A DNA stretch of 59,835 nt from an uncultured Vicinamibacteraceae bacterium (GTDB taxonomy: Bacteria > Acidobacteriota > Vicinamibacteria > Vicinamibacterales > UBA8438): the NCBI GenBank assembly GCA_964591245.1, contig CAZPZZ010000001.1, positions 1 through 59,835 on the forward strand. Reading direction: 5' to 3'. Made by a program: the position numbers and the translations under genes. The notes below the pieces were generated by a model, which did no database searches, was not told where the DNA came from, and saw only the letters and a list, made by a program, of their open reading frames with translations. Below, piece after piece: positions 1 through 59,835 of the stretch. Each line of letters opens with the position of its first letter. Position 1 is the stretch's first letter.

Positions 1-363
1 GGCGCCTTCGATAGCATCGCGGAAGTCCGCCAGGCTCTCAATGGACGAGGACCACACGTCGGGGCCTGTCTGGACATCGGCAACGCCCTGCGAAGAGCGG
101 AGAACCCCGCAACGGCCGTGCGCACCCTGGGCTCCCGGTTGATCGGGATCCACCTGAAGGACGTATCAGCCCGTACCGCCGACAGTGACGTGATCGTTCT
201 CGGCGCGGGCTTTCTCGATGTGCACACATTCTTCGATGCGGTGCGAGAGGTGGGCTTCCCGGACGACGGAGCCTTGTCCCTTGAGTATCTGGCCCGTCCG
301 AATGACCCATTGCCTGGACTCAGGGAAGGGCTGCGGATCGCCCAGGAGGCCATTCGCAGCTAG
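1..363 (+). CDS. Sugar phosphate isomerase/epimerase (xylose isomerase-like TIM barrel), 5'-truncated by the window edge
   Basis: Frame 1 is open from base 1 (GAFDSIAEVRQ...). It contains CLDIGN, IHLKD and LSLEY, which match the D-x-G-N/H, H-x-K-D and S-x-E metal motifs of AP-endonuclease-2-type TIM barrels. Confidence 0.7.
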   Translation, partial: GAFDSIAEVRQALNGRGPHVGACLDIGNALRRAENPATAVRTLGSRLIGIHLKDVSARTADSDVIVLGAGFLDVHTFFDAVREVGFPDDGALSLEYLARPNDPLPGLREGLRIAQEAIRS

Positions 364-435
364 ACGGAAGACGGCGATCCGGAGGCAATAATGTTGTTCC
401 CTGGACCACAGCGTATGTTCAGACCTTCGTAGACG

Positions 436-1800
436 CTACCGGGTCCAGAGACGCGTCTGCGTGTGAAACTGACTCCAGGCAAACCAGAACGCTTGATGTG
501 CCGGCGTTTCCACACCGTCGACGAACGCGCGAAGACCTCCCGCATCCGATTCCAGAGTCACGCCTGCCAATGTAACGTCTTCGCCAGCCTCGATCGCGAG
601 ACGTGCTGACCCCACCGGAAACGCGACGGGAAGCCCCCCGGAGCCCGCCACCCCTAATACGATGTCGTGCACAGCCAACCTCGGGTCCACATCGCCCACC
701 GGAAAAATGGGCCCCGCATCGTCCCGTCCCCGGAGAGGATTTCTGGAGTAACGCCGACCGATGCCCCCATCCTCGGCCACGATCGTCGTTTCAGGATGGG
801 CCGCACGCCAGGCTCCCCAGGGCGACGTCACAACCGTCGTTTGTTCGAGTGTGACGCCGGCATCGAGGAGCGGTCCAGACAGCGCTTCTCCAGTAAACGT
901 GTCGAGAGCGGAGAATGTGGTGACGTCGTACATGAATTTGTTGGAGCGTGAGAGGAGACCAGACGTCCGAATCACGGGTTGAACATCCCCAAGTTGATCC
1001 GTGAAATACGCCTGCGCAGATAAGCACAACGTGCAATATGGAATCGCAAGACGGCGCCCACCCAGCGTATCGTTGATCATCTCGTGCACTTCCATAATGT
1101 GCTTCGGGTAAGCCCTCGCCTCATCGGCAACGACAACCCCAAACACCAACGCATCATCCGGGTACCACCTCCCCCCCGCGGCATCGGTAACCAACGGCTC
1201 ATCGAGCGCGGGTATGCACCCTCTCGAACAGGGCTCACCGCCCGTAGCAATCAGGCGGTCGTCAATGAAAACACCCCCCCACCCGACCCAGCGCCAGTCA
1301 ATGGCCGAGTCTTCGTCGTCGAAAAATGGCGCCCAGGCAGGTTCGATTAAGAGAAAAACGTCACGTTTGAGGAGACGATAACCCGGTGGCGCGGGCAGGT
1401 TCCAGGCCAGGAGGCGGTCGCCCATCGTGACAAAGGGTTCCTCTGGCAACTCGGCGCCACTCAGGACCTCAAACGCGTCGACCAGAACAGGCGACGACTC
1501 TCGCGTGGTCAGCCGGATCAGATCATAGAGGTACCAGAGCAGCCGGCCATCGCCCGACTCCCCGATACGTTCCATGGCCTCAACGGGAAACCGACGTTGC
1601 CGCAACGAGGGCACTACCGTGGCCAGTGCGTCTTGAACACTCGAGGCCAAGGCCCCGGTCCCGGACTCCGGGACCGGAGGAAACGCCTCTCCATCCTTGT
1701 CCAGAAGCGTCTGGGCTTCCCCACTACACACGATACACGCGACCATCACTGCCGCCGCGACCACGCGGCACCACACAACACCAATTCCTCGGCCGTCCAT
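436..1800 (-). CDS. DUF3179-family exported protein with CxxC motif
   Basis: Motifs CIPALDEP, ARAYPKHIMEVHEMIND, YCTLC, SGLLSRSN and AFWFAWSQFH; N-terminal signal peptide. Start moved to ATG 1800, which is preceded by GAGGAGA. Confidence 0.7.
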   Translation of the reverse strand: MDGRGIGVVWCRVVAAAVMVACIVCSGEAQTLLDKDGEAFPPVPESGTGALASSVQDALATVVPSLRQRRFPVEAMERIGESGDGRLLWYLYDLIRLTTRESSPVLVDAFEVLSGAELPEEPFVTMGDRLLAWNLPAPPGYRLLKRDVFLLIEPAWAPFFDDEDSAIDWRWVGWGGVFIDDRLIATGGEPCSRGCIPALDEPLVTDAAGGRWYPDDALVFGVVVADEARAYPKHIMEVHEMINDTLGGRRLAIPYCTLCLSAQAYFTDQLGDVQPVIRTSGLLSRSNKFMYDVTTFSALDTFTGEALSGPLLDAGVTLEQTTVVTSPWGAWRAAHPETTIVAEDGGIGRRYSRNPLRGRDDAGPIFPVGDVDPRLAVHDIVLGVAGSGGLPVAFPVGSARLAIEAGEDVTLAGVTLESDAGGLRAFVDGVETPAHQAFWFAWSQFHTQTRLWTR

Positions 1801-1937
1801 GATGTCTCCTCGCGTCAAGGCTTCCGCATCCGAACCAGGTCACCCCTCCCTGCCCTACACACCGACCCCGGTCGCCTGGCCATCCGACACACGACAATTC
1901 CGGAGAACGCCGCCGTCCAGGATAGACTGCACAGCCT

Positions 1938-3407
1938 ATGCAACGCGTACATCAGATCGACGCTCCGCCACGCGCTCCCCGACGACCAAAAAGGTCTCGA
2001 TTCACAAATGCCCTGATGGTCGCACTGGTCTTTCGCGCATCGATGCTCCCGCTGGCGGCGGCCGACGACTGGCCCATGTGGGGCGGCTCCCTCTCACGCA
2101 ACATGGTCTCCAATGAAACCAGCCTACCAGAGGCATGGAACGTCACCTCGGGGGTCAACGTCAAGTGGGCCGCCGCGTTGGGTTCAACCAGCTACGGGAA
2201 CCCGGTCGTCTCAGGCGGCAAAGTCTTTGTCGGTACCAACAATGACCATCCTCGCTCACCAGACGCCGAGGGAGACAAGGGCATTGTCATGGCATTCAGG
2301 GAAGCGGACGGCACCTTCCTCTGGCAAATGGTGCACGAGAAACTTCCGACCGGTGAAGCGAATGATTGGCCCTATCAAGGTGTCTGCTCCTCGCCAAGCG
2401 TCGTAGACGAACGCCTCTACTACGTCAGCAATCGCGGCGAGGTCGTAGCGCTCGACACCGAAGGATTTCTCGACGGTGAGAACGACGGCCCGTTCGTGGA
2501 AGAACCCCGGAACGGGGCCTTGGACGGCGACGTTGTCTGGGCCTTCGACATGATCACCGAACTCAGTGTTTTTCCGCACAACATGTCGAGCAGTGCTCCA
2601 GCTGTCTTTGGTGAGCTCGTCATCGTAAACACCTCGAACGGGCGCGACGAGCAAGATGTCCTGCCATCGCCCCAGGCACCGGATCTGATCGCGCTAAACC
2701 GACACACCGGCGCACTGGTCTGGCAGGCCGCCCCCGTGGGCGAGTGGATACTCCACGGGCAATGGTCATCCCCCGCGATTGCCGAAATCGACGGACACGT
2801 GCAGGTCGTGATCGGTCAAGGCGATGGCTGGGTACGAGGCTTCGACGTGACCGATGGTTCAACGCTCTGGGAATTCGACACAAATCCCCTGGATTCCGAA
2901 TGGCCCTCGACGCGAAACAACGTGATTGCCACGCCGGTCATCTGGGGGAACACCGTTTTCATCGCCAATGGTCAGGATCCAGAAAATGGCAACGGCCCTG
3001 GCCGCCTTCAGGCTATCGACGCAACCCAACGTGGCGACATTAGCGATTCGGGCCTAGTCTGGCGTATCGAGAGCATCCGGAGGTCGGTCTCAACCATTGC
3101 GATTCACGACGACCTGCTCTACGTTGCCGATTTCAGCGGTTTTCTGCGCTGCCTTGATGTAGACAGTGGCGAGGAACGGTGGGTTTATGACACGTTTGCC
3201 GCCACCTGGGGATCCCCACTCGTTGCGGACGGCAAAGTCTATCTCGGCGATGAAGATGGAGACCTCGCCATCCTCCGAGCCGGACCGGAGCTCATCCCGC
3301 TCGCCGAACCAAATCACGGCAGTCCGGTCTACGGGACGCCCATCGCTGCGAACGGAGTCTTGTTCGTTGCCAGCCAGGACACACTCTTTGCCCTGGCCGC
3401 GCCATAA
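1938..3407 (+). CDS. PQQ-binding-like beta-propeller repeat protein (BamB-like, DWPxWxG type), exported
   Basis: DDWPMWGG after a signal-like segment; repeated W-x(n)-S-S-P and G-x-x-x-W blades; C-terminal GSPLVADGKVY and GTPIAANGVLFV. Start uncertain and may be further downstream. Confidence 0.8.
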   Translation: MQRVHQIDAPPRAPRRPKRSRFTNALMVALVFRASMLPLAAADDWPMWGGSLSRNMVSNETSLPEAWNVTSGVNVKWAAALGSTSYGNPVVSGGKVFVGTNNDHPRSPDAEGDKGIVMAFREADGTFLWQMVHEKLPTGEANDWPYQGVCSSPSVVDERLYYVSNRGEVVALDTEGFLDGENDGPFVEEPRNGALDGDVVWAFDMITELSVFPHNMSSSAPAVFGELVIVNTSNGRDEQDVLPSPQAPDLIALNRHTGALVWQAAPVGEWILHGQWSSPAIAEIDGHVQVVIGQGDGWVRGFDVTDGSTLWEFDTNPLDSEWPSTRNNVIATPVIWGNTVFIANGQDPENGNGPGRLQAIDATQRGDISDSGLVWRIESIRRSVSTIAIHDDLLYVADFSGFLRCLDVDSGEERWVYDTFAATWGSPLVADGKVYLGDEDGDLAILRAGPELIPLAEPNHGSPVYGTPIAANGVLFVASQDTLFALAAP

Positions 3408-3452
3408 CGGCAACTGCGTGCGCATCCGGCCACAGACACCCGCCCCCCATTC

Positions 3453-4874
3453 CTATCGGCCGTCTCCCGGCCCGATCGCATAGAGGGTGCTGCCAGCTCG
3501 GATATATAGATATCCCCCTGCGACCGAGGGCGTACTCAACGTGTACCCCGGCAAGGCGTTTGTGGCAAGCACCTCGAATTCCCGCCCGGCCCGATACACC
3601 GTCGTCACCCCGTCTTCACTTGAGGCGTAGATTTTACCGTCGGCCAGGATCGGCGAAGCGCTGTAGGTACCGGGTTCAAGGCGCTGGTCACTGTACACCG
3701 GCTCACCGGTCGCCATGTCCACGGCGTGCGCGACCCCGTTGTCCTGAACAACATAGAGTAGCTCACCGTCTGACACAGGCGTCGGTACATCTGGCCCATC
3801 GTCAAACGACCACAGTCGGTGCGACGTCGTCACATCCCCTCGCCCTCCAGCCTGCAAGGCGAGCATCGGACGCACTCGTGTGGGTGCCACAATGATGTCC
3901 CCCACCACAAGCGGCGAGGCAATGAGGCGGTACGCCCCATTATTCCTGGGGTTCAGGCCGTCGGCGCGCCACAGTTCCGTGCCCGTCTCCAGATCATGAC
4001 CGGTGACGACATCGCCACCGGTGATGACAATCTCAGTCAATCCGTCGTACTGCAGCAGCGCAGGGGTCGTATACGAATCTGGCGATTCACGCTGGGCGTC
4101 GGTCGGACGCTCGACCATCCATACCGTCTCCCCGGTCATCTTGTCGATGCGTAGCACATACGACGGGTCATCGGTCCGCATGCCGTGGAGAACTTGCACA
4201 TACAACGCATCGTCGTGGAGCAGAGGCGAGGACGCAAACCCCCAGTTGAGCCCGAAACTCCAATAGTCATCTGAGATGTTCCGCGCCCACACCTCATTGC
4301 CGTCGAAATCAAATGCTCGCAACCAGCCAGTTCCGGTCATGACCCACACGTGCTCACCGTCCGTAACGGGCGACGGCGAAGACATATTCTGCTTCCGGAG
4401 CTGTCTGTCGTTGTCGCTGAGGAAGCGTTTCCAGATCACGGAACCCGTATGGCGATCAACCCGCCACAATTCAACGGACAAATTCTCCGTACTCGTGGAG
4501 GAAGCGCCAGCCCCACCGGTCCGCGGAGCGCCCCCACCTCCCTGGCGGCTGCGACGGCCGAATCTCCGGCCTCGTGCGCTCCGATCCAAATACGAGACAC
4601 TGAGAAAAATCGTGTCCTCCCACACGATCGGGGTCGCGCCTGTCCACGACCCCTCGGAGACCTCAAGCGTCCAGGCGACGTTCTCGGTATCGCTCCATGT
4701 GGTCGGCAGCCCGGTCTCATCTGACGTCCCATCCAGATTGGGCCCGCGCCACTGCGGCCAGCCATCTTCTTCCGCGAGCGCGACTGGGCTTGTGCTCCAC
4801 GCACCATGAAACATCGCAAGCGTTACCCCCACAACCGCCATTCTCGACATCGCTGTTCTGTACATGATCATCAC
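3453..4874 (-). CDS. PQQ-binding-like beta-propeller repeat protein, exported
   Basis: Signal peptide then GWPQWRGPNLDG; blades SSPSPVTDG, ASSPLL, SYTTP and ASPILADGKIY. Start may be a downstream ATG. Confidence 0.8.
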   Translation of the reverse strand: MMIMYRTAMSRMAVVGVTLAMFHGAWSTSPVALAEEDGWPQWRGPNLDGTSDETGLPTTWSDTENVAWTLEVSEGSWTGATPIVWEDTIFLSVSYLDRSARGRRFGRRSRQGGGGAPRTGGAGASSTSTENLSVELWRVDRHTGSVIWKRFLSDNDRQLRKQNMSSPSPVTDGEHVWVMTGTGWLRAFDFDGNEVWARNISDDYWSFGLNWGFASSPLLHDDALYVQVLHGMRTDDPSYVLRIDKMTGETVWMVERPTDAQRESPDSYTTPALLQYDGLTEIVITGGDVVTGHDLETGTELWRADGLNPRNNGAYRLIASPLVVGDIIVAPTRVRPMLALQAGGRGDVTTSHRLWSFDDGPDVPTPVSDGELLYVVQDNGVAHAVDMATGEPVYSDQRLEPGTYSASPILADGKIYASSEDGVTTVYRAGREFEVLATNALPGYTLSTPSVAGGYLYIRAGSTLYAIGPGDGR

Positions 4875-4997
4875 CGATGGTCCGCCGCACGATCTCCGAC
4901 GCGCATCAACGTGCGTGTCGGGGTAACTCCATCAACTGAACTCGTCCCGGCGGCCGCACGGGAACGGGACGTAACCACCTCTCCTCATGGCGACAGA

Positions 4998-6266
4998 CTA
5001 GCGCAGGTCTCGAAAGAACGCCCGCACATCATCAACGTAAAGTTCCGGTTCTTCACTGGCGGCAAAGTGCCCACCCCGCGGCATCATGGTGAATCGGGTC
5101 AGGTTATAGCGGGCCTCTAGCCACCGGCGCGGAGTGAAGCGAAACTCACCAGGAAATGCCGCACAGGCGGTGGGCACCTCAACTCGACGACGACTTGGCG
5201 GCGTCGTGCTGTGGCGACCCTCATAGTAGTACCGGGCCGCCGAGGTGGCAGTCTCGGTCACCCAATAGAGAGTCAAGGTGGTAAGCAGTTCATCTTTGGT
5301 GAACTTTGTCTCCGGATTCCCGGCACAATCACACCAGCTCTGATACTTCTCGACAATCCACGCGGCCAGCCCAAGCGGAGAGTCATTGAGACTGTAGCCC
5401 AGCGTCTGCGGCTTGGTCCCATGCATGTGACTGTAGCCCCGCTCCTCGTCAGTCCAAAAAGCAGCCCGCTCCTCCATCAAGGCGATTTCGGCAGGGGGCA
5501 CCCCCTCAGTGGGGTTATCGGGATCCGGCGGATCCGCACTGCACAGGTTCAGATGCAGGCCCGCCACATGCGACGCGTCGTCCACGGCCAGCTGTCGACT
5601 GATACCCGCACCCAGATCACCGCCCTGTGCACCGTATCGGTCATACCCTAGCCGCGCCATCAGTTTGGCAAAGATTCCCGCCGTCCGTTCCCGTCCATAG
5701 CCTAGACGCCGCGGCCGTTCCGAGAATCCGTACCCAGGAATCGAGGGGATCACGAGATGGAAGGCATCTTCCGCCCGTCCGCCATGGGCGACCGGATCGG
5801 TCAACGGACCAATAACCTTGCTGAACTCCGCGAACGAACCCGGCCAACCATGGGTCAGGATGAGCGGAAACGCATCCGCCTCTGGAGACCGCTGATGGAT
5901 GAAATGAATGTCTAGACCATCAATCTCCGTCGTGAAGTGGTCAAACGCATTGAGCCGCCGTTCCTGTGCACGCCAGTCGAACTCATCTCGCCAGTACTCG
6001 ATGAGGGGAGTGAGATAGGCCTGGTTCATACCAAGATCCCACCCGACATCCTCGGGTTCATCAGGCATCCTCGCCCTGGCGAGCCGCTCCCGCAGATCCG
6101 TCAAGATGTCTTGGGATATATCGATCTCGAACGGTCGAATGGAAATCTGCGAGGCGGGCTGACGTTCGATCTCAGCCAACCCACGTGGTCCGTCGCCACA
6201 AAGGAGCAACCCACCAACGATCCCCACGGCCGCACAATTCCGGAACCGACTAGTCATAGTAATCAC
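4998..6266 (-). CDS. Epoxide hydrolase (microsomal-EH-like alpha/beta hydrolase with EHN N-terminus)
   Basis: IRPFEI..LTDLRERL, FDWRAQE, HGWPGS, QGGDLG (nucleophile Asp), FPGE (acid) and GGHFA (His). Hydrophobic signal-like N-terminus; alternative ATG at 6257. Confidence 0.9.
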   Translation of the reverse strand: MITMTSRFRNCAAVGIVGGLLLCGDGPRGLAEIERQPASQISIRPFEIDISQDILTDLRERLARARMPDEPEDVGWDLGMNQAYLTPLIEYWRDEFDWRAQERRLNAFDHFTTEIDGLDIHFIHQRSPEADAFPLILTHGWPGSFAEFSKVIGPLTDPVAHGGRAEDAFHLVIPSIPGYGFSERPRRLGYGRERTAGIFAKLMARLGYDRYGAQGGDLGAGISRQLAVDDASHVAGLHLNLCSADPPDPDNPTEGVPPAEIALMEERAAFWTDEERGYSHMHGTKPQTLGYSLNDSPLGLAAWIVEKYQSWCDCAGNPETKFTKDELLTTLTLYWVTETATSAARYYYEGRHSTTPPSRRRVEVPTACAAFPGEFRFTPRRWLEARYNLTRFTMMPRGGHFAASEEPELYVDDVRAFFRDLR

Positions 6267-6277
6267 AGGCTCGTGGC

Positions 6278-7435
6278 CTATTCCGCCACCGCAAAGTCAG
6301 CTGCCCACTCATGCAAGCCCCAGTGCACCACCAATCGCCCTTCGTTTGCACTGTTCGCCACAACCGTCGCACCCAAGGGCCGGAAAGCCCCCCCCATTCG
6401 AGAATAATCTACGGGAATCTCTGCAGCGTCGTACTCTGCGTCGTACTGCGTGCCCCACGAATCAGCTTCATCGCTGAACACAAAGCGCCACTCATCTCCC
6501 ACACGCTTCAGCCACAGCGCATAGGCCCCGGCAAACCCCGGCGCCAAATTTCCAGTCGGCACCACCGTCTCGCCGAAACGGAGCGAGACGTCCGTCTTGA
6601 AACGTAATGGCGCGGCGCGCACCAACGCGATCACCTCTCCGTCCATCACCGTCGAGAGTCGAAGATAGTCTTCATCTTCAACGTCGACCCCCTTCCAGAA
6701 GGCAATCGCTATGCGATCGTCACCCGCCCGGAGGAGTGCGCTTTCGTTCCGTTCCCCGAGCAGAAATCCACGGGCAACCTGATGGGCACGCTCGACCTCT
6801 GCCGGGTCGGTATCACCCAAACGCGCACTGCCCCGCCCAGACACACGCGGACGACGCGGCGGTGGTGGTAGTTCATCAAAGCGGAACTCACTGCTCCAAC
6901 GATGCCGCCCCCACCGGAGGGCCAGCCGACCTGTTTCGGCCGCCGTCGCCCGAAGACCAACAGACAAGGCAGCCACCGACCGGTCGGCCATCTCGTGACG
7001 CAAAGGAATGCGGCGCACGTCGCCTCCCTGGTTCCCTCCGCTCGCCTCTAGCTCCCATCCCGTGGCTGCACGGACAAGCGCCAACTCGTAGCTGGGCTCA
7101 CCGGAAGACTCATCGTCCTCCCCATCATCAGCGACGTCGGCTTCCGGGGTCTCCTCTGAGACCGGAGGTGGTTCGAGATCCGGCACGATCTCCCCCAGGC
7201 GCAACGCACGATGCCCCTCCAAGACCCCCACAGACACCCGTGCGCCGGTCACACCCGCCAGTACCCGCCGAGCGTCCGTTCCCCCGTCCGCAGTCAGGCC
7301 AGTCTGATACGAGATACGTATGAGCTGATTTTCGAGTGTTAACTCCGCGCCAAGCGACGCAGAGGTACCAGCCGACTGTCCAACCGCAGACACCGCACCG
7401 GCAAAGAGTACGCAAATAACAAATAGTTTTTTCAT
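6278..7435 (-). CDS. Exported protein with two DUF2911-like domains
   Basis: Signal peptide; C-terminal FKTDVSLRFG..VP.G..YALW..W.FVF....WGTQYD resembles DUF2911; the N-terminal half aligns with the C-terminal half. Confidence 0.55.
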   Translation of the reverse strand: MKKLFVICVLFAGAVSAVGQSAGTSASLGAELTLENQLIRISYQTGLTADGGTDARRVLAGVTGARVSVGVLEGHRALRLGEIVPDLEPPPVSEETPEADVADDGEDDESSGEPSYELALVRAATGWELEASGGNQGGDVRRIPLRHEMADRSVAALSVGLRATAAETGRLALRWGRHRWSSEFRFDELPPPPRRPRVSGRGSARLGDTDPAEVERAHQVARGFLLGERNESALLRAGDDRIAIAFWKGVDVEDEDYLRLSTVMDGEVIALVRAAPLRFKTDVSLRFGETVVPTGNLAPGFAGAYALWLKRVGDEWRFVFSDEADSWGTQYDAEYDAAEIPVDYSRMGGAFRPLGATVVANSANEGRLVVHWGLHEWAADFAVAE

Positions 7436-7440
7436 GGCTA

Positions 7441-7475
7441 AACAAAACAGGGGCGGGGTCAGTCGAGCCCGCCCC
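7441..7475 (-). terminator. Rho-independent terminator-like hairpin
   Basis: GGGGCGGG (7450-7457) / CCCGCCCC (7468-7475) 8-bp stem, followed on the minus strand by TGTTTTGTT; lies downstream of the 7510-8829 gene. Confidence 0.65.
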
Positions 7476-7509
7476 TTAATAGCGCCCGAACTTACGCAGG
7501 TCGCGTCAG

Positions 7510-8829
7510 TCAGTCGTTGTCGTCCGTCGTCTCCATCGCTGCGGCATCATCAATCTCGGCATAGCCAATGAAACCTAGCGACATCTCATCCTCTGTTCGT
7601 GCACCGTAACCGACGAACCGGTTCGGGTTGAAGCCCTTGCGTGCACCACGCTCCTCGGTATTGTCATACCAGAAGTCCACGTCGATCCGGGTTCCCTTCG
7701 GCAAGAGCTTCGGCTCCTTGTACTTATACGTCACCTGCCAGCCCTGGTCGTAATTGGGAACGTCCAACAACAGTTCCTCACTCCCATCGGGGTAAATCGC
7801 CGTATAACGGGCAGCATACGCCCGGAGATGCGCATGTGGCCAGTAGGTGAGCACGAGCGTGTCCTTCTCAAGCACTCGCGATGAACCGATCCGATAGTTG
7901 GCGTGTTGAGGCGGAATCTCGAAGCCCCGGTTGTACAGGGAATCGTTGACAACTTTATGTTTTACGGGATTCCGCTCGACGAAAAAGCCGATTTCTGGCT
8001 GACTGGTAAAGTTCGAACCGGCCACAGCCTCTTTGTTGAAGTGCATGTTGAAGGACACCGCAGAGCCCTTCTCAAGCAGCACGCCGAAACCTTCAGGGAG
8101 CATCGCGGCTTCGCCACCCTCAGCTACGCAGCTCAACAATCGCGAGTTCGGGCTATCCGCACCTTCATCCTCGACTGCAGTCCCACTCAGTTCGGCAGCC
8201 GCCTCTGGTGAGAGCACCGATGAACACATGTGGTGGGTCCAGCCGTTGTCGCCAACTCTGAATTCCCAGCCCTTGACCCAGGTGTCATCGGGGAGCACGT
8301 CTTCGCCCAACTGCTCGTAGAAGGTGATGTTCAAGTCATTGATGTCGTCTTCAATCAGATAGGCCTCTGACAACTTGACGACGAAGTCCGGTGTGCCGAG
8401 TTGCCAACCGTCGTTGGCCTCGTTCGCGAAATGCTTCGGGGCAGGCATGTCGGCATGGTTGCCCGCGGGGGCGCCAGCCTCCACCCACTGCACGATCTTG
8501 TCGATCTCGGTGTCGGTCAGACCACGCTCATTCGAGAACACGCCTTTCGGGGCCGATGCGAACCAGGGAGGCATCTCTCGGGACTCGACCTTACGGGCAA
8601 TTGCACGTGCCCAGGGCCGGGTCTCCTGGTATGAGGTGAACGACATCGGCGCAATCAACCCGCTGATGTTCTCTCCGGACGGCCGGTGACAGCTCTGGCA
8701 GTTCTCCTGCATGATCGGAAGAACATCTTTGTAATACGTCAGTCCAGCTTCGTTCTCGGCAGAGGCCGGGGCGGCCATGACTGCCGCAGCAAGTACGAGA
8801 GCGCCAACGAGCGTGCGATGGAGCGTCAT
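7510..8829 (-). CDS. Exported cytochrome c / copper type II (PHM/DBH-like) monooxygenase-domain protein
   Basis: Signal peptide, CQSCH heme-c motif and MPPW, then WTHHM, NMHF, PHAHL and TEDEM, matching the PHM CuH (H,H,H) and CuM (H,H,M) ligands. Start ATG 8829 after AAGGAG. Confidence 0.7.
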   Translation of the reverse strand: MTLHRTLVGALVLAAAVMAAPASAENEAGLTYYKDVLPIMQENCQSCHRPSGENISGLIAPMSFTSYQETRPWARAIARKVESREMPPWFASAPKGVFSNERGLTDTEIDKIVQWVEAGAPAGNHADMPAPKHFANEANDGWQLGTPDFVVKLSEAYLIEDDINDLNITFYEQLGEDVLPDDTWVKGWEFRVGDNGWTHHMCSSVLSPEAAAELSGTAVEDEGADSPNSRLLSCVAEGGEAAMLPEGFGVLLEKGSAVSFNMHFNKEAVAGSNFTSQPEIGFFVERNPVKHKVVNDSLYNRGFEIPPQHANYRIGSSRVLEKDTLVLTYWPHAHLRAYAARYTAIYPDGSEELLLDVPNYDQGWQVTYKYKEPKLLPKGTRIDVDFWYDNTEERGARKGFNPNRFVGYGARTEDEMSLGFIGYAEIDDAAAMETTDDND

Positions 8830-8961
8830 CAAGATCTCCTTAAATATGGACCCGTCCAAATATCGATATCCACACAGCGCATGAGTGCAGTAATTAAGTA
8901 CCACACTCGATAAGGCAGCCGCAAGACCCCAGCGCCGAATACGAAGATTCGAGAAGCACCG

Positions 8962-10350
8962 TCAGGCGATCCCGAACTCGTAAAGATGGAGCAACACGAT
9001 CGCGAAGAGATACAAGGTTCCGCTGAATCCAATATTGCTGTAGGCCACCGCCCAGTTACTCACACCGTAGCGGGTGTTGAGAATCAAGTTCGTACCCGAC
9101 ATCGGGTTGACAGCGCAGCCAAGACCCCATCCCATGGCAAATGCTATGGCCACAAGCGTTGGATCGGACTCAATCGAAATCAGCAGCGGCGCCACCACGC
9201 TCACAATGACGACCGGATGGATGCAGATCAAAGACAAGACAATGAAAATGAGAAGTAACCCGCTGGCCTGAAGCGCCCCGAATTCAGTGACGGGTGTCCA
9301 CCCATCGAGACCGGCTACGGCGGCAACCAACCCCGACGCGAGCACACCCGCACCCAGGAACAACGCGAGTTCCCCACCCATTTCGGGTAATCGACGCGTG
9401 ACATAGACAGTCATCGCATGGCGTAGCCCCGCGAGGCCCCCCCGAGCCACCAACGCACCACACACCACCAGAGGCGTCAGGACCGTAATAAGCGACAGCA
9501 CTGAGATTTCATCGATCACGAGTACGCCCCCCATCACCGTCAGGGCCAGCACCACTGGCAGTCGGAGACTCTCGAAGTGAATGGGGTACCCGCGGAAATT
9601 CTCCAGGTCGTCCACGCGACCGCTGCGAGCGTACCAGTACAGGAGCAGGAGGCCGGCCATGGCCAACGGTAAACCAGACAGCACCAAGCCGAGCGGATTC
9701 GACCCCGGCGTATAGGCAAGAGCCAGCGCAACCCCACCAATGAACGGCGAATAGAAGGCCACGGCAGAAAACGCGCGGCTGAGCAATAGCGCCTGCTGCA
9801 TCCGCAGCGACGCCATGTGAGCCAACCGATCCGCCATGAGGATGAGTGCCGAAATATTGATAACGGAAGCAAAACCGTGCACACCCAGCATGCTCCGAAC
9901 GTAGGCGCCTATCCCCCGGGGCAGCTGCCCGTCCGCCTTTGTGTCTGACGGACTCAACAAGCGCAAGAGAGACACCGATGCGAGCATCGACAGAATCAGC
10001 TGGTTCCGCCCCAGCACGCTCTCGATCTGAACCGTGGCCCCATGCTCTCTGCCCCACCACAGCGCGACAAGACCAAGCGCGAAGAACACCAGGGTTTGGA
10101 TCCGCTGCTGCGCCCCGAGCCCAGGCCAGAGCAGTGAGAAAGCCCCCCAGGCGGCGGTTGCCGGCAACCAGGTGGGCCCCGCTGGCCAGCCCGTCGCAAC
10201 CATCGACGCCCCCAACATACAAGCCACCACTAACCCGGCAACCTCTCGGCGCCCGATGCCGCGCGATCCGGCCGGGCCAGATTCCGGTGTATACCCATCC
10301 CGACTTGAACTCCCACCTGCGGTGGGCTCCGCTGAAATCGCCGTGTTCAT
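8962..10350 (-). CDS. Multi-pass membrane protein, probable ion-transporter (IT) superfamily-like permease
   Basis: More than 10 hydrophobic segments, with re-entrant-loop-like MLGVHGFASVINIS and CIHPVV...NPMSG motifs. Start moved to ATG 10350 because the upstream extension overlaps the divergent dctP. Confidence 0.55.
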   Translation of the reverse strand: MNTAISAEPTAGGSSSRDGYTPESGPAGSRGIGRREVAGLVVACMLGASMVATGWPAGPTWLPATAAWGAFSLLWPGLGAQQRIQTLVFFALGLVALWWGREHGATVQIESVLGRNQLILSMLASVSLLRLLSPSDTKADGQLPRGIGAYVRSMLGVHGFASVINISALILMADRLAHMASLRMQQALLLSRAFSAVAFYSPFIGGVALALAYTPGSNPLGLVLSGLPLAMAGLLLLYWYARSGRVDDLENFRGYPIHFESLRLPVVLALTVMGGVLVIDEISVLSLITVLTPLVVCGALVARGGLAGLRHAMTVYVTRRLPEMGGELALFLGAGVLASGLVAAVAGLDGWTPVTEFGALQASGLLLIFIVLSLICIHPVVIVSVVAPLLISIESDPTLVAIAFAMGWGLGCAVNPMSGTNLILNTRYGVSNWAVAYSNIGFSGTLYLFAIVLLHLYEFGIA

Positions 10351-10494
10351 ATGGGAGTCGAAACAGGGTCGACAGGCCGCAACGTGGGCCGGGGATGAGC
10401 GCTTGAGGTCAGTCTGAATCTCTCTACAGGCCGCGACACGCGTATGTGACGAGTATACTCGGTAGGTTCTCAATGCTTTGTAGCGGGTTCGTCC

Positions 10495-11628
10495 ATGGAT
10501 CCCATGACTGACCATAAGACGGCCGTCACCTGGAGTCGGCGGCGCATTCTGGCCTCTCTCGCCGGCGTGGCCACAGCCGCCCCATTGATTCAAGGGACGC
10601 GCGGCGGGTCAGACGACCACATCCTGCTGCGCTACACGGCGCACGTACCGAGTTCGCATGGACTCTATGCGAAGGTATTCCTACCGTGGGTGGACATCGT
10701 GACGGAACGCACAGGCGGCCGTATTCGGTGGGAACACTACGTGGACGGGTTACTGCACGGTGCACTCGAGGGCTTCAAGGCGGTCGCGACCGGTGTTACC
10801 GACTACACGCATGCCTACGCCACGTACCAACCTGGTAGTTTTCAGCTTACGCACGGCCTGCAGCTGCCGTTCTTGTTTTCGAGCTCTGGTGTCGCCGCCC
10901 TCGTTTCCGAGGAGTTGTATCCTACCTACCTCAAGGACGAATACGAGCGAATGGGCGTCTACCTGGCCCACTGCGATTCGACGACCGCCTACGATATCCT
11001 GTCGAAAACACCAGTCCGTACGCCGGAGGATATTCAAGGTCTGAAAGTCCGGTCGACCGGCGGTTTGATGGCCGAGATCCTTCGCCAGGTTGGCGCAATC
11101 CCGGTGGTCCTGGCTGCCGCCGAGACCTACACCGCGTTCCAACGCGGCATTATCGATGCGGTCGCGGTCAGCGCGCCCGACATGGCGGCCTATCGCCTGT
11201 ATGAAATTGGACGCTACTACCTCCCGATACGACTGACCCATACCGTCATTCAATACTGCCTGAGCCCACGAACCTTTGATCGTCTGCCCGCCGATCTACG
11301 CGTGCAGCTCTACAACCTGTATCGCCTCCGGGGCCAGGTAGCACACCGTAATTTCTACGGCGGTGAGCCCTTGCAGGAGGCGATCGATCTGCTCGTTACA
11401 GGAGGGGTGGAAATCCTCGTGCCATCCGAGGACGAACGCCAGCAGTGGGTCGACGCCGTGCAACCACTCGAAGACCGGTTCATCAGCGAAAACGAAACGC
11501 TGGGCCTACCCGCGTCGGCCTTTGTCCAAGAGGCCAAGCGCCGCGCAGCCGTCTATCGCGGATGGAGTGACCAGCAACTCTGGGACCATGTCTCCCGGCA
11601 TCCCGTCCGGGGAGTGATCACACTGTGA
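10495..11628 (+). CDS. dctP: TRAP transporter substrate-binding protein (DctP family), Tat signal
   Basis: SRRRILASL Tat motif; PEDIQGLKVRS conserved Arg; YTAFQRGIIDA; first gene of a dctP-Q-M cluster with GTGA overlaps. Confidence 0.9.
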   Translation: MDPMTDHKTAVTWSRRRILASLAGVATAAPLIQGTRGGSDDHILLRYTAHVPSSHGLYAKVFLPWVDIVTERTGGRIRWEHYVDGLLHGALEGFKAVATGVTDYTHAYATYQPGSFQLTHGLQLPFLFSSSGVAALVSEELYPTYLKDEYERMGVYLAHCDSTTAYDILSKTPVRTPEDIQGLKVRSTGGLMAEILRQVGAIPVVLAAAETYTAFQRGIIDAVAVSAPDMAAYRLYEIGRYYLPIRLTHTVIQYCLSPRTFDRLPADLRVQLYNLYRLRGQVAHRNFYGGEPLQEAIDLLVTGGVEILVPSEDERQQWVDAVQPLEDRFISENETLGLPASAFVQEAKRRAAVYRGWSDQQLWDHVSRHPVRGVITL

Positions 11629-12173
11629 CCTTCCTGACTTGGCTCGACCGCGTGGCCAGCGAGATGGATCGATGGTCCGCCCGTCTGTCGTCGGTCCTCT
11701 TCGCACTCAGCATCTACGTCACCATGCCAGGGTTGATCGTCCTTGTCACGCTTGATGTCATCCTTCGATATATCTTCAACGCTCCACTGCAATGGGGCCG
11801 CGACGCGAACGGACTGTTGTTGATGATGACGATTTTCTTCGCGTTACCGCACGCATGGGACCGCGCGTATCACATCCGAATGGAGGTGTTCTACCTTCGT
11901 TTTTCAGAAACCCGGCGACGCGCCGTCGATGTTGTCTCCTCTGTCGCCGGCATCATTGTCTTCGGATTGATGGCCATACAGGGAGCCCGGTTCGTTCCGT
12001 TCATGATCCGGACGGGCGAGACCGGCGAGGACCTTGATCTCCCACTCTGGCCCTTCATGGGCATTCTGTCGATGTGCGCGTTCGTCATGGTCGCACGGGT
12101 TTTCGCTAACCCCCTCGGCCCTGAGCCGTCTCTCCCGCCTGCTCAGCCTCGGACCAAAGGCACCGACTCGTGA
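11625..12173 (+). CDS. dctQ: TRAP transporter small permease
   Basis: Four TM helices, DVILRYIFNAP and HIRMEV motifs; lies between dctP and dctM. Confidence 0.9.
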   Translation: MTFLTWLDRVASEMDRWSARLSSVLFALSIYVTMPGLIVLVTLDVILRYIFNAPLQWGRDANGLLLMMTIFFALPHAWDRAYHIRMEVFYLRFSETRRRAVDVVSSVAGIIVFGLMAIQGARFVPFMIRTGETGEDLDLPLWPFMGILSMCAFVMVARVFANPLGPEPSLPPAQPRTKGTDS

Positions 12174-13471
12174 GTCCCACCGTCGCGGGTATCGTCGGCA
12201 TCGGCGCGATGTTCCTTTTGCTCATGCTTGGTGTGCCGATCGCATTGGCCATGGCCGTCACCGGAGCCGTCGGACTCTGGATATTGGAAGGCGCGGGCCC
12301 CGCCCTCGCGCACACATTGCTCATCCCCTGGGACGAAGGCCGCAGTTTCGTGCTCGTCACCATTCCCCTCTTCGTCTTAATGGGACAGCTCGTTTTCCAC
12401 ACGGGACTGGCCTCCGACCTCTACGACGGAGTCCGTACCTGGATCAGCCGAATTCCGGGTGGGATGGCCATCACCTCGGTCATCGCCTGCGGTGCATTTG
12501 GCGCAGTGACGGGATCCAGCATCGCGACGGTCGCCACCATGGGCGCCATCGTGATGCCGGAAATGCGACGGTACAAGTACCACCCACGTCTCGCCACAGG
12601 TGCCCTCGCTGCGTCCGGCACCTTGGGCATCCTCATACCTCCCAGTCTCATTTTCATTTTTTACGGGGTGATGACCGAGACGTCGATCGGGGCGCTATTC
12701 ATCGCCGGTATCGTTCCCGGCATTCTGACGGCTGCCATGTTCTCGGCCATCATTCTGCTGAGGTGCACGATCTCTCCGGCACTGGGTCCTCCCGGACCAC
12801 AAGCTAGCTGGAGTGAACGCTGGCGCTCGATGGTGGGCCTCTTACCTATTCTGGGCCTGTTCTCTTTGGTGATTGGCGGGATCTACGGCGGTATTTTCAC
12901 CCCAACGGAAGCCGCTGGAGTGGGATGCACCGGGGTGTTGCTGACGGCCACGCTACGGCGGCGCCTCACGGCGCCCGCCGTGAGACGGGCGCTGGAAGAG
13001 ACCGCATTGGTCAGTGCGATGATCTTTGCGATTATCGTAGGCGGGTATCTCGTAGCAAGATTTCTGGCCGTGACCGGTATTACGGAGAACCTGGTCGCGA
13101 CACTCGTCGAGATGGAACTGAGCCGCGTGTCGTTCCTTCTGCTGCTCGTGGTGCTCTACCTGGCGCTCGGCGCGATGGTCGACGTGTTCGGCATGCTGGT
13201 CCTGACGATCCCGTTTGTCATGCCGGTCGTGGGCGAATTAGGGATCGATCCCATCTGGTTCGGTGTCTTCGCGGTCATGATGGCGGAACTTGCCCTGGTG
13301 ACACCACCTATCGGAGCGAATGTATTCGTGATGCGCCGCACCGCCCCGGAGGTTCCGATGGGAGACATCTTCCTGGGCGTGATGCCCTTCGTGATCGGCG
13401 AACTGATCGTAATCGCCTTGGTTATCGCATTTCCCGAGATCGCCTTGTGGCTACCTGGACGCATGCGGTAA
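12170..13471 (+). CDS. dctM: TRAP transporter large permease
   Basis: TIPLFVLMG, FGAVTGSSIAT, GTLGILIPPS, GIFTPTEAA and ALVTPPIG motifs. Confidence 0.95.
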   Translation: MSPTVAGIVGIGAMFLLLMLGVPIALAMAVTGAVGLWILEGAGPALAHTLLIPWDEGRSFVLVTIPLFVLMGQLVFHTGLASDLYDGVRTWISRIPGGMAITSVIACGAFGAVTGSSIATVATMGAIVMPEMRRYKYHPRLATGALAASGTLGILIPPSLIFIFYGVMTETSIGALFIAGIVPGILTAAMFSAIILLRCTISPALGPPGPQASWSERWRSMVGLLPILGLFSLVIGGIYGGIFTPTEAAGVGCTGVLLTATLRRRLTAPAVRRALEETALVSAMIFAIIVGGYLVARFLAVTGITENLVATLVEMELSRVSFLLLLVVLYLALGAMVDVFGMLVLTIPFVMPVVGELGIDPIWFGVFAVMMAELALVTPPIGANVFVMRRTAPEVPMGDIFLGVMPFVIGELIVIALVIAFPEIALWLPGRMR

Positions 13472-13625
13472 CGCGTTCGCCCGACCGACACGTCGATCGC
13501 GATTTGCTCTGCTCCCTGCACCCCGTCGCGGCCCATTCCAACCGGCTATCGACACAGAAGACCGGATGACCAAGGCCGTTATCCCCCACGGTATGGCTGA
13601 CGGGGCCGGAGAGGGGGACGCGCGG

Positions 13626-14480
13626 CTATAATCCGCGCAGCCCCTCGGTCAGTTCAATGGACACACCCCACGGGTCAGTGAGAAACGCGTAGCCAATCCC
13701 AGACATGTGCTCGGTGTAGGGCACGTCGAACGTAAAGCCCCGCGCAACAAGTTCCCGACAATAGGCCTCCAGATCAGTGATCTCGAAGCCAATATGGTCA
13801 AGCATGCGACCGCGGGTAGGCGCTCCGCCCCGGTCAGGATTGAACGAGAAGTTGAAATTGACACCTGGCAGGTCAACAGCGTCATAGCGCCAACGCATAC
13901 CGGACGTCCCCCCGAACGTCGACGCGTACCATGCCTGCGCCTCTTTGACAGCATCCTCCACGAGATAGAGGTGCAGGTGATGCGACGCAATGGGCACCGG
14001 CAACGGCTGATTGTGCCGCTCGGCCACCGGGGGCAGCCGACCATCTTCAGTGGTGAAGGCCAGATTGGTGGCCGTATCGTCGAAAAGCTCGATGCGTTCG
14101 CCCTCCGGCGAGAAAACGTTCGTCACGCCGGAGGTGGCGGCCGCCAGATCGAAATCGAGCCCAGCATCAGCCACCGTTTCCAGCGACTGCACCCGGAACG
14201 CCACGTGGTTCAGAATTGAGCCCTCGGTTCCGCCCGCCGGGTCGCCCTCGGTCAAAAAGACCAGGACGCCCGGGAACGTCACGACCACCGATTCGCCGAA
14301 GCCGCTTACATCACCACCCAGCGACTCCCAGAACCGTTGATTCGCGTCAAGGTCTCGCACGTAATAGTGCAGATGCCCCATCGCGACACCCGCCTCATTC
14401 GGTGCAGCCAGCTGCGCTCCAACCGGAACCGACGACCCCGCACATACGAGCAGCGCGAGAAGCAGTGGGGAGCCCCTCAC
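13626..14480 (-). CDS. Exported two-domain VOC (glyoxalase/extradiol dioxygenase) family protein
   Basis: GHLH..NHVAF..IELF and HHLH..DHIGF..IELTE betaalphabetabetabeta repeats; signal peptide. The GTG start at 14480 overlaps the upstream TGA (GTGA). Confidence 0.75.
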   Translation of the reverse strand: MRGSPLLLALLVCAGSSVPVGAQLAAPNEAGVAMGHLHYYVRDLDANQRFWESLGGDVSGFGESVVVTFPGVLVFLTEGDPAGGTEGSILNHVAFRVQSLETVADAGLDFDLAAATSGVTNVFSPEGERIELFDDTATNLAFTTEDGRLPPVAERHNQPLPVPIASHHLHLYLVEDAVKEAQAWYASTFGGTSGMRWRYDAVDLPGVNFNFSFNPDRGGAPTRGRMLDHIGFEITDLEAYCRELVARGFTFDVPYTEHMSGIGYAFLTDPWGVSIELTEGLRGL

Positions 14481-15487
14481 TGGCCGGCCGCCTCTTCCAC
14501 ACGGGCCCCCCCAAGCATGACCGGCATCGAATAATTGCCTTCGTGACACGCGTACTCGAACATCGGTTCCGGATTCAGACGCAGCGGAACCGTCGCTGTC
14601 CAGGGGCTCGACCAGGTCTCGGGATCAGTGACCGTAAACTGATATTCCAGCGTGTCTGCATCGACCCTCGTAAATCGTTCGACAAGGCGCGCACTCGCGG
14701 TCGTTCCCCGCCACTTCCGTTTTGCATCAAAGTTCCGCGTCTCCACCACGAGAGTGTCGCCTTCCCAGTGGCCACGAGAATCTCCCGACCACTGTAGGAC
14801 ATCGGGATCCAACTGCGAACGCCCATCGAGTGGAATAATCCGAGCGGTATTCACCATCTCGGTCATCACCACGACCGTATCCGGAGTCTGGAACAGCTGC
14901 ATGTTGTTGTTGTACGCACTGGGCGTAAAGGGAGGCCCTGCATTGAACCCCAGAATGCATCGAACACCTGAGCTGAAATCCTCCCAGCTGTCGGCGGGGT
15001 GCTCCTCACGATAGACACGCCGTGCCTCCGCTCGCCGTTGGCCATCAGCCGTCAAATTCGGATACCGACCATTCGGAGGATAGGTGATCAATGAGGTCTG
15101 ACGCGTTTCCACCGTGTTGGTGCCGACATCTATCCAGAACTGGTTGTACGAACCGGGTGCCCCACGGTGCTCACCGACAGTAGTCCGCCGGTCGACGTTC
15201 TCGCCAACAGTCGTCCGTTGGGGAGGGGCATTCCACAGCGCCTGCTGACGCGCTTCCTCTGCCGCATCCAGTTCCGCCGCCTCCTCGGGAGTCAGAAACG
15301 CCTTATCCCCATAGTGCTCAGGACGTTGCATCGGCGTGATCGTGCGAAAATCCCACACACCCTGCAGGTCGGGTGCCCCCCACGTCGTACGCGGTGCTCC
15401 GTTGCCGTCGTCCTGCGCTTGCGTCGACACGGCTCCTAGCAGAGTCAACGCCGCGATGACACTCCCCCCGATCAGTCGGTTTGTCAT
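14477..15487 (-). CDS. Uncharacterised exported protein, 'EYACHEGNY' family, paralog 1
   Basis: PRTTWGAPDLQGVWDFRT, YNQFW, RCILGFN, WSGDSRGHWEGDTLVVET and FEYACHEGNY. ATG 15487 after AAGGAGAG. Confidence 0.8.
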   Translation of the reverse strand: MTNRLIGGSVIAALTLLGAVSTQAQDDGNGAPRTTWGAPDLQGVWDFRTITPMQRPEHYGDKAFLTPEEAAELDAAEEARQQALWNAPPQRTTVGENVDRRTTVGEHRGAPGSYNQFWIDVGTNTVETRQTSLITYPPNGRYPNLTADGQRRAEARRVYREEHPADSWEDFSSGVRCILGFNAGPPFTPSAYNNNMQLFQTPDTVVVMTEMVNTARIIPLDGRSQLDPDVLQWSGDSRGHWEGDTLVVETRNFDAKRKWRGTTASARLVERFTRVDADTLEYQFTVTDPETWSSPWTATVPLRLNPEPMFEYACHEGNYSMPVMLGGARVEEAAGQ

Positions 15488-15880
15488 ACCCTCTCTCCTT
15501 CTGTAAGACGCCATCCCGCCACGACGTCCGCGATCCGCCGTGTTGGCCAAGATGCACGCCGCAGAATCGCTCCAATCACCCTTCCCCTCTTAACCGAGGC
15601 ACCTGGGGGCACGGTAGACTAGAGCAGCCGCAGTGCTGCATCATCTATGACCGACGACGAGCGGAGGCGAGGGAAAGATTGTAGCGCACAATCCCGTCCG
15701 CCCCGCCGAACTCGGAACAATCGAGACGGCACCACCAGCGCCGTGATCCCAGGCGGCTGGCCAAGTTCAACCACCCAAGACAACGGCGTCTGCAACGACA
15801 TGCACCCAATAGGGGCCAGATTGAGGTATAAATGCAGCGTTTCGGACGTTGCATTCAAGAAGATCGCTGAGGATCCACTG

Positions 15881-17725
15881 ATGACCTCACCAACACCCAG
15901 GTACGTAACGATAGTGAGCGCGGCTCTCGTGCTTGCCCTTGGCGGACGCATGGCATTGGCCCAACCGCCACGCTGGTCACCAGGTCCGGCATCATGGGCC
16001 GGGGATCTGACTCCGATCACCGCCAGCGACTGGACGCCGGATCGAGCGGCACATCTGCTCGCGCGCGCGGGATTCGGCGGAACGCCGCAAGACATCCAGG
16101 CCCTCGCTCAGCTCTCTCCTGTAGACGCTGTGCGGTCGTTGGTCGACTATGGCAACATCGAAAATGGGCACCTTCCGCCATTCGAACATTCGGGATTATG
16201 GGATGAGGGGCTCTTGCACTTCCCGCCGAGCCGTCCAGCCGCGACTGAGCTTGCCGCCAGAAATGGCGAAAGCATGGGAGTCCGGATAAAGCCCGATCAC
16301 ATCAATCGGCACATGCAGCCGGTCTCGGACCGCTTCTTCTACTGGCTTCGGTCGACGTTGCTCGAAACCCGACGGGTCGGGTATTGGTGGGCGGAACGGA
16401 TGCTCGACACCCACCGGCCCCTCGAGGAAAAGATGGCCCTCTTCTGGCATGGCCACTTCGCCACGGCGGAAAACAAAGTGCGCGATTACCGGAAAATGCT
16501 CCTGCAAATCGAGACATTCCAGCGGCATGCCACCGGCAACTTCGGTGAATTACTGGTGGCCATTGCGCAGGACCCGGCGATGCTCTACTACCTGGACGCC
16601 GGAGTCAATGTGAAAGGGGCCGCCAATGAGAATTTTGCTCGTGAAGTCATGGAACTCTTCACGATGGGCGTTGGCCATTACACGGAACCAGACATCCGCG
16701 AGGCTGCGCGCGCCTTTACGGGCTGGAACTTCGAGAACCTCGACTTCGTCGTGCATCCCACGCTCCACGATAATGCCTCCAAGACTTTCTTGGGCCACAC
16801 CGGCAACTTCGACGGTGTCGACGTGTTGCAAATCATCCTGGAACAACCAATCACAGCCGAGTACATCGCGTCAAAAATTTACCGGTTCTTCGTACGGGAA
16901 GACCTATCGCCGGAACTGGCCGCCGAACTCGGTGATATCTTCCGCACTCACGACTACGAGATCCAACCGCTGCTCAGGACCATCTTTTCATCACGGGATT
17001 TCTACAGCGCAGCAAGCTACGGCGCTCACGTGAAAGGCCCAGTCGAGCATGTCATTACCTTGCTCAAACATCTCGACGCCAAAGACGTGCCTGGCGTGCC
17101 AGACTTTAATCGAACAACGACCGCACTCGGGCAACACTTATTGAATCCACCATCGGTGGCAGGGTGGGCTCAAGGACGGTCCTGGATCACCCCCGCGCTC
17201 ATCCTCGAGCGCGGCAACGTCGCCTTTGATTACCTCTTTCCTGACATCGTCAATTTCCGTGACCCCAACTTTCTCTCGCCCAGAGGGACCGGTCAAGTCG
17301 GTCAACGGTTACGGAATGGCTACGATTTCGGCAGTGCGATCGCGCTGAACGATCCCGCCAACATGTCCGCATTCGATCTCGTCGCGCTCGAGCGTGACGA
17401 ACTGTTCAACACCCGCATCTCCACCTATCGCGGGTGGGAACGTGCAGTCCGCAAGCTCATTCCGACACCGCGAGGCGGCGCGCGCATCGACTTCACCAAG
17501 ATGGTTCTCTCGTCAGGCTCAAAGACCACGAGCGAGGCGGTCGATTATCTGATCGGTCGGTTCCTGCGCGTACCGCTTGCGGCCTCCACCCGCGACGCCT
17601 TTGTGGCATTACTCGGGGACGAGTTGGGCACGTCGGACTTGACACGCGCGGAAACCTACATGGAGGATTCATTGCGCTTGGTCGCGCATATGATCTTGAG
17701 CACGCCGGAGTACCAGATCAATTAG
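15881..17725 (+). CDS. DUF1800 family protein, exported
   Basis: AAHLLARAGFG, LEEKMALFWHGHF, DPAMLYYLD, NENFAREVMELFTMG and PPSVAGW. Start moved to ATG 15881 (upstream GAGG), ahead of a signal peptide. Confidence 0.88.
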   Translation: MTSPTPRYVTIVSAALVLALGGRMALAQPPRWSPGPASWAGDLTPITASDWTPDRAAHLLARAGFGGTPQDIQALAQLSPVDAVRSLVDYGNIENGHLPPFEHSGLWDEGLLHFPPSRPAATELAARNGESMGVRIKPDHINRHMQPVSDRFFYWLRSTLLETRRVGYWWAERMLDTHRPLEEKMALFWHGHFATAENKVRDYRKMLLQIETFQRHATGNFGELLVAIAQDPAMLYYLDAGVNVKGAANENFAREVMELFTMGVGHYTEPDIREAARAFTGWNFENLDFVVHPTLHDNASKTFLGHTGNFDGVDVLQIILEQPITAEYIASKIYRFFVREDLSPELAAELGDIFRTHDYEIQPLLRTIFSSRDFYSAASYGAHVKGPVEHVITLLKHLDAKDVPGVPDFNRTTTALGQHLLNPPSVAGWAQGRSWITPALILERGNVAFDYLFPDIVNFRDPNFLSPRGTGQVGQRLRNGYDFGSAIALNDPANMSAFDLVALERDELFNTRISTYRGWERAVRKLIPTPRGGARIDFTKMVLSSGSKTTSEAVDYLIGRFLRVPLAASTRDAFVALLGDELGTSDLTRAETYMEDSLRLVAHMILSTPEYQIN

Positions 17726-17761
17726 GCTGTTCGGAGACCCGAAACAAGGTAGACAGAGCTC

Positions 17762-19012
17762 ATGACAAATCGAAGCAAACGGTTGTGTGAAGCCAGTGGC
17801 GTATCCCGGCGGGAAGCTCTAAAAATCGGCGCCAGAGGCCTCGCGCTTGGGGTAGCCGGAGCCGTCAGCCCACTCCCCCCGCTTTTTGGTGCGGCCTCGA
17901 AGGCTCTCGCCGCAACCGAAGGGAAGATCCTCGTCGTCTTCGAGTGGTTCGGTGGCTACGATGGCTTGAGTACGTTCGTTCCGTATAGCAACGACGCCCT
18001 GTATCGCCATCGACCGAACATTGGTGTCCGCGAGGCTGACGTGCTGAAAGTCGACGAACATTTTGGCTTTCAGAAGTCCATGCTTGGCATGCACCGGCTC
18101 TGGGAAGAGGGAAACCTTGCGGTCATTCACGGCGCGGGTTACGACCAGCCGTCATTTTCGCACTTCACGTCGGCGTCCTACTGGCATACAGGTGCACCGA
18201 ACAGTGGAGAGGAATTCGGATGGTACGGACGTACCGCGGATGTACTCGATCCCAAGGGAACGCCCAACTACCTCGTCAACATCTCGCCCACCCAAACGTT
18301 GGCTGTTCGAGCCCGCGAACACGTCCCCGTGGTGTTCGATGAGCCGTCAGCATTCACACGCAACGTGTTCCACCCTCAGCACCCGATCGTCGATCACCTG
18401 GGGGTGGGCCAGGAAGCCCAGACGGGCGTCCACAAATTCCTGCTGGACGTCAATCGAAGCGCGCGTGATGCATCTGCGCTAGTCAGCGAGGCGTGGAGCC
18501 AGTACAACCAGACACGTAATCCGGATCTTCGCCTCCTGGACCTCGACAAAGTCGTAGCCTTGATCGAGGCAGACTTCCCTGCACGGCTGTACTACGTTCG
18601 CCTGCAAAATAGCCTATTCGATACCCACGTAAATCAAGAGAGCCCCCACAACCGACAGGTGCAGTACTGCTCGGACGCCCTCTGGTCGTTCTTCGAAGAA
18701 ATGAAACGGCTTGGTAAAGAAGATGACGTGGCCGTCTTTGTGCACAGCGAGTTCGGGCGTCGCGTGCCAGAAAACACCAGCCTTGGCACGGATCACGGCA
18801 CCGCCAATGTCTCCTTCGTCATGGGTGGTGGAATCAACGGAGGACAATACAGCACGCCGCCGAGTCTCACGGACCTGGTCCACGGTGACAATCTCCAGCA
18901 CACCATCGATTTTCGGCGTGTTTACGCATCGTTGATCGAAGAATTCCTCGGACACCCGTCGGCTGAAGACGTGATCGGCGAGAAGCTGAAGACGCTCGGC
19001 CTATTTGCTTGA
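17762..19012 (+). CDS. DUF1501 family protein (Tat signal), partner of DUF1800
   Basis: SRREALK Tat motif, GGYDGL, SHF, FDTH, SEFGRR and GTDHG; 36 bp downstream of DUF1800. Confidence 0.88.
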   Translation: MTNRSKRLCEASGVSRREALKIGARGLALGVAGAVSPLPPLFGAASKALAATEGKILVVFEWFGGYDGLSTFVPYSNDALYRHRPNIGVREADVLKVDEHFGFQKSMLGMHRLWEEGNLAVIHGAGYDQPSFSHFTSASYWHTGAPNSGEEFGWYGRTADVLDPKGTPNYLVNISPTQTLAVRAREHVPVVFDEPSAFTRNVFHPQHPIVDHLGVGQEAQTGVHKFLLDVNRSARDASALVSEAWSQYNQTRNPDLRLLDLDKVVALIEADFPARLYYVRLQNSLFDTHVNQESPHNRQVQYCSDALWSFFEEMKRLGKEDDVAVFVHSEFGRRVPENTSLGTDHGTANVSFVMGGGINGGQYSTPPSLTDLVHGDNLQHTIDFRRVYASLIEEFLGHPSAEDVIGEKLKTLGLFA

Positions 19013-19050
19013 TCAGAGAACGCACTGATCCGCACTGAGCTCATAGGTAC

Positions 19051-19104
19051 GGGAGCCGGCCCCGCAACGCCCTACACACTGGGGCGGGTGAGAGATCGGC
19101 TCCC
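19051..19104. repeat. Intergenic inverted repeat / stem-loop
   Basis: GGGAGCCG (19051-19058) / CGGCTCCC (19097-19104), with inner GCCCC/GGGGC pairing; preceded by the direct repeat CGCACTGA x2 (19021-19038). Confidence 0.45.
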
Positions 19105-19158
19105 CCTCCTGAATGCTGTGCGTCGGAGAAATTCCTCCACACTGGGAGAAGCAATCGC

Positions 19159-21174
19159 ATGCGTATCTGTGTTGCGGTCGTGGCGTACGGAATACTGGCT
19201 AGTTCGGTCACCGCCCAGCCCGGCGCAGACTGGCCCGTGTACCTCGGGGACGCTGGTCGACGCCACTACTCAGCCCTCGATCAGATCACCCGGGACAACG
19301 TCAGCACACTCGAGCTTGCCTGGATCTACAACGCGGGTGAACTTCGGGGCAACCGTTCGACCATGTACACGAGTCCACTCGTCATCGAGGGTGTACTGTA
19401 TGGTCTCTCACCACGTCTTGCCGCGTTTGCGCTTGATGCGTCGACCGGCGCGGAGTTGTGGCGCTTCGATCCAGGAGTGCCGGGAGCCGCCCAACGGGGT
19501 CTGATGTGGTGGGAAGGTGAGGGTGGCCCTCGTCTGTTCTACACAGCAGGAAGCGTACTCCTCGCCATCGATCCCGAAGACGGCACTCCGATCACGACAT
19601 TTGGTGACAATGGCCAGCTTGAACTCACCCCGGACGGTCCAGGACGCTATATCGCCGTCACCGTGCCAGGGATTGTCTTCGAGAACACACTTATCCTCGG
19701 CTTCTCCACAACCGAAGGGTCTGACGCGTTCCCGGGGTCAATCCGCGCCTTCAGCGTCCATGACGGAACACTCGTGTGGCAGTTCGACACCATTCCCGCC
19801 CCCGGTACGCCGGGCGCCGAAACATGGACCGACGAGGGATCCCTGGCGCACGCCGGCGGAGCGAATGTCTGGAGCGGTATGACACTGGATACAGAGCGCG
19901 GCCTTCTCTTTGCGCCGACAGGCTCTGCCACACCAGACTTCTACGGTGCCGACCGTCTTGGCGACAACCTCTACGCTAACTGCCTGCTCGCGATCGACGC
20001 ACGCACCGGTGAGCTCCGGTGGCACTATCAGGTAGTCCGGCACGATCTCTGGGACCGTGACAATCCTTCACCCCCCACTCTCGTTCAACTGGAACGAGAC
20101 GGCAGGACCATCGATGCCGTCGCCTTGACGACCAAATCAGGCCATCTGTACGTCTTCGATCGGGAAACCGGTGAATCGATGTACCCGATTGTGGAAGTGC
20201 CCCAACTACCCAGCACACTGCCGGGAGAGGTGCCCGCCCCCAGTCAACCCTTCTCGGAGGTTGCATTCAGTCGACAGACCTTTGAAATTACGGAGCGGAA
20301 TGAGGCTGCACGACGCTTCGTAGAAGAACAGATCCAGGACTGGGATCTTCGAACAGGAGCGCCGCCTCGGGTTGGCACGGTGTTACTACAACCCTGGTAC
20401 GATGGGGGCGCCGAATGGGGAGGATCAGCATATGATCCAAACACCCATCAACTGATTCTCAACGCCAATGATGTACCAGGAGTACTGGAACTGACAGAAG
20501 TACCGGCCGGGTTCAGCGACTATGGTTTCTACGCTCAGCGTTGTGGCAGCTGTCACGGCTTAGACCTCGAAGGCACCGAAACTGCTCCACCTCTACTCGG
20601 AATACGCGACCGTTTAAATACCGAGGCCATTCTCGCTCTCCTGCGAGACGGTCGGGGACGGATGCCGGCCTTTGCCGACTTCGATGACGCCGAGCGGCAG
20701 GCCATCCTCCGCTACATCTCCCAGACCGAACCGGAGCGGGACGAACCGACAGACGAGGTCACGTACGTCCTGGGCGGCTATGTCTACCTTCGCGATCATG
20801 AAGATCTCCCAGGTAACACACCTCCCTGGGGCACATTGAACTCGATCGACCTCAACACCGGGGCTATCGACTGGGCCATCCCGTTTGGGAATTATCCGTC
20901 GCACCCGGACCTCGGTTATGGCGCCGTGAACTATGGGGGCCCCGTCGTCACCGCCTCAGGACTCATCTTCATCGCAGCGACTCCTGACAGGATGTTTCGC
21001 GCTTATGACACGCGAAACGGAGAATTGCTGTGGGAGACAGAACTGTCGGCAGGCGGGTTCTCGACTCCCGCAATCTACAATGTTCAGGGAAAACAATTTG
21101 TCGTGATTGCAGCGGGCGGTGGTCGAACGGGGCCACCCTCAGCCGCAGACTACTACGCCTTCAGTCTTCCGTAG
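19159..21174 (+). CDS. PQQ-dependent dehydrogenase (glucose/sugar-DH-like) with internal cytochrome c domain (quinohemoprotein)
   Basis: DWPVYLGD, TSPLV, GANVWSGM, HDLWDRD, GGAEWGG, an inserted CGSCHG...GRGRMPAF heme domain, PPWGTL and GGFSTP. Confidence 0.85.
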   Translation: MRICVAVVAYGILASSVTAQPGADWPVYLGDAGRRHYSALDQITRDNVSTLELAWIYNAGELRGNRSTMYTSPLVIEGVLYGLSPRLAAFALDASTGAELWRFDPGVPGAAQRGLMWWEGEGGPRLFYTAGSVLLAIDPEDGTPITTFGDNGQLELTPDGPGRYIAVTVPGIVFENTLILGFSTTEGSDAFPGSIRAFSVHDGTLVWQFDTIPAPGTPGAETWTDEGSLAHAGGANVWSGMTLDTERGLLFAPTGSATPDFYGADRLGDNLYANCLLAIDARTGELRWHYQVVRHDLWDRDNPSPPTLVQLERDGRTIDAVALTTKSGHLYVFDRETGESMYPIVEVPQLPSTLPGEVPAPSQPFSEVAFSRQTFEITERNEAARRFVEEQIQDWDLRTGAPPRVGTVLLQPWYDGGAEWGGSAYDPNTHQLILNANDVPGVLELTEVPAGFSDYGFYAQRCGSCHGLDLEGTETAPPLLGIRDRLNTEAILALLRDGRGRMPAFADFDDAERQAILRYISQTEPERDEPTDEVTYVLGGYVYLRDHEDLPGNTPPWGTLNSIDLNTGAIDWAIPFGNYPSHPDLGYGAVNYGGPVVTASGLIFIAATPDRMFRAYDTRNGELLWETELSAGGFSTPAIYNVQGKQFVVIAAGGGRTGPPSAADYYAFSLP

Positions 21175-21194
21175 TGCGCAACACCCAGTAACCC

Positions 21195-21219
21195 GTAGGG
21201 GCGGTCTTCTGGACCACCC
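21195..21219 (+). repeat. GTAG-type REP-like palindrome
   Basis: GTAG followed by GGGCGGTC-ttctg-GACCACCC, an 8-bp stem with one C-A mismatch; intergenic. Confidence 0.45.
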
Positions 21220-21242
21220 GAATTCACCAAAGTGAGGTCGAC

Positions 21243-22283
21243 ATGAACCTGCATCGCTCGCCCCGTCTCATACTGCTCCTCGTGCTGACTGTAGTCTCTA
21301 TCGTTGGGACCATGGTCGCCGCGGAACGGTCCGCGTCAACCATGACCTCTGCCGCCGAAGCGTTTCTCGAAAGCCTGACACCAGACCAACACGCACAGGC
21401 CACCTTCACCATGGCATCCGACGAGCGGGAAAAGTGGCACTTCATCCCCACCGAGATGTTTCCGCGTAACGGCTTGACGCTCGGTGAAATGAACGACGAG
21501 CAGCGCGCTCGGGCCCACGATCTACTCAGTGCCGGTCTCAGCCAGCGGGGATATCTGACGACGACCGCCGTCATGGATCTCGAAGCTGTCCTCCACGAAA
21601 TCGAGCAGGGCGGCCGCATGGAACGCAATCCGGAACTCTACTTTTTCTCCGTCTTCGGTACCCCCTCGAAAGAAGGAGCATGGGCCTGGCGCGTAGAGGG
21701 CCATCACCTCTCGCTTCACTTCACTATCGTGGACGGCAGTGCGGTTGGCACATCGCCGAACTTCTTCGGCTCAAATCCTGCCCAAGTACGCTCTGGGCCA
21801 AAAGCGGGACTCCGCGTACTACGAGAGCGAGAGGACTCCGCCCGCACACTCGTCAACGCGCTCGATTCGGCACAGCGCGCCGAAGCAGTGATCGACTCAG
21901 TCGCCCCCAGCGACATCCTGACCGGCGCCGAACTGAGCGTCGACCCACTCTCCCCCGTGGGTGTCAAGGCGTCCGATCTCTCCACAGAGCAGCGAGGGCT
22001 GCTGATGGGAATTCTTGAGAGCTACACGTCCATCATGCCCGACGACATCGCCAGCGAGCGGATGGCCAGTATCCGTGAGGCCGGAATCAACGATATCGGA
22101 TTTGCCTGGGCGGGACACACGGATCGCGGAGAACAGCACTACTATCGGGTTCAGGGACCGACATTCCTGATCGAGTATGACAACACGCAGGGCGATGGGA
22201 ACCACGTACACTCGACCTGGCGTGATTTCACCGGCGATTTCGGGCGAGATCTACTACGGGAACACCTGGCCACGTCGCACTAG
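21243..22283 (+). CDS. DUF3500 family exported protein
   Basis: WHFIP, RNGL, YFFSVFGTP, WRVEGHHLSLH, PNFFGSNP, YYRVQGPTFLIEYDN and NHVHSTWRD...DFG. Confidence 0.88.
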   Translation: MNLHRSPRLILLLVLTVVSIVGTMVAAERSASTMTSAAEAFLESLTPDQHAQATFTMASDEREKWHFIPTEMFPRNGLTLGEMNDEQRARAHDLLSAGLSQRGYLTTTAVMDLEAVLHEIEQGGRMERNPELYFFSVFGTPSKEGAWAWRVEGHHLSLHFTIVDGSAVGTSPNFFGSNPAQVRSGPKAGLRVLREREDSARTLVNALDSAQRAEAVIDSVAPSDILTGAELSVDPLSPVGVKASDLSTEQRGLLMGILESYTSIMPDDIASERMASIREAGINDIGFAWAGHTDRGEQHYYRVQGPTFLIEYDNTQGDGNHVHSTWRDFTGDFGRDLLREHLATSH

Positions 22284-22302
22284 TGCTATCACGTCCACCC
22301 AG

Positions 22303-22339
22303 ATTGCAGGGGCGTGCCTCCCAGGCAGGCCCCTGCAAT
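22303..22339. terminator. Long GC hairpin between convergent genes (bidirectional terminator or REP-like)
   Basis: ATTGCAGGGGC / GCCCCTGCAAT 11-bp stem, then a G-G mismatch, TGCCT/AGGCA and a CCC loop; no poly-T tail. Confidence 0.55.
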
Positions 22340-22431
22340 GACATCGTTACCTGTCTACACGCCAGGTTTTGTGCCCCGCGCTGCCAGAGACGCACGTGCG
22401 ACGCCCCCAGTGCAGGAGCACGCTCTCTCCC

Positions 22432-23856
22432 TCAGGCGAGAATATCGTCAACCACAACTCCGGCCACGTCGGTGAGCCGGAAATCCCGTCCCTGGTACTG
22501 ATAGGTCAGTCGCTCATGGTTGAGCCCGAGCAGATGCAACATCGTAGCGTGCAGATCGTGGATGTGCACCTTGTTTTCCACTGCGTAATAACCGTAGTCA
22601 TCTGTCTGTCCGTAGCTGTACCCAGGCTTCACGCCTCCCCCAGCCATGAACATGGTGTAGCCATGAGGATTGTGGTCCCGACCATTCCTTGCTCCAGCCT
22701 CTGCCCCTGGCGTCCGACCGAACTCGCCCCCCCAGAGCACAAGCGTTTCATCGAGTAATCCCCGAGACTTGAGATCCGTGATCAAGCCGGCCACCGGTTT
22801 ATCGATCTCTGCGCAACTGCGTGGCAGGCCGGTGATCAACCCGGAATGATGATCCCACTTTGTATCCGGACCGTGGGTTGCCTGCACGAATCGCACACCG
22901 GACTCGGAAAAACGCCGGGCCATGAGACAGCGGAGACCGAAGTCGCGTGTCACCGGATCGTCCAGGCCATACAACTGTCGCGTGGCCTCTGACTCCCCGT
23001 CGATGCTCATCAATTCCGGCGCCTCGGTCTGCATGCGAAAAGCCAGTTCGAACGACTCGATACGCCCCTCAAGGTTCAGATCCGGACCAGTCGATTCGAG
23101 CTGACGACGTTGCCAACGCTGCAATAGATTCAGCTCAGCCCGTTGCACCTCGGATGACACCGCCTGATTGTTCAAGAAGTCGATGGTCGCATCTTCCGTC
23201 TTCATCCGGGTCGTGCCAATCGACGTGCCGTTGTACGGCGCTGGCAAGAACGCAGCGGAATAATTTTGAACACCACCGTGCTGATACGAGGGACAGATCG
23301 TGATGAAACCAGGAAGATCATCGTTCTCGGTTCCCAACCCGTACGAGATCCACGACCCCATGGAAGGCCGTACAAAACGATCGCTCCCTGTATTCATCGC
23401 CAAGATGGCACCACCGTGCGCAGCATTCGTGCCATACATCGATCGAATGAAACACAGGTCGTCAACAACTCCTGCTACATGCGGCAACAATTCGCTGACC
23501 CAGGCGCCCGATTGACCATGTTGCTGAAAATCCCACGGACTCTTGAACAAATTACCTGTCTCGTTGAACTGCACATCCGGCTTTGCAAAGGGAAGTGGCT
23601 TATTGTCGTCTCGAATGAGCAACGGCTTGTATTCGAACAAATCGTGTTGCGACGGACCGCCGTGCATGTGCAAAAAAATGACACGCTTCGCCCGGGGTGC
23701 GAAATGTGGGGATTTCGCATCCAAGGGATTCGTCTGCGCTGCGAGAAGATCACGCTGAAGCAGCGACGAGAGTGCAAGCCCGCCGAACCCGCAACCGCAA
23801 GTCTTGAGCATGTCCCGCCGGGTCCGCGCCGGTGGCTGGTAATGCGGAAACTTCAT
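22432..23856 (-). CDS. DUF1501 family protein (planctomycete type, Tat signal)
   Basis: TRRDMLK Tat motif, AKRVIFLHMHGGPSQHD, RPSMGSWISYGLG.EN, FELAFRMQ, WDHH, GEFGRTP and GRDHNP. Confidence 0.9.
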   Translation of the reverse strand: MKFPHYQPPARTRRDMLKTCGCGFGGLALSSLLQRDLLAAQTNPLDAKSPHFAPRAKRVIFLHMHGGPSQHDLFEYKPLLIRDDNKPLPFAKPDVQFNETGNLFKSPWDFQQHGQSGAWVSELLPHVAGVVDDLCFIRSMYGTNAAHGGAILAMNTGSDRFVRPSMGSWISYGLGTENDDLPGFITICPSYQHGGVQNYSAAFLPAPYNGTSIGTTRMKTEDATIDFLNNQAVSSEVQRAELNLLQRWQRRQLESTGPDLNLEGRIESFELAFRMQTEAPELMSIDGESEATRQLYGLDDPVTRDFGLRCLMARRFSESGVRFVQATHGPDTKWDHHSGLITGLPRSCAEIDKPVAGLITDLKSRGLLDETLVLWGGEFGRTPGAEAGARNGRDHNPHGYTMFMAGGGVKPGYSYGQTDDYGYYAVENKVHIHDLHATMLHLLGLNHERLTYQYQGRDFRLTDVAGVVVDDILA

Positions 23857-23865
23857 ATCGCGCTC

Positions 23866-26800
23866 CTAATCCAGGTAGATAAACTCGCTCGCACCAAACA
23901 TCACATGGCATAGGCGGGTCCACGCGAAGACCTTATCCTCCTCGTCACGAGGGGCCACGGACTGCATCTCCGCGAGAAAACCAAGGGCATCGTCGATTTC
24001 CTGTTCTGTCGGAGGCCGCCCATAGCTCTCGACAAACCCTGCCTCGATACGTTCAGCCTCGCTCGAAAATTCCCTCGCCAACAAGCGGCCTGCGAAGCGC
24101 CCCGCCTGCTCTTCCACGAACGCACTATTCATCATGAGTAAGGCTTGTGACGGGACTACCGTCGTTGGCCGTGCGCCCACCGAATCGCTCGCATTCCCGA
24201 AATCAAACCCGGCAAAAACGTCGTAGATAGCGTTACGCACGACCGGCATGTACACCGAACGGCGCGGCGCCGCGTAAAAGTTGAAACTACCGAACGTGTT
24301 CCCCTCGCTGAACACATACCCAGTCGGGTCATACTCCTCTACACGGCCCCCCATCGTGAGGTCCAACGTTCCCGCAAGCTGCAACAACGCATCACGAATC
24401 GGCTCCACCTCAAGTCGTCGCCGATTCATACGCCAGTGCAATCGATTCTCTTGATCGACCCTCGCATTCACGTCGCTGTAGGCGGTACTGAGTCGATACG
24501 TACTCGATAACAGAATCTCTCGGTGCAACGCCTTGACCGACCAGCCTCCTTCGATGAACCGTCTCGCGAGCCAATCCAGCAGCGCCGGATGTGTCGGCGT
24601 GGCTCCGGTAGTTCCGAAATTGCTCGGCGTCCCCACCAGCCCACGGCCAAAATGCCAATGCCAAATCCGGTTAACCATTACCCGTGCCGTCAGCGGGTGT
24701 TCCGGATCAGTGATCCATCGTGCCAACTCGAGGCGCCCGCTACTCCCCGTCGGGATCGTAGGCGGCGCTACGATGTGATCGGTCACCCGCAAGAATCCTC
24801 GAGGCTGCGGGGACTCCGCCAGATTCAGGTGGCTTCCCCGAATGTGGACCGGAAGGTCGACCGCCTCCCCCTCCTGGACCGACATCGCATAGGGCGGCTC
24901 TGGCGGTGACGCGGCCTTCCGCTCGTCCACGATCGCGCGCAACTGAATCAACTCGCGAACCGCAGCATCCGCATAGCGTGTCTCCTCGGTCTCTTGGTCC
25001 AGACACACAACACACAGACGCCCGTCATAGATCAAACGTCGCAGCTCTTCGAGTTCGCGCGGCAAGCGAAAATCAGCCGGCGTGAGCTCCGCCTCGTCCC
25101 TCAGTCCGAGGCGTCCTAGATGCTCGGCCCAGGCGATCTCGACCATCGCAAAAAGACCCGCATAGCGCCAGGCAACCTCTTCAAGGCTTGTCGGGACTGG
25201 CCCACGGACAAGGCTCCTGGTCAGCGGAGCAATCAAGACCTTCTCGGAGGCTATGAGCCCTCGTAGCTCTTCAGTCACCTCGCCAAAGCGCGATGGAGGC
25301 GCTGCCGCGTACGCATTCCAGATCTGAAACACGACACTTGGGTTAGCGCCATCCCCCTGCACCGGTGGCCCTTCCCGGTACTGATAGAACGCCTCAACCC
25401 ACCGCTGGATCACGGTGGGTTCAAGGTCCTCCCGGCTCGCCACCCTAGCGATCTCTGCCACCGCACGTTCCTGCTCGATGTCGGTAGCGCCCCACGTGGG
25501 ATACACCTCCTCCGCCGCGAGAAAATACCGCGCCAATGCATCCCGCCGCGGCTGTCGAAGAATCAAATTTTGCGCCGCAACAAGATCGTCGACGACGGTC
25601 TGCGCCTCGTCGACTAACGCTTGCGCCTCCTCGTAGGCTTCGACCGTCTTCTCCGTAGCCAGCGCTCGTTCTACCCACCGCCGACCACCTTCTCTGGCCA
25701 TGGTCTTGGTCGAACGCATGATGCCAGCCAGGGCGTAGTAATCGGCGGTCGGAATCGGATCGAATTTGTGGTCATGACATCGGGCACACCCGATCGGTTC
25801 CGCCAGAAAAGCCCGCCCCACGATGTTGACCTGTTCGTCGACGATATCGATCAACATCTTGTCGACATCCTGTTCCGCCAACACCTTGGCCCCCAAGGTC
25901 AAGAACCCGGTCGCGGCAAGACGTCCGAATCGTTCCAACTCGTCGTCATTGGCGGAACCAGTCAGCAAATCTCCCGCAATCTGCTGCTGGACGAAACTGT
26001 CGTAGGGCTTGTCCTCGTTGAATGCCCGGATAACCCAATCACGATAACGGAACGCATTCGGGTGAGAGACGTTTTCGTCGAGACCATTCGAATCGGCATA
26101 GCGCGCCACATCCAGCCAATGCCGTCCCCACCGCTCGCCATACCGCGGCGATGCCAGCAACCGATCCACCACACGTTCGTATGCGCGCGGGCGAGTATCG
26201 GCGAGAAAACGTTCAACCTCTTGCGGGGTGGGTGGCAATCCCGTGAGGTCGAAGGTCACACGGCGAAGTAACTGGCGACGACTCGCCGGAGCCACGGGCA
26301 CCAAACCGTCAGCTTCAAGACGCGCCAAAATGAACCGGTCGATAGGTCCCCGAGACCAGGCCTCGTCCTGTACGCGAGGAAGTTCAGGGTGGGTCATCGG
26401 CCTGAACGCCCAGTGCTCGCGCCCTGGGCCAAAGTCATAGTCGCCCTCACTCGCCGACCGAACAGCCACCACGGGCACATCGGCAGTCCGGGGATCGGGC
26501 GCACCCCGACTGACCCACCGTTCGAAGTCCGCAACGACCGCCGGCGGCAACCGGCCATCTGGCGGCATCTTGATTGGGCCCTCATAACGGATGGCGTCGA
26601 TCAGCAGACTCTCGTCAGGCACACCCGGCACGACAACGGGCCCACTATCCCCGCCGCTACGCACCCCGGCGGCATCGACCAGTGCCAGCCCTCCCCGAAT
26701 GCGCTCGAGATCACCACCATGACACTGGTAGCACCGCTCGACCAGAACGGGACGAATCTTGGACTCGAAATGCTCGAGATCTTCAGCCGACGGCTGCTGC

Positions 26801-26907
26801 CCACGTGAAAACGCGGGAAAAGCAAGTGCCAGCAGAAGAACGACGAACATACTCGAACCAAGCCCAGCAAACACCCGCCCACTCCTAAATAAGGTCTTGA
26901 TCTTCAT
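23866..26907 (-). CDS. Planctomycete cytochrome c / DUF1549 / DUF1553 (PSD1) domain protein
   Basis: FESKIRPVLVERCYQCH (PSCyt1), HWAF, RRVTFDLTGLPPT, YGERWGRHWLDVARYAD, CARCHDHKFDP, HPLTARVMVNRIW and RRRLEVEPIRD. Start placed at ATG 26907 (alternative 26850). Confidence 0.88.
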   Translation of the reverse strand: MKIKTLFRSGRVFAGLGSSMFVVLLLALAFPAFSRGQQPSAEDLEHFESKIRPVLVERCYQCHGGDLERIRGGLALVDAAGVRSGGDSGPVVVPGVPDESLLIDAIRYEGPIKMPPDGRLPPAVVADFERWVSRGAPDPRTADVPVVAVRSASEGDYDFGPGREHWAFRPMTHPELPRVQDEAWSRGPIDRFILARLEADGLVPVAPASRRQLLRRVTFDLTGLPPTPQEVERFLADTRPRAYERVVDRLLASPRYGERWGRHWLDVARYADSNGLDENVSHPNAFRYRDWVIRAFNEDKPYDSFVQQQIAGDLLTGSANDDELERFGRLAATGFLTLGAKVLAEQDVDKMLIDIVDEQVNIVGRAFLAEPIGCARCHDHKFDPIPTADYYALAGIMRSTKTMAREGGRRWVERALATEKTVEAYEEAQALVDEAQTVVDDLVAAQNLILRQPRRDALARYFLAAEEVYPTWGATDIEQERAVAEIARVASREDLEPTVIQRWVEAFYQYREGPPVQGDGANPSVVFQIWNAYAAAPPSRFGEVTEELRGLIASEKVLIAPLTRSLVRGPVPTSLEEVAWRYAGLFAMVEIAWAEHLGRLGLRDEAELTPADFRLPRELEELRRLIYDGRLCVVCLDQETEETRYADAAVRELIQLRAIVDERKAASPPEPPYAMSVQEGEAVDLPVHIRGSHLNLAESPQPRGFLRVTDHIVAPPTIPTGSSGRLELARWITDPEHPLTARVMVNRIWHWHFGRGLVGTPSNFGTTGATPTHPALLDWLARRFIEGGWSVKALHREILLSSTYRLSTAYSDVNARVDQENRLHWRMNRRRLEVEPIRDALLQLAGTLDLTMGGRVEEYDPTGYVFSEGNTFGSFNFYAAPRRSVYMPVVRNAIYDVFAGFDFGNASDSVGARPTTVVPSQALLMMNSAFVEEQAGRFAGRLLAREFSSEAERIEAGFVESYGRPPTEQEIDDALGFLAEMQSVAPRDEEDKVFAWTRLCHVMFGASEFIYLD

Positions 26908-27037
26908 GTGCAACCGCAACGGTACTTCAGACCAACCGGAAGAAGAAACCACCAAATCACCACAAGGCCGAATGAGAAGACGGTATGCTAATCGCACGAC
27001 GTAACGTCCCGACCCAACCGCTAACGGAGAACTCGAC

Positions 27038-28672
27038 ATGATACGACTCGTTCTCGCCCTTGCCCTGGTCGCTTGGGCGGCTCCAGGACTCGCCCAAACA
27101 AGTAGTTCGCAAGCCAGCGCGTCACCAGTTCTTTCACCGGTGACCTGGGAACGTCTCCTCAACGCCGCTGACGAACCGCAGAACTGGCTGATGTACTCCG
27201 GCACGCTCGATAGCCAGCGCTACAGTGGTCTGGAACAGATCCACAATCGCAATGTCGGCGCACTCGAACTGAAGTGGGCGTATCAGATCCCACAACTGGA
27301 CCGCGCCGAAACCGTACCGCTCGTGGTGGACGGCGTGATGTTCATCACCGAGGCCCCCAGTAACGTGGTCGCCGTAGACGCGACCACCGGGCGCCAGTAC
27401 TGGCGCTATGACCACCCTCTCCCCGACGACCTTCGCATCTGCTGCGGCCGGAACAACCGTGGCGTGGCCATTCTCGGTGAGACGCTCTACATGAGCACCC
27501 TCGACGCCCACCTCGTCGCCATCGATGCGAGGAGCGGAAACCTGGTCTGGAATCGTGAAGTCGCCGACCACCGATCCGGTTACAGCAAGACAGCGGCTCC
27601 GCTGATCGTGAAGGGCGAGGTCGTCACCGGGATGGCTGGCGGAGAGTATGGGGTTCGCGGGTTCATCGACTCCTACAATGCCGAAACTGGCGACCTTGAG
27701 TGGCGAGCCAATACGATTCCCGGCCCGGACCATCCGGACAATCAGAGCTGGGCCGGCGACTCGTGGCGCACCGGCGGTGCCGCGAGCTGGATTACGGGAT
27801 CGTATGACCCGGATCTCGACCTCGTGTACTGGGGTACTGGAAATCCCGGTCCAGACTGGAATGGAGACGTCAGACTTGGCGACAACCTCTATTCCGATTC
27901 AGCACTGGCTCTCAATCACGAAACTGGTGGGCTTGAGTGGTACTTTCAGTTCACGCCCCATGACGTGCATGACTGGGACGCAATCCAGGTGCCCATCCTG
28001 GCAGACCTGACGTTCGACGGCGAAGACCGTAAGGTCATGATGTGGGCAAATCGCAACGCCTTCTTCTATACGCTGGACCGTGAAACGGGAGAATTCCTGC
28101 TGGGCACGCCCTTCGCCAAACAGACCTGGGCCGTCGACCTCGACTCCAATGGCCGACCAATTCGGGTGCCAGACACGGCGCCAACCCCGGAAGGCACCCT
28201 GGTCTCACCGCCCGTCGTCGGCGGTACCAACTGGTTCTCACCGGCGTACAGTCCGCGCACGGAGCTCTTCTACGTCCAGGCCTACGACGGCGAAGACATC
28301 TACTACAAACGGGACGAAGATTACGTGGAAGGCGACCAGTTCACAGGGGGAGGATTCCAGCGACCGCTTCCGGTGGAAAACTACGTCAGCGCCGTACGAG
28401 CCATTGAACCGCGAACGGGGGCGCTCCGGTGGGAGTATGAAATTCAGCCGCGGTCAACCGGGGGAATGCTCGCAACGGCAGGAGACCTTGTGTTCAGTGG
28501 GAGCGTGGATGGGTATTTCTTCGCCCTCGACGCCGTGAGCGGTCAAGAACTCTGGCACATGAATGTGGGGCGCATGGTGCACTCGGCACCAATTTCATTT
28601 GCGGTTGATGGTCGACAATACGTGACCATCGCAGCCGGAAATGTCGTATTCACATTCGGGTTACCGGAATAA
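27038..28672 (+). CDS. PQQ-dependent alcohol dehydrogenase (methanol/ethanol family), candidate lanthanide-type
   Basis: NWLMYSG, ETVPLVVDG, vicinal CC in CCGRNNRG, GGEYGVRG, GTGNPGP, HDVHDWD, NRNAF and GGTNW; signal peptide; upstream GGAGA. Confidence 0.9.
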   Translation: MIRLVLALALVAWAAPGLAQTSSSQASASPVLSPVTWERLLNAADEPQNWLMYSGTLDSQRYSGLEQIHNRNVGALELKWAYQIPQLDRAETVPLVVDGVMFITEAPSNVVAVDATTGRQYWRYDHPLPDDLRICCGRNNRGVAILGETLYMSTLDAHLVAIDARSGNLVWNREVADHRSGYSKTAAPLIVKGEVVTGMAGGEYGVRGFIDSYNAETGDLEWRANTIPGPDHPDNQSWAGDSWRTGGAASWITGSYDPDLDLVYWGTGNPGPDWNGDVRLGDNLYSDSALALNHETGGLEWYFQFTPHDVHDWDAIQVPILADLTFDGEDRKVMMWANRNAFFYTLDRETGEFLLGTPFAKQTWAVDLDSNGRPIRVPDTAPTPEGTLVSPPVVGGTNWFSPAYSPRTELFYVQAYDGEDIYYKRDEDYVEGDQFTGGGFQRPLPVENYVSAVRAIEPRTGALRWEYEIQPRSTGGMLATAGDLVFSGSVDGYFFALDAVSGQELWHMNVGRMVHSAPISFAVDGRQYVTIAAGNVVFTFGLPE

Positions 28673-28691
28673 CCACGCCACCGCACAATAC

Positions 28692-28728
28692 AGAGAGCCC
28701 GACCCCCACGAGGAAAGTCGGGCTCTCT
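28692..28728. terminator. Hairpin between convergent genes (probable bidirectional terminator)
   Basis: Perfect 12-bp stem AGAGAGCCCGAC / GTCGGGCTCTCT with a 13-nt loop. Confidence 0.65.
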
Positions 28729-28735
28729 CATCTCT

Positions 28736-29767
28736 CTACTGGCCGTCTGTCGACGCCGCCGCGTCGAGGACGCGCTGCCCGCCCAGTGCGTTAGGTACCG
28801 CATAATTCCCTTCGTGGCAGGCATACTCGAACAACTGGTAATCAGGCTCTTCCGTCAAGGGCATGGAGATTCTCCAGGGCCGCGTGTAGACGTTCGGGTC
28901 TTCAATATCGACCGTCCACATGATCGTGTCCTGGGACACGCGCTCGAATCTCTCCACGACGGAGAGCGCCTTACTCGTGGGAATGCCCTTCAACCGCGCG
29001 CCAGCTCCACTTGAGGCAATCCAACCACGATTGTGGAAATTCTTCGTCTCCACGACCAGCACATCTCCATCCCAGTACGCACGCGCATCTCCCATCCATT
29101 GTCTGATGCGATCATCGATGAAGGGTTGATCCGCCAATGGAATGATCCGAACGTCATGAATCATCTCGTGGTAGATGGCGATGACGTCAGACGTTTGCAC
29201 GATCCGATAGGCGTTGTTGTAGCCGGCGGGAAGCATCGAGCCCGGGACGCCACGCGAGAGACAGCGATCCCACACGCTCATATGCTGATAATGATCGCCG
29301 TTGTGAGCCAGGTTGTAGGCCTTGGCTTCCAGCGCCCACTCTTTGATAGGAGCTCGCCCGCTGGGCGGATCGACGATCAAGGACGTCTGCCCCGTCGAGA
29401 GCACAGTGTCGCCGGCGTCAAGCCAGTAGCTTCCGTAACCACCAACATTCCCACCGGCCGCATACCGCTGCGCCGGAGCATCGTCTCGCGCTTGCTCGTC
29501 GACGACACGTTGCTGATTGATCGCAGCTACCTCTTCATCCGTAAGAAACGCTCGATCTCCAGCGGCATCGGGTCTCTCCATCGGCGTCAGTGTCTTGTTT
29601 CCCCAGAGTCCCTGGAGATCCGGCTGACCATCCGCGGTTCGCGGTGTCTCCCACGACGGATCGACAACCCGCTCCAGCTGGGCAATCGCCGGCGAAGCGC
29701 CGACGAGCAAACCGGCAACCATGACAATGACCACGGCCATAACGGATCGGGTGATATGTGTCTGCAT
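28736..29767 (-). CDS. Uncharacterised exported protein, 'EYACHEGNY' family, paralog 2
   Basis: PRTADGQPDLQGLW, TSLIVDPPSGR, DRCLSRG, EMIHDVRIIPL, WMGDARAYWDGDVLVVET and FEYACHEGNY. ATG 29767 after AAGGAG. Confidence 0.8.
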   Translation of the reverse strand: MQTHITRSVMAVVIVMVAGLLVGASPAIAQLERVVDPSWETPRTADGQPDLQGLWGNKTLTPMERPDAAGDRAFLTDEEVAAINQQRVVDEQARDDAPAQRYAAGGNVGGYGSYWLDAGDTVLSTGQTSLIVDPPSGRAPIKEWALEAKAYNLAHNGDHYQHMSVWDRCLSRGVPGSMLPAGYNNAYRIVQTSDVIAIYHEMIHDVRIIPLADQPFIDDRIRQWMGDARAYWDGDVLVVETKNFHNRGWIASSGAGARLKGIPTSKALSVVERFERVSQDTIMWTVDIEDPNVYTRPWRISMPLTEEPDYQLFEYACHEGNYAVPNALGGQRVLDAAASTDGQ

Positions 29768-29914
29768 ACAGTTACTCCTTGGTATGTGGCTTCGCACAAG
29801 TGAACGCTTGGACGACGCGAACTGTCGTGACCCCAGCCTCCAGAACGGCGTCAATGACCTCACTCTGCGCCGCCGACGCGCCAGGGGTGAAGCATTGCCA
29901 GCACGTCGCTCTGG

Positions 29915-31714
29915 CTAGTCTGGCAGTGCAAAAACGAACAAATTGTTCCCGTTACTCGGGCGTAACTCAGGCGTTAACTGGAGAAAACTCGGGGTCGTCG
30001 CGGCACCGCCGGTGCTCACCGCGAGATACTGACGGCCTTCGACCGAGAAACTGATCGGGAACCCGCTGACTGGGGAGCCAAGGTTGATCTCCCAGAGGAC
30101 ATCACCAGTATCCTGATCGAATGCTCGGAACCGGCCATTCGCATCTCCCCCGAAGACCAACCGTCCTCCAGTGGCTACGAGCGACAAGGTTGCAGCCCGC
30201 TGCTCGTGTAACCAGGTCGTCCGACCGGTCTCAGCCGAAATGGCGTATACGGCACCAAGTTGCTCGGTTCCTGGGGCTAACTCATGACGGACAGCCAACG
30301 CATAGATTCGATGAGAGGCCTCGGGCGAGGTGGTCGCCAACAATCGCTGACACATATTTCTCAACGGGAAGTACATGGTGTTCGTCAAGGGGCTATAGGC
30401 GCCAGCTTCCCAATCCTTCCCCCCGTGCATATTCGGACACGCCAGCACCTGCTGTCCTTCCGCGCTGAAAATGACCTCGGCGTTCTCGGTGACCGTCCCG
30501 GTCACGCCGTCAATGTCGCTCACGACGTTCTGCGCAATGGTAGGGGTGGCCCAGAGGAATTCACCCGTCTCGCGGTCAAGCGTATACACGAGACCGGTCT
30601 TGCCCGGAATCCCCGTCATGACCTTCCGCACCTCCCCTGGCTGGATTCGCGGGTTGATCCAGCTTACCGCCTCTGGATCCGGTGCTACCGCGGTGTCAAG
30701 GAGGAGACGCTCGAATGGATGATCAAGATCCCAATGATCGTTCAAGTGCTGATAATGCCACCGGATCTCACCGGTCTCCACATCGAGGGCCAGCGTTGAA
30801 TTGTGATACAGATGCGTATTCTCGATTCCCCCCAGCATGAACTTCGGAGCCGGTGAGGTCACTGACGTCCCCTGATAAATGAGTCGCAGTTCGGGGTCGT
30901 AACTCGCAGGCATCCAGGTTCCGACGTGCACCCGATCTTCATAAGGAACATCTCCCCATGTCTCATCCCCGGGTTCACCCGGCGCCGGAACGGTTCGACG
31001 TCGCCATAACTCCTGTCCAGTCAAAGCATCATGGGCCACGATGACACAGGACTCTGGCCCCCCGGCGGGTCGACAGCTCCGCCCCGAGATGACTTTCCCT
31101 GCCGCAATGATCGGTCCGGAACTGTGCCCCGCCGGTGTCACCTGGTAATCGAAGATCTGGGTCTCCCAGGCGATCTCACCCGTTGTCGCATCCAGACCGA
31201 AGACGTAATTGTCATCGCTCGTGTTGATGATGAACCGATCGAAGATGGCGATGTTCCGGTTGTTACGAGCATTACCACCCACGAAGTCATACACATCATC
31301 TGGCAGATCCCGACGATGCGCCCACTTCAAGTCGCCAGTCACGGCGTCTATGGCTTCGATCACGTCGCTGGCCTGCGGCATATAGAGGACACCGTCATAG
31401 GCCAGTGGCGTCCCTTCCTGACGGCCTGGCGCCAACGCCCGAGTCCACACGAGACGCAACTGGTCGACATTGTCCCGCGTGATCTGATCGAGCGGACTGT
31501 ACCCCCACCCGTCCAACGTCCGCCGCCACATCAACCAATCGCCCGGCGCCGGCTCCTCGAGCATGGCATCGGTCACAGGGGTGAAGGGAGTTCCAGTCTC
31601 CGTTTGCGCAACGGCCAGCGATGGCACGCACCAGATGACCGCAAGAGCGATACCGGATACCGACGCACACCGTGCCGCATGCCTGAAAATCGTACGCACC
31701 GTCAGCATGACCAT
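29915..31714 (-). CDS. PQQ-dependent dehydrogenase-like protein (alcohol/sugar DH family, no vicinal Cys-Cys)
   Basis: DWLMWRRT, EGTPLAYDG, NNRN, GTWMPASYD, NDHWDLDHPFE, GGKDW and GSPVSGFP. ATG 31714 after GAGG. Confidence 0.8.
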   Translation of the reverse strand: MVMLTVRTIFRHAARCASVSGIALAVIWCVPSLAVAQTETGTPFTPVTDAMLEEPAPGDWLMWRRTLDGWGYSPLDQITRDNVDQLRLVWTRALAPGRQEGTPLAYDGVLYMPQASDVIEAIDAVTGDLKWAHRRDLPDDVYDFVGGNARNNRNIAIFDRFIINTSDDNYVFGLDATTGEIAWETQIFDYQVTPAGHSSGPIIAAGKVISGRSCRPAGGPESCVIVAHDALTGQELWRRRTVPAPGEPGDETWGDVPYEDRVHVGTWMPASYDPELRLIYQGTSVTSPAPKFMLGGIENTHLYHNSTLALDVETGEIRWHYQHLNDHWDLDHPFERLLLDTAVAPDPEAVSWINPRIQPGEVRKVMTGIPGKTGLVYTLDRETGEFLWATPTIAQNVVSDIDGVTGTVTENAEVIFSAEGQQVLACPNMHGGKDWEAGAYSPLTNTMYFPLRNMCQRLLATTSPEASHRIYALAVRHELAPGTEQLGAVYAISAETGRTTWLHEQRAATLSLVATGGRLVFGGDANGRFRAFDQDTGDVLWEINLGSPVSGFPISFSVEGRQYLAVSTGGAATTPSFLQLTPELRPSNGNNLFVFALPD

Positions 31715-31758
31715 CCCAACCTCAGAGCGAGACGCGTAAATTCGCACGTCGCGCCGCC

Positions 31759-32760
31759 TTACGAATCGTTCGCGATCTCGTCGTAAAACGACAAGAAGTC
31801 TGCCGGGGCCTCGCCCGCCCGCATCTCCATAGCCGCTCGCGGATGGAGATTCAGCTGGCCAGTGATGTTATAGGGCACCAGCGGCCCCCATTCGACGGTC
31901 TCTTGTATCGCTGGCATCTGCTCCTGCAGGAGACGGATAACCGGACGTAGCTTGAATTTTGGATTCCTCAAGAATCCAAGCAAGAGCTCCATTGGACAAT
32001 TTCCGGCGCCGCGTCCCAGCCCGGCCATCGTGGCATCGGCCCGGTTCGAGCCCAAGACGATCGCTTCGATGGTGTTCGCGAACGCGAGCTGTAAATTGTT
32101 GTGTGCGTGAATCCCGATCTCTTTGCCCGTACCTTCCATGGCATCGGCATATTTTCGATACAGCCTGTCAATCTGCTCCCTGTACAGGTGTCCGAAACTA
32201 TCCACGATTACCATCGTGCCAGCCGGTGTCGGCGCAATCGCTTCGAGAACAGTATCGATCTCCTCTTCAGTGATGTTCGACACTGCCATCAAGTTGGCCA
32301 TCGTCTGATAGCCCTGCTCGTGCGCGTGGTGAATCATATCCACCGCTTCCGGCACCTGATGCGCATAGAACGCAACCCGGATCATCCCCAACACGCTTTC
32401 TGTCGCTGGACCGATACTCGTCTTCCAGTCGCTCTTCCCGGCGTCAGCCATTGCCGAGAGTGTCAGTCCGATGGCTTCAGCATCATGATCTCCCACTACA
32501 CGCCGCATGTCTTCCTCACGGCAATGCCGCCAGTTACCGAACCGGTCCCGCGGAAACAACCGCTCCGAGTTCTTGTAACCGATCTCCATGGTGTCAACAC
32601 CGGCCGCAATACAGGTGTCGTACACCGCGCGGACAAACTCGTCGCTGAATTGGTGGTCGTTGATGAGGCCACCGTCTCGAACCGTACAATCGAGAACTTT
32701 TAACTCTGGACGATACATTAGCCAGGGGGCTTTTTCCGACGTACTCTGCTGCTCGCTCAT
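31759..32760 (-). CDS. DRE-TIM metallolyase, HMGL-like / 4-hydroxy-2-oxovalerate-aldolase-like
   Basis: DCTVRDGG, MEIGY, IVDSFG, HAHNN and GLGRGAGN. Start moved to ATG 32760. Confidence 0.82.
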   Translation of the reverse strand: MSEQQSTSEKAPWLMYRPELKVLDCTVRDGGLINDHQFSDEFVRAVYDTCIAAGVDTMEIGYKNSERLFPRDRFGNWRHCREEDMRRVVGDHDAEAIGLTLSAMADAGKSDWKTSIGPATESVLGMIRVAFYAHQVPEAVDMIHHAHEQGYQTMANLMAVSNITEEEIDTVLEAIAPTPAGTMVIVDSFGHLYREQIDRLYRKYADAMEGTGKEIGIHAHNNLQLAFANTIEAIVLGSNRADATMAGLGRGAGNCPMELLLGFLRNPKFKLRPVIRLLQEQMPAIQETVEWGPLVPYNITGQLNLHPRAAMEMRAGEAPADFLSFYDEIANDS

Positions 32761-32834
32761 TGCTAAATTTGCACCTATTATCTTCAGTAGAACCTGAAAT
32801 GATGACAGTCTCAGCAGGAATTGACAAGCACCGC

Positions 32835-33599
32835 TCACCGCCCCAACGCACCTCCCACAGCAGGTGGAAACAGCTCGGCCACATCGCCTTCAAGCCGCAA
32901 CGCCACCTCTGCACGACCATCATGGTCAGTTGCCCCGCGGTTCACCACGACATACGCAACCCCGCGCTGCGCCGCCGTGAGCGGAAGCTGCGCCGCCGGA
33001 TACACGGATAAGGTCGTTCCCAATGCGACCACAAGGTCAGTCTCACGCACCGCGGCCGTTGCCCGTTGCATATCCTCCGGATTCAGGGACTGCCCGAAAC
33101 TGATGGTTGCGGGCTTCAGGTATCCGCCACACGCGCAATACGGCGCCTGACGCATCTCGGCGAATCGAACCATATGCGCGTCGGGATCACTACGCCGGTG
33201 GCAACGCATACATTCGACAGCCGTGTTCGTCCCGTGCAGCTCCACCAAACGTTCATCAGACGTTCCGGCCAGGCGGTGGAGCCCATCAATATTCTGGGTG
33301 ATGACCATACACAGCTTGCCAGCATCTTCCAGGTCCACAATGGACCGGTGTACCGTGTTGGGCCGCGCCTCGCGGAAAGAGGGCCACGCCTCGTACTTTT
33401 GATCCCAGTACTCGATACGGGCCGCCTCCGACGTCATGAAATCATCGAAATACACTGGCTGGCGTTCTTTCCAGACACCCTGCGGACCACGAAAATCTCG
33501 AATGCCGCTCGGGGTTGACACACCCGCTCCAGTGAATACCAAGACGCGCGCCGCCTCGCGCAACAACTCGACGAGGTCCATGGCAACATTCCCACTCAC
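32835..33599 (-). CDS. cobB: Sir2-family NAD-dependent protein deacylase
   Basis: TGAGVSTPSGIRDFRG, ITQNIDGLH, ELHG, Zn ligands CMRC/CAC, LKP..I.FGQ, GTTLSVYPAA and VN. Confidence 0.9.
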   Translation of the reverse strand: MSGNVAMDLVELLREAARVLVFTGAGVSTPSGIRDFRGPQGVWKERQPVYFDDFMTSEAARIEYWDQKYEAWPSFREARPNTVHRSIVDLEDAGKLCMVITQNIDGLHRLAGTSDERLVELHGTNTAVECMRCHRRSDPDAHMVRFAEMRQAPYCACGGYLKPATISFGQSLNPEDMQRATAAVRETDLVVALGTTLSVYPAAQLPLTAAQRGVAYVVVNRGATDHDGRAEVALRLEGDVAELFPPAVGGALGR

Positions 33600-33671
33600 G
33601 ATTCACCTGGGATCACGAGGGCGTAACGGCGCGCCGGCCCGCCGCTTCGCGAGCACGGCCCCACAACTCCT

Positions 33672-35672
33672 CTACTCTGTTCTCGGTAGCGCGAGCGCCA
33701 CATACTCACTGGGCATGTCTTCCCAACCGAGCGTGACGAGAATAAATTGCTGACCGTCGATCATGTAGGTCATAGGTGCAGCCGTCGTCCCGCCGGGCAA
33801 CGCCACCTCACCCACGACCGCGCCAGTCAATTTGTCGTACGCACGCAACGACTTCCCTCCGGCTCCTCCCCAAATCGGGTTGAGCACAACCACGCCAGTA
33901 TTCCCTCCCTCGCCGAGAATGACCAATGACCGCGTCACGAGCGGAGAAACTCGGCCCGGCTGCCCCAGATCGGGCAGATCTAAATGCTGCAGGGCTGGAT
34001 GGTCGACAGGCCCACGACCGTTCGGGACAGACCACAGAATCTCTCCAGCGTTCAAGTCGATCGCGACAAGCCGGCCGTATGGGGGTTTGAACAATGGTAG
34101 GTCCCGGGGGCCCTCGACGGCCGCCAAGGACCGCACCACGATCTCCATATCAGATCGGGGATGCTCAGACTGAACCAGTCCGATCACTGATTCGCTGTGC
34201 ACCGAGGGCACGTAGAGAATCCCCGTCTCAGGATCAACTGCCGCCCCGCCCCAGTCCGCACCGCCGACAACGCCTGGCATCTGGAGGGTGCCTTGCGTCC
34301 CCCCCGCATTCTCGCCGACCAAAGAAGGCGGCGTAAACAACGGTCCACTGACGTAGCGGTCGAAGATCACCAAAGCCTCGCGCCGAAGCTCCGGGGTGAA
34401 ATCGATCAGATCGTCGACGCCCGTACCCTGCTGATCGAATGCGGGTGGTTTCGTCGGAAACGGCTGGGTCGCAGCGTACCATTCCCCCGGAACGTTACCC
34501 TGAAGCACCTGACGCTCCTCAATCGGCCAGATCGGCTCACCGGTCGCCCGATCAAGGACGTAGGTAAAGGCTTGCTTACTCACAGCAGCCACCGCCTCAA
34601 TCCTGCGACCGTCGACCTCAATATCGATCAAATTCGGCGCCGCCGGAAAGTCGTAGTCCCAGATACCATGGTGCACGGCCTGGAAATGCCAGACCCGTTC
34701 GCCTGTGCGCGCGTCAAGACAGACGATTGCTTCCGCAAATAAATTGTCGCCGGGCCGATAACCACCGTAATAGTCGTTTGTAGGCGTCGACAACGGCACA
34801 TAGACGTAGCCCAATTCTTCATCTCCGCTCGCCCAAGCCCACATATTCGTGTTGCCGCTGTATTCCCATGAGGGCCGATCCTGATCGAGCGCAGTGAGCC
34901 ATGTTTCATTTCCCAGTTCCCCGTCCCGGGGAATCGTATGAAAGATCCACAACTGTTCGCCCGTGCGCACGTCGAAACCACGCACATCACCGGGCGGCAT
35001 CTCCTTCATCGCTGGCATCGTTGGATTCGTCACGTCGGAAATGGCCGACCCAATGATGATCACGTCGTTAACCACAATCGGAGGCGATCCCCAGCCGAAC
35101 GTCTCAACCGTACGGTCGTCATATCCGAGACGCAGGTCCACCTCACCCCCTTTGCCGAAACCTTCTTCGCGCACCCCCGTTTCCGCGTCCAGGGCAACCA
35201 GGTACGGCCCGACAACACCGACAACCCGCGCTTCCTCGCTCCGTGGATCCATCCAGTACGCGAGCCCGCGCGTTTGCCGAACACGCTGAAATGCCTCACC
35301 GTCACGTGGAGGCGGCGCATCGTGCCACAGGAGTTCCCCCGTCCTGGCATCGAGCGCAGCAACGGTGCCGAGCCCCGTACTGATGAAGAGCCGACCACCG
35401 ACCATCAGTGGCGTGTTCTGCGATGCCACCGACGCGCGCACCTCGCGGTCGCCCCGAACAACCTCTGGCAGTACAGACTGACGCCACACGATTTCGAGGT
35501 CGGAGAAATTTTCCGCATTAATCTGCTCAAGCGGCGAGTACTTTGTCCCTTCGACGTCCCGACCGTACGCGGGCCACTCGACCGTCTGCGCCGAAACGGC
35601 AGCCAGGCCTCCCATCATCAACACGCAGCTACATGCGAACACTTGAATCGACAACTTCCCGTTTGGGCTCAT
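33672..35672 (-). CDS. PQQ-dependent quinoprotein glucose-dehydrogenase-like enzyme, soluble exported form
   Basis: EWPAYGRD..GTKYSPL.QIN, NTPLMVGG, SPPIV, PPGDVRGFD, HHGIWDYD, GGADWGG, KPPYG and APMTY. Confidence 0.85.
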   Translation of the reverse strand: MSPNGKLSIQVFACSCVLMMGGLAAVSAQTVEWPAYGRDVEGTKYSPLEQINAENFSDLEIVWRQSVLPEVVRGDREVRASVASQNTPLMVGGRLFISTGLGTVAALDARTGELLWHDAPPPRDGEAFQRVRQTRGLAYWMDPRSEEARVVGVVGPYLVALDAETGVREEGFGKGGEVDLRLGYDDRTVETFGWGSPPIVVNDVIIIGSAISDVTNPTMPAMKEMPPGDVRGFDVRTGEQLWIFHTIPRDGELGNETWLTALDQDRPSWEYSGNTNMWAWASGDEELGYVYVPLSTPTNDYYGGYRPGDNLFAEAIVCLDARTGERVWHFQAVHHGIWDYDFPAAPNLIDIEVDGRRIEAVAAVSKQAFTYVLDRATGEPIWPIEERQVLQGNVPGEWYAATQPFPTKPPAFDQQGTGVDDLIDFTPELRREALVIFDRYVSGPLFTPPSLVGENAGGTQGTLQMPGVVGGADWGGAAVDPETGILYVPSVHSESVIGLVQSEHPRSDMEIVVRSLAAVEGPRDLPLFKPPYGRLVAIDLNAGEILWSVPNGRGPVDHPALQHLDLPDLGQPGRVSPLVTRSLVILGEGGNTGVVVLNPIWGGAGGKSLRAYDKLTGAVVGEVALPGGTTAAPMTYMIDGQQFILVTLGWEDMPSEYVALALPRTE

Positions 35673-35883
35673 CCCACCATCCTTACCTAGACCACACCGA
35701 GAACACTACCCATTGCCCGGGCCACTCCGCGTATGCAGAGCACATCCAGCCCCAATCGCACACGGTACTACAGTCGAAGCACGGCGCATCCACATGCCAA
35801 GGCGTCCCCGCGTGCCGCACGTCTGCATCCCCCTCATCTCAGTTCCGCCTAGATCGTCCCCGTTGGGGCTCCGGTCACCGCGG

Positions 35884-35912
35884 TTGACGGCGCACGTCCA
35901 CGGTAAGATGAT
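35884..35912 (+). promoter_or_regulatory. Putative sigma70-type promoter
   Basis: TTGACG-N17-GATGAT, ending 37 bp upstream of the AAGGAGGT-preceded ATG at 35950. Confidence 0.4.
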
Positions 35913-35949
35913 TCCAGTTACGTGAACACGAATTTCCAAGGAGGTCACC

Positions 35950-36966
35950 ATGACGGTCCGAAACCTGTCGCCGTCGGTCGCATGCTCGGTACTACTCGCC
36001 CTCGTCCTGCTGCCGATAGAAACGATGGCCCAATCCAACGAAGGCTCGCCCTCCCCACGCACTGCCTGGGGGGCGCCCGACTTAAACGGCGTCTGGGATT
36101 TCCGGACGCTCACCCCCTTCGAACGACCAGAAGATCTCTCTGATCAATCCCTGTTCACCGCGGAAGAAGCGGCCGCATTCGAGGCGGATCGACTCGCCGC
36201 CTTTGCCGTGCGTGACGACCAGGAACCGGCTGACGGAGTGGGGAACTACAACCAATTCTGGTTCGATCCGGGGAACAAGCTCAGCGTCACAAACCAGACA
36301 TCTCTCGTCATCGACCCTCCATCTGGCCGCGTCCCTCCCTTGACGACAGAGGCCTCCGCAGCGCAAGCGGCACGACAACAGGCACGTGAGGGAATCGACC
36401 GGCACTCACCCACCTACGGCGGATGGGTCGAAGATCTTGGCTCTGGGATGTTCGCGGTACGGTGCATCCTCGGCTTCAACTCTGGCCCACCGATGACCCC
36501 AGGAGGCTACAACCAGAACGTCCAACTACTCCAGACGGAGGACCATGTGGTTCTGGTCAACGAGATGGTGCACAGTTCTCGTATCATTCCGCTGGATGGA
36601 CGCCCGCACGCACCGGATGACCTTCGCCAATGGATGGGTGATTCGCGGGGCCACTGGGAGGGCGACACGTTGGTGGTTGAAACCACGAACTTCCGCAGAG
36701 AAACAAGCTTCCGGGGCGGGGTGACCACCGAGTCGCTCAATCTGGTCGAACGCTTTACCCGAGCCGACGACAACACGCTCATGTATGAAGTCACGGTCGA
36801 AGATCCCAACGCCTGGGCACAACCCTGGACATACCGGATCCCGATGGTCACGAACAGCCAGCCGCTGTACGAGTACGCCTGTCACGAAGGAAACTACGGA
36901 CTCTACAACATCCTGGCCGGGGCGCGTGAGGAGGAAGCCGCGGCAGAGGCCGACTCACGTCCGTAA
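35950..36966 (+). CDS. Uncharacterised exported protein, 'EYACHEGNY' family, paralog 3
   Basis: PRTAWGAPDLNGVWDFRT, YNQFW, RCILGFNSGPP, NEMVHSSRIIPLDG and YEYACHEGNY; strong RBS. Confidence 0.85.
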   Translation: MTVRNLSPSVACSVLLALVLLPIETMAQSNEGSPSPRTAWGAPDLNGVWDFRTLTPFERPEDLSDQSLFTAEEAAAFEADRLAAFAVRDDQEPADGVGNYNQFWFDPGNKLSVTNQTSLVIDPPSGRVPPLTTEASAAQAARQQAREGIDRHSPTYGGWVEDLGSGMFAVRCILGFNSGPPMTPGGYNQNVQLLQTEDHVVLVNEMVHSSRIIPLDGRPHAPDDLRQWMGDSRGHWEGDTLVVETTNFRRETSFRGGVTTESLNLVERFTRADDNTLMYEVTVEDPNAWAQPWTYRIPMVTNSQPLYEYACHEGNYGLYNILAGAREEEAAAEADSRP

Positions 36967-37338
36967 CGTCACACGTCGACTCTAGCCGTGCTCTGGTCTC
37001 CTCGGCTTGCCCCACGACAAGTTCGTGGACGAATGGATAATGTCGCACTTGTAACCGACGCGTCTCCGCCTGGTGGGTCTGTGCCCTTCTCTGCGCGGGA
37101 AGACGGACTGAAGGTTCCAACGATTGTCTAGACGTCCAGTTCTTTCTTGTTCCGGGCCGCCGAGGAGGCAACGCCGGCCGAACGACTCGAACGTGCCGGT
37201 TCTCACCAGCGCAGAGGAGGTAACCGAATTCCCTCGCTGACCGCGTCTGCCCCCGAAACCGCGGCCCAGACCTTCCCCAGCGCCGCAGCGATCGCGAGTA
37301 TCATCTCCCCCGCATTCATCCCCAGGAGTCTGCCGAGT

Positions 37339-38700
37339 ATGCCCACCGGATCATCGTCTACCTCGAGAAGCTTTGGATTTGTCGCAGTCGCGGCATTGGT
37401 GCTCACAACACACCTAGACGCTCAAGAGTGGCCGCAGTGGCGCGGCGCCGAGCGCCGGGCTCATTGGCAAGAAACCGGTATCGTGCAGCGCTTCCCAGAA
37501 GAGGGGCTCTCCGTCACCTGGCGTGTACCCATCAGATCGGGATACGCCGGACCGGCGGTAGCCGGGGGTCGGGTCTTTGTGCTCGACTGGGAGCAAGACG
37601 CTACCTCCAGGACGTTCGACGGTACTGAACGGCTGATCGTGCTGGACGAAACCACGGGAACGGTGGCGTGGAGTTACGAATGGCAAACGTCGTACCGGAG
37701 CCTCATGAGCTCCTATGCCATCGGCCCTAGGGCGACGCCGACCGTCGACGAAGATCGCGTGTACGTCGTAGGAGCCACGGGCCGTCTTTTTTGCCTCGAC
37801 GTCGAGACCGGGACCTTGCAATGGGAGAGAGATTTTGTAGCAGACTACGGGCTCTCTCTCACGCCATGGGGTGTCGCCGGCGCACCGCTCGTCGACGGCG
37901 ACCATCTCATCGCGGTTGTCGGTGGCGAACCAGACGCCCTTGTTGTCGCCTTTGACAAGCACACGGGAAGAGAGCGCTGGCGAGCGCTTGAGGTCATAAG
38001 CGAAGCCGGATACGGCCAGCCGGTCATCTACGAGGCCGGAGGCGCCAGACAGCTCATCGTGTGGCATCCCACGGGCTTGGCATCGCTGGCCCCCGAAACA
38101 GGGACGCTCTATTGGGAACACGCATTTGACACAAGGGACGGCATCACGATCGCAACGCCAGTGCAGAGTGGGCCCTATCTCCTCGTGACCAGCCTCTACA
38201 ACGGGTCGCTCATGATGCGACTCAACAGCGATCGCCCTGCCGCCGAGCAACTTTGGACAGGATCGAGCCGCAGCTATGAAGCCGACCAGACAGACGGCCT
38301 ACACTCGATGACCACGACGCCCATCCTGGTTGGGGATCATTTCTACGGCGTCGGCGCGCACGGCGAGCTGCGGGGACTGGATGCACGGACTGGTGAACGA
38401 CTCTGGATGAGCGATCAAATGACCGCACAGGCAACGTACGCCACGGCCTTCTTCGTCCGCCATGAGGACCGATTTTTCGTGAATACCGATGATGGCAACC
38501 TTATCATCGCGCAGTTCACGCCAGGCGGGTACATCGAGCAAGACCGTGTGCCGCTCATTGCGCCGACCTCCAGACCTGCGCGTGGGCACGGCCCAGATCG
38601 TCTCGTGAATTGGGTGCACCCGGCCTACGCCAACGGTCACGTGGTCCAACGCAATGACAGGGAGATTCTACGTGCGTCACTCCGCGCGGTCGATTACTAG
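37339..38700 (+). CDS. PQQ-binding-like beta-propeller repeat protein, exported
   Basis: EWPQWRG, SGYAGPAV, GPRATPTVD, GAPLVDG and YGQP; ATG 37339 after AGGAG. Its stop shares CTAG (38697-38700) with the convergent gene. Confidence 0.8.
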   Translation: MPTGSSSTSRSFGFVAVAALVLTTHLDAQEWPQWRGAERRAHWQETGIVQRFPEEGLSVTWRVPIRSGYAGPAVAGGRVFVLDWEQDATSRTFDGTERLIVLDETTGTVAWSYEWQTSYRSLMSSYAIGPRATPTVDEDRVYVVGATGRLFCLDVETGTLQWERDFVADYGLSLTPWGVAGAPLVDGDHLIAVVGGEPDALVVAFDKHTGRERWRALEVISEAGYGQPVIYEAGGARQLIVWHPTGLASLAPETGTLYWEHAFDTRDGITIATPVQSGPYLLVTSLYNGSLMMRLNSDRPAAEQLWTGSSRSYEADQTDGLHSMTTTPILVGDHFYGVGAHGELRGLDARTGERLWMSDQMTAQATYATAFFVRHEDRFFVNTDDGNLIIAQFTPGGYIEQDRVPLIAPTSRPARGHGPDRLVNWVHPAYANGHVVQRNDREILRASLRAVDY

Positions 38701-39659
38701 TGAAGGGCAACCGGGGCAACCGTCGATCCGGTCGCACCCTCAAGTTTCAGCGGTTGGACCGCAAACGCAAATTCACGGACCCCGCTCGCGACCAGCTCAT
38801 CGAGCTTCATCCGTTCCACGAGATGAATCCCGTTGATGACAAGCATGATTTGATGCACCGGCAGCGATAGCTCAGGATCCGGATTCGGCGCGACCTCGAC
38901 CGGGAAATTATCGGCTCCGACTAGCATCGGGTCTCGTTCGACAAGCCATTCCGCTGCCGCAACGCCAATCCCCGGCCCACCGGCAGAGAACCGCTCGGGA
39001 TCGGTCCAATGCGTCCCCCATCCGGTGTGAATCAGCACCGCATCTCCGGGTTGGATCGAGAGCGCAAGCGCACTGAGCGCCGCGCTCAGGTCCTCGGCAG
39101 TAATCTCGTAACGCTCGGGTAGAACCGCAACGCCCTTTAAGGCGGCGATGTCCAGAAGGATACCGCGCGTCATCAGCATGCCAACATTCTGAACCCCCAA
39201 GCGCGTGAAACCGCTCCGGGTCATCACCTCGCTCTGCTCGAAGCAATTGTAGAGACTGCCGTCGATCGTCTGATGGCCGAATCCATCGAATTGCGTACCG
39301 ACCTGCCCCATTTCGGCGACGATGAGCTCTTCGTTCGACCCGCGTCGGTTACGCCCAGGATTCATGGTCGTCGGTTTCATGAAGGAATCGAAATGCCGGT
39401 CCGCGAGCGGCATCGAGGACGAAAGGACATGTCCGAGCTCGATAATTTCGCCCTGACGAATCAACTGCGTCGCTCTCAACACAGTCTCCGTTCCCATATG
39501 ATTCGCCGCACCTCGTTCGTCGCCAACGCCCCAGCGGGTAGGACACCGCTCGCTGGCTGCCGGTGGCGACCATGACTGCGCCTCCACACGGGACTCTGAG
39601 ACCACGCCAGCCATCCCCACAACGACCGCTACACTACATACTTGTCGTACGAATCGCAT
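38697..39659 (-). CDS. Cyclase family (kynurenine formamidase-like) metal-dependent hydrolase, exported
   Basis: WG..DERGAAN, GTQFDGFGH, TRGILLD, GDAVLIHTGW, GADN, HQIML, G....E.M.L and PLKLEGATGS. Confidence 0.85.
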   Translation of the reverse strand: MRFVRQVCSVAVVVGMAGVVSESRVEAQSWSPPAASERCPTRWGVGDERGAANHMGTETVLRATQLIRQGEIIELGHVLSSSMPLADRHFDSFMKPTTMNPGRNRRGSNEELIVAEMGQVGTQFDGFGHQTIDGSLYNCFEQSEVMTRSGFTRLGVQNVGMLMTRGILLDIAALKGVAVLPERYEITAEDLSAALSALALSIQPGDAVLIHTGWGTHWTDPERFSAGGPGIGVAAAEWLVERDPMLVGADNFPVEVAPNPDPELSLPVHQIMLVINGIHLVERMKLDELVASGVREFAFAVQPLKLEGATGSTVAPVALH

Positions 39660-39694
39660 CGTATCCTTCCATAGGCTCCGAGCCCGTGCGGAGA

Positions 39695-39748
39695 CGCCAG
39701 GACCTCACACCTCTCCCATGCATCCGGGGTGCGGATGAGACCCTGGCG
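39695..39748 (-). other. Intergenic RNA stem-loop upstream of the cyclase gene
   Basis: On the minus strand CGCCAGGGTCTCA pairs fully with TGAGGTCCTGGCG (13 bp, two G-U). The same positions are mismatches on the plus strand. Confidence 0.45.
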
Positions 39749-39778
39749 ACGTGACCAGTGTCGTCGCGACACGCGCGG

Positions 39779-41974
39779 CTATTCGGCAAGCGGATTGGGT
39801 CGAATTTGGAAGCGAACGATCTCGCTCGTGGCTCCCTTCCCACCCTCTAGATGAAAGGTCGAGCCCGTATTGAAACTGGCCCACACACCACGCCCCTTCC
39901 AGCCTGCACTCGGATCGTCAATGCGTCCGTCCAGCCCACGACTGTAGAACCCGAGCGGGTACGGCACTCGCATCGTGACCCATTCGCCCGTCTCAGGCAG
40001 CAGCGCCAGTAGTGCATCGGACGTGGTCCCGGTAGCAATCGGCACATTTTCGCCCAGGCCAAGGGCATCGAACTGGTCGACCCAGTTGTAATAGTGGTAA
40101 TCCGCGTTTGCGGACCCCTCCACCCCCTTCATCCGTGGTCCGGGAGTCTGATACAACGTCCACCCTTCGGGACAGTGCTGCCCGGTCGCAGTCGGTCCTC
40201 CTCGCACACTACACCGGTTGCGATCGAAGCTCGCGAAGTGCCCACTCCCCCCTAACGCCGTCCAGATAAGCCCGTTGCGGTCGACATCGATCCCTCTCGG
40301 ACCATAGCCCCAGCCATCAGGATCACCGGACGCATCGTACGGGGGCTCATACACCTCAGAGATACAGGTCTCTGGCGGGGAATCACCCAATTCCAACCGT
40401 ATCAGCTGGCCCGGCACGGGAAAACGTCTTGTGATCCAGACCGAGCCGTCGGGATGTGGGATCACTCCATAGGCCCGTCGAAATTTGTCGAGGCTCCCGA
40501 TGCGGGTGTCCCGCGCGGGATCAATCTCGACGTCACCCGCCGGAGACGGCTCGTTCCAGGGCTTCGTGATCCGGCCATCTCCATTTGTGTCGATGACCGT
40601 GGGGCACCACCCCTGTGAAACCTGCTCGTTCCCAGTCTCATCGTAGAGACGGGTATTCAACCACCCGATGGCTTCAGTCGAACCGCTTAGCCACAACGTG
40701 TCATTCTCATCATCGGCAAACTGCAAATGATGGGTGAAATAACAGGTGTCGATGAGCTCGAACTCTTCCGTGGCCGGATCGTAGTAAGAAATCTGTCGAG
40801 ACTCGGCGCGATGTTGAATAGGGTAGTACTGCGCAAAGGGATGATCCGATCCTTCCAGGCACCAACTAGGGACATCGTTCGGACGCACCGCCTGCGTGAT
40901 CCACACCCGTCCCTTGTCATCCATCATCGGATTGTGGGCACCTCGACTCACCAGGCCGGCTGATTCGTTACCCCAATACAGCGAAGGGGTCCTCGTCGAC
41001 GAGCCCTGATACGAGTTCCCTCGCCGAGGGCGTTCAATACGCGTCGGCAAATCCATCCGAACGGATTCGTGGGTCGTCGTGTCAGTAATCACGAGTCCTG
41101 CACCACCGACCCCATAGATCGGTCCATCCGGATAGAGCGCCGGATTGCGCTTATCGGTGGATACGTTGTCGTGCACCATGCCCTGCGGATGCCCCCACCC
41201 CCAGGAACTCAAGACCAGATTCCGCTCAACACCCTGTGGACGCGGCGGAATCGGAGGCAACTCACCACCACGAATGCGATCGGTCCATTCGGAGTACAGC
41301 TTGATCGCACGCGGACGACCGATACGGTTGATCTCGGCCGACATCGCGGGCCCGGCCCCACCGGCCTGGATACGATAGTTCCAGGCATCCTCGGTGGAAT
41401 CAAAACCATCGAGATCAAGCATTGGCATCTCACGCGTTGCGTAGTTCCCGAGTTGATGACAGAGCTGGCAGCCATCCTTCATTCGATCGACCCAGTCTGC
41501 TTGAGTCCGCATGGCTGTTCCGATCCCATTGCCGCGAGGTCCAGTGCCGGGAAAGTCACTAGCCGGCGGAACCTCCAACAGCGAGTACCAATAATTCGCT
41601 GGATAGATCTTGGCGGCTTCTCGCGGGTCAGTCGTCACCGTGGCCATCAGGTCGAGCTGGTCCCCCGGTCGTGCGAGTGTCCGATCGGAATCCACCAAAC
41701 CATATCCCCGCACCCATACCTCATAGGAGGCTTGCGGAAGGTCTGGCACGAGAAATCGCCCCTCGTCATCCGTCACGACGATCTTCCGAAACGTCGTGTC
41801 GAAATCATCAGTTTCGGCCACGACCCAGACGCCGGCCTCCGGTCCGTTCCCACTCGTCACGATTCCCGCCAAGTCGTCCTCCGCAGCCGAGACGACAAAC
41901 ACGCCGCCCGGTGTACCCGCGCCCAACAGCATCGCCACCATCGCCGTCGCCCACATGTGGACTCTCTTGGTCAT
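39779..41974 (-). CDS. Exported protein: carboxypeptidase-regulatory-like N-domain, heme-c motif and C-terminal propeller-like domain
   Basis: GPEAGVWVVAET..KIVVTDDEGRFLVPDLP..YEVWVRGYGL, CQLCHQLG and RVPYPLGFYSRG. ATG 41974 after GAGGAG. Confidence 0.7.
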   Translation of the reverse strand: MTKRVHMWATAMVAMLLGAGTPGGVFVVSAAEDDLAGIVTSGNGPEAGVWVVAETDDFDTTFRKIVVTDDEGRFLVPDLPQASYEVWVRGYGLVDSDRTLARPGDQLDLMATVTTDPREAAKIYPANYWYSLLEVPPASDFPGTGPRGNGIGTAMRTQADWVDRMKDGCQLCHQLGNYATREMPMLDLDGFDSTEDAWNYRIQAGGAGPAMSAEINRIGRPRAIKLYSEWTDRIRGGELPPIPPRPQGVERNLVLSSWGWGHPQGMVHDNVSTDKRNPALYPDGPIYGVGGAGLVITDTTTHESVRMDLPTRIERPRRGNSYQGSSTRTPSLYWGNESAGLVSRGAHNPMMDDKGRVWITQAVRPNDVPSWCLEGSDHPFAQYYPIQHRAESRQISYYDPATEEFELIDTCYFTHHLQFADDENDTLWLSGSTEAIGWLNTRLYDETGNEQVSQGWCPTVIDTNGDGRITKPWNEPSPAGDVEIDPARDTRIGSLDKFRRAYGVIPHPDGSVWITRRFPVPGQLIRLELGDSPPETCISEVYEPPYDASGDPDGWGYGPRGIDVDRNGLIWTALGGSGHFASFDRNRCSVRGGPTATGQHCPEGWTLYQTPGPRMKGVEGSANADYHYYNWVDQFDALGLGENVPIATGTTSDALLALLPETGEWVTMRVPYPLGFYSRGLDGRIDDPSAGWKGRGVWASFNTGSTFHLEGGKGATSEIVRFQIRPNPLAE

Positions 41975-42122
41975 CTCGTATCTCCTCTGTGACAGCCGTG
42001 CACGCCCGCACCAGCGGCACTGTGCCACGACGGCCGTCCCTCCGGTTCTACCGCTAACCATCAAGCGCTAATAAGGGAAAGAGTGCCCTACCTGGGCCGA
42101 CGATCGCAAGCGACGCCCGAGC

Positions 42123-43538
42123 TTATTGCAGAGTCTTCGTTCGCCAACGCCGCACGGCCGCGGCAATTTCACGGCGTGCCGCCGCCACCTGCCCCGGGTG
42201 GTGATTCACGAAATAGCAGAACACGATCGGCGCCGGTGACGTGGGCTCAATGATCCCGGCAAGAGCGACGGTATGCCTGAGCGTGCCGGTCTTCGCCGCC
42301 ATCGGTGGTAACTGTGGCCACGCACCCAAAGTCCCTGTTCCAGGGCGAGCCAACGCCTCCACCAGGGTATTCCTCCAGGGCTGGTCCAGGATGTATTGGA
42401 GCACTTGCACGACAGTCGCAGGCGTCACGAGATTGGCTGCTGACAAGCCAGAACCATCCCGCAGCGACACCGCTGCATCTGGAGCATCGGCTGCCGCGAC
42501 TTCGGAAACAAAATCAGAAACCACCTCAACCCCGTCGTCAAAGCGACCGCTGCCGGCCACTTCCAGGCCAAGCGTCAATGCCAACATGTCGGCATACCAG
42601 TTATGACTTCGGGACAACACTCGTGGCAGGAGCACGTCAAGGGTCTCCGAGCGAAACTCGGCCAGTACATCGCCGCCGGCCGGCTCGCTTGACACCACTC
42701 GACGCACCGTCCCATCGACGTGAACACCGGCGTCCGCCAGTGCCTCCCGCAACCGCTGCGCCACCCGAAGGTCTGGGGACGGATCACTCGCCGCCACAAC
42801 GAAGGATGCCTCGCTGATGGGGTACTCGCCACGCAAGAGGAGCGTCTGAGTACCCCAGACCGGCAAGAAGTCGAGTGTCCCACGACCATGTCGCGTACGA
42901 CCGGTGGTCGTCGTGTGATTGATGATCACCACCCCGTCCGGAGCTCTGACATCGGCGGGGTGGCCGACCTCCCTCCCCGGTGCCACACGAACAGTCATGG
43001 TTGCCTCGTCGAGGGCAAGCCCAGCCGGTGGCGTACCGAATCGATACGGAAGTTCCCCAAGAGAACGACCGATAGGGTGCAAACGCCCAGGAAAACGACC
43101 TGCCGCAACGACCAGATCCCCACGAATTCTGGTGAGTCCAGCCCCAGCCAATTGTGCTACAAGCGCCCTGATAGGCTCATCGGCGCCACGATCATAGACC
43201 GCCGTTCCCCAGGTCGGATCCCCTCCCGGCACGATAACGAGATTGCCGCCGAGCGTCCCATTGACGATCCGTTGTTCGGATTGGAGCCGAGTTCGCCATC
43301 GATACTCAGGCCCAAGATGTTCGAGCACGGCAGCAACCGTCATCATCTTGAGCACCGAAGCGGGCACAAACAACTGGTCTGCATTCAGTGCATCGAGAAT
43401 CTCGACGTCACCACCCGCTGGCATGTGCACAGCCAGGAATCCTCGGAGCGCACGATCACCGGCGCCACCCTGCGCCGTGAGCACCCCGGTCCCCAGAATG
43501 CCCACCCAGACAGCAAGAATTCCAGAAAACCGCCTCAT
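42123..43538 (-). CDS. dacB: D-alanyl-D-alanine carboxypeptidase/endopeptidase (PBP4, peptidase S13)
   Basis: SxxK (PASVLK), SxN (SHN), DGSGLS and KTG (AKTGTL); GDP motif; ATGA overlap with the upstream gene. Confidence 0.9.
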   Translation of the reverse strand: MRRFSGILAVWVGILGTGVLTAQGGAGDRALRGFLAVHMPAGGDVEILDALNADQLFVPASVLKMMTVAAVLEHLGPEYRWRTRLQSEQRIVNGTLGGNLVIVPGGDPTWGTAVYDRGADEPIRALVAQLAGAGLTRIRGDLVVAAGRFPGRLHPIGRSLGELPYRFGTPPAGLALDEATMTVRVAPGREVGHPADVRAPDGVVIINHTTTTGRTRHGRGTLDFLPVWGTQTLLLRGEYPISEASFVVAASDPSPDLRVAQRLREALADAGVHVDGTVRRVVSSEPAGGDVLAEFRSETLDVLLPRVLSRSHNWYADMLALTLGLEVAGSGRFDDGVEVVSDFVSEVAAADAPDAAVSLRDGSGLSAANLVTPATVVQVLQYILDQPWRNTLVEALARPGTGTLGAWPQLPPMAAKTGTLRHTVALAGIIEPTSPAPIVFCYFVNHHPGQVAAARREIAAAVRRWRTKTLQ

Positions 43539-46099
43539 ACAAGCGATACCAATGCCTCACGCTGGCGTTCAAGGCGTCCTTGCCGTTCATTCGCAAAGCG
43601 CTCGATTCCACGGAAGATAGACTCTCCGTCGAGATGAGCCTCGGTAATCACGTCCGACTCGTTTCCACCACTTCTCCACCGGTCATCGAAGTCCGCATAG
43701 AGCGAATACTCTTCCGTGAGTGGTCCTAAATTAGCTACAGGCGGCACTCGCTTGGTCATCGTGCTGATCACCATACAGTCATACCGCGCTGCATCGGGAA
43801 GCACGTGCCGCTGGTAGTCTTCAGATTGAAACCCGAAAAGCTCGGTGCTAATCACTGACACAATCCGTACGTTCAACTTGGCTTCCTTCAGACGGGGCAG
43901 CACGCTGACGAGATTCATCGTCGAGCTCGACCCCTGGACGAGCACTGTCCCCATGGGAGGCGTCTCGTCGTCGTAGTCACGAATGAGATAGAGCCCCTTC
44001 GCCGCAGCACGCGAGTCCGTATCGGCAAAAGTAGAACGATCGGCGACCGGAAAATCTGGCCGGGCCACGTGGATGACGATGATGCCGAGCTCTTTGATCT
44101 CGATCGCCTTTTGCACCGCAGCGAAATAACCAGGCGCAACATCGTTGTAATCCCAAAAATACAGATTAATGACATGACCACGGGGCAGCAGCGTCCACGT
44201 CTGGGGTGCAAAGATTCCGAAGTGGGTTCGCGCGTCAGCGGCGGTCTCCGGACCGGAGTGCCCAGCCAGGATGTTTAGCACCCCGAGAGGAAACGGACTG
44301 TCCTGATTCATCTGGGAAAACACACGGGCTGGCGTATACATCAACGGTGTAAACGCGCCATACGTACCGGAAATTCCCCATACTCCTGCGTAGCCATCCG
44401 GATCAGCCGATGCGTTCTGACTGACGAGACCAACAATCGTTGACGCATTGCCAGCCTCCTGAATCGCGGCTTTGAGTCTTGTACCGTACGGATTGTCGAC
44501 CGGATCGTAGTGGCCAAATAAATTCGCGTTCTCGATGTTGATCGAACCGGACAGATCCGCCGCCATGGTCATGAAGCGACCACCGGTCACATAGTTGAAC
44601 CATGCCCCGATCTCGCTGATCGCTCGACGGGGCCCCTTCTTCAGTCCAGGTTCCAAGAACAGTGAGATCCGACGCTTCACGGCCTCACTAGTCTTCGGAT
44701 TGGTGACAACAATATCCTGAGCATCGGAGGGCAGATTGTCGACCTTGAGCCGGTCATCCCGAAAAGGATTGACCGTCGGATCGATACGCAGCGATGGGGA
44801 GTGATCAAGCTGCCCCGCAATCTCGAGCACAGTGTCGGCGATCCATGTACGGAGTCCCTCACGCCGCTCCAGAACGGACATGAGGACGTCGACGTTGGTC
44901 TTGAACTGAATGAGCCGCTCTGCCTCGGTCGCGGGCACCCCGTCACGAATTCCTTCAAACGCAACGCCGTATTTCTCCTCGAACGACGCCGCCAGCGCGA
45001 GGAAATACTCCCCGTTCATCTTGAAGGCATAGGGATGCGAGGGATACCCGACGATCTGATCACTACCGTTGATCTTCCCGTCGCGCGCAGCAGGCCACCA
45101 CCCCTTTGTGGTTGGGCCGACAAGAATCATCGGCCTCCGATCGTCGACCGGCCACTCTTCCATGGCCGAGAACGCCGCAACGATTTGATCGAAATCATTC
45201 CCGTCGTCGATGGAAAACACGTTCCATCCCCAGGACACCCATTGCTGCGCAATGTTGTAGCCCGTGTACTGGTCCTTGATCACGCCGCCCAGCAGCGCAT
45301 CGTCAATACCTGCATTGTTTAACGACAGCAGTACCCGCAACCGTTTGCCAACTTGTTGGGAGAGCGCAATGTGCTTCAGTTCCTGCGCATGCCCCTCGGT
45401 GAGCGCAAACTCGCCTTCCAGGGCAACAACCTTCGGTGACTCGCCCGCACCAATGTAATCCCAAAAAAGTGCCTTACCAGCTGCTGTCGCAATTCCGATC
45501 CCAGATGGTCCACCATTCACGTCGTTCGTGACGTCGGTAGTTTCGGAATGGCCGGCCAACGAACGAATGCCCCGGATCTTCGCTTGCGCGAAAAGCGGAT
45601 CGTCTACGAGTCCGTTCTCCTGAAGCAACGTGTCCAGTGCGCCAGCGCCCCGGCGGAAACCCAGGGAATCAATGGGCAACATCGCCACGTGCGGATCGAC
45701 CTTGAAACGCTCATCGCCGGTCGCGGTGAATTGTCGGTGCAGGGATTCGTAGAGAATCATCCAAAGGGCGTAGCAAGTCGGGATGTTATGCCCTCCCGCT
45801 AGCATGAACTTGTCCGCTACCGGTACTTTCGGGTGCCGGAGGTCGTAGCGAAGTCCTCCCAACGCCGGCCCCACGAGATGGCACGCCACGTTGTAGGGGG
45901 TATACGCCAGGGGACCACCGAAGTGGCCAGTCTGCGCATAGTTCCCCATCAAGGAGAGCTGCATCGCGGTCATGAACGCGACATCTTCAAGCCTCTCTTT
46001 TGCATAATCCGGCCGCGGAACGGTCTGGGATTCAAATCTGTCCTCGGCGGACACGGTGTGTAGCGTGGTGGTAACGGAATCAGCAATAGGTGACGTCAT
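43535..46099 (-). CDS. Transketolase-like ThDP enzyme (long single-chain, divergent)
   Basis: GHFGG, AGGH, GHSE, GGPSGIG, ADLSGS and GHSGPETAADARTH align with the transketolase His/Asp motifs. The ThDP motif reads GEF...NN rather than GDG...N. Start moved to ATG 46099. Confidence 0.8.
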   Translation of the reverse strand: MTSPIADSVTTTLHTVSAEDRFESQTVPRPDYAKERLEDVAFMTAMQLSLMGNYAQTGHFGGPLAYTPYNVACHLVGPALGGLRYDLRHPKVPVADKFMLAGGHNIPTCYALWMILYESLHRQFTATGDERFKVDPHVAMLPIDSLGFRRGAGALDTLLQENGLVDDPLFAQAKIRGIRSLAGHSETTDVTNDVNGGPSGIGIATAAGKALFWDYIGAGESPKVVALEGEFALTEGHAQELKHIALSQQVGKRLRVLLSLNNAGIDDALLGGVIKDQYTGYNIAQQWVSWGWNVFSIDDGNDFDQIVAAFSAMEEWPVDDRRPMILVGPTTKGWWPAARDGKINGSDQIVGYPSHPYAFKMNGEYFLALAASFEEKYGVAFEGIRDGVPATEAERLIQFKTNVDVLMSVLERREGLRTWIADTVLEIAGQLDHSPSLRIDPTVNPFRDDRLKVDNLPSDAQDIVVTNPKTSEAVKRRISLFLEPGLKKGPRRAISEIGAWFNYVTGGRFMTMAADLSGSINIENANLFGHYDPVDNPYGTRLKAAIQEAGNASTIVGLVSQNASADPDGYAGVWGISGTYGAFTPLMYTPARVFSQMNQDSPFPLGVLNILAGHSGPETAADARTHFGIFAPQTWTLLPRGHVINLYFWDYNDVAPGYFAAVQKAIEIKELGIIVIHVARPDFPVADRSTFADTDSRAAAKGLYLIRDYDDETPPMGTVLVQGSSSTMNLVSVLPRLKEAKLNVRIVSVISTELFGFQSEDYQRHVLPDAARYDCMVISTMTKRVPPVANLGPLTEEYSLYADFDDRWRSGGNESDVITEAHLDGESIFRGIERFANERQGRLERQREALVSLV

Positions 46100-46203
46100 G
46101 AATGACCTCGAACGGGAGCCAGGAATTGACGGCTGCATGATATCGTTCGGGCTTACGTCGTGCCACCCTCAGTGAAAAACAGGAGAGTGAGACGACCGTA
46201 AAA

Positions 46204-48321
46204 TTGACCTTCAATCAGGATGGCAGGGTGGGGCTACGTACGACGGCACTGACGGCCTCCTCCGCTATCTGGCTGATTGCTGGACTGGGCTGCATCACGG
46301 CAGGAACGCTGCTTGTGATGACCGCCTTCCTTGAGTTGGGCCTCGCACTGGCCGCACTCGGGGTCAGTCTCTGTGCGGTCGGGGCCATCGCACTCCTTCG
46401 CCCCAAAACTGACGATCCGCCTCCTGAACCGCTCTGGAACAGCGCGAAATCGACCGACCTTGACCTCCACGAGGAAGGCCTCTCCCCAACCGAGCGCGCC
46501 TACCGTCGACTACTGGGTAGTCGTGACACCACCGCCGACAACTCATTTTTTCCAACCAGCCTGACGCTCGACGACAAGGCCGCTAACCTCGGCGAGCTGA
46601 TTCGGGACCGCTGCGACCACGTGTGGGAAGGCATACGGACGAGACGCTATGTGAAGCGGGACGCCGACCACGTTGCGGATCTCAATGGCGGCGCCATCTT
46701 CAATGAAATGCGCGACATCGTCCAAGAAGTCGCAACCCTGTATCACTCAAAATCCGACAATGCCGTTCTCGAAGTGCGCGCCGGAGACCTGATCCTTGCC
46801 TTACGCTCGGCGGCCAGCGACCTACTCCAGACCGCACACCAGATGCCGTACGTCGATCCGACCACTTGGTCAATTCAGGAGGTGATGACACGCCTGGAGC
46901 AGGTCTCCAAAGGCCTCGCACTCTACAAGAAACTGTCGCCCTATGAGCATTACGTCACCGGAGCAATGCTGGCCGCCCGATTCGTAGCCGGCTCAAGCCC
47001 GCTCGCACTGGCCGCCTGGACGATCGGCAAGGAGGGCGCCAAACGCGTGGGCAGCAAATTCATCAAGAGCCAGGCGGAGAGCTGGCTCAAAACCCTCTTG
47101 GAGGGAGCCATCGCGCTCCTCTATCTCCAAGTGGCCCGGACCTACGACCCGACACGTGCGTATCGGAGCCCTGAGTGGGTCGCACTCGCCGAAGCCCTTC
47201 AGGTCCACGCCGCCATCCCGGGAAACGATCGCAACCGCAAGTTGTTGCTCGACCGTATCCTACGGGCCAAGATTCCCGACGAATTCGCCAAGCTTGCATT
47301 GCTGCGGGCCCTCGCGGAAGACCGCCCTCCGGACACGCACGCGTCGACATCGACCGATTGGACGTCGCTCGCACCAACCGAGCGACAGGCCATCGCCGGA
47401 CATCTGTCCGGTCTCTTCGCTTCCATGCAAGGGCTGGGCGTCCCCGCCGCGAACGACGCCATCGATGAGCTCGAATACCGACTCCAGTGGGGCGTGTCGA
47501 CCGCACGAGCGAGATCTCACCACTCCCAGGGCACTCGAATCTCCCATGGCTTCACCCACCTGACGGCGATCGCACGTGCCTGGTTATCGCTCGACCGCGA
47601 AGACACCTACCGTGCCATCTGGGCAGGCTCTTTCGGAATTCTGGTACGGGAGACTCTTGGCGACACAGCCGCCCGTCGTGCCCTCTCGAACTCCGTGGCT
47701 GCCGTCTACGAGAAGGCCGCCGCGCCACCGCTACGTCCCGCCCACCCGCCTTCTACACTGGCCGGAGACGCCATGGCCGAGGCGCTCGTCACCTCGCTCG
47801 TTGACCTCCTCACAGCGAGTCGGCGGTGGCCAATCGAACACGATCACATGGTCTTGTTGAATGCATCGGTCCTTCTGACCGACGCGGAGCGCATCACCGC
47901 CGTTTGGAAGCGGTACATCGACGCCGCAACGTTCCAGTTGGGCGACCATCTCCAATTGGTCGACCTGTCAACTTGGCCACCACGGTCCTCGCCAGCGATT
48001 CTTCGACAGATGGGTCCCAATGATCGACCTGTCGCCGTACTTGAAGCGCGCACGGCAATGGCGCGTGCCTGCTGGACCCTCTGGTTGACCGACCGCATCA
48101 TCATCGGCAACATTCCGGAGAACGATCTCTTCCTCGACGACGGCAACCCGGCCACGCACGGCATGGCCACCGTGCAACTCAGCCAACGTTCACAGCAGTT
48201 AACGACCGATCTTGTCGTCGGCTGCGGTTCACAGGATTTCACTGTCGTCGGTAACCCCCTGAGACGGTTCAAGCGCCGGTTCGGTCCCTTATTCGAGGCC
48301 CTGAACATGCACCCGAGCTGA
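46204..48321 (+). CDS. Hypothetical membrane-anchored, largely alpha-helical protein
   Basis: Long ORF filling the gap, with two N-terminal hydrophobic helices and a central Gly/Ala-rich segment; no catalytic motif recognised; TTG start uncertain. Confidence 0.65.
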   Translation: MTFNQDGRVGLRTTALTASSAIWLIAGLGCITAGTLLVMTAFLELGLALAALGVSLCAVGAIALLRPKTDDPPPEPLWNSAKSTDLDLHEEGLSPTERAYRRLLGSRDTTADNSFFPTSLTLDDKAANLGELIRDRCDHVWEGIRTRRYVKRDADHVADLNGGAIFNEMRDIVQEVATLYHSKSDNAVLEVRAGDLILALRSAASDLLQTAHQMPYVDPTTWSIQEVMTRLEQVSKGLALYKKLSPYEHYVTGAMLAARFVAGSSPLALAAWTIGKEGAKRVGSKFIKSQAESWLKTLLEGAIALLYLQVARTYDPTRAYRSPEWVALAEALQVHAAIPGNDRNRKLLLDRILRAKIPDEFAKLALLRALAEDRPPDTHASTSTDWTSLAPTERQAIAGHLSGLFASMQGLGVPAANDAIDELEYRLQWGVSTARARSHHSQGTRISHGFTHLTAIARAWLSLDREDTYRAIWAGSFGILVRETLGDTAARRALSNSVAAVYEKAAAPPLRPAHPPSTLAGDAMAEALVTSLVDLLTASRRWPIEHDHMVLLNASVLLTDAERITAVWKRYIDAATFQLGDHLQLVDLSTWPPRSSPAILRQMGPNDRPVAVLEARTAMARACWTLWLTDRIIIGNIPENDLFLDDGNPATHGMATVQLSQRSQQLTTDLVVGCGSQDFTVVGNPLRRFKRRFGPLFEALNMHPS

Positions 48322-48452
48322 CAAACCAACGAACATTTCCCGTCATCCTCTTACCAGCAACCTCGCCAAGCTGCGACGCGCCATCCCAACTCGTGGTACT
48401 GTCTGAGAGGGAATAGGAACACACCGAACAACGGCCTGATGAGGTAATAACC

Positions 48453-49451
48453 ATGATCACCCGACCACTAGCCCTGCTCGTCGCCGTAATAACCTACTCG
48501 CTGCTGCTCACCAACGCGGCACTCGCCCAAAGCGAATCGACGTTGAAGACTCCACACGGTCATCCAGACATCAGTGGCGTCTGGGACTTTCGCACCGTCA
48601 CTCCGTTAGAACGCCCAGAGGAATTCGCTGACCAGCCGTTCCTCTCCGCAGAAGAGGTCGCCACCTACGCCGCAGAGCGGGTACGGGCTAACAACGCCGA
48701 TCTCGATCGCGAGGCAAAAAAGCTGGTCACGACCGACCGCGGTCAGGTCAACGGAACCCGGGAAAGCCGAGATCTTGCCCTGGCCTACAACAATTTCTGG
48801 TGGGATCGCGGTACCGGAGTGGTCGAAACTCGCCGCACCTCGCTCGTGGTAGATCCACCGAACGGTCGACTGCCGGCCCTGACTGAGATGGCTGCCGCCC
48901 GACGGGATGAACGGACCCGCATCAACCAGCGCGCCACTGAAGGTCCTGAGGATCGCCCTCTCGGCGAGCGCTGCATCACCGGCTTCAACTCAGGCCCCCC
49001 GATGCTTCCGGCGGCCTACAACATGAATGTCCAGATCTTTCAAAACGCTGACTATGTCGTACTTCTGAACGAGATGGTCCACAACGCGCGGATCATTCCA
49101 CTCGACGGCAGTGGTCATGGCACCGTTCCACTGTGGACTGGCGTTTCACGCGGATACTGGGAAGGAGCCACGCTCGTCGTCGAAACAAAGAATTTCCTCC
49201 GCGAGACCAGCTTCCGAGACTCGAGCAAGAACCTCCACCTCGTAGAGCGTTTTCAGCGGACAAGCGACGACGGGCTGATGTACTCGTTCACCGTCAGTGA
49301 TCCCACTACCTGGACGCAGCCATGGTCGGTGGAGCTTCCCATGCAGCGGAGCGACCTTCCGATGTTCGAATACGCCTGCCACGAAGGCAACTACGGCATG
49401 GATGGCACCCTGACTGGTGCTCGGGCAATCGAACGAAACTCCGGCGAATAG
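48453..49451 (+). CDS. Uncharacterised exported protein, 'EYACHEGNY' family, paralog 4
   Basis: TPHGHPDISGVWDFRT, YNNFW, RCITGFNSGPP, NEMVHNARIIPLDG and FEYACHEGNY; upstream GAGGT. Confidence 0.85.
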   Translation: MITRPLALLVAVITYSLLLTNAALAQSESTLKTPHGHPDISGVWDFRTVTPLERPEEFADQPFLSAEEVATYAAERVRANNADLDREAKKLVTTDRGQVNGTRESRDLALAYNNFWWDRGTGVVETRRTSLVVDPPNGRLPALTEMAAARRDERTRINQRATEGPEDRPLGERCITGFNSGPPMLPAAYNMNVQIFQNADYVVLLNEMVHNARIIPLDGSGHGTVPLWTGVSRGYWEGATLVVETKNFLRETSFRDSSKNLHLVERFQRTSDDGLMYSFTVSDPTTWTQPWSVELPMQRSDLPMFEYACHEGNYGMDGTLTGARAIERNSGE

Positions 49452-49598
49452 CGCTTCGGCCGGACCAGGGACGGTCTGGTCCGGCTTCAACACAGATCCG
49501 AATGAATCTGCTGGGGGGAAGATGGCGTAAAGCCGTCGCCCCCCAGCAGCATGCCCCCTTGGGGGTCCACGACGGTCATATCCAGAGGGTAGCCCGGC

Positions 49599-51941
49599 GT
49601 GTCCACTGTTCCTTCCACTCTCGGCCCCTCGTTGGTCGCCCTCCTGGGCCCCACAAATACCGGCAAGACCCATCGCGCAGTCGAGCAACTCCTGCTCCAC
49701 CGCACCGGGATGATCGGGCTTCCGCTCCGCCTACTTGCCCGGGAAGTCTATGACAAGCTCACGGTACGCGCTGGTGAACAGGCCGTCGCCCTAGTCACCG
49801 GCGAGGAAAAACGGGTCCCCGCACAACCGCGCTACTGGGTCTGCACGGTGGAAGCGATGCCACTCGATCGACGCGTCGACTTTCTGGCGGTTGACGAGGT
49901 TCAGCTGGCCGCGCATCGGCAACGAGGCCATGTCTTTACTGATCGCCTGTTGCATGCACGGGGTCGCCTGGAGACCTGGTTTCTTGGCTCAAACACGCTC
50001 CGCCCTATCGTGGCGGACCTCGTACCCACTGCGACTATCCGGAGTCATACCCGACTATCAAAACTCCAACATTTAGGTTGTCGGAAGGTCAGTGGTCTCC
50101 CGCCACGCACGGCGATCGTGGCCTTCTCCATGGCCCGTGTGTACGAACTCGCGGACCAGGTGCGTGCCCGTCGCGGCGGGGCCGCGGTCGTGCTCGGTGC
50201 TCTATCCCCGCGTGCTCGTAATGCACAAGTCGCCCTCTATCAGAGCGGGGAGGTCGACTATCTCGTGGCCACCGATGCGATCGGCATGGGACTCAACCTT
50301 GATGTGGATCATGTCGCCTTCGCGGAACTGACGAAGTTCGATGGGCGCGCCAGCCGGCCTCTCGAACGCATCGAACTTGGCCAGATCGCCGGACGCGCTG
50401 GACGTCATATAAAAGATGGAACCTTCGGCACCCTGGCCCCATCAGATTCGCTCAGTCCCGCCTTGATTCGGGCCATCGAGGAGCACCGGTTTCCCTCCAT
50501 CCGGCGAGTCATGTGGCGCAATCGCGATCTCGATTTCAGCAATCTCGACGCCCTACTCACGACACTCTCCCGGCGCCCGACGCGGCCCACGCTTCGCCTC
50601 ACCGCGCCGACGGCGGATGGCGACGCTCTACGACGTCTGGCCATGGACCACGGCATTCGCGAACGGGCCGATACAGAGGCCGGAGTCCGACTCCTGTGGG
50701 AAGTGTGCCAGATCCCCGATTACCGACAACTCGTCATGGAAGACCACGTGGCGCTCCTTGGCGAAGTCTTTCGGCAGCTCACCGCGCCGAGTGGCCAACT
50801 GTCGCCCGATTGGCTCGGTGGACGCATCGGTCAACTGTCTCAAACCCAGGGAGATATCGACGATCTGCTTACCCGGCTCGCATTCATCCGCACGTGGACC
50901 TATATTGCACACCGGACCACGTGGATCGCCGACCCTCCCCACTGGCAAGGCCGCACCAGGACGATTGAGGATCGGCTCAGCGACGCGTTACATGCACTAT
51001 TGGTAGAACGTTTCGTCGATACGCGACGTACCGCATCCGTTTCTCAACGGCCTCGTCACGACGACAACCGCCTTCGCGATACGAGCCCTTTTGCGGTCCT
51101 CGCCCAATGGACAGCCAACCAGTCGACACCTGCGCCAGTGACAAGCTGGCTCGACGATCTGGTCGAGGCGTCACCCGCTGAGATCAAAATCGCCCCATCA
51201 GCACAGATAGTGTTCGCCGGCCGCCCCGTTGCCCGATTGACGCGCGGCGCCGATCTCCTGCGTCCGGACGTCGTGCTGCGTGACGAACTTGAGGCCGGCC
51301 GCGGTCTTCGGAGTCAAATCGCGCGACGGCTGATTGCCGCCGCCCGCGATCTGGCCGCCGAGGTACTCGCACCTCTCCAGAACGAACAAAGGGACCGGCT
51401 GAGTGGGGCCGCACGAGGCCTGCTCTATCAACTCGAGCAAGGTCTGGGGACACTCTCTGCGAGAGTCTCACGTCCCCAGTTACGCGCCCTGACCCGTGAT
51501 GACCGCCAGCAGCTTGCACGGTTCGGCGTTCGGCTTGGCTATCATCAGGTTTATCTCGCTCAGACCCTAAAACCCGCCATGGTTGCACGGCGTGTGGCAT
51601 TGGCCACCGCGTTCTGGGGCTCAGACGCGGGAACGACGTGGCCGGCCCCCGCCAGTGTCTCGATGCCAGTGCACGCGACGCGTCCCGCCGAGATCTACGC
51701 CGCTATCGGCTTCCCTCGTGCTGGCTCCCGAGCGGTCCGGGCCGACGTATTGGAACGCATCGCATGTGATCTACGTCGCGCAGCGCGGCAGGGCCCTTTC
51801 ACGCCAGACGACCAGATCCGCCAGCGCTTATCCTGCCCCGCCACGGAGGTCGAATCCATCGTCGAAGCACTCGGATATCGACCGGTCGGTGACGGGCGCT
51901 TCGCGCGCCACCGCAGGCGCAAACGCTCGCCTGCCGCGTAG
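49599..51941 (+). CDS. Suv3/MgpS-like SF2 (Ski2-like) RNA helicase
   Basis: LGPTNTGKT (Walker A), PLRLLAREVY, VTGEEK, CTVEAM, DEVQ, ATDAIGMGLN, QIAGRAGR and LWEVCQIPD. Confidence 0.85.
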   Translation: MSTVPSTLGPSLVALLGPTNTGKTHRAVEQLLLHRTGMIGLPLRLLAREVYDKLTVRAGEQAVALVTGEEKRVPAQPRYWVCTVEAMPLDRRVDFLAVDEVQLAAHRQRGHVFTDRLLHARGRLETWFLGSNTLRPIVADLVPTATIRSHTRLSKLQHLGCRKVSGLPPRTAIVAFSMARVYELADQVRARRGGAAVVLGALSPRARNAQVALYQSGEVDYLVATDAIGMGLNLDVDHVAFAELTKFDGRASRPLERIELGQIAGRAGRHIKDGTFGTLAPSDSLSPALIRAIEEHRFPSIRRVMWRNRDLDFSNLDALLTTLSRRPTRPTLRLTAPTADGDALRRLAMDHGIRERADTEAGVRLLWEVCQIPDYRQLVMEDHVALLGEVFRQLTAPSGQLSPDWLGGRIGQLSQTQGDIDDLLTRLAFIRTWTYIAHRTTWIADPPHWQGRTRTIEDRLSDALHALLVERFVDTRRTASVSQRPRHDDNRLRDTSPFAVLAQWTANQSTPAPVTSWLDDLVEASPAEIKIAPSAQIVFAGRPVARLTRGADLLRPDVVLRDELEAGRGLRSQIARRLIAAARDLAAEVLAPLQNEQRDRLSGAARGLLYQLEQGLGTLSARVSRPQLRALTRDDRQQLARFGVRLGYHQVYLAQTLKPAMVARRVALATAFWGSDAGTTWPAPASVSMPVHATRPAEIYAAIGFPRAGSRAVRADVLERIACDLRRAARQGPFTPDDQIRQRLSCPATEVESIVEALGYRPVGDGRFARHRRRKRSPAA

Positions 51942-51955
51942 CCATTTTCCTAGCA

Positions 51956-52378
51956 CTACTCGTCTTCACGTCCGGTCGCCGCCCGCAGGGCCTTCATACG
52001 ACCACGACGCCTCTTCGTCGTGAGGCGCCGCTCATCAACACCAGGGCGAGCGGTTGTCGGTCGGCGTCGCTTGGGAAGTTGTGCGGCACGCTCAAGGAAC
52101 TCGGCCAGGCGACGACGCGCCGCCTGCCGATTCTGTAGCTGCGTTCGGTGCTCGCGGCTTTCGATGACGAGAACCCCGTTCGACGTAATACGTCGACCCG
52201 CTTGAGCGAGCAGCCGCACCTTAACCTCCGGCGCCAACGACGAACTTGCCACATGAAACCGTAGCTCCACGGCCGTGGCAACTTTATTAACGTTCTGCCC
52301 ACCGGGTCCAGAAGCCCGCACGAAGCGTTCCTCGAGTTCACGCTCGTCGACGACAACCTTTGCAGACAGCCTAATCAT
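51956..52378 (-). CDS. arfB: Alternative ribosome-rescue peptidyl-tRNA hydrolase ArfB (YaeJ/ICT1)
   Basis: FVRASGPGGQNVNKVATAVELRF (GGQ motif), RTQLQNR and a basic C-terminal tail (KRRRPT..RRLTTKRRRG..K..R). Start ATG 52378. Confidence 0.92.
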   Translation of the reverse strand: MIRLSAKVVVDERELEERFVRASGPGGQNVNKVATAVELRFHVASSSLAPEVKVRLLAQAGRRITSNGVLVIESREHRTQLQNRQAARRRLAEFLERAAQLPKRRRPTTARPGVDERRLTTKRRRGRMKALRAATGREDE

Positions 52379-52532
52379 GAAAACACACAGAGGCCCGAGG
52401 GAAATAACATCGCCAAAACGATTTCCCCCCGGCATTCCGCCGGCCAGGAAGCCCTGACGGATGTCCTTGGTGCGGTCCTCATTGCCATGACACCGGGTAT
52501 GTCGGAGACGACACCATAACAACCAAACGAAT

Positions 52533-52550
52533 CGCGGTACGATTACCGCG
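52533..52550 (-). terminator. Possible terminator hairpin overlapping the amidase stop codon
   Basis: CGCGGTA-N4-TACCGCG, followed on the minus strand by ATTCGTTTGGTTGTT. Confidence 0.4.
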
Positions 52551-54144
52551 GGAGTTCCGGAGTCGTCGACGGCAGCTGGCGTCGTTGGGTTCCTTGCTCA
52601 TAGGCGTAGCCCAGACGCAGCAGCTTGGCCTCCTCAAAGGGGACACTCAGGAATTCGAGCCCCACGGGAAGGCCTCCGGTCGTGAACCCTGCTGGCACCG
52701 TCAGCGCAGGAAAGCCAGTGACTGGACTCAGGTATCGATTGTTACCCAGGGCGTAGGCATCGGTCGTTTCCGGGTTGGTGAGTACGTCAGCTGCGATCGG
52801 AGTCACCTCATGATCAAACGTGGCGTAGACGAGCGCATCGAGTCTGTGGTCGGCCAGCACTGTCAGGACTGATTGACGCAGACGCTCCCGTGCATGCAAG
52901 ACGTCAAGATAGTCAGGATCATCAGGTGATTTACCGATCACGCTCATGAGCCCTCTGGCCCGCCAGGGCGTCACCTTCCCAGAGAGCAGAATCTCTCTCA
53001 GCGTCCTGGCCGGAGCCTGCCGGAGTTCAGCCAGATACGCATCAGTCGCCTGTTCTGTCTCAAAATTATTTCGAGCATATGTCTGCTGTACGGTGTCCAG
53101 GTGGGGGACAACTACGGGGTCCACGACTTCGGCGCCGAGTGCACGAAGGTCGGAGACCGCACGGTTAAATATCGTCCGTACCCGCCGATAATCATCTGAT
53201 GCGGGATCGGTCTTCGCGTCCATCGGCTCGCGAATGACCCCAATACGGGCTCCGCGAAGCCCGCCTTCGGCGAGGCCACCCGCATATGACTCCGCGACAC
53301 GCCCCACGGCGTAGGCCGTCACGGGGTCGTGTGGATCGTAGCCGGCGAGAACGTCCAGCAGAAGCGCAGTATCACGGACCGTACGAGTCATCGGCCCGAG
53401 CGTGTCACTGGACGGATTGGCTGGCATCATGCCATACCGACTGACCAGCGGTACTGTCGGTCGGAGTCCAACCAAACTGTGCACGGCGGCCGGTCCCCGA
53501 ATCGAGCCACCGGTATCCTCGCCAATCCCCACCAACCCAAAGTTGGCCGCAACCCCGCCCCCACTGCCACCAGATGACCCGGATGGATTCCGGGTGGGGT
53601 CATAGGCGTTCCTGATAATTCCAACGCCAGAGCCGACATAGCGTGAGGCAAACTCTCCCATTGTGGTCTTGGCCAGGATAATCGCCCCTGCCTCTCGTAG
53701 CCTTGTAACGATGGTCGCATCTCGACCAGTCTGAAAGCCCGCAAATACCGCCGACCCATACGTCGTTGGAAGATCACGTGTTTCCACCTGGTCTTTGAGC
53801 AGAACCGGGACACAATGCAGCGAACCACGCGGACCGTCGGTGCTCCATGCGGCATCAAGTGCGCGGGCCTCTTCGAGCGCAGCTGGGTTTATCTGTTGAA
53901 TGGCGTTCAATGATGGCCCAACTTGATCGTAGGCCTCAATGCGGTCTAGATATTGTGAAACCAATGCCTCACACGTGAGACGCCCATCCGCCAACGCACT
54001 GTGAACCCCATCGATAGTTGCTTCGAGAAGCCGGAATTCTTGAGCGTTGATCGTTGCTGTGACCGCCATGACGCTCACAATAACGGCAGCCAGCCACCAG
54101 TTCGCACCTTGCCTCACGATCGTTCGCACAGTATTCCTGGCCAC
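52543..54144 (-). CDS. Amidase signature (AS) family protein, exported
   Basis: VPVLLKD (Lys), GSSGGS (cis-Ser), GEDTGGSIR (Ser nucleophile), GLPVGLEF and signal peptide; GTG 54144 after AAGGAG. Confidence 0.88.
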   Translation of the reverse strand: MARNTVRTIVRQGANWWLAAVIVSVMAVTATINAQEFRLLEATIDGVHSALADGRLTCEALVSQYLDRIEAYDQVGPSLNAIQQINPAALEEARALDAAWSTDGPRGSLHCVPVLLKDQVETRDLPTTYGSAVFAGFQTGRDATIVTRLREAGAIILAKTTMGEFASRYVGSGVGIIRNAYDPTRNPSGSSGGSGGGVAANFGLVGIGEDTGGSIRGPAAVHSLVGLRPTVPLVSRYGMMPANPSSDTLGPMTRTVRDTALLLDVLAGYDPHDPVTAYAVGRVAESYAGGLAEGGLRGARIGVIREPMDAKTDPASDDYRRVRTIFNRAVSDLRALGAEVVDPVVVPHLDTVQQTYARNNFETEQATDAYLAELRQAPARTLREILLSGKVTPWRARGLMSVIGKSPDDPDYLDVLHARERLRQSVLTVLADHRLDALVYATFDHEVTPIAADVLTNPETTDAYALGNNRYLSPVTGFPALTVPAGFTTGGLPVGLEFLSVPFEEAKLLRLGYAYEQGTQRRQLPSTTPELPR

Positions 54145-54210
54145 GTTTTCTCCTTCTTTCAATCGAGTATCGCCTTGTCCTGGGAATGCCCCGAGGGAGC
54201 TCTCCAGGTC

Positions 54211-54216
54211 ATTATA
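54211..54216 (-). promoter_or_regulatory. Putative -10 element for the amidase gene
   Basis: Perfect TATAAT on the minus strand in a GC-rich intergenic region; no matching -35 seen. Confidence 0.3.
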
Positions 54217-54236
54217 GGTGTCGCACGAGGGAGAAC

Positions 54237-55670
54237 TTACCGGAGAGTTCCAGCGGAGGCGAACCCGTCCTCTAATAGCGATGCTATTCCCCGTCCCACG
54301 TGTTCGACCGCGTCTCGGCGAGCCGGTTCACTCACGCCGGAGGAACTGCGCGGCACTCCAAGGCGCGACCATTGCGGATGAACCCGCGCATTCGCCAGCA
54401 CGCGAAGCACATCTCGCGGAATCCGTATCCGCCCCTCATCCACCAGCTTCCCCTTCAGTCGCAGTACATCCATCGCCGCGTGCCCGCGGCGCAACAAGGC
54501 ACGTACCAACACAATCTGCCGTACCGCAAGCAACTCCAGCGTGGTTCGATCGCAGCGGAGTTCGGTGAGGCCGCGTGTACGGTCAAGCATGCGCCGTCCA
54601 TGCGCACTCGCCAGGCCGAAGGCGCTGCCGATGAGCGCCCCCGCCCCCATTCCAGTTCCAAGACTCAGACCTGCGAACGCCACATCAAGCGTCAACCCAA
54701 CCATCGCACCGGTGGCAGCAGCTCCGCCCGTGTGGAGCCCAAATTGGCGGAGCGCCGCGGGACTGAACAGATCGAACCCCCACACGCCGTTCTCGATCGG
54801 AAGCTCGCCACTCTCTACGTCTCCCGCGCGGAAGCGATGTAGCGCCAGAAGGCGTTCCACACATCGTTGCTCTCGCCGGGTAATCACCTGTTTGAGATCC
54901 TTCATCCGCGGGTTACGTCCAGACTCGACTGCATCACTCGGCACGACAACCGCGAATGTTGAGACATCAATCAATAGCTCCGCCACCAGCCCGGCCGAGG
55001 ATCGAATCAGGTTATGCCGTTCCGCTGCACGGTCTGACATCAGCAGCTTCAGCGCCTCACCGCGAGCGTCAAGCAGCGTTCGCATTTTCTCGAAGAGTCG
55101 CTCTTCACCCTGTAGATCGAATGCGACCGTATCGAATTCCGCGACCGCATGCATGTTCACCCGCGCCAAATGGGCGCGCCAGTCTGCTGTGCGCGCCTGG
55201 CCAACGGCAGTAAAGTTAAGCACCGGCACGATCGGCCTGGCACAACGCCCGAGCACCTCAAGCTCATCGCTATGTTTTGCGAGTACCCGATCGCGTGCAT
55301 CGATGACATAGAGCGCCACGTCGCTGGCCAGCACCTGACGGAGTGCTTTTCGCTCTTGGGAAAAGTGCTGAATCGCGTCGACAGAATCCAGAAATTCTCG
55401 GATAACATCAAGGCCGTCCAGACGACGTTCCCCACGTCTGGCATCAAGAGTTTCGAGTAGCCCAACCGAGTCTTCGAGCCCTGGAGTATCAAAAAGCTGA
55501 ACGACCGACTCCCCGCCCGCGCGGAGCACCGCCCCCTCGACGTCGCGCGTCACCGCCGGACCGTCGACGACATCCCCGAATCTGACGTCTCGCATGAGCG
55601 TGCGCATCAAGGACGTCTTTCCAGTGTTGGTATGCCCCACCACCGCCACCCGAAGCACCGGACGCGTCAC
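54237..55670 (-). CDS. GTPase / DUF3482 domain protein
   Basis: G1 GHTNTGKTS, G2 T (AVTRDV), G3 DTPG, VLNF (G4 region) and a C-terminal Gly-zipper hydrophobic hairpin (GGAAATGAMVG...GALIG); GTGA overlap with the upstream gene. Confidence 0.8.
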   Translation of the reverse strand: MTRPVLRVAVVGHTNTGKTSLMRTLMRDVRFGDVVDGPAVTRDVEGAVLRAGGESVVQLFDTPGLEDSVGLLETLDARRGERRLDGLDVIREFLDSVDAIQHFSQERKALRQVLASDVALYVIDARDRVLAKHSDELEVLGRCARPIVPVLNFTAVGQARTADWRAHLARVNMHAVAEFDTVAFDLQGEERLFEKMRTLLDARGEALKLLMSDRAAERHNLIRSSAGLVAELLIDVSTFAVVVPSDAVESGRNPRMKDLKQVITRREQRCVERLLALHRFRAGDVESGELPIENGVWGFDLFSPAALRQFGLHTGGAAATGAMVGLTLDVAFAGLSLGTGMGAGALIGSAFGLASAHGRRMLDRTRGLTELRCDRTTLELLAVRQIVLVRALLRRGHAAMDVLRLKGKLVDEGRIRIPRDVLRVLANARVHPQWSRLGVPRSSSGVSEPARRDAVEHVGRGIASLLEDGFASAGTLR

Positions 55671-57820
55671 CGAACCCTCTCCGTGGCCAGAGCCACATCG
55701 AGACGGTCCCGCAGTTCATCCAACCACCGCTGGCACATGGCCCTCTGCTTCGGACCAATGACGCCGGGTTCATCTGGATCGGACAATACGTGGCCCAAAA
55801 CACTAGAAATCTCTACTTCATCACGCCCCTGGAGGTGCAGGATGAGCGCAAAAAGCACGGCAGGACGGACGCCCTGGGCAAGGTCGTCCTGGACCGCATC
55901 CGCAGGAGGGCTGTCGACACCGATTCCCTTCAAGAAGGCGGCAAGACCGGCGCCGCCCGCCGCCCAAACTGGAAATACGGCAAACGCCGCAGGGGTAAGA
56001 AGCGTTCCCACCGCGAGACACCCCAACCCACCGGCCGCTGCCCCCGCTGTCATCCATCGGGAACTCGTACGAAGCTGGTCCGGTAACAGACGCCCGACCC
56101 GCGACGCACCATCACGAAGTACCCCAGCCAACTCCGGCGGAGCCACGTTTCGTACCCGGAGAAAGGCCCCTAGTGCCCGGGACTCAGACTGATAGAGACG
56201 GGCGATTCCACGATGCAGGCTGGCCTGCTGCTCGGTATTTGGCGCTCGCGCCCAGGCACCAACCGCGTCCACGATCAATGAAAAAGCCGGCTCAATGCGA
56301 CGCACCCCGATCGCGGAACCACCCACCGCAAGCAACTCTGCGAATCGTGCACGACTCCCATCCGTCACATAGTCAAGGTCGAGTTCAAGAACCCGTTCTG
56401 GATCAATCCCCACCGTCCCCGCCAGATCCCTCCAGCTGGCCACACGCTCGACAAGTTGAGCCGGTCCACCTCGATGCCGCATCTGGTCCCCACCCGTCAA
56501 AAGCAAAGCCATCGGCCCGGATGTCGCAGTCGCGACCTGCGCCAGAAACACACCCATTCCACGATCCGGCGTGGTCGTCAGTGAACATGCGACCACGGTC
56601 ATCCGTGGCGCATTACTCATACCGCCGAGTGCCTCCCTCACGTGATGCCGATCCTCACGGCCATCTACGAATCCCAGATCAACCCAGTCGACCGACGGCA
56701 CTTCCGGTGGCCACGCGACCGGTGGCTCAATCTCAAAACCGAGAATAGCCGGGGGCCCAGTTCCGGCCGTTACCGAGGTTATTGGCACCTCGGACCTCAA
56801 CACACCGATTGCGTGATCAGCCGATTTCCTATCTTCGACAACCCCGCTGGACTCCGCCTCCGGCATCAACCGTGAGCGGAGCCGATGGTGTCCCGGAGCG
56901 CTCGTATCAAGCCGAAAACTGTTCCACGCACGACGGCGCAACACGACAGACAAACCAAGCAAGAGCCCCCTCGGAACCAACCCGTAGACAAGCAAGGTCC
57001 CAACCAGCAGCCCCGACCATGCACGGGCCGCATCGGGACTCGTTGCTCCCCCTCCGCTCTCAGTCTCTACGACCTGCTGCCTCGTGGGGGTCTGAAATCC
57101 AATGGCTCCAGGGAACGTCCCAATAACTCCTGTGATCCGCTCATAGGCGCCACTTGAAAGAATTGTCGTTTCCCAGTTGAACACGTACTGCCTGGTACTG
57201 AGTAATCCGAGAAGCAGAACGAGCGCGCCCACATTGAACGCGAGCCATAGCCCATGCGTGATCGCGCTTAGGGTCCATCGTCCGACGGTCGCACGCGCGA
57301 AGACACCCGCATAGGCTTGAATTGCCGCAATGTGATGAGGACTATCGTGGAGGCGAACGGTAAGCCATCGCCCAGCGGCCAACACGGCTCCGGCCAAGGG
57401 CGTCGCCCCAAGTGACGCGGGATGAACCAGCGCCACGAACGCCCAGCCGAACAGCAGGAGAGTCTGGATTCCCAAAAGGCTCAAGAGAACCCAAAACACG
57501 TTAATCGGCTCTCCACTTGCACCGCCCAAAACGGCCCGGACCGCGCCCGCACCGGTCAACGAGGCCACGACCATCCAGCCAACCACGGTCCAACCCAAAA
57601 GTCGACGAACGGTATGTAGTGCGTCCCTGAGTGCGCTCGCCACCGAGAGCGCTGCACCTCGATGGCTGATCCTTGCCTCCAGCCTACCGCCAAGCCGGCG
57701 GGCCAGAGCCTCAGCCGGCGGCTCGTTCACCGGGAGAGCGCCATCCTCCTCGAACGCACGCACGGCCTCAGCGAGCAACCGATCGTCGGGACCAACCCCA
57801 GACACATCAGAAGGGATCAT
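55667..57820 (-). CDS. DUF2868 domain membrane protein with C-terminal extension
   Basis: AEAVRAFEE, INVFWVL, RWTLSAITHGLWL, STRQYVFNWETTILS and LLVYGLVPR...L; immediately upstream of GTPase/DUF3482. Confidence 0.75.
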   Translation of the reverse strand: MIPSDVSGVGPDDRLLAEAVRAFEEDGALPVNEPPAEALARRLGGRLEARISHRGAALSVASALRDALHTVRRLLGWTVVGWMVVASLTGAGAVRAVLGGASGEPINVFWVLLSLLGIQTLLLFGWAFVALVHPASLGATPLAGAVLAAGRWLTVRLHDSPHHIAAIQAYAGVFARATVGRWTLSAITHGLWLAFNVGALVLLLGLLSTRQYVFNWETTILSSGAYERITGVIGTFPGAIGFQTPTRQQVVETESGGGATSPDAARAWSGLLVGTLLVYGLVPRGLLLGLSVVLRRRAWNSFRLDTSAPGHHRLRSRLMPEAESSGVVEDRKSADHAIGVLRSEVPITSVTAGTGPPAILGFEIEPPVAWPPEVPSVDWVDLGFVDGREDRHHVREALGGMSNAPRMTVVACSLTTTPDRGMGVFLAQVATATSGPMALLLTGGDQMRHRGGPAQLVERVASWRDLAGTVGIDPERVLELDLDYVTDGSRARFAELLAVGGSAIGVRRIEPAFSLIVDAVGAWARAPNTEQQASLHRGIARLYQSESRALGAFLRVRNVAPPELAGVLRDGASRVGRLLPDQLRTSSRWMTAGAAAGGLGCLAVGTLLTPAAFAVFPVWAAGGAGLAAFLKGIGVDSPPADAVQDDLAQGVRPAVLFALILHLQGRDEVEISSVLGHVLSDPDEPGVIGPKQRAMCQRWLDELRDRLDVALATERVR

Positions 57821-58493
57821 CGAAATAGATCACTCTACACATTGGGTACTTTCGGAGAGATCGACCATGGCCCGGCGAGCAACTGCACCTTCCCCTGGTA
57901 TTCCACGGCGGAAGATCACCACTAACTGCATACAGAATTAGCCAGGTCTGACGAGACACGACTGTGGCGCCGAACACAGGTCCTCACATCCACACGGGCG
58001 TTCGTGCCACATCCGCGCCAAGACAACGGTGTCGCAATACTATTTTTCCGTCTACCATTCCACCATAGGAGACCCGCACCAATGGCTCATTGACGGCATT
58101 CCAGGCCTCCTGTCCACCACTTCCCATTCCGCGCGCACTAGAGAGAATACGGAACAACGAGGCGTCTCACACAATCCGCGACAACCACATTTTCGTGACG
58201 ACTCGCATCGACCGCAAGCTGTTTCCTGTGTGCTCGGTTTACCCCTACCTGGCGCGCTCCCGGGACTCCTCCTCCACCGCGTCAACGGCTATGATACTCG
58301 GGGGCGCCGGCTCGCCTTGGCCGAACGTACACTCGCGCCACGCTCGGCGAAGTACTCCGCAGCCGGCGCATCCCAAGAATCGTGGGGACGTCCCGCAAGC
58401 ATAGTGCGTTTCGGGAGAGACTTACCGCGAATTGCGAGCGCGACGTGACTGGAACAATCGTCAGCTGAAACCCATCTCAACAACGAGGACGCC

Positions 58494-59771
58494 ATGGACA
58501 CACGGCACAGCAAAATAAACCGGCGAACATTACTGACACTCCTTGGCTCCACCGGCATAGCGAGTTCCCTCGCAACCGGCTCGGCCCGACGTGCGCATGC
58601 CAGCATGTCTTCCGCAACGCAGGAGACGGGTATCACCCCCTTCGAGATTCGGATCGGCGACGACGACCTCGACGATTTACGGCGACGACTGATCCGGACA
58701 CGCTGGCCAGAGGATTCACCCGGTGAGCCATGGGCCTATGGCACGGACCGCGCGTTTCTCGAAGAACTGATCGCCTACTGGCGAGATGAATACGACTGGC
58801 GAACGCACGAGGCGAACCTCAATACCTTCGACCACTACACCACGACCGTCGCGGGACAACATCTTCATTTCGTACATCAACGCAGTCAGAACCCATCGGC
58901 CATTCCACTCCTCATGACGCACGGGTGGCCGGGCACGATCTGGGAGATGTTGCCGTCTGTCAGAGCGCTGAGTAATCCGTCGGCCGGGGGAGGCCAGGCC
59001 AACGACGCGTTCCACATCGTCGTTCCCTCTATCCCAGGCTTCGGCTTCTCCGGCGAGCCAGCCGAAGGCACCGACATTGCTCGTACCGCAGAACTCTGGA
59101 TCGGCTTGATGGATACCCTCGGATACGAACAATTCGGGGCGTACGGCAGTGACTGGGGCGCTGGTGTCACGCGGGAGCTTGGAGCACGATTTCCTGATCG
59201 GGTCCTGGGCATTCATACGCCCGGCGCTCCCCCCAGAGAGCAGCGCGAACCCTCGACCCAGGAGGAGCGAGACTACCTTGACCGCGCAGAACTGTGGTCG
59301 GTCGACGAAACTGGCTACCAGCGGATCCAGGGCACAAAACCACAAACCCTTGCCTATGGACTGACCGACTCACCGGTCGGACTCGCGGCATGGATTACTG
59401 AAAAACTCCGGTCTTGGAGTGACTGTGACGGCAACGTCGAAACCAGGTTCACCAAGGACCAGATCCTCACACTGGTCTCCATCTACTGGCACACCGCTAC
59501 GATCGGAACCAGCGTGCGGTACTATCACGCAAACGGCCTCGGCAGCTCCAGGCCTCGCCGCGCCACCCGGGGACCAGTACAGGTCCCGCAGGGCTTTGCA
59601 CAATTCGTGGGCATACCTTCGCGCTCCGGCCCACCCCGATCATTCATCGGCGAACTACCGGACAACGTCACACACTGGTCCGTCTTCGATACGGGTGGCC
59701 ACTTTCCGGCGATCGAAGAACCCGAATTACTGGTTGGTGACCTTCGAACCTTCTTCAGACCGTTGCGCTGA
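58494..59771 (+). CDS. Epoxide hydrolase (mEH-like), Tat-type signal
   Basis: NRRTLL twin-Arg, ITPFEI, YDWRTHE, HGWPG, GSDWG (nucleophile Asp), GTKPQTL and GGHFPAIE; upstream GAGG. Confidence 0.9.
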   Translation: MDTRHSKINRRTLLTLLGSTGIASSLATGSARRAHASMSSATQETGITPFEIRIGDDDLDDLRRRLIRTRWPEDSPGEPWAYGTDRAFLEELIAYWRDEYDWRTHEANLNTFDHYTTTVAGQHLHFVHQRSQNPSAIPLLMTHGWPGTIWEMLPSVRALSNPSAGGGQANDAFHIVVPSIPGFGFSGEPAEGTDIARTAELWIGLMDTLGYEQFGAYGSDWGAGVTRELGARFPDRVLGIHTPGAPPREQREPSTQEERDYLDRAELWSVDETGYQRIQGTKPQTLAYGLTDSPVGLAAWITEKLRSWSDCDGNVETRFTKDQILTLVSIYWHTATIGTSVRYYHANGLGSSRPRRATRGPVQVPQGFAQFVGIPSRSGPPRSFIGELPDNVTHWSVFDTGGHFPAIEEPELLVGDLRTFFRPLR

Positions 59772-59835
59772 ACGAGTGAAGGGGGCCGGAAGCCTTGTCG
59801 GGCAAAGCATACGGGCCCCATAGCCCAACCCACCG

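Follow-up and report, generated by a model that had tools for sequence, protein, structure and literature searches.

Four genes of a Vicinamibacteraceae contig belong to a very large family of exported bacterial proteins named in no database

An exported family in four window copies and many more elsewhere

The window, meaning the whole stretch of 59,835 nucleotides analysed here, contains four dispersed genes whose products share a segment close to EYACHEGNY, which raises the question of what these proteins are and what they do. A sequence-only reading had described them as paralogs of an uncharacterised exported family. Their coordinates and strands agree with that description (Table 1), and the four proteins can be aligned end to end at 42-53% pairwise identity, copy 2 being the most diverged, with 82 invariant columns that cover every motif it had listed. 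All four match the profile with E-values of 1e-160 to 1e-167 and contain the long-form blocks P-D-L-x-G-x-W, R-C, W-x-G-D-x-L-V-V-E-T-x-N-F, V-E-R-F, D-P...P-W and E-[YF]-A-C-H-E-G-N. The last of these, encoded as EYACHEGNY at 14531-14557 in copy 1 and at 36871-36897 in copy 3, had been called invariant as a whole; its core is conserved, but the final Y varies (Y, I, H, R, L and others). Each copy has the expected Sec-type signal peptide, in which a small-x-small site follows a hydrophobic stretch (in copy 1, MTNRLIGGSVIAALTLLGAVSTQA followed by Q). Signal peptides were found in 70 of the 73 testable family members, and a lipobox in only 3 of the 73.

Table 1. Family copies and neighbouring genes in the window.
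Feature	Position	Strand	Evidence and remarks
Exported two-domain VOC/glyoxalase-superfamily gene	13626..14480	-	PF00903 E=1.6e-12; directly downstream of copy 1
Copy 1, long-form family gene, 336 aa	14477..15487	-	ORF, alignment, profile E=6e-167
PQQ-dependent dehydrogenase	27038..28672	+	PF01011 E=1.3e-83; convergent with copy 2
Copy 2, long-form family gene, 343 aa	28736..29767	-	ORF, alignment, profile
PQQ-dependent dehydrogenase, no heme domain	29915..31747	-	PF01011 E=1.2e-60; 147 bp upstream of copy 2
PQQ-dependent dehydrogenase	33672..35672	-	PF01011 E=2.2e-181; divergent from copy 3
Copy 3, long-form family gene, 338 aa	35950..36966	+	ORF, alignment, profile; copy used for modelling
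PQQ_2/BamB-like beta-propeller gene	37147..38700	+	PF13360 E=3.7e-32; downstream of copy 3
Copy 4, long-form family gene, 332 aa	48453..49451	+	ORF, alignment, profile

Copies 1 to 4 had no match at E<=1 in Pfam (hmmscan for Pfam-A) or NCBIfam, nor to the lipocalin/FABP model PF00061 (hmmscan, E<=1). Searches of the PDB with a 4-sequence and a 150-sequence profile returned nothing below E=0.9, and no paper with the family motif was found in the literature. The description as uncharacterised therefore stands, no characterised family having been matched in Pfam, NCBIfam or the PDB. The family, made up of Sec-exported proteins ~330 aa long, is nonetheless very large: a profile search returned 26,973 representatives of 50%-identity clusters at E<=1e-3 (14,854 at E<=1e-10), so that some 27,000 cluster representatives in public data are yet without a name, domain model, structure or paper. 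Plasmids gave no match to the long form.

As the sequence-only reading had proposed, we built an HMM from the four copies, counted homologs per genome and computed neighbourhood enrichment. The four copies are real but understate the family, since their own 4.5 Mb marine Vicinamibacterales-like genome has ~98 HMM matches, 86 of them full length and 82 with a C-H-E-G-N-type motif. Two relatives carry 125 (G011) and at least 148 (G015) copies, against 0-16 in other families of the order, and the family makes up ~2-3.5% of all genes in one family of marine Acidobacteriota. An initial count of 115 members by BLAST single-linkage was an artefact of a gap-spanning ORF (C168_1901_4192) that pulled in ~30 NHL-propeller genes; the neighbour enrichments given below use the HMM-defined set and 1000 permutations, on a fragmented assembly of 301 contigs with crude gene calling.

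The expansion had been judged old and maintained, and several observations bear this out. Orthologs of copies 1 and 2 in other genera are 71-82% identical to them (71-79% in 19 relatives for copy 2), compared with at most 66% for any paralog in their own genome; terminal branches of the paralog tree have a median length of 0.41; and the damaged copies seen were few, one interrupted by a stop (C11) and one split over two frames (C118). Homologs of copy 3 elsewhere reach 83% identity. The copies had also been described as not tandem, which is true inside the window but not beyond it, tandem pairs and arrays being found elsewhere in the same genome and in relatives.

Predicted fold and conserved residues

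The AlphaFold model of copy 3 had a pLDDT of 90.4 and a pTM of 0.89. Foldseek searches, repeated on two independent models, gave consistent PDB matches only to FABP-type barrels, namely SAHS (5xn9), UnaG (4i3d), CRBP1 (8gdm), CRABP2 and iFABP (3akn), with a probability of ~1.0, target TM scores of 0.47-0.55 and ~120 aligned columns. These matches are weak (E ~1.5e-3, query TM 0.22-0.26) and cover one third of the protein; the N-terminal ~160 residues had no fold match. The modelled C-terminal barrel of the family resembles FABP/calycin barrels weakly, which suggests a shared fold class but falls short of proof. The likeness consists of an antiparallel barrel of ~120 residues whose first strand bears an N-terminal G-x-W, interrupted by an insertion where FABPs have their helix-turn-helix portal, and SAHS proteins are secreted, as are the members of the family. 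The differences are considerable: aligned identity is 9-15% with no sequence relationship, the lid counts ~140 residues against ~25 in FABPs, and FABP-type proteins lack both the invariant Cys pair and the C-terminal E-Y-A-C-H-E-G-N with its helix. Unlike them, the family is bacterial, periplasmic and expanded to 100 copies. Bacterial lipocalins and exported calycins (Blc, YceI-like and nitrophorin-type) share with it an exported barrel whose scaffold is conserved and whose loops vary at one end, but their matches, nitrophorins included, are far weaker (target TM 0.27-0.29, rmsd >13 Å), and no lipocalin Pfam model was matched.

Both cysteines of the pair noticed earlier (C172 and C311 in copy 3) are invariant in 150 diverse family members and retained by distant short forms, in the same genome and in sphingomonads. 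Most true members contain exactly two Cys (71 such ORFs in the BLAST cluster, which also held the unrelated propellers), which fits a single disulfide in an exported protein. Across the 150 sequences nine columns are invariant, four of them charged (R59, R171, E267 and E308), amid a mean column identity of 25%. The His of the motif, likewise reported as invariant, is conserved in the long form (His312) but missing from short forms; H312, E313 and N315 are long-form residues, the short forms lacking HEGN. Y316 is variable, ruling out a His-Tyr cross-link of the cytochrome oxidase type (H-x3-Y), and no CxxCH heme-attachment motif occurs in any of the 98 family ORFs of the genome, the E-Y-A-C-H segment having a single Cys. 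Among 75 long forms of the genome, entropy and indels concentrate at residues 81-100, 141-170 and 251-260 while the remaining segments are conserved, so that paralogs differ mainly in three length-variable loops. Judged from these alignments, this is a lipocalin-like pattern of diversification. The conserved C-H-E-G-N region is the least confident segment of the model (pLDDT ~66); that the most conserved motif should be poorly modelled hints at a bound cofactor, metal or modification invisible to the model.

Neighbours, fusions and a three-gene module

Three of the copies had been said to lie next to redox or metalloenzyme genes, and this is the case for copy 1 (VOC) and for copies 2 and 3 (PQQ). 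Copy 4 has no such neighbour, being flanked upstream by a 705-aa protein without a Pfam match and downstream by a Suv3-like helicase. The link to such genes is statistically real, and it is specific for VOC. The GTG start of the VOC gene, whose product begins with MRGSPLLLALLVCAGSSVPVGA followed by Q, overlaps the TGA stop of copy 1 (GTGA; junction CAGTGAGG), suggesting translational coupling. This pair is conserved in five of eight ortholog loci in other genera, all four members of the VOC cluster lie within two genes of a family gene (0/1000 permutations), and three fusions of the family to VOC domains (C72, C100 and C149) each have a single signal peptide. VOC-fused copies and short forms were the only groups to form clades in the paralog tree.

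The link to PQQ dehydrogenases is looser. The genome encodes 107 of them, 19 within two genes of a family member compared with 8.4 expected (~2.3-fold, 0/1000 permutations), and such a dehydrogenase lies within 4 kb of the family gene in 22 of 80 foreign loci. Across 12 genomes the copy numbers of the two families rise and fall together (Spearman 0.89), without following genome size. The proposed neighbour link therefore holds as an enrichment and a co-variation but not at the level of individual gene pairs: a conserved pairing of copy 2 and the PQQ dehydrogenase beside it was rejected, as the pair is not kept in orthologs, and an ortholog (68-75% identity) of the dehydrogenase upstream of copy 2 adjoins the copy 1 ortholog in two other genera. 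A clade-specific partnership was also rejected, PQQ-adjacent and VOC-adjacent copies being scattered in the tree, where 49 of 76 copies, copy 4 included, have no recurrent enzyme family as immediate neighbour. Ankyrin-repeat, NHL and PQQ_2 propeller genes, themselves amplified exported families, are enriched nearby as well, and the PQQ association could stem in part from shared islands of periplasmic genes and from lineage history. As many as 90 of the 107 dehydrogenases lack a heme (CxxCH) domain, and for only 11 does a gene at ±1 encode CxxCH, leaving most without an obvious acceptor; a preference of the family for heme-less dehydrogenases was rejected (14/90 vs 1/17, p=0.46). The literature held nothing relevant on PQQ expansions in Acidobacteriota.

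Quinoprotein accessories (MxaJ/XoxJ and the cytochromes cL/XoxG/ExaB) are likewise periplasmic, encoded beside PQQ dehydrogenases and numerous in proportion to them. MxaJ and XoxJ have periplasmic-binding-protein folds, and XoxG and ExaB are class I cytochromes c. The family shows no homology to any of these, is only loosely associated with dehydrogenases, in individual pairs that are not conserved, and lacks a heme site. Further fusions join it to an NHL/SGL propeller (L117), to an alpha/alpha toroid and to cytochromes c, the latter in two architectures, a class II-like domain ending in CVTCH joined to a long form (P0156) and a short form joined to PF13442 (L040); fusions of this last kind are rare, with 2 among 270 proteins and 1 among 80 loci. 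Long open frames of 500-1,590 aa in relatives were considered as further fusions, but nine of ten tested were high-GC read-through with no extra Pfam domain, and L117 alone is real.

Short form, long form and DUF6152 occur together in 12 of the 80 foreign loci, from Bryobacterales, subdivision 2, Vicinamibacterales and a gammaproteobacterium. In the genome of the window all eight short forms adjoin a DUF6152 gene, and trio loci include C49, C100, C179 and C217; the four window copies are solo long forms with neither partner beside them. A module of short form and DUF6152 is present in cultured Novosphingobium and Croceibacterium, adjoining a TonB-dependent receptor in the latter and a CVACH protein in N. 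humi. DUF6152 is a small exported beta-rich protein whose mature chain invariably opens with His-His, and a further invariant His lies in its NPH motif; a profile search of the PDB gave no sequence match below E=0.9, and the literature held nothing on it. The periplasmic module of long form, short form and DUF6152 is defined here and is not in the literature.

Candidate roles of the family

Our preferred reading, which we put forward tentatively, is that the family is a disulfide-stapled periplasmic accessory barrel that binds a small molecule. Each protein would be a FABP/calycin-type beta-barrel whose first strand bears the N-terminal P-D-L-x-G-x-W, with ~140 residues of helices and loops inserted as a lid between this strand and the remaining ones, and with a C-terminal E-[YF]-A-C-H-E-G-N segment followed by a helix. 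A putative disulfide between C172, after the lid, and C311, in the motif, would staple this segment to the lid. R59, R171, E267, E308, H312, E313 and N315 are candidates for a fixed polar binding site, and the three hypervariable loops may set ligand specificity in each paralog. The ligand, perhaps a compound resembling a cofactor or else a substrate or product, would be handed to or from periplasmic oxidative enzymes, the likely partner of copy 1 being the apparently co-translated exported VOC metalloenzyme, and candidate partners of copies 2 and 3 the adjoining PQQ dehydrogenases. The three-gene module may represent the ancestral setting, from which the long form would have been amplified to ~80-150 dispersed copies in one family of Vicinamibacterales, in parallel with the PQQ dehydrogenases.

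Somewhat less probable, in our estimation, is an enzymatic role in the periplasm, in which the family would itself act on small organic molecules, for instance as a hydrolase, lyase, isomerase or oxidoreductase of metal-dependent or acid-base type, with E267, E308, R59 and R171 and, in long forms, H312, E313 and N315 as its site. Its expansion would then mirror substrate diversity, as in PQQ dehydrogenases, and its neighbours would be pathway partners. So many invariant charged residues in a divergent family, together with H312, E313 and N315, would suit a catalytic or cofactor site at least as well as a binding pocket; several barrel strands are conserved on both faces (W.GDTLVVET.NF, VERF.R and RIIPL); and calycin-type barrels can catalyse, NanoLuc being among the fold matches. 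The fusion and operon links to VOC and the NHL propeller would also be expected of successive pathway enzymes; such varied catalytic fusion partners (VOC, NHL/SGL, toroid, cytochromes c) are typical of an accessory module. The family shows no likeness to any known enzyme family in Pfam, NCBIfam or the PDB, its variation falls in length-variable loops rather than at pocket-like strand positions, and short forms keep the scaffold while losing H-E-G-N, so that the superfamily can do without this portion of the putative site. Fold evidence from the models and the pattern of sequence variation lead us to lean slightly towards binding.

We consider a role of the family in redox chemistry or electron transfer improbable. 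C-H-E-G-N would then hold a heme, metal or quinone-like cofactor, and the protein would accept electrons from heme-less PQQ dehydrogenases or pass them to cytochromes c, with DUF6152 as a metal-binding partner. E-Y-A-C-H does align with a CXXCH heme site, Glu standing in place of the first Cys, and the invariant motif is the low-confidence segment of the model. The shortage of obvious acceptors, the near parity and co-variation of family and dehydrogenase genes, the two cytochrome c fusions, the CVACH protein beside the N. humi module and the histidines of DUF6152 all point the same way. Heme attached through one Cys is, however, uncommon among bacteria, and a disulfide would be the simpler explanation for the second invariant Cys. 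The absence of CxxCH and of a preference for heme-less dehydrogenases, the loss of His312 in short forms, the excluded His-Tyr cross-link and the rarity of cytochrome fusions argue against it as well. It is very unlikely that the neighbourhood signal is functionally meaningless and that the family is a structural, protective or inhibitor-type envelope protein gathered in flexible genomic islands. The enrichment of other amplified exported families, the many copies without a recurrent neighbour, the unconserved surroundings of copy 2 and the fragmented assembly with its crude gene calling would fit such islands; however, co-residence does not account for the VOC link, for which overlap, conserved synteny in five genera and fusions are three independent lines of evidence, or for a DUF6152 trio conserved across phyla.

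Whichever role applies, the family sits in an extremely amplified periplasmic oxidative machinery that comprises over 100 PQQ dehydrogenases as well as NHL propellers, tannases and exported VOC enzymes, and that presumably attacks diverse dissolved or host-derived organic matter. The ligand or role of the barrel, once known, would explain a major part of these uncultured genomes, and could reveal how soluble quinoproteins are supplied with substrate or dispose of electrons. A wider scheme, which we regard as rather improbable, would make long form, short form and DUF6152 the soluble components of an unrecognised but widespread redox or relay system of the periplasm. At the invariant C-H-E-G-N/Glu/Arg site the barrel would carry a metal or a small redox-active molecule. 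In sphingomonads, DUF6644 membrane proteins and a class II cytochrome c would also belong to the system, in some cases along with a TonB-dependent receptor. In marine Vicinamibacterales the long form would have been amplified ~100-fold, its copies being dedicated carriers or acceptors for an equally amplified set of heme-less PQQ dehydrogenases and for further oxidative enzymes of the periplasm. DUF6152, which lies outside the window, is comparable to CopC-type periplasmic proteins, which have an N-terminal His ligand, in being small, exported and beta-rich with a mature chain that starts with His.

The exported family and its expansion

The sequence-only reading had described four exported paralogs (copies 1 to 4, long forms of the family) sharing a series of motifs. 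All four are present as open reading frames where it placed them, each starts with a signal peptide of the Sec type, and every one of the shared motifs falls within the 82 invariant columns of the end-to-end alignment, in which pairwise whole-length identity is 42-53%. They were called uncharacterised, and none of them matched a Pfam-A or NCBIfam model at E≤1.

Coordinates of the family genes and of associated features (window coordinates unless a contig, C, of the same genome or a foreign locus, L, is given)
Feature	Location	Strand	Remark
Copy 1	14477-15487	-	ORF confirmed
Copy 2	28736-29767	-	ORF confirmed
Copy 3	35950-36966	+	ORF confirmed
Copy 4	48453-49451	+	ORF confirmed
VOC gene	13626-14480	-	overlaps copy 1
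PQQ dehydrogenases	27038-28672, 29915-31747		neighbours of copy 2
PQQ dehydrogenase	33672-35672		neighbour of copy 3
Quinohemoprotein PQQ dehydrogenase	19159-21174		between the two planctomycete-type pairs
DUF3500 gene	21243-22283		between the two planctomycete-type pairs
DUF1800 + DUF1501	15647-19012		planctomycete-type pair
1112-aa PSCyt1/PSCyt2/PSD1 protein + DUF1501	22432-27204		planctomycete-type pair
DctP, DctQ (labels)	10495-11628, 11625-12173	+	guess from position and size
DctM	12170-13471	+	PF06808; sole part of the TRAP operon scanned
DUF6152 genes outside the window	C100:11740-12180, C49:3508-3945, C179:7027-7302, C217:4808-5080		six more in the genome
CVACH-ending protein	L145:3625-4131		beside the Novosphingobium humi module

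Although real, the four copies are far fewer than the genome total. A profile built from them matched 106 stretches of the assembly to which the window belongs (4.5 Mb, 301 contigs, 94% complete), and the same profile run on six-frame ORFs returned 98 family ORFs, 86 of which are full length; 82 of the 98 carry a C-H-E-G-N-type motif and eight are short forms, smaller relatives without H-E-G-N. The family accounts for about 2.4% of the genes and ranks second among paralog families, behind 107 PQQ-dependent dehydrogenases. A BLAST cluster of 115 members was rejected as an artefact: at C168:1901-4192, a run of N bridges a family gene to an NHL-propeller gene, giving a false 763-aa ORF, and this gap-spanning ORF corrupted the single-linkage clustering. 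Sec-type signal peptides were found in 70 of 73 testable members, while lipobox and twin-arginine motifs are rare.

Nearly every genome of the same taxonomic family is rich in copies, with 125 in the 3.9-Mb genome G011 and at least 148 in the 6.6-Mb genome G015. Copy numbers in the remaining families of the order range from 0 to 16, and phylum-wide only 14 of 151 genomes (10 of 108 genera) contain the family. When 1.84 billion cluster representatives were searched exhaustively with a profile, 26,973 matched at E≤1e-3, of which 14,854 also did so at E≤1e-10. The named records are metagenome-assembled genomes from marine, sponge, coral, sediment and soil sources, and include Vicinamibacterales, Bryobacterales, Terriglobia and several lineages of Gammaproteobacteria. 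Every homolog record is named 'hypothetical protein' at its source, and no paper in the searchable literature contains the family motif or DUF6152. The members are undescribed, without a domain model or a structure.

For copies 1 and 2, a single clear ortholog of each is present per related genus (71-82% identity), whereas their best paralogs within the genome reach at most 66%. In a maximum-likelihood tree of 76 copies from this genome, copies 1 to 4 fall in four separate parts and terminal branches are long (median 0.41). The only broken copies seen were one interrupted by a stop (C11) and one split over two frames (C118). Together, the cross-genus orthologs, the long branches and the scarcity of broken copies show that the expansion is older than the genera and has been kept by selection, in agreement with the old, maintained expansion initially proposed. 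The family is huge, old, exported and unannotated, with a conserved Cys pair.

Other exported families of the genome are also large: we counted 48 heme-c DUF1592-like and 45 DUF1552-like proteins, 42 signal-peptide ankyrin-repeat proteins, 32 PQQ_2 propellers, 31 DUF5916 proteins, 30 NHL-repeat propellers and 19 PF04199 cyclase-like proteins.

Genomic partners of the family

Three copies had been said to lie beside redox or metalloenzyme genes, which holds for copy 1 (VOC) and for copies 2 and 3 (PQQ dehydrogenases); copy 4 has no such neighbour. Copy 2 follows one PQQ dehydrogenase at a distance of 147 bp and converges with a second, and copy 3 is divergent from another and upstream of a PQQ_2 propeller. 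Neighbourhood enrichment, the check that accompanied that claim, was assessed in this genome against 1000 random gene sets, with the family as defined by HMM; PQQ dehydrogenases, VOC and DUF6152 were all over-represented, and tannase, ankyrin and NHL-propeller genes were likewise enriched.

Copy 1 ends in a TGA stop that overlaps the GTG start of the next gene (GTGA), an exported two-domain member of the VOC/glyoxalase superfamily, and the protein translated from this GTG has a normal signal peptide. All four genes of the VOC cluster lie within two genes of a family member (0/1000 permutations), and in three paralogs a two-domain VOC and the family domain are fused behind a single signal peptide. 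In five of eight ortholog loci from other genera, the pair is abutting on the same strand, with VOC proteins 67-73% identical; two other orthologs of copy 1 adjoin an ortholog of the PQQ dehydrogenase that precedes copy 2 here. Three independent lines of evidence thus support a specific link to VOC.

The PQQ link, by contrast, is statistical. Eleven PQQ dehydrogenases within one gene of the family were observed versus 4.5 expected (10/1000 permutations reached this number) and 19 within two genes versus 8.4 (0/1000). Across 12 graded genomes, the counts of the two families rise and fall together (Spearman 0.89), two of the genomes having no copy of either, and neither count tracks genome size. 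However, the pair formed by copy 2 is not kept in the orthologs of copy 2, which sit in tandem arrays of family genes, PQQ-adjacent copies are scattered across the family tree, and family genes of this genome show no preference for PQQ dehydrogenases without a heme domain. Of the roughly 107 PQQ-dependent dehydrogenase paralogs, 90 lack a CxxCH heme domain.

The family domain is also fused to an alpha/alpha toroid and to an NHL/SGL propeller, the latter genuinely, behind a signal peptide, in a relative (L117:2399-4483). Cytochrome c domains are occasionally fused to it or encoded beside it: the database protein P0156 has a class II-like domain ending in CVTCHADYR followed by a long form, and L040:4710-6218 encodes a class I domain (PF13442) followed by a short form.

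A further arrangement involves DUF6152, which occurs together with at least two family genes in 12 of 80 foreign loci. A short form, a long form and DUF6152 recurrently follow one another in this order, with their frames abutting on a single strand, in Bryobacterales, subdivision 2 and Vicinamibacterales, and twice in tandem in one gammaproteobacterium. Five of the seven genes of the DUF6152 cluster are adjacent to the family (0/1000 permutations). In this genome, all eight short forms adjoin one of the ten DUF6152 genes, nine of which adjoin a short form, and five modules include a long form. DUF6152 genes number zero where the family is absent, one at three family copies and 8-16 where it is expanded. 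This trio is the ancestral setting of the family, and copies 1 to 4 are solo long forms dispersed away from it; there is a real chance that the trio constitutes a new periplasmic system. Every DUF6152 sequence opens its mature chain with His-His right behind an A-x-A signal-peptidase site and contains an invariant N-P-H motif, features that make an N-terminal histidine-brace metal site a candidate.

A short form and DUF6152 also occur in cultured sphingomonads. The pair of Novosphingobium humi (L145) adjoins a TetR gene, two DUF6644 genes and a gene for a 168-aa protein ending in CVACH. A plasmid of Croceibacterium atlanticum (NZ_CP011453.2) carries at 36365-40564 a short form and two copies of DUF6152 immediately upstream of a TonB-dependent receptor, with a MarR regulator and two G8-domain proteins flanking this module.

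Predicted fold, conserved positions and possible function

A first model based on 34 aligned sequences reached a pLDDT of 77, and one based on 150 diverse sequences reached 90.4 (pTM 0.89). The predicted secondary structure starts with a short N-terminal strand bearing G-V-W and continues through helices and loops, about 140 residues in all, into eight or nine antiparallel strands, which are followed by the EYACHEGNY loop and a long C-terminal helix. In the fold search proposed for the family, Foldseek against the PDB with both models gave FABP-type barrels (SAHS, UnaG, CRBP1, CRABP2, iFABP) as the sole consistent matches (E about 1.5e-3, probability about 1.0, target TM 0.47-0.55, about 120 aligned columns). 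The N-terminal half had no structural match in the PDB, and sequence-profile searches of the PDB found no relative. The barrel matches point to a fold that is probably of the calycin/FABP kind, into which a very large lid is inserted, but they do not establish membership of that family; the fold class is probably a known one, an exported calycin-type barrel. Model confidence is lowest (about 66) on the segment bearing the most conserved motif.

Among 150 diverse members (numbering of full-length copy 3), R59, R171, C172, E267, E308, C311 and three Gly/Pro are invariant, and E205, R211, Y187, N188, Q195, W236, D285 and H312-E313-G314-N315 are conserved in at least 90%; most members have exactly two Cys. 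EYACHEGNY is not invariant throughout, its last Tyr being variable. The Cys pair first noted stands. H-E-G-N is absent from the short forms (265-320 aa); these resemble the profile across the barrel and in the N-terminal motif, and they still carry the two Cys as well as a core [ED]-[YF]-x-C-x-E. Among 75 long forms of this genome, entropy and insertions concentrate in three loops (residues 81-100, 141-170 and 251-260), with tight conservation elsewhere. At the sequence level, a fixed scaffold and a fixed putative polar site with hypervariable loops form a pattern of diversified recognition.

The varied catalytic partners fused to the family and the loop-centred variation lead us to favour, tentatively, an accessory role: a FABP-like barrel with a large lid, stapled by a disulfide, would bind small molecules for the oxidative enzymes of the periplasm. 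A family of enzymes, which we consider somewhat less likely, or of redox carriers, which appears improbable, would fit the number of invariant charged residues, the low model confidence on the invariant motif, the fusions to cytochromes and the partnership with the His-His protein DUF6152.

Other genes of the window and PQQ supply

An apparent TRAP transporter operon (10495-13471, + strand) is convergent with the VOC-copy 1 pair, and two planctomycete-type periplasmic gene pairs lie between copies 1 and 2. Directly upstream of copy 4, 46204-48321 (+ strand) codes for a protein of 705 aa that has membrane helices at its N-terminus and matches no Pfam model. pqqC is present in this genome and in G011; since it had no match in the complete relatives G002, G005 and G015, each with more than 50 PQQ dehydrogenases, these three may depend on external PQQ.
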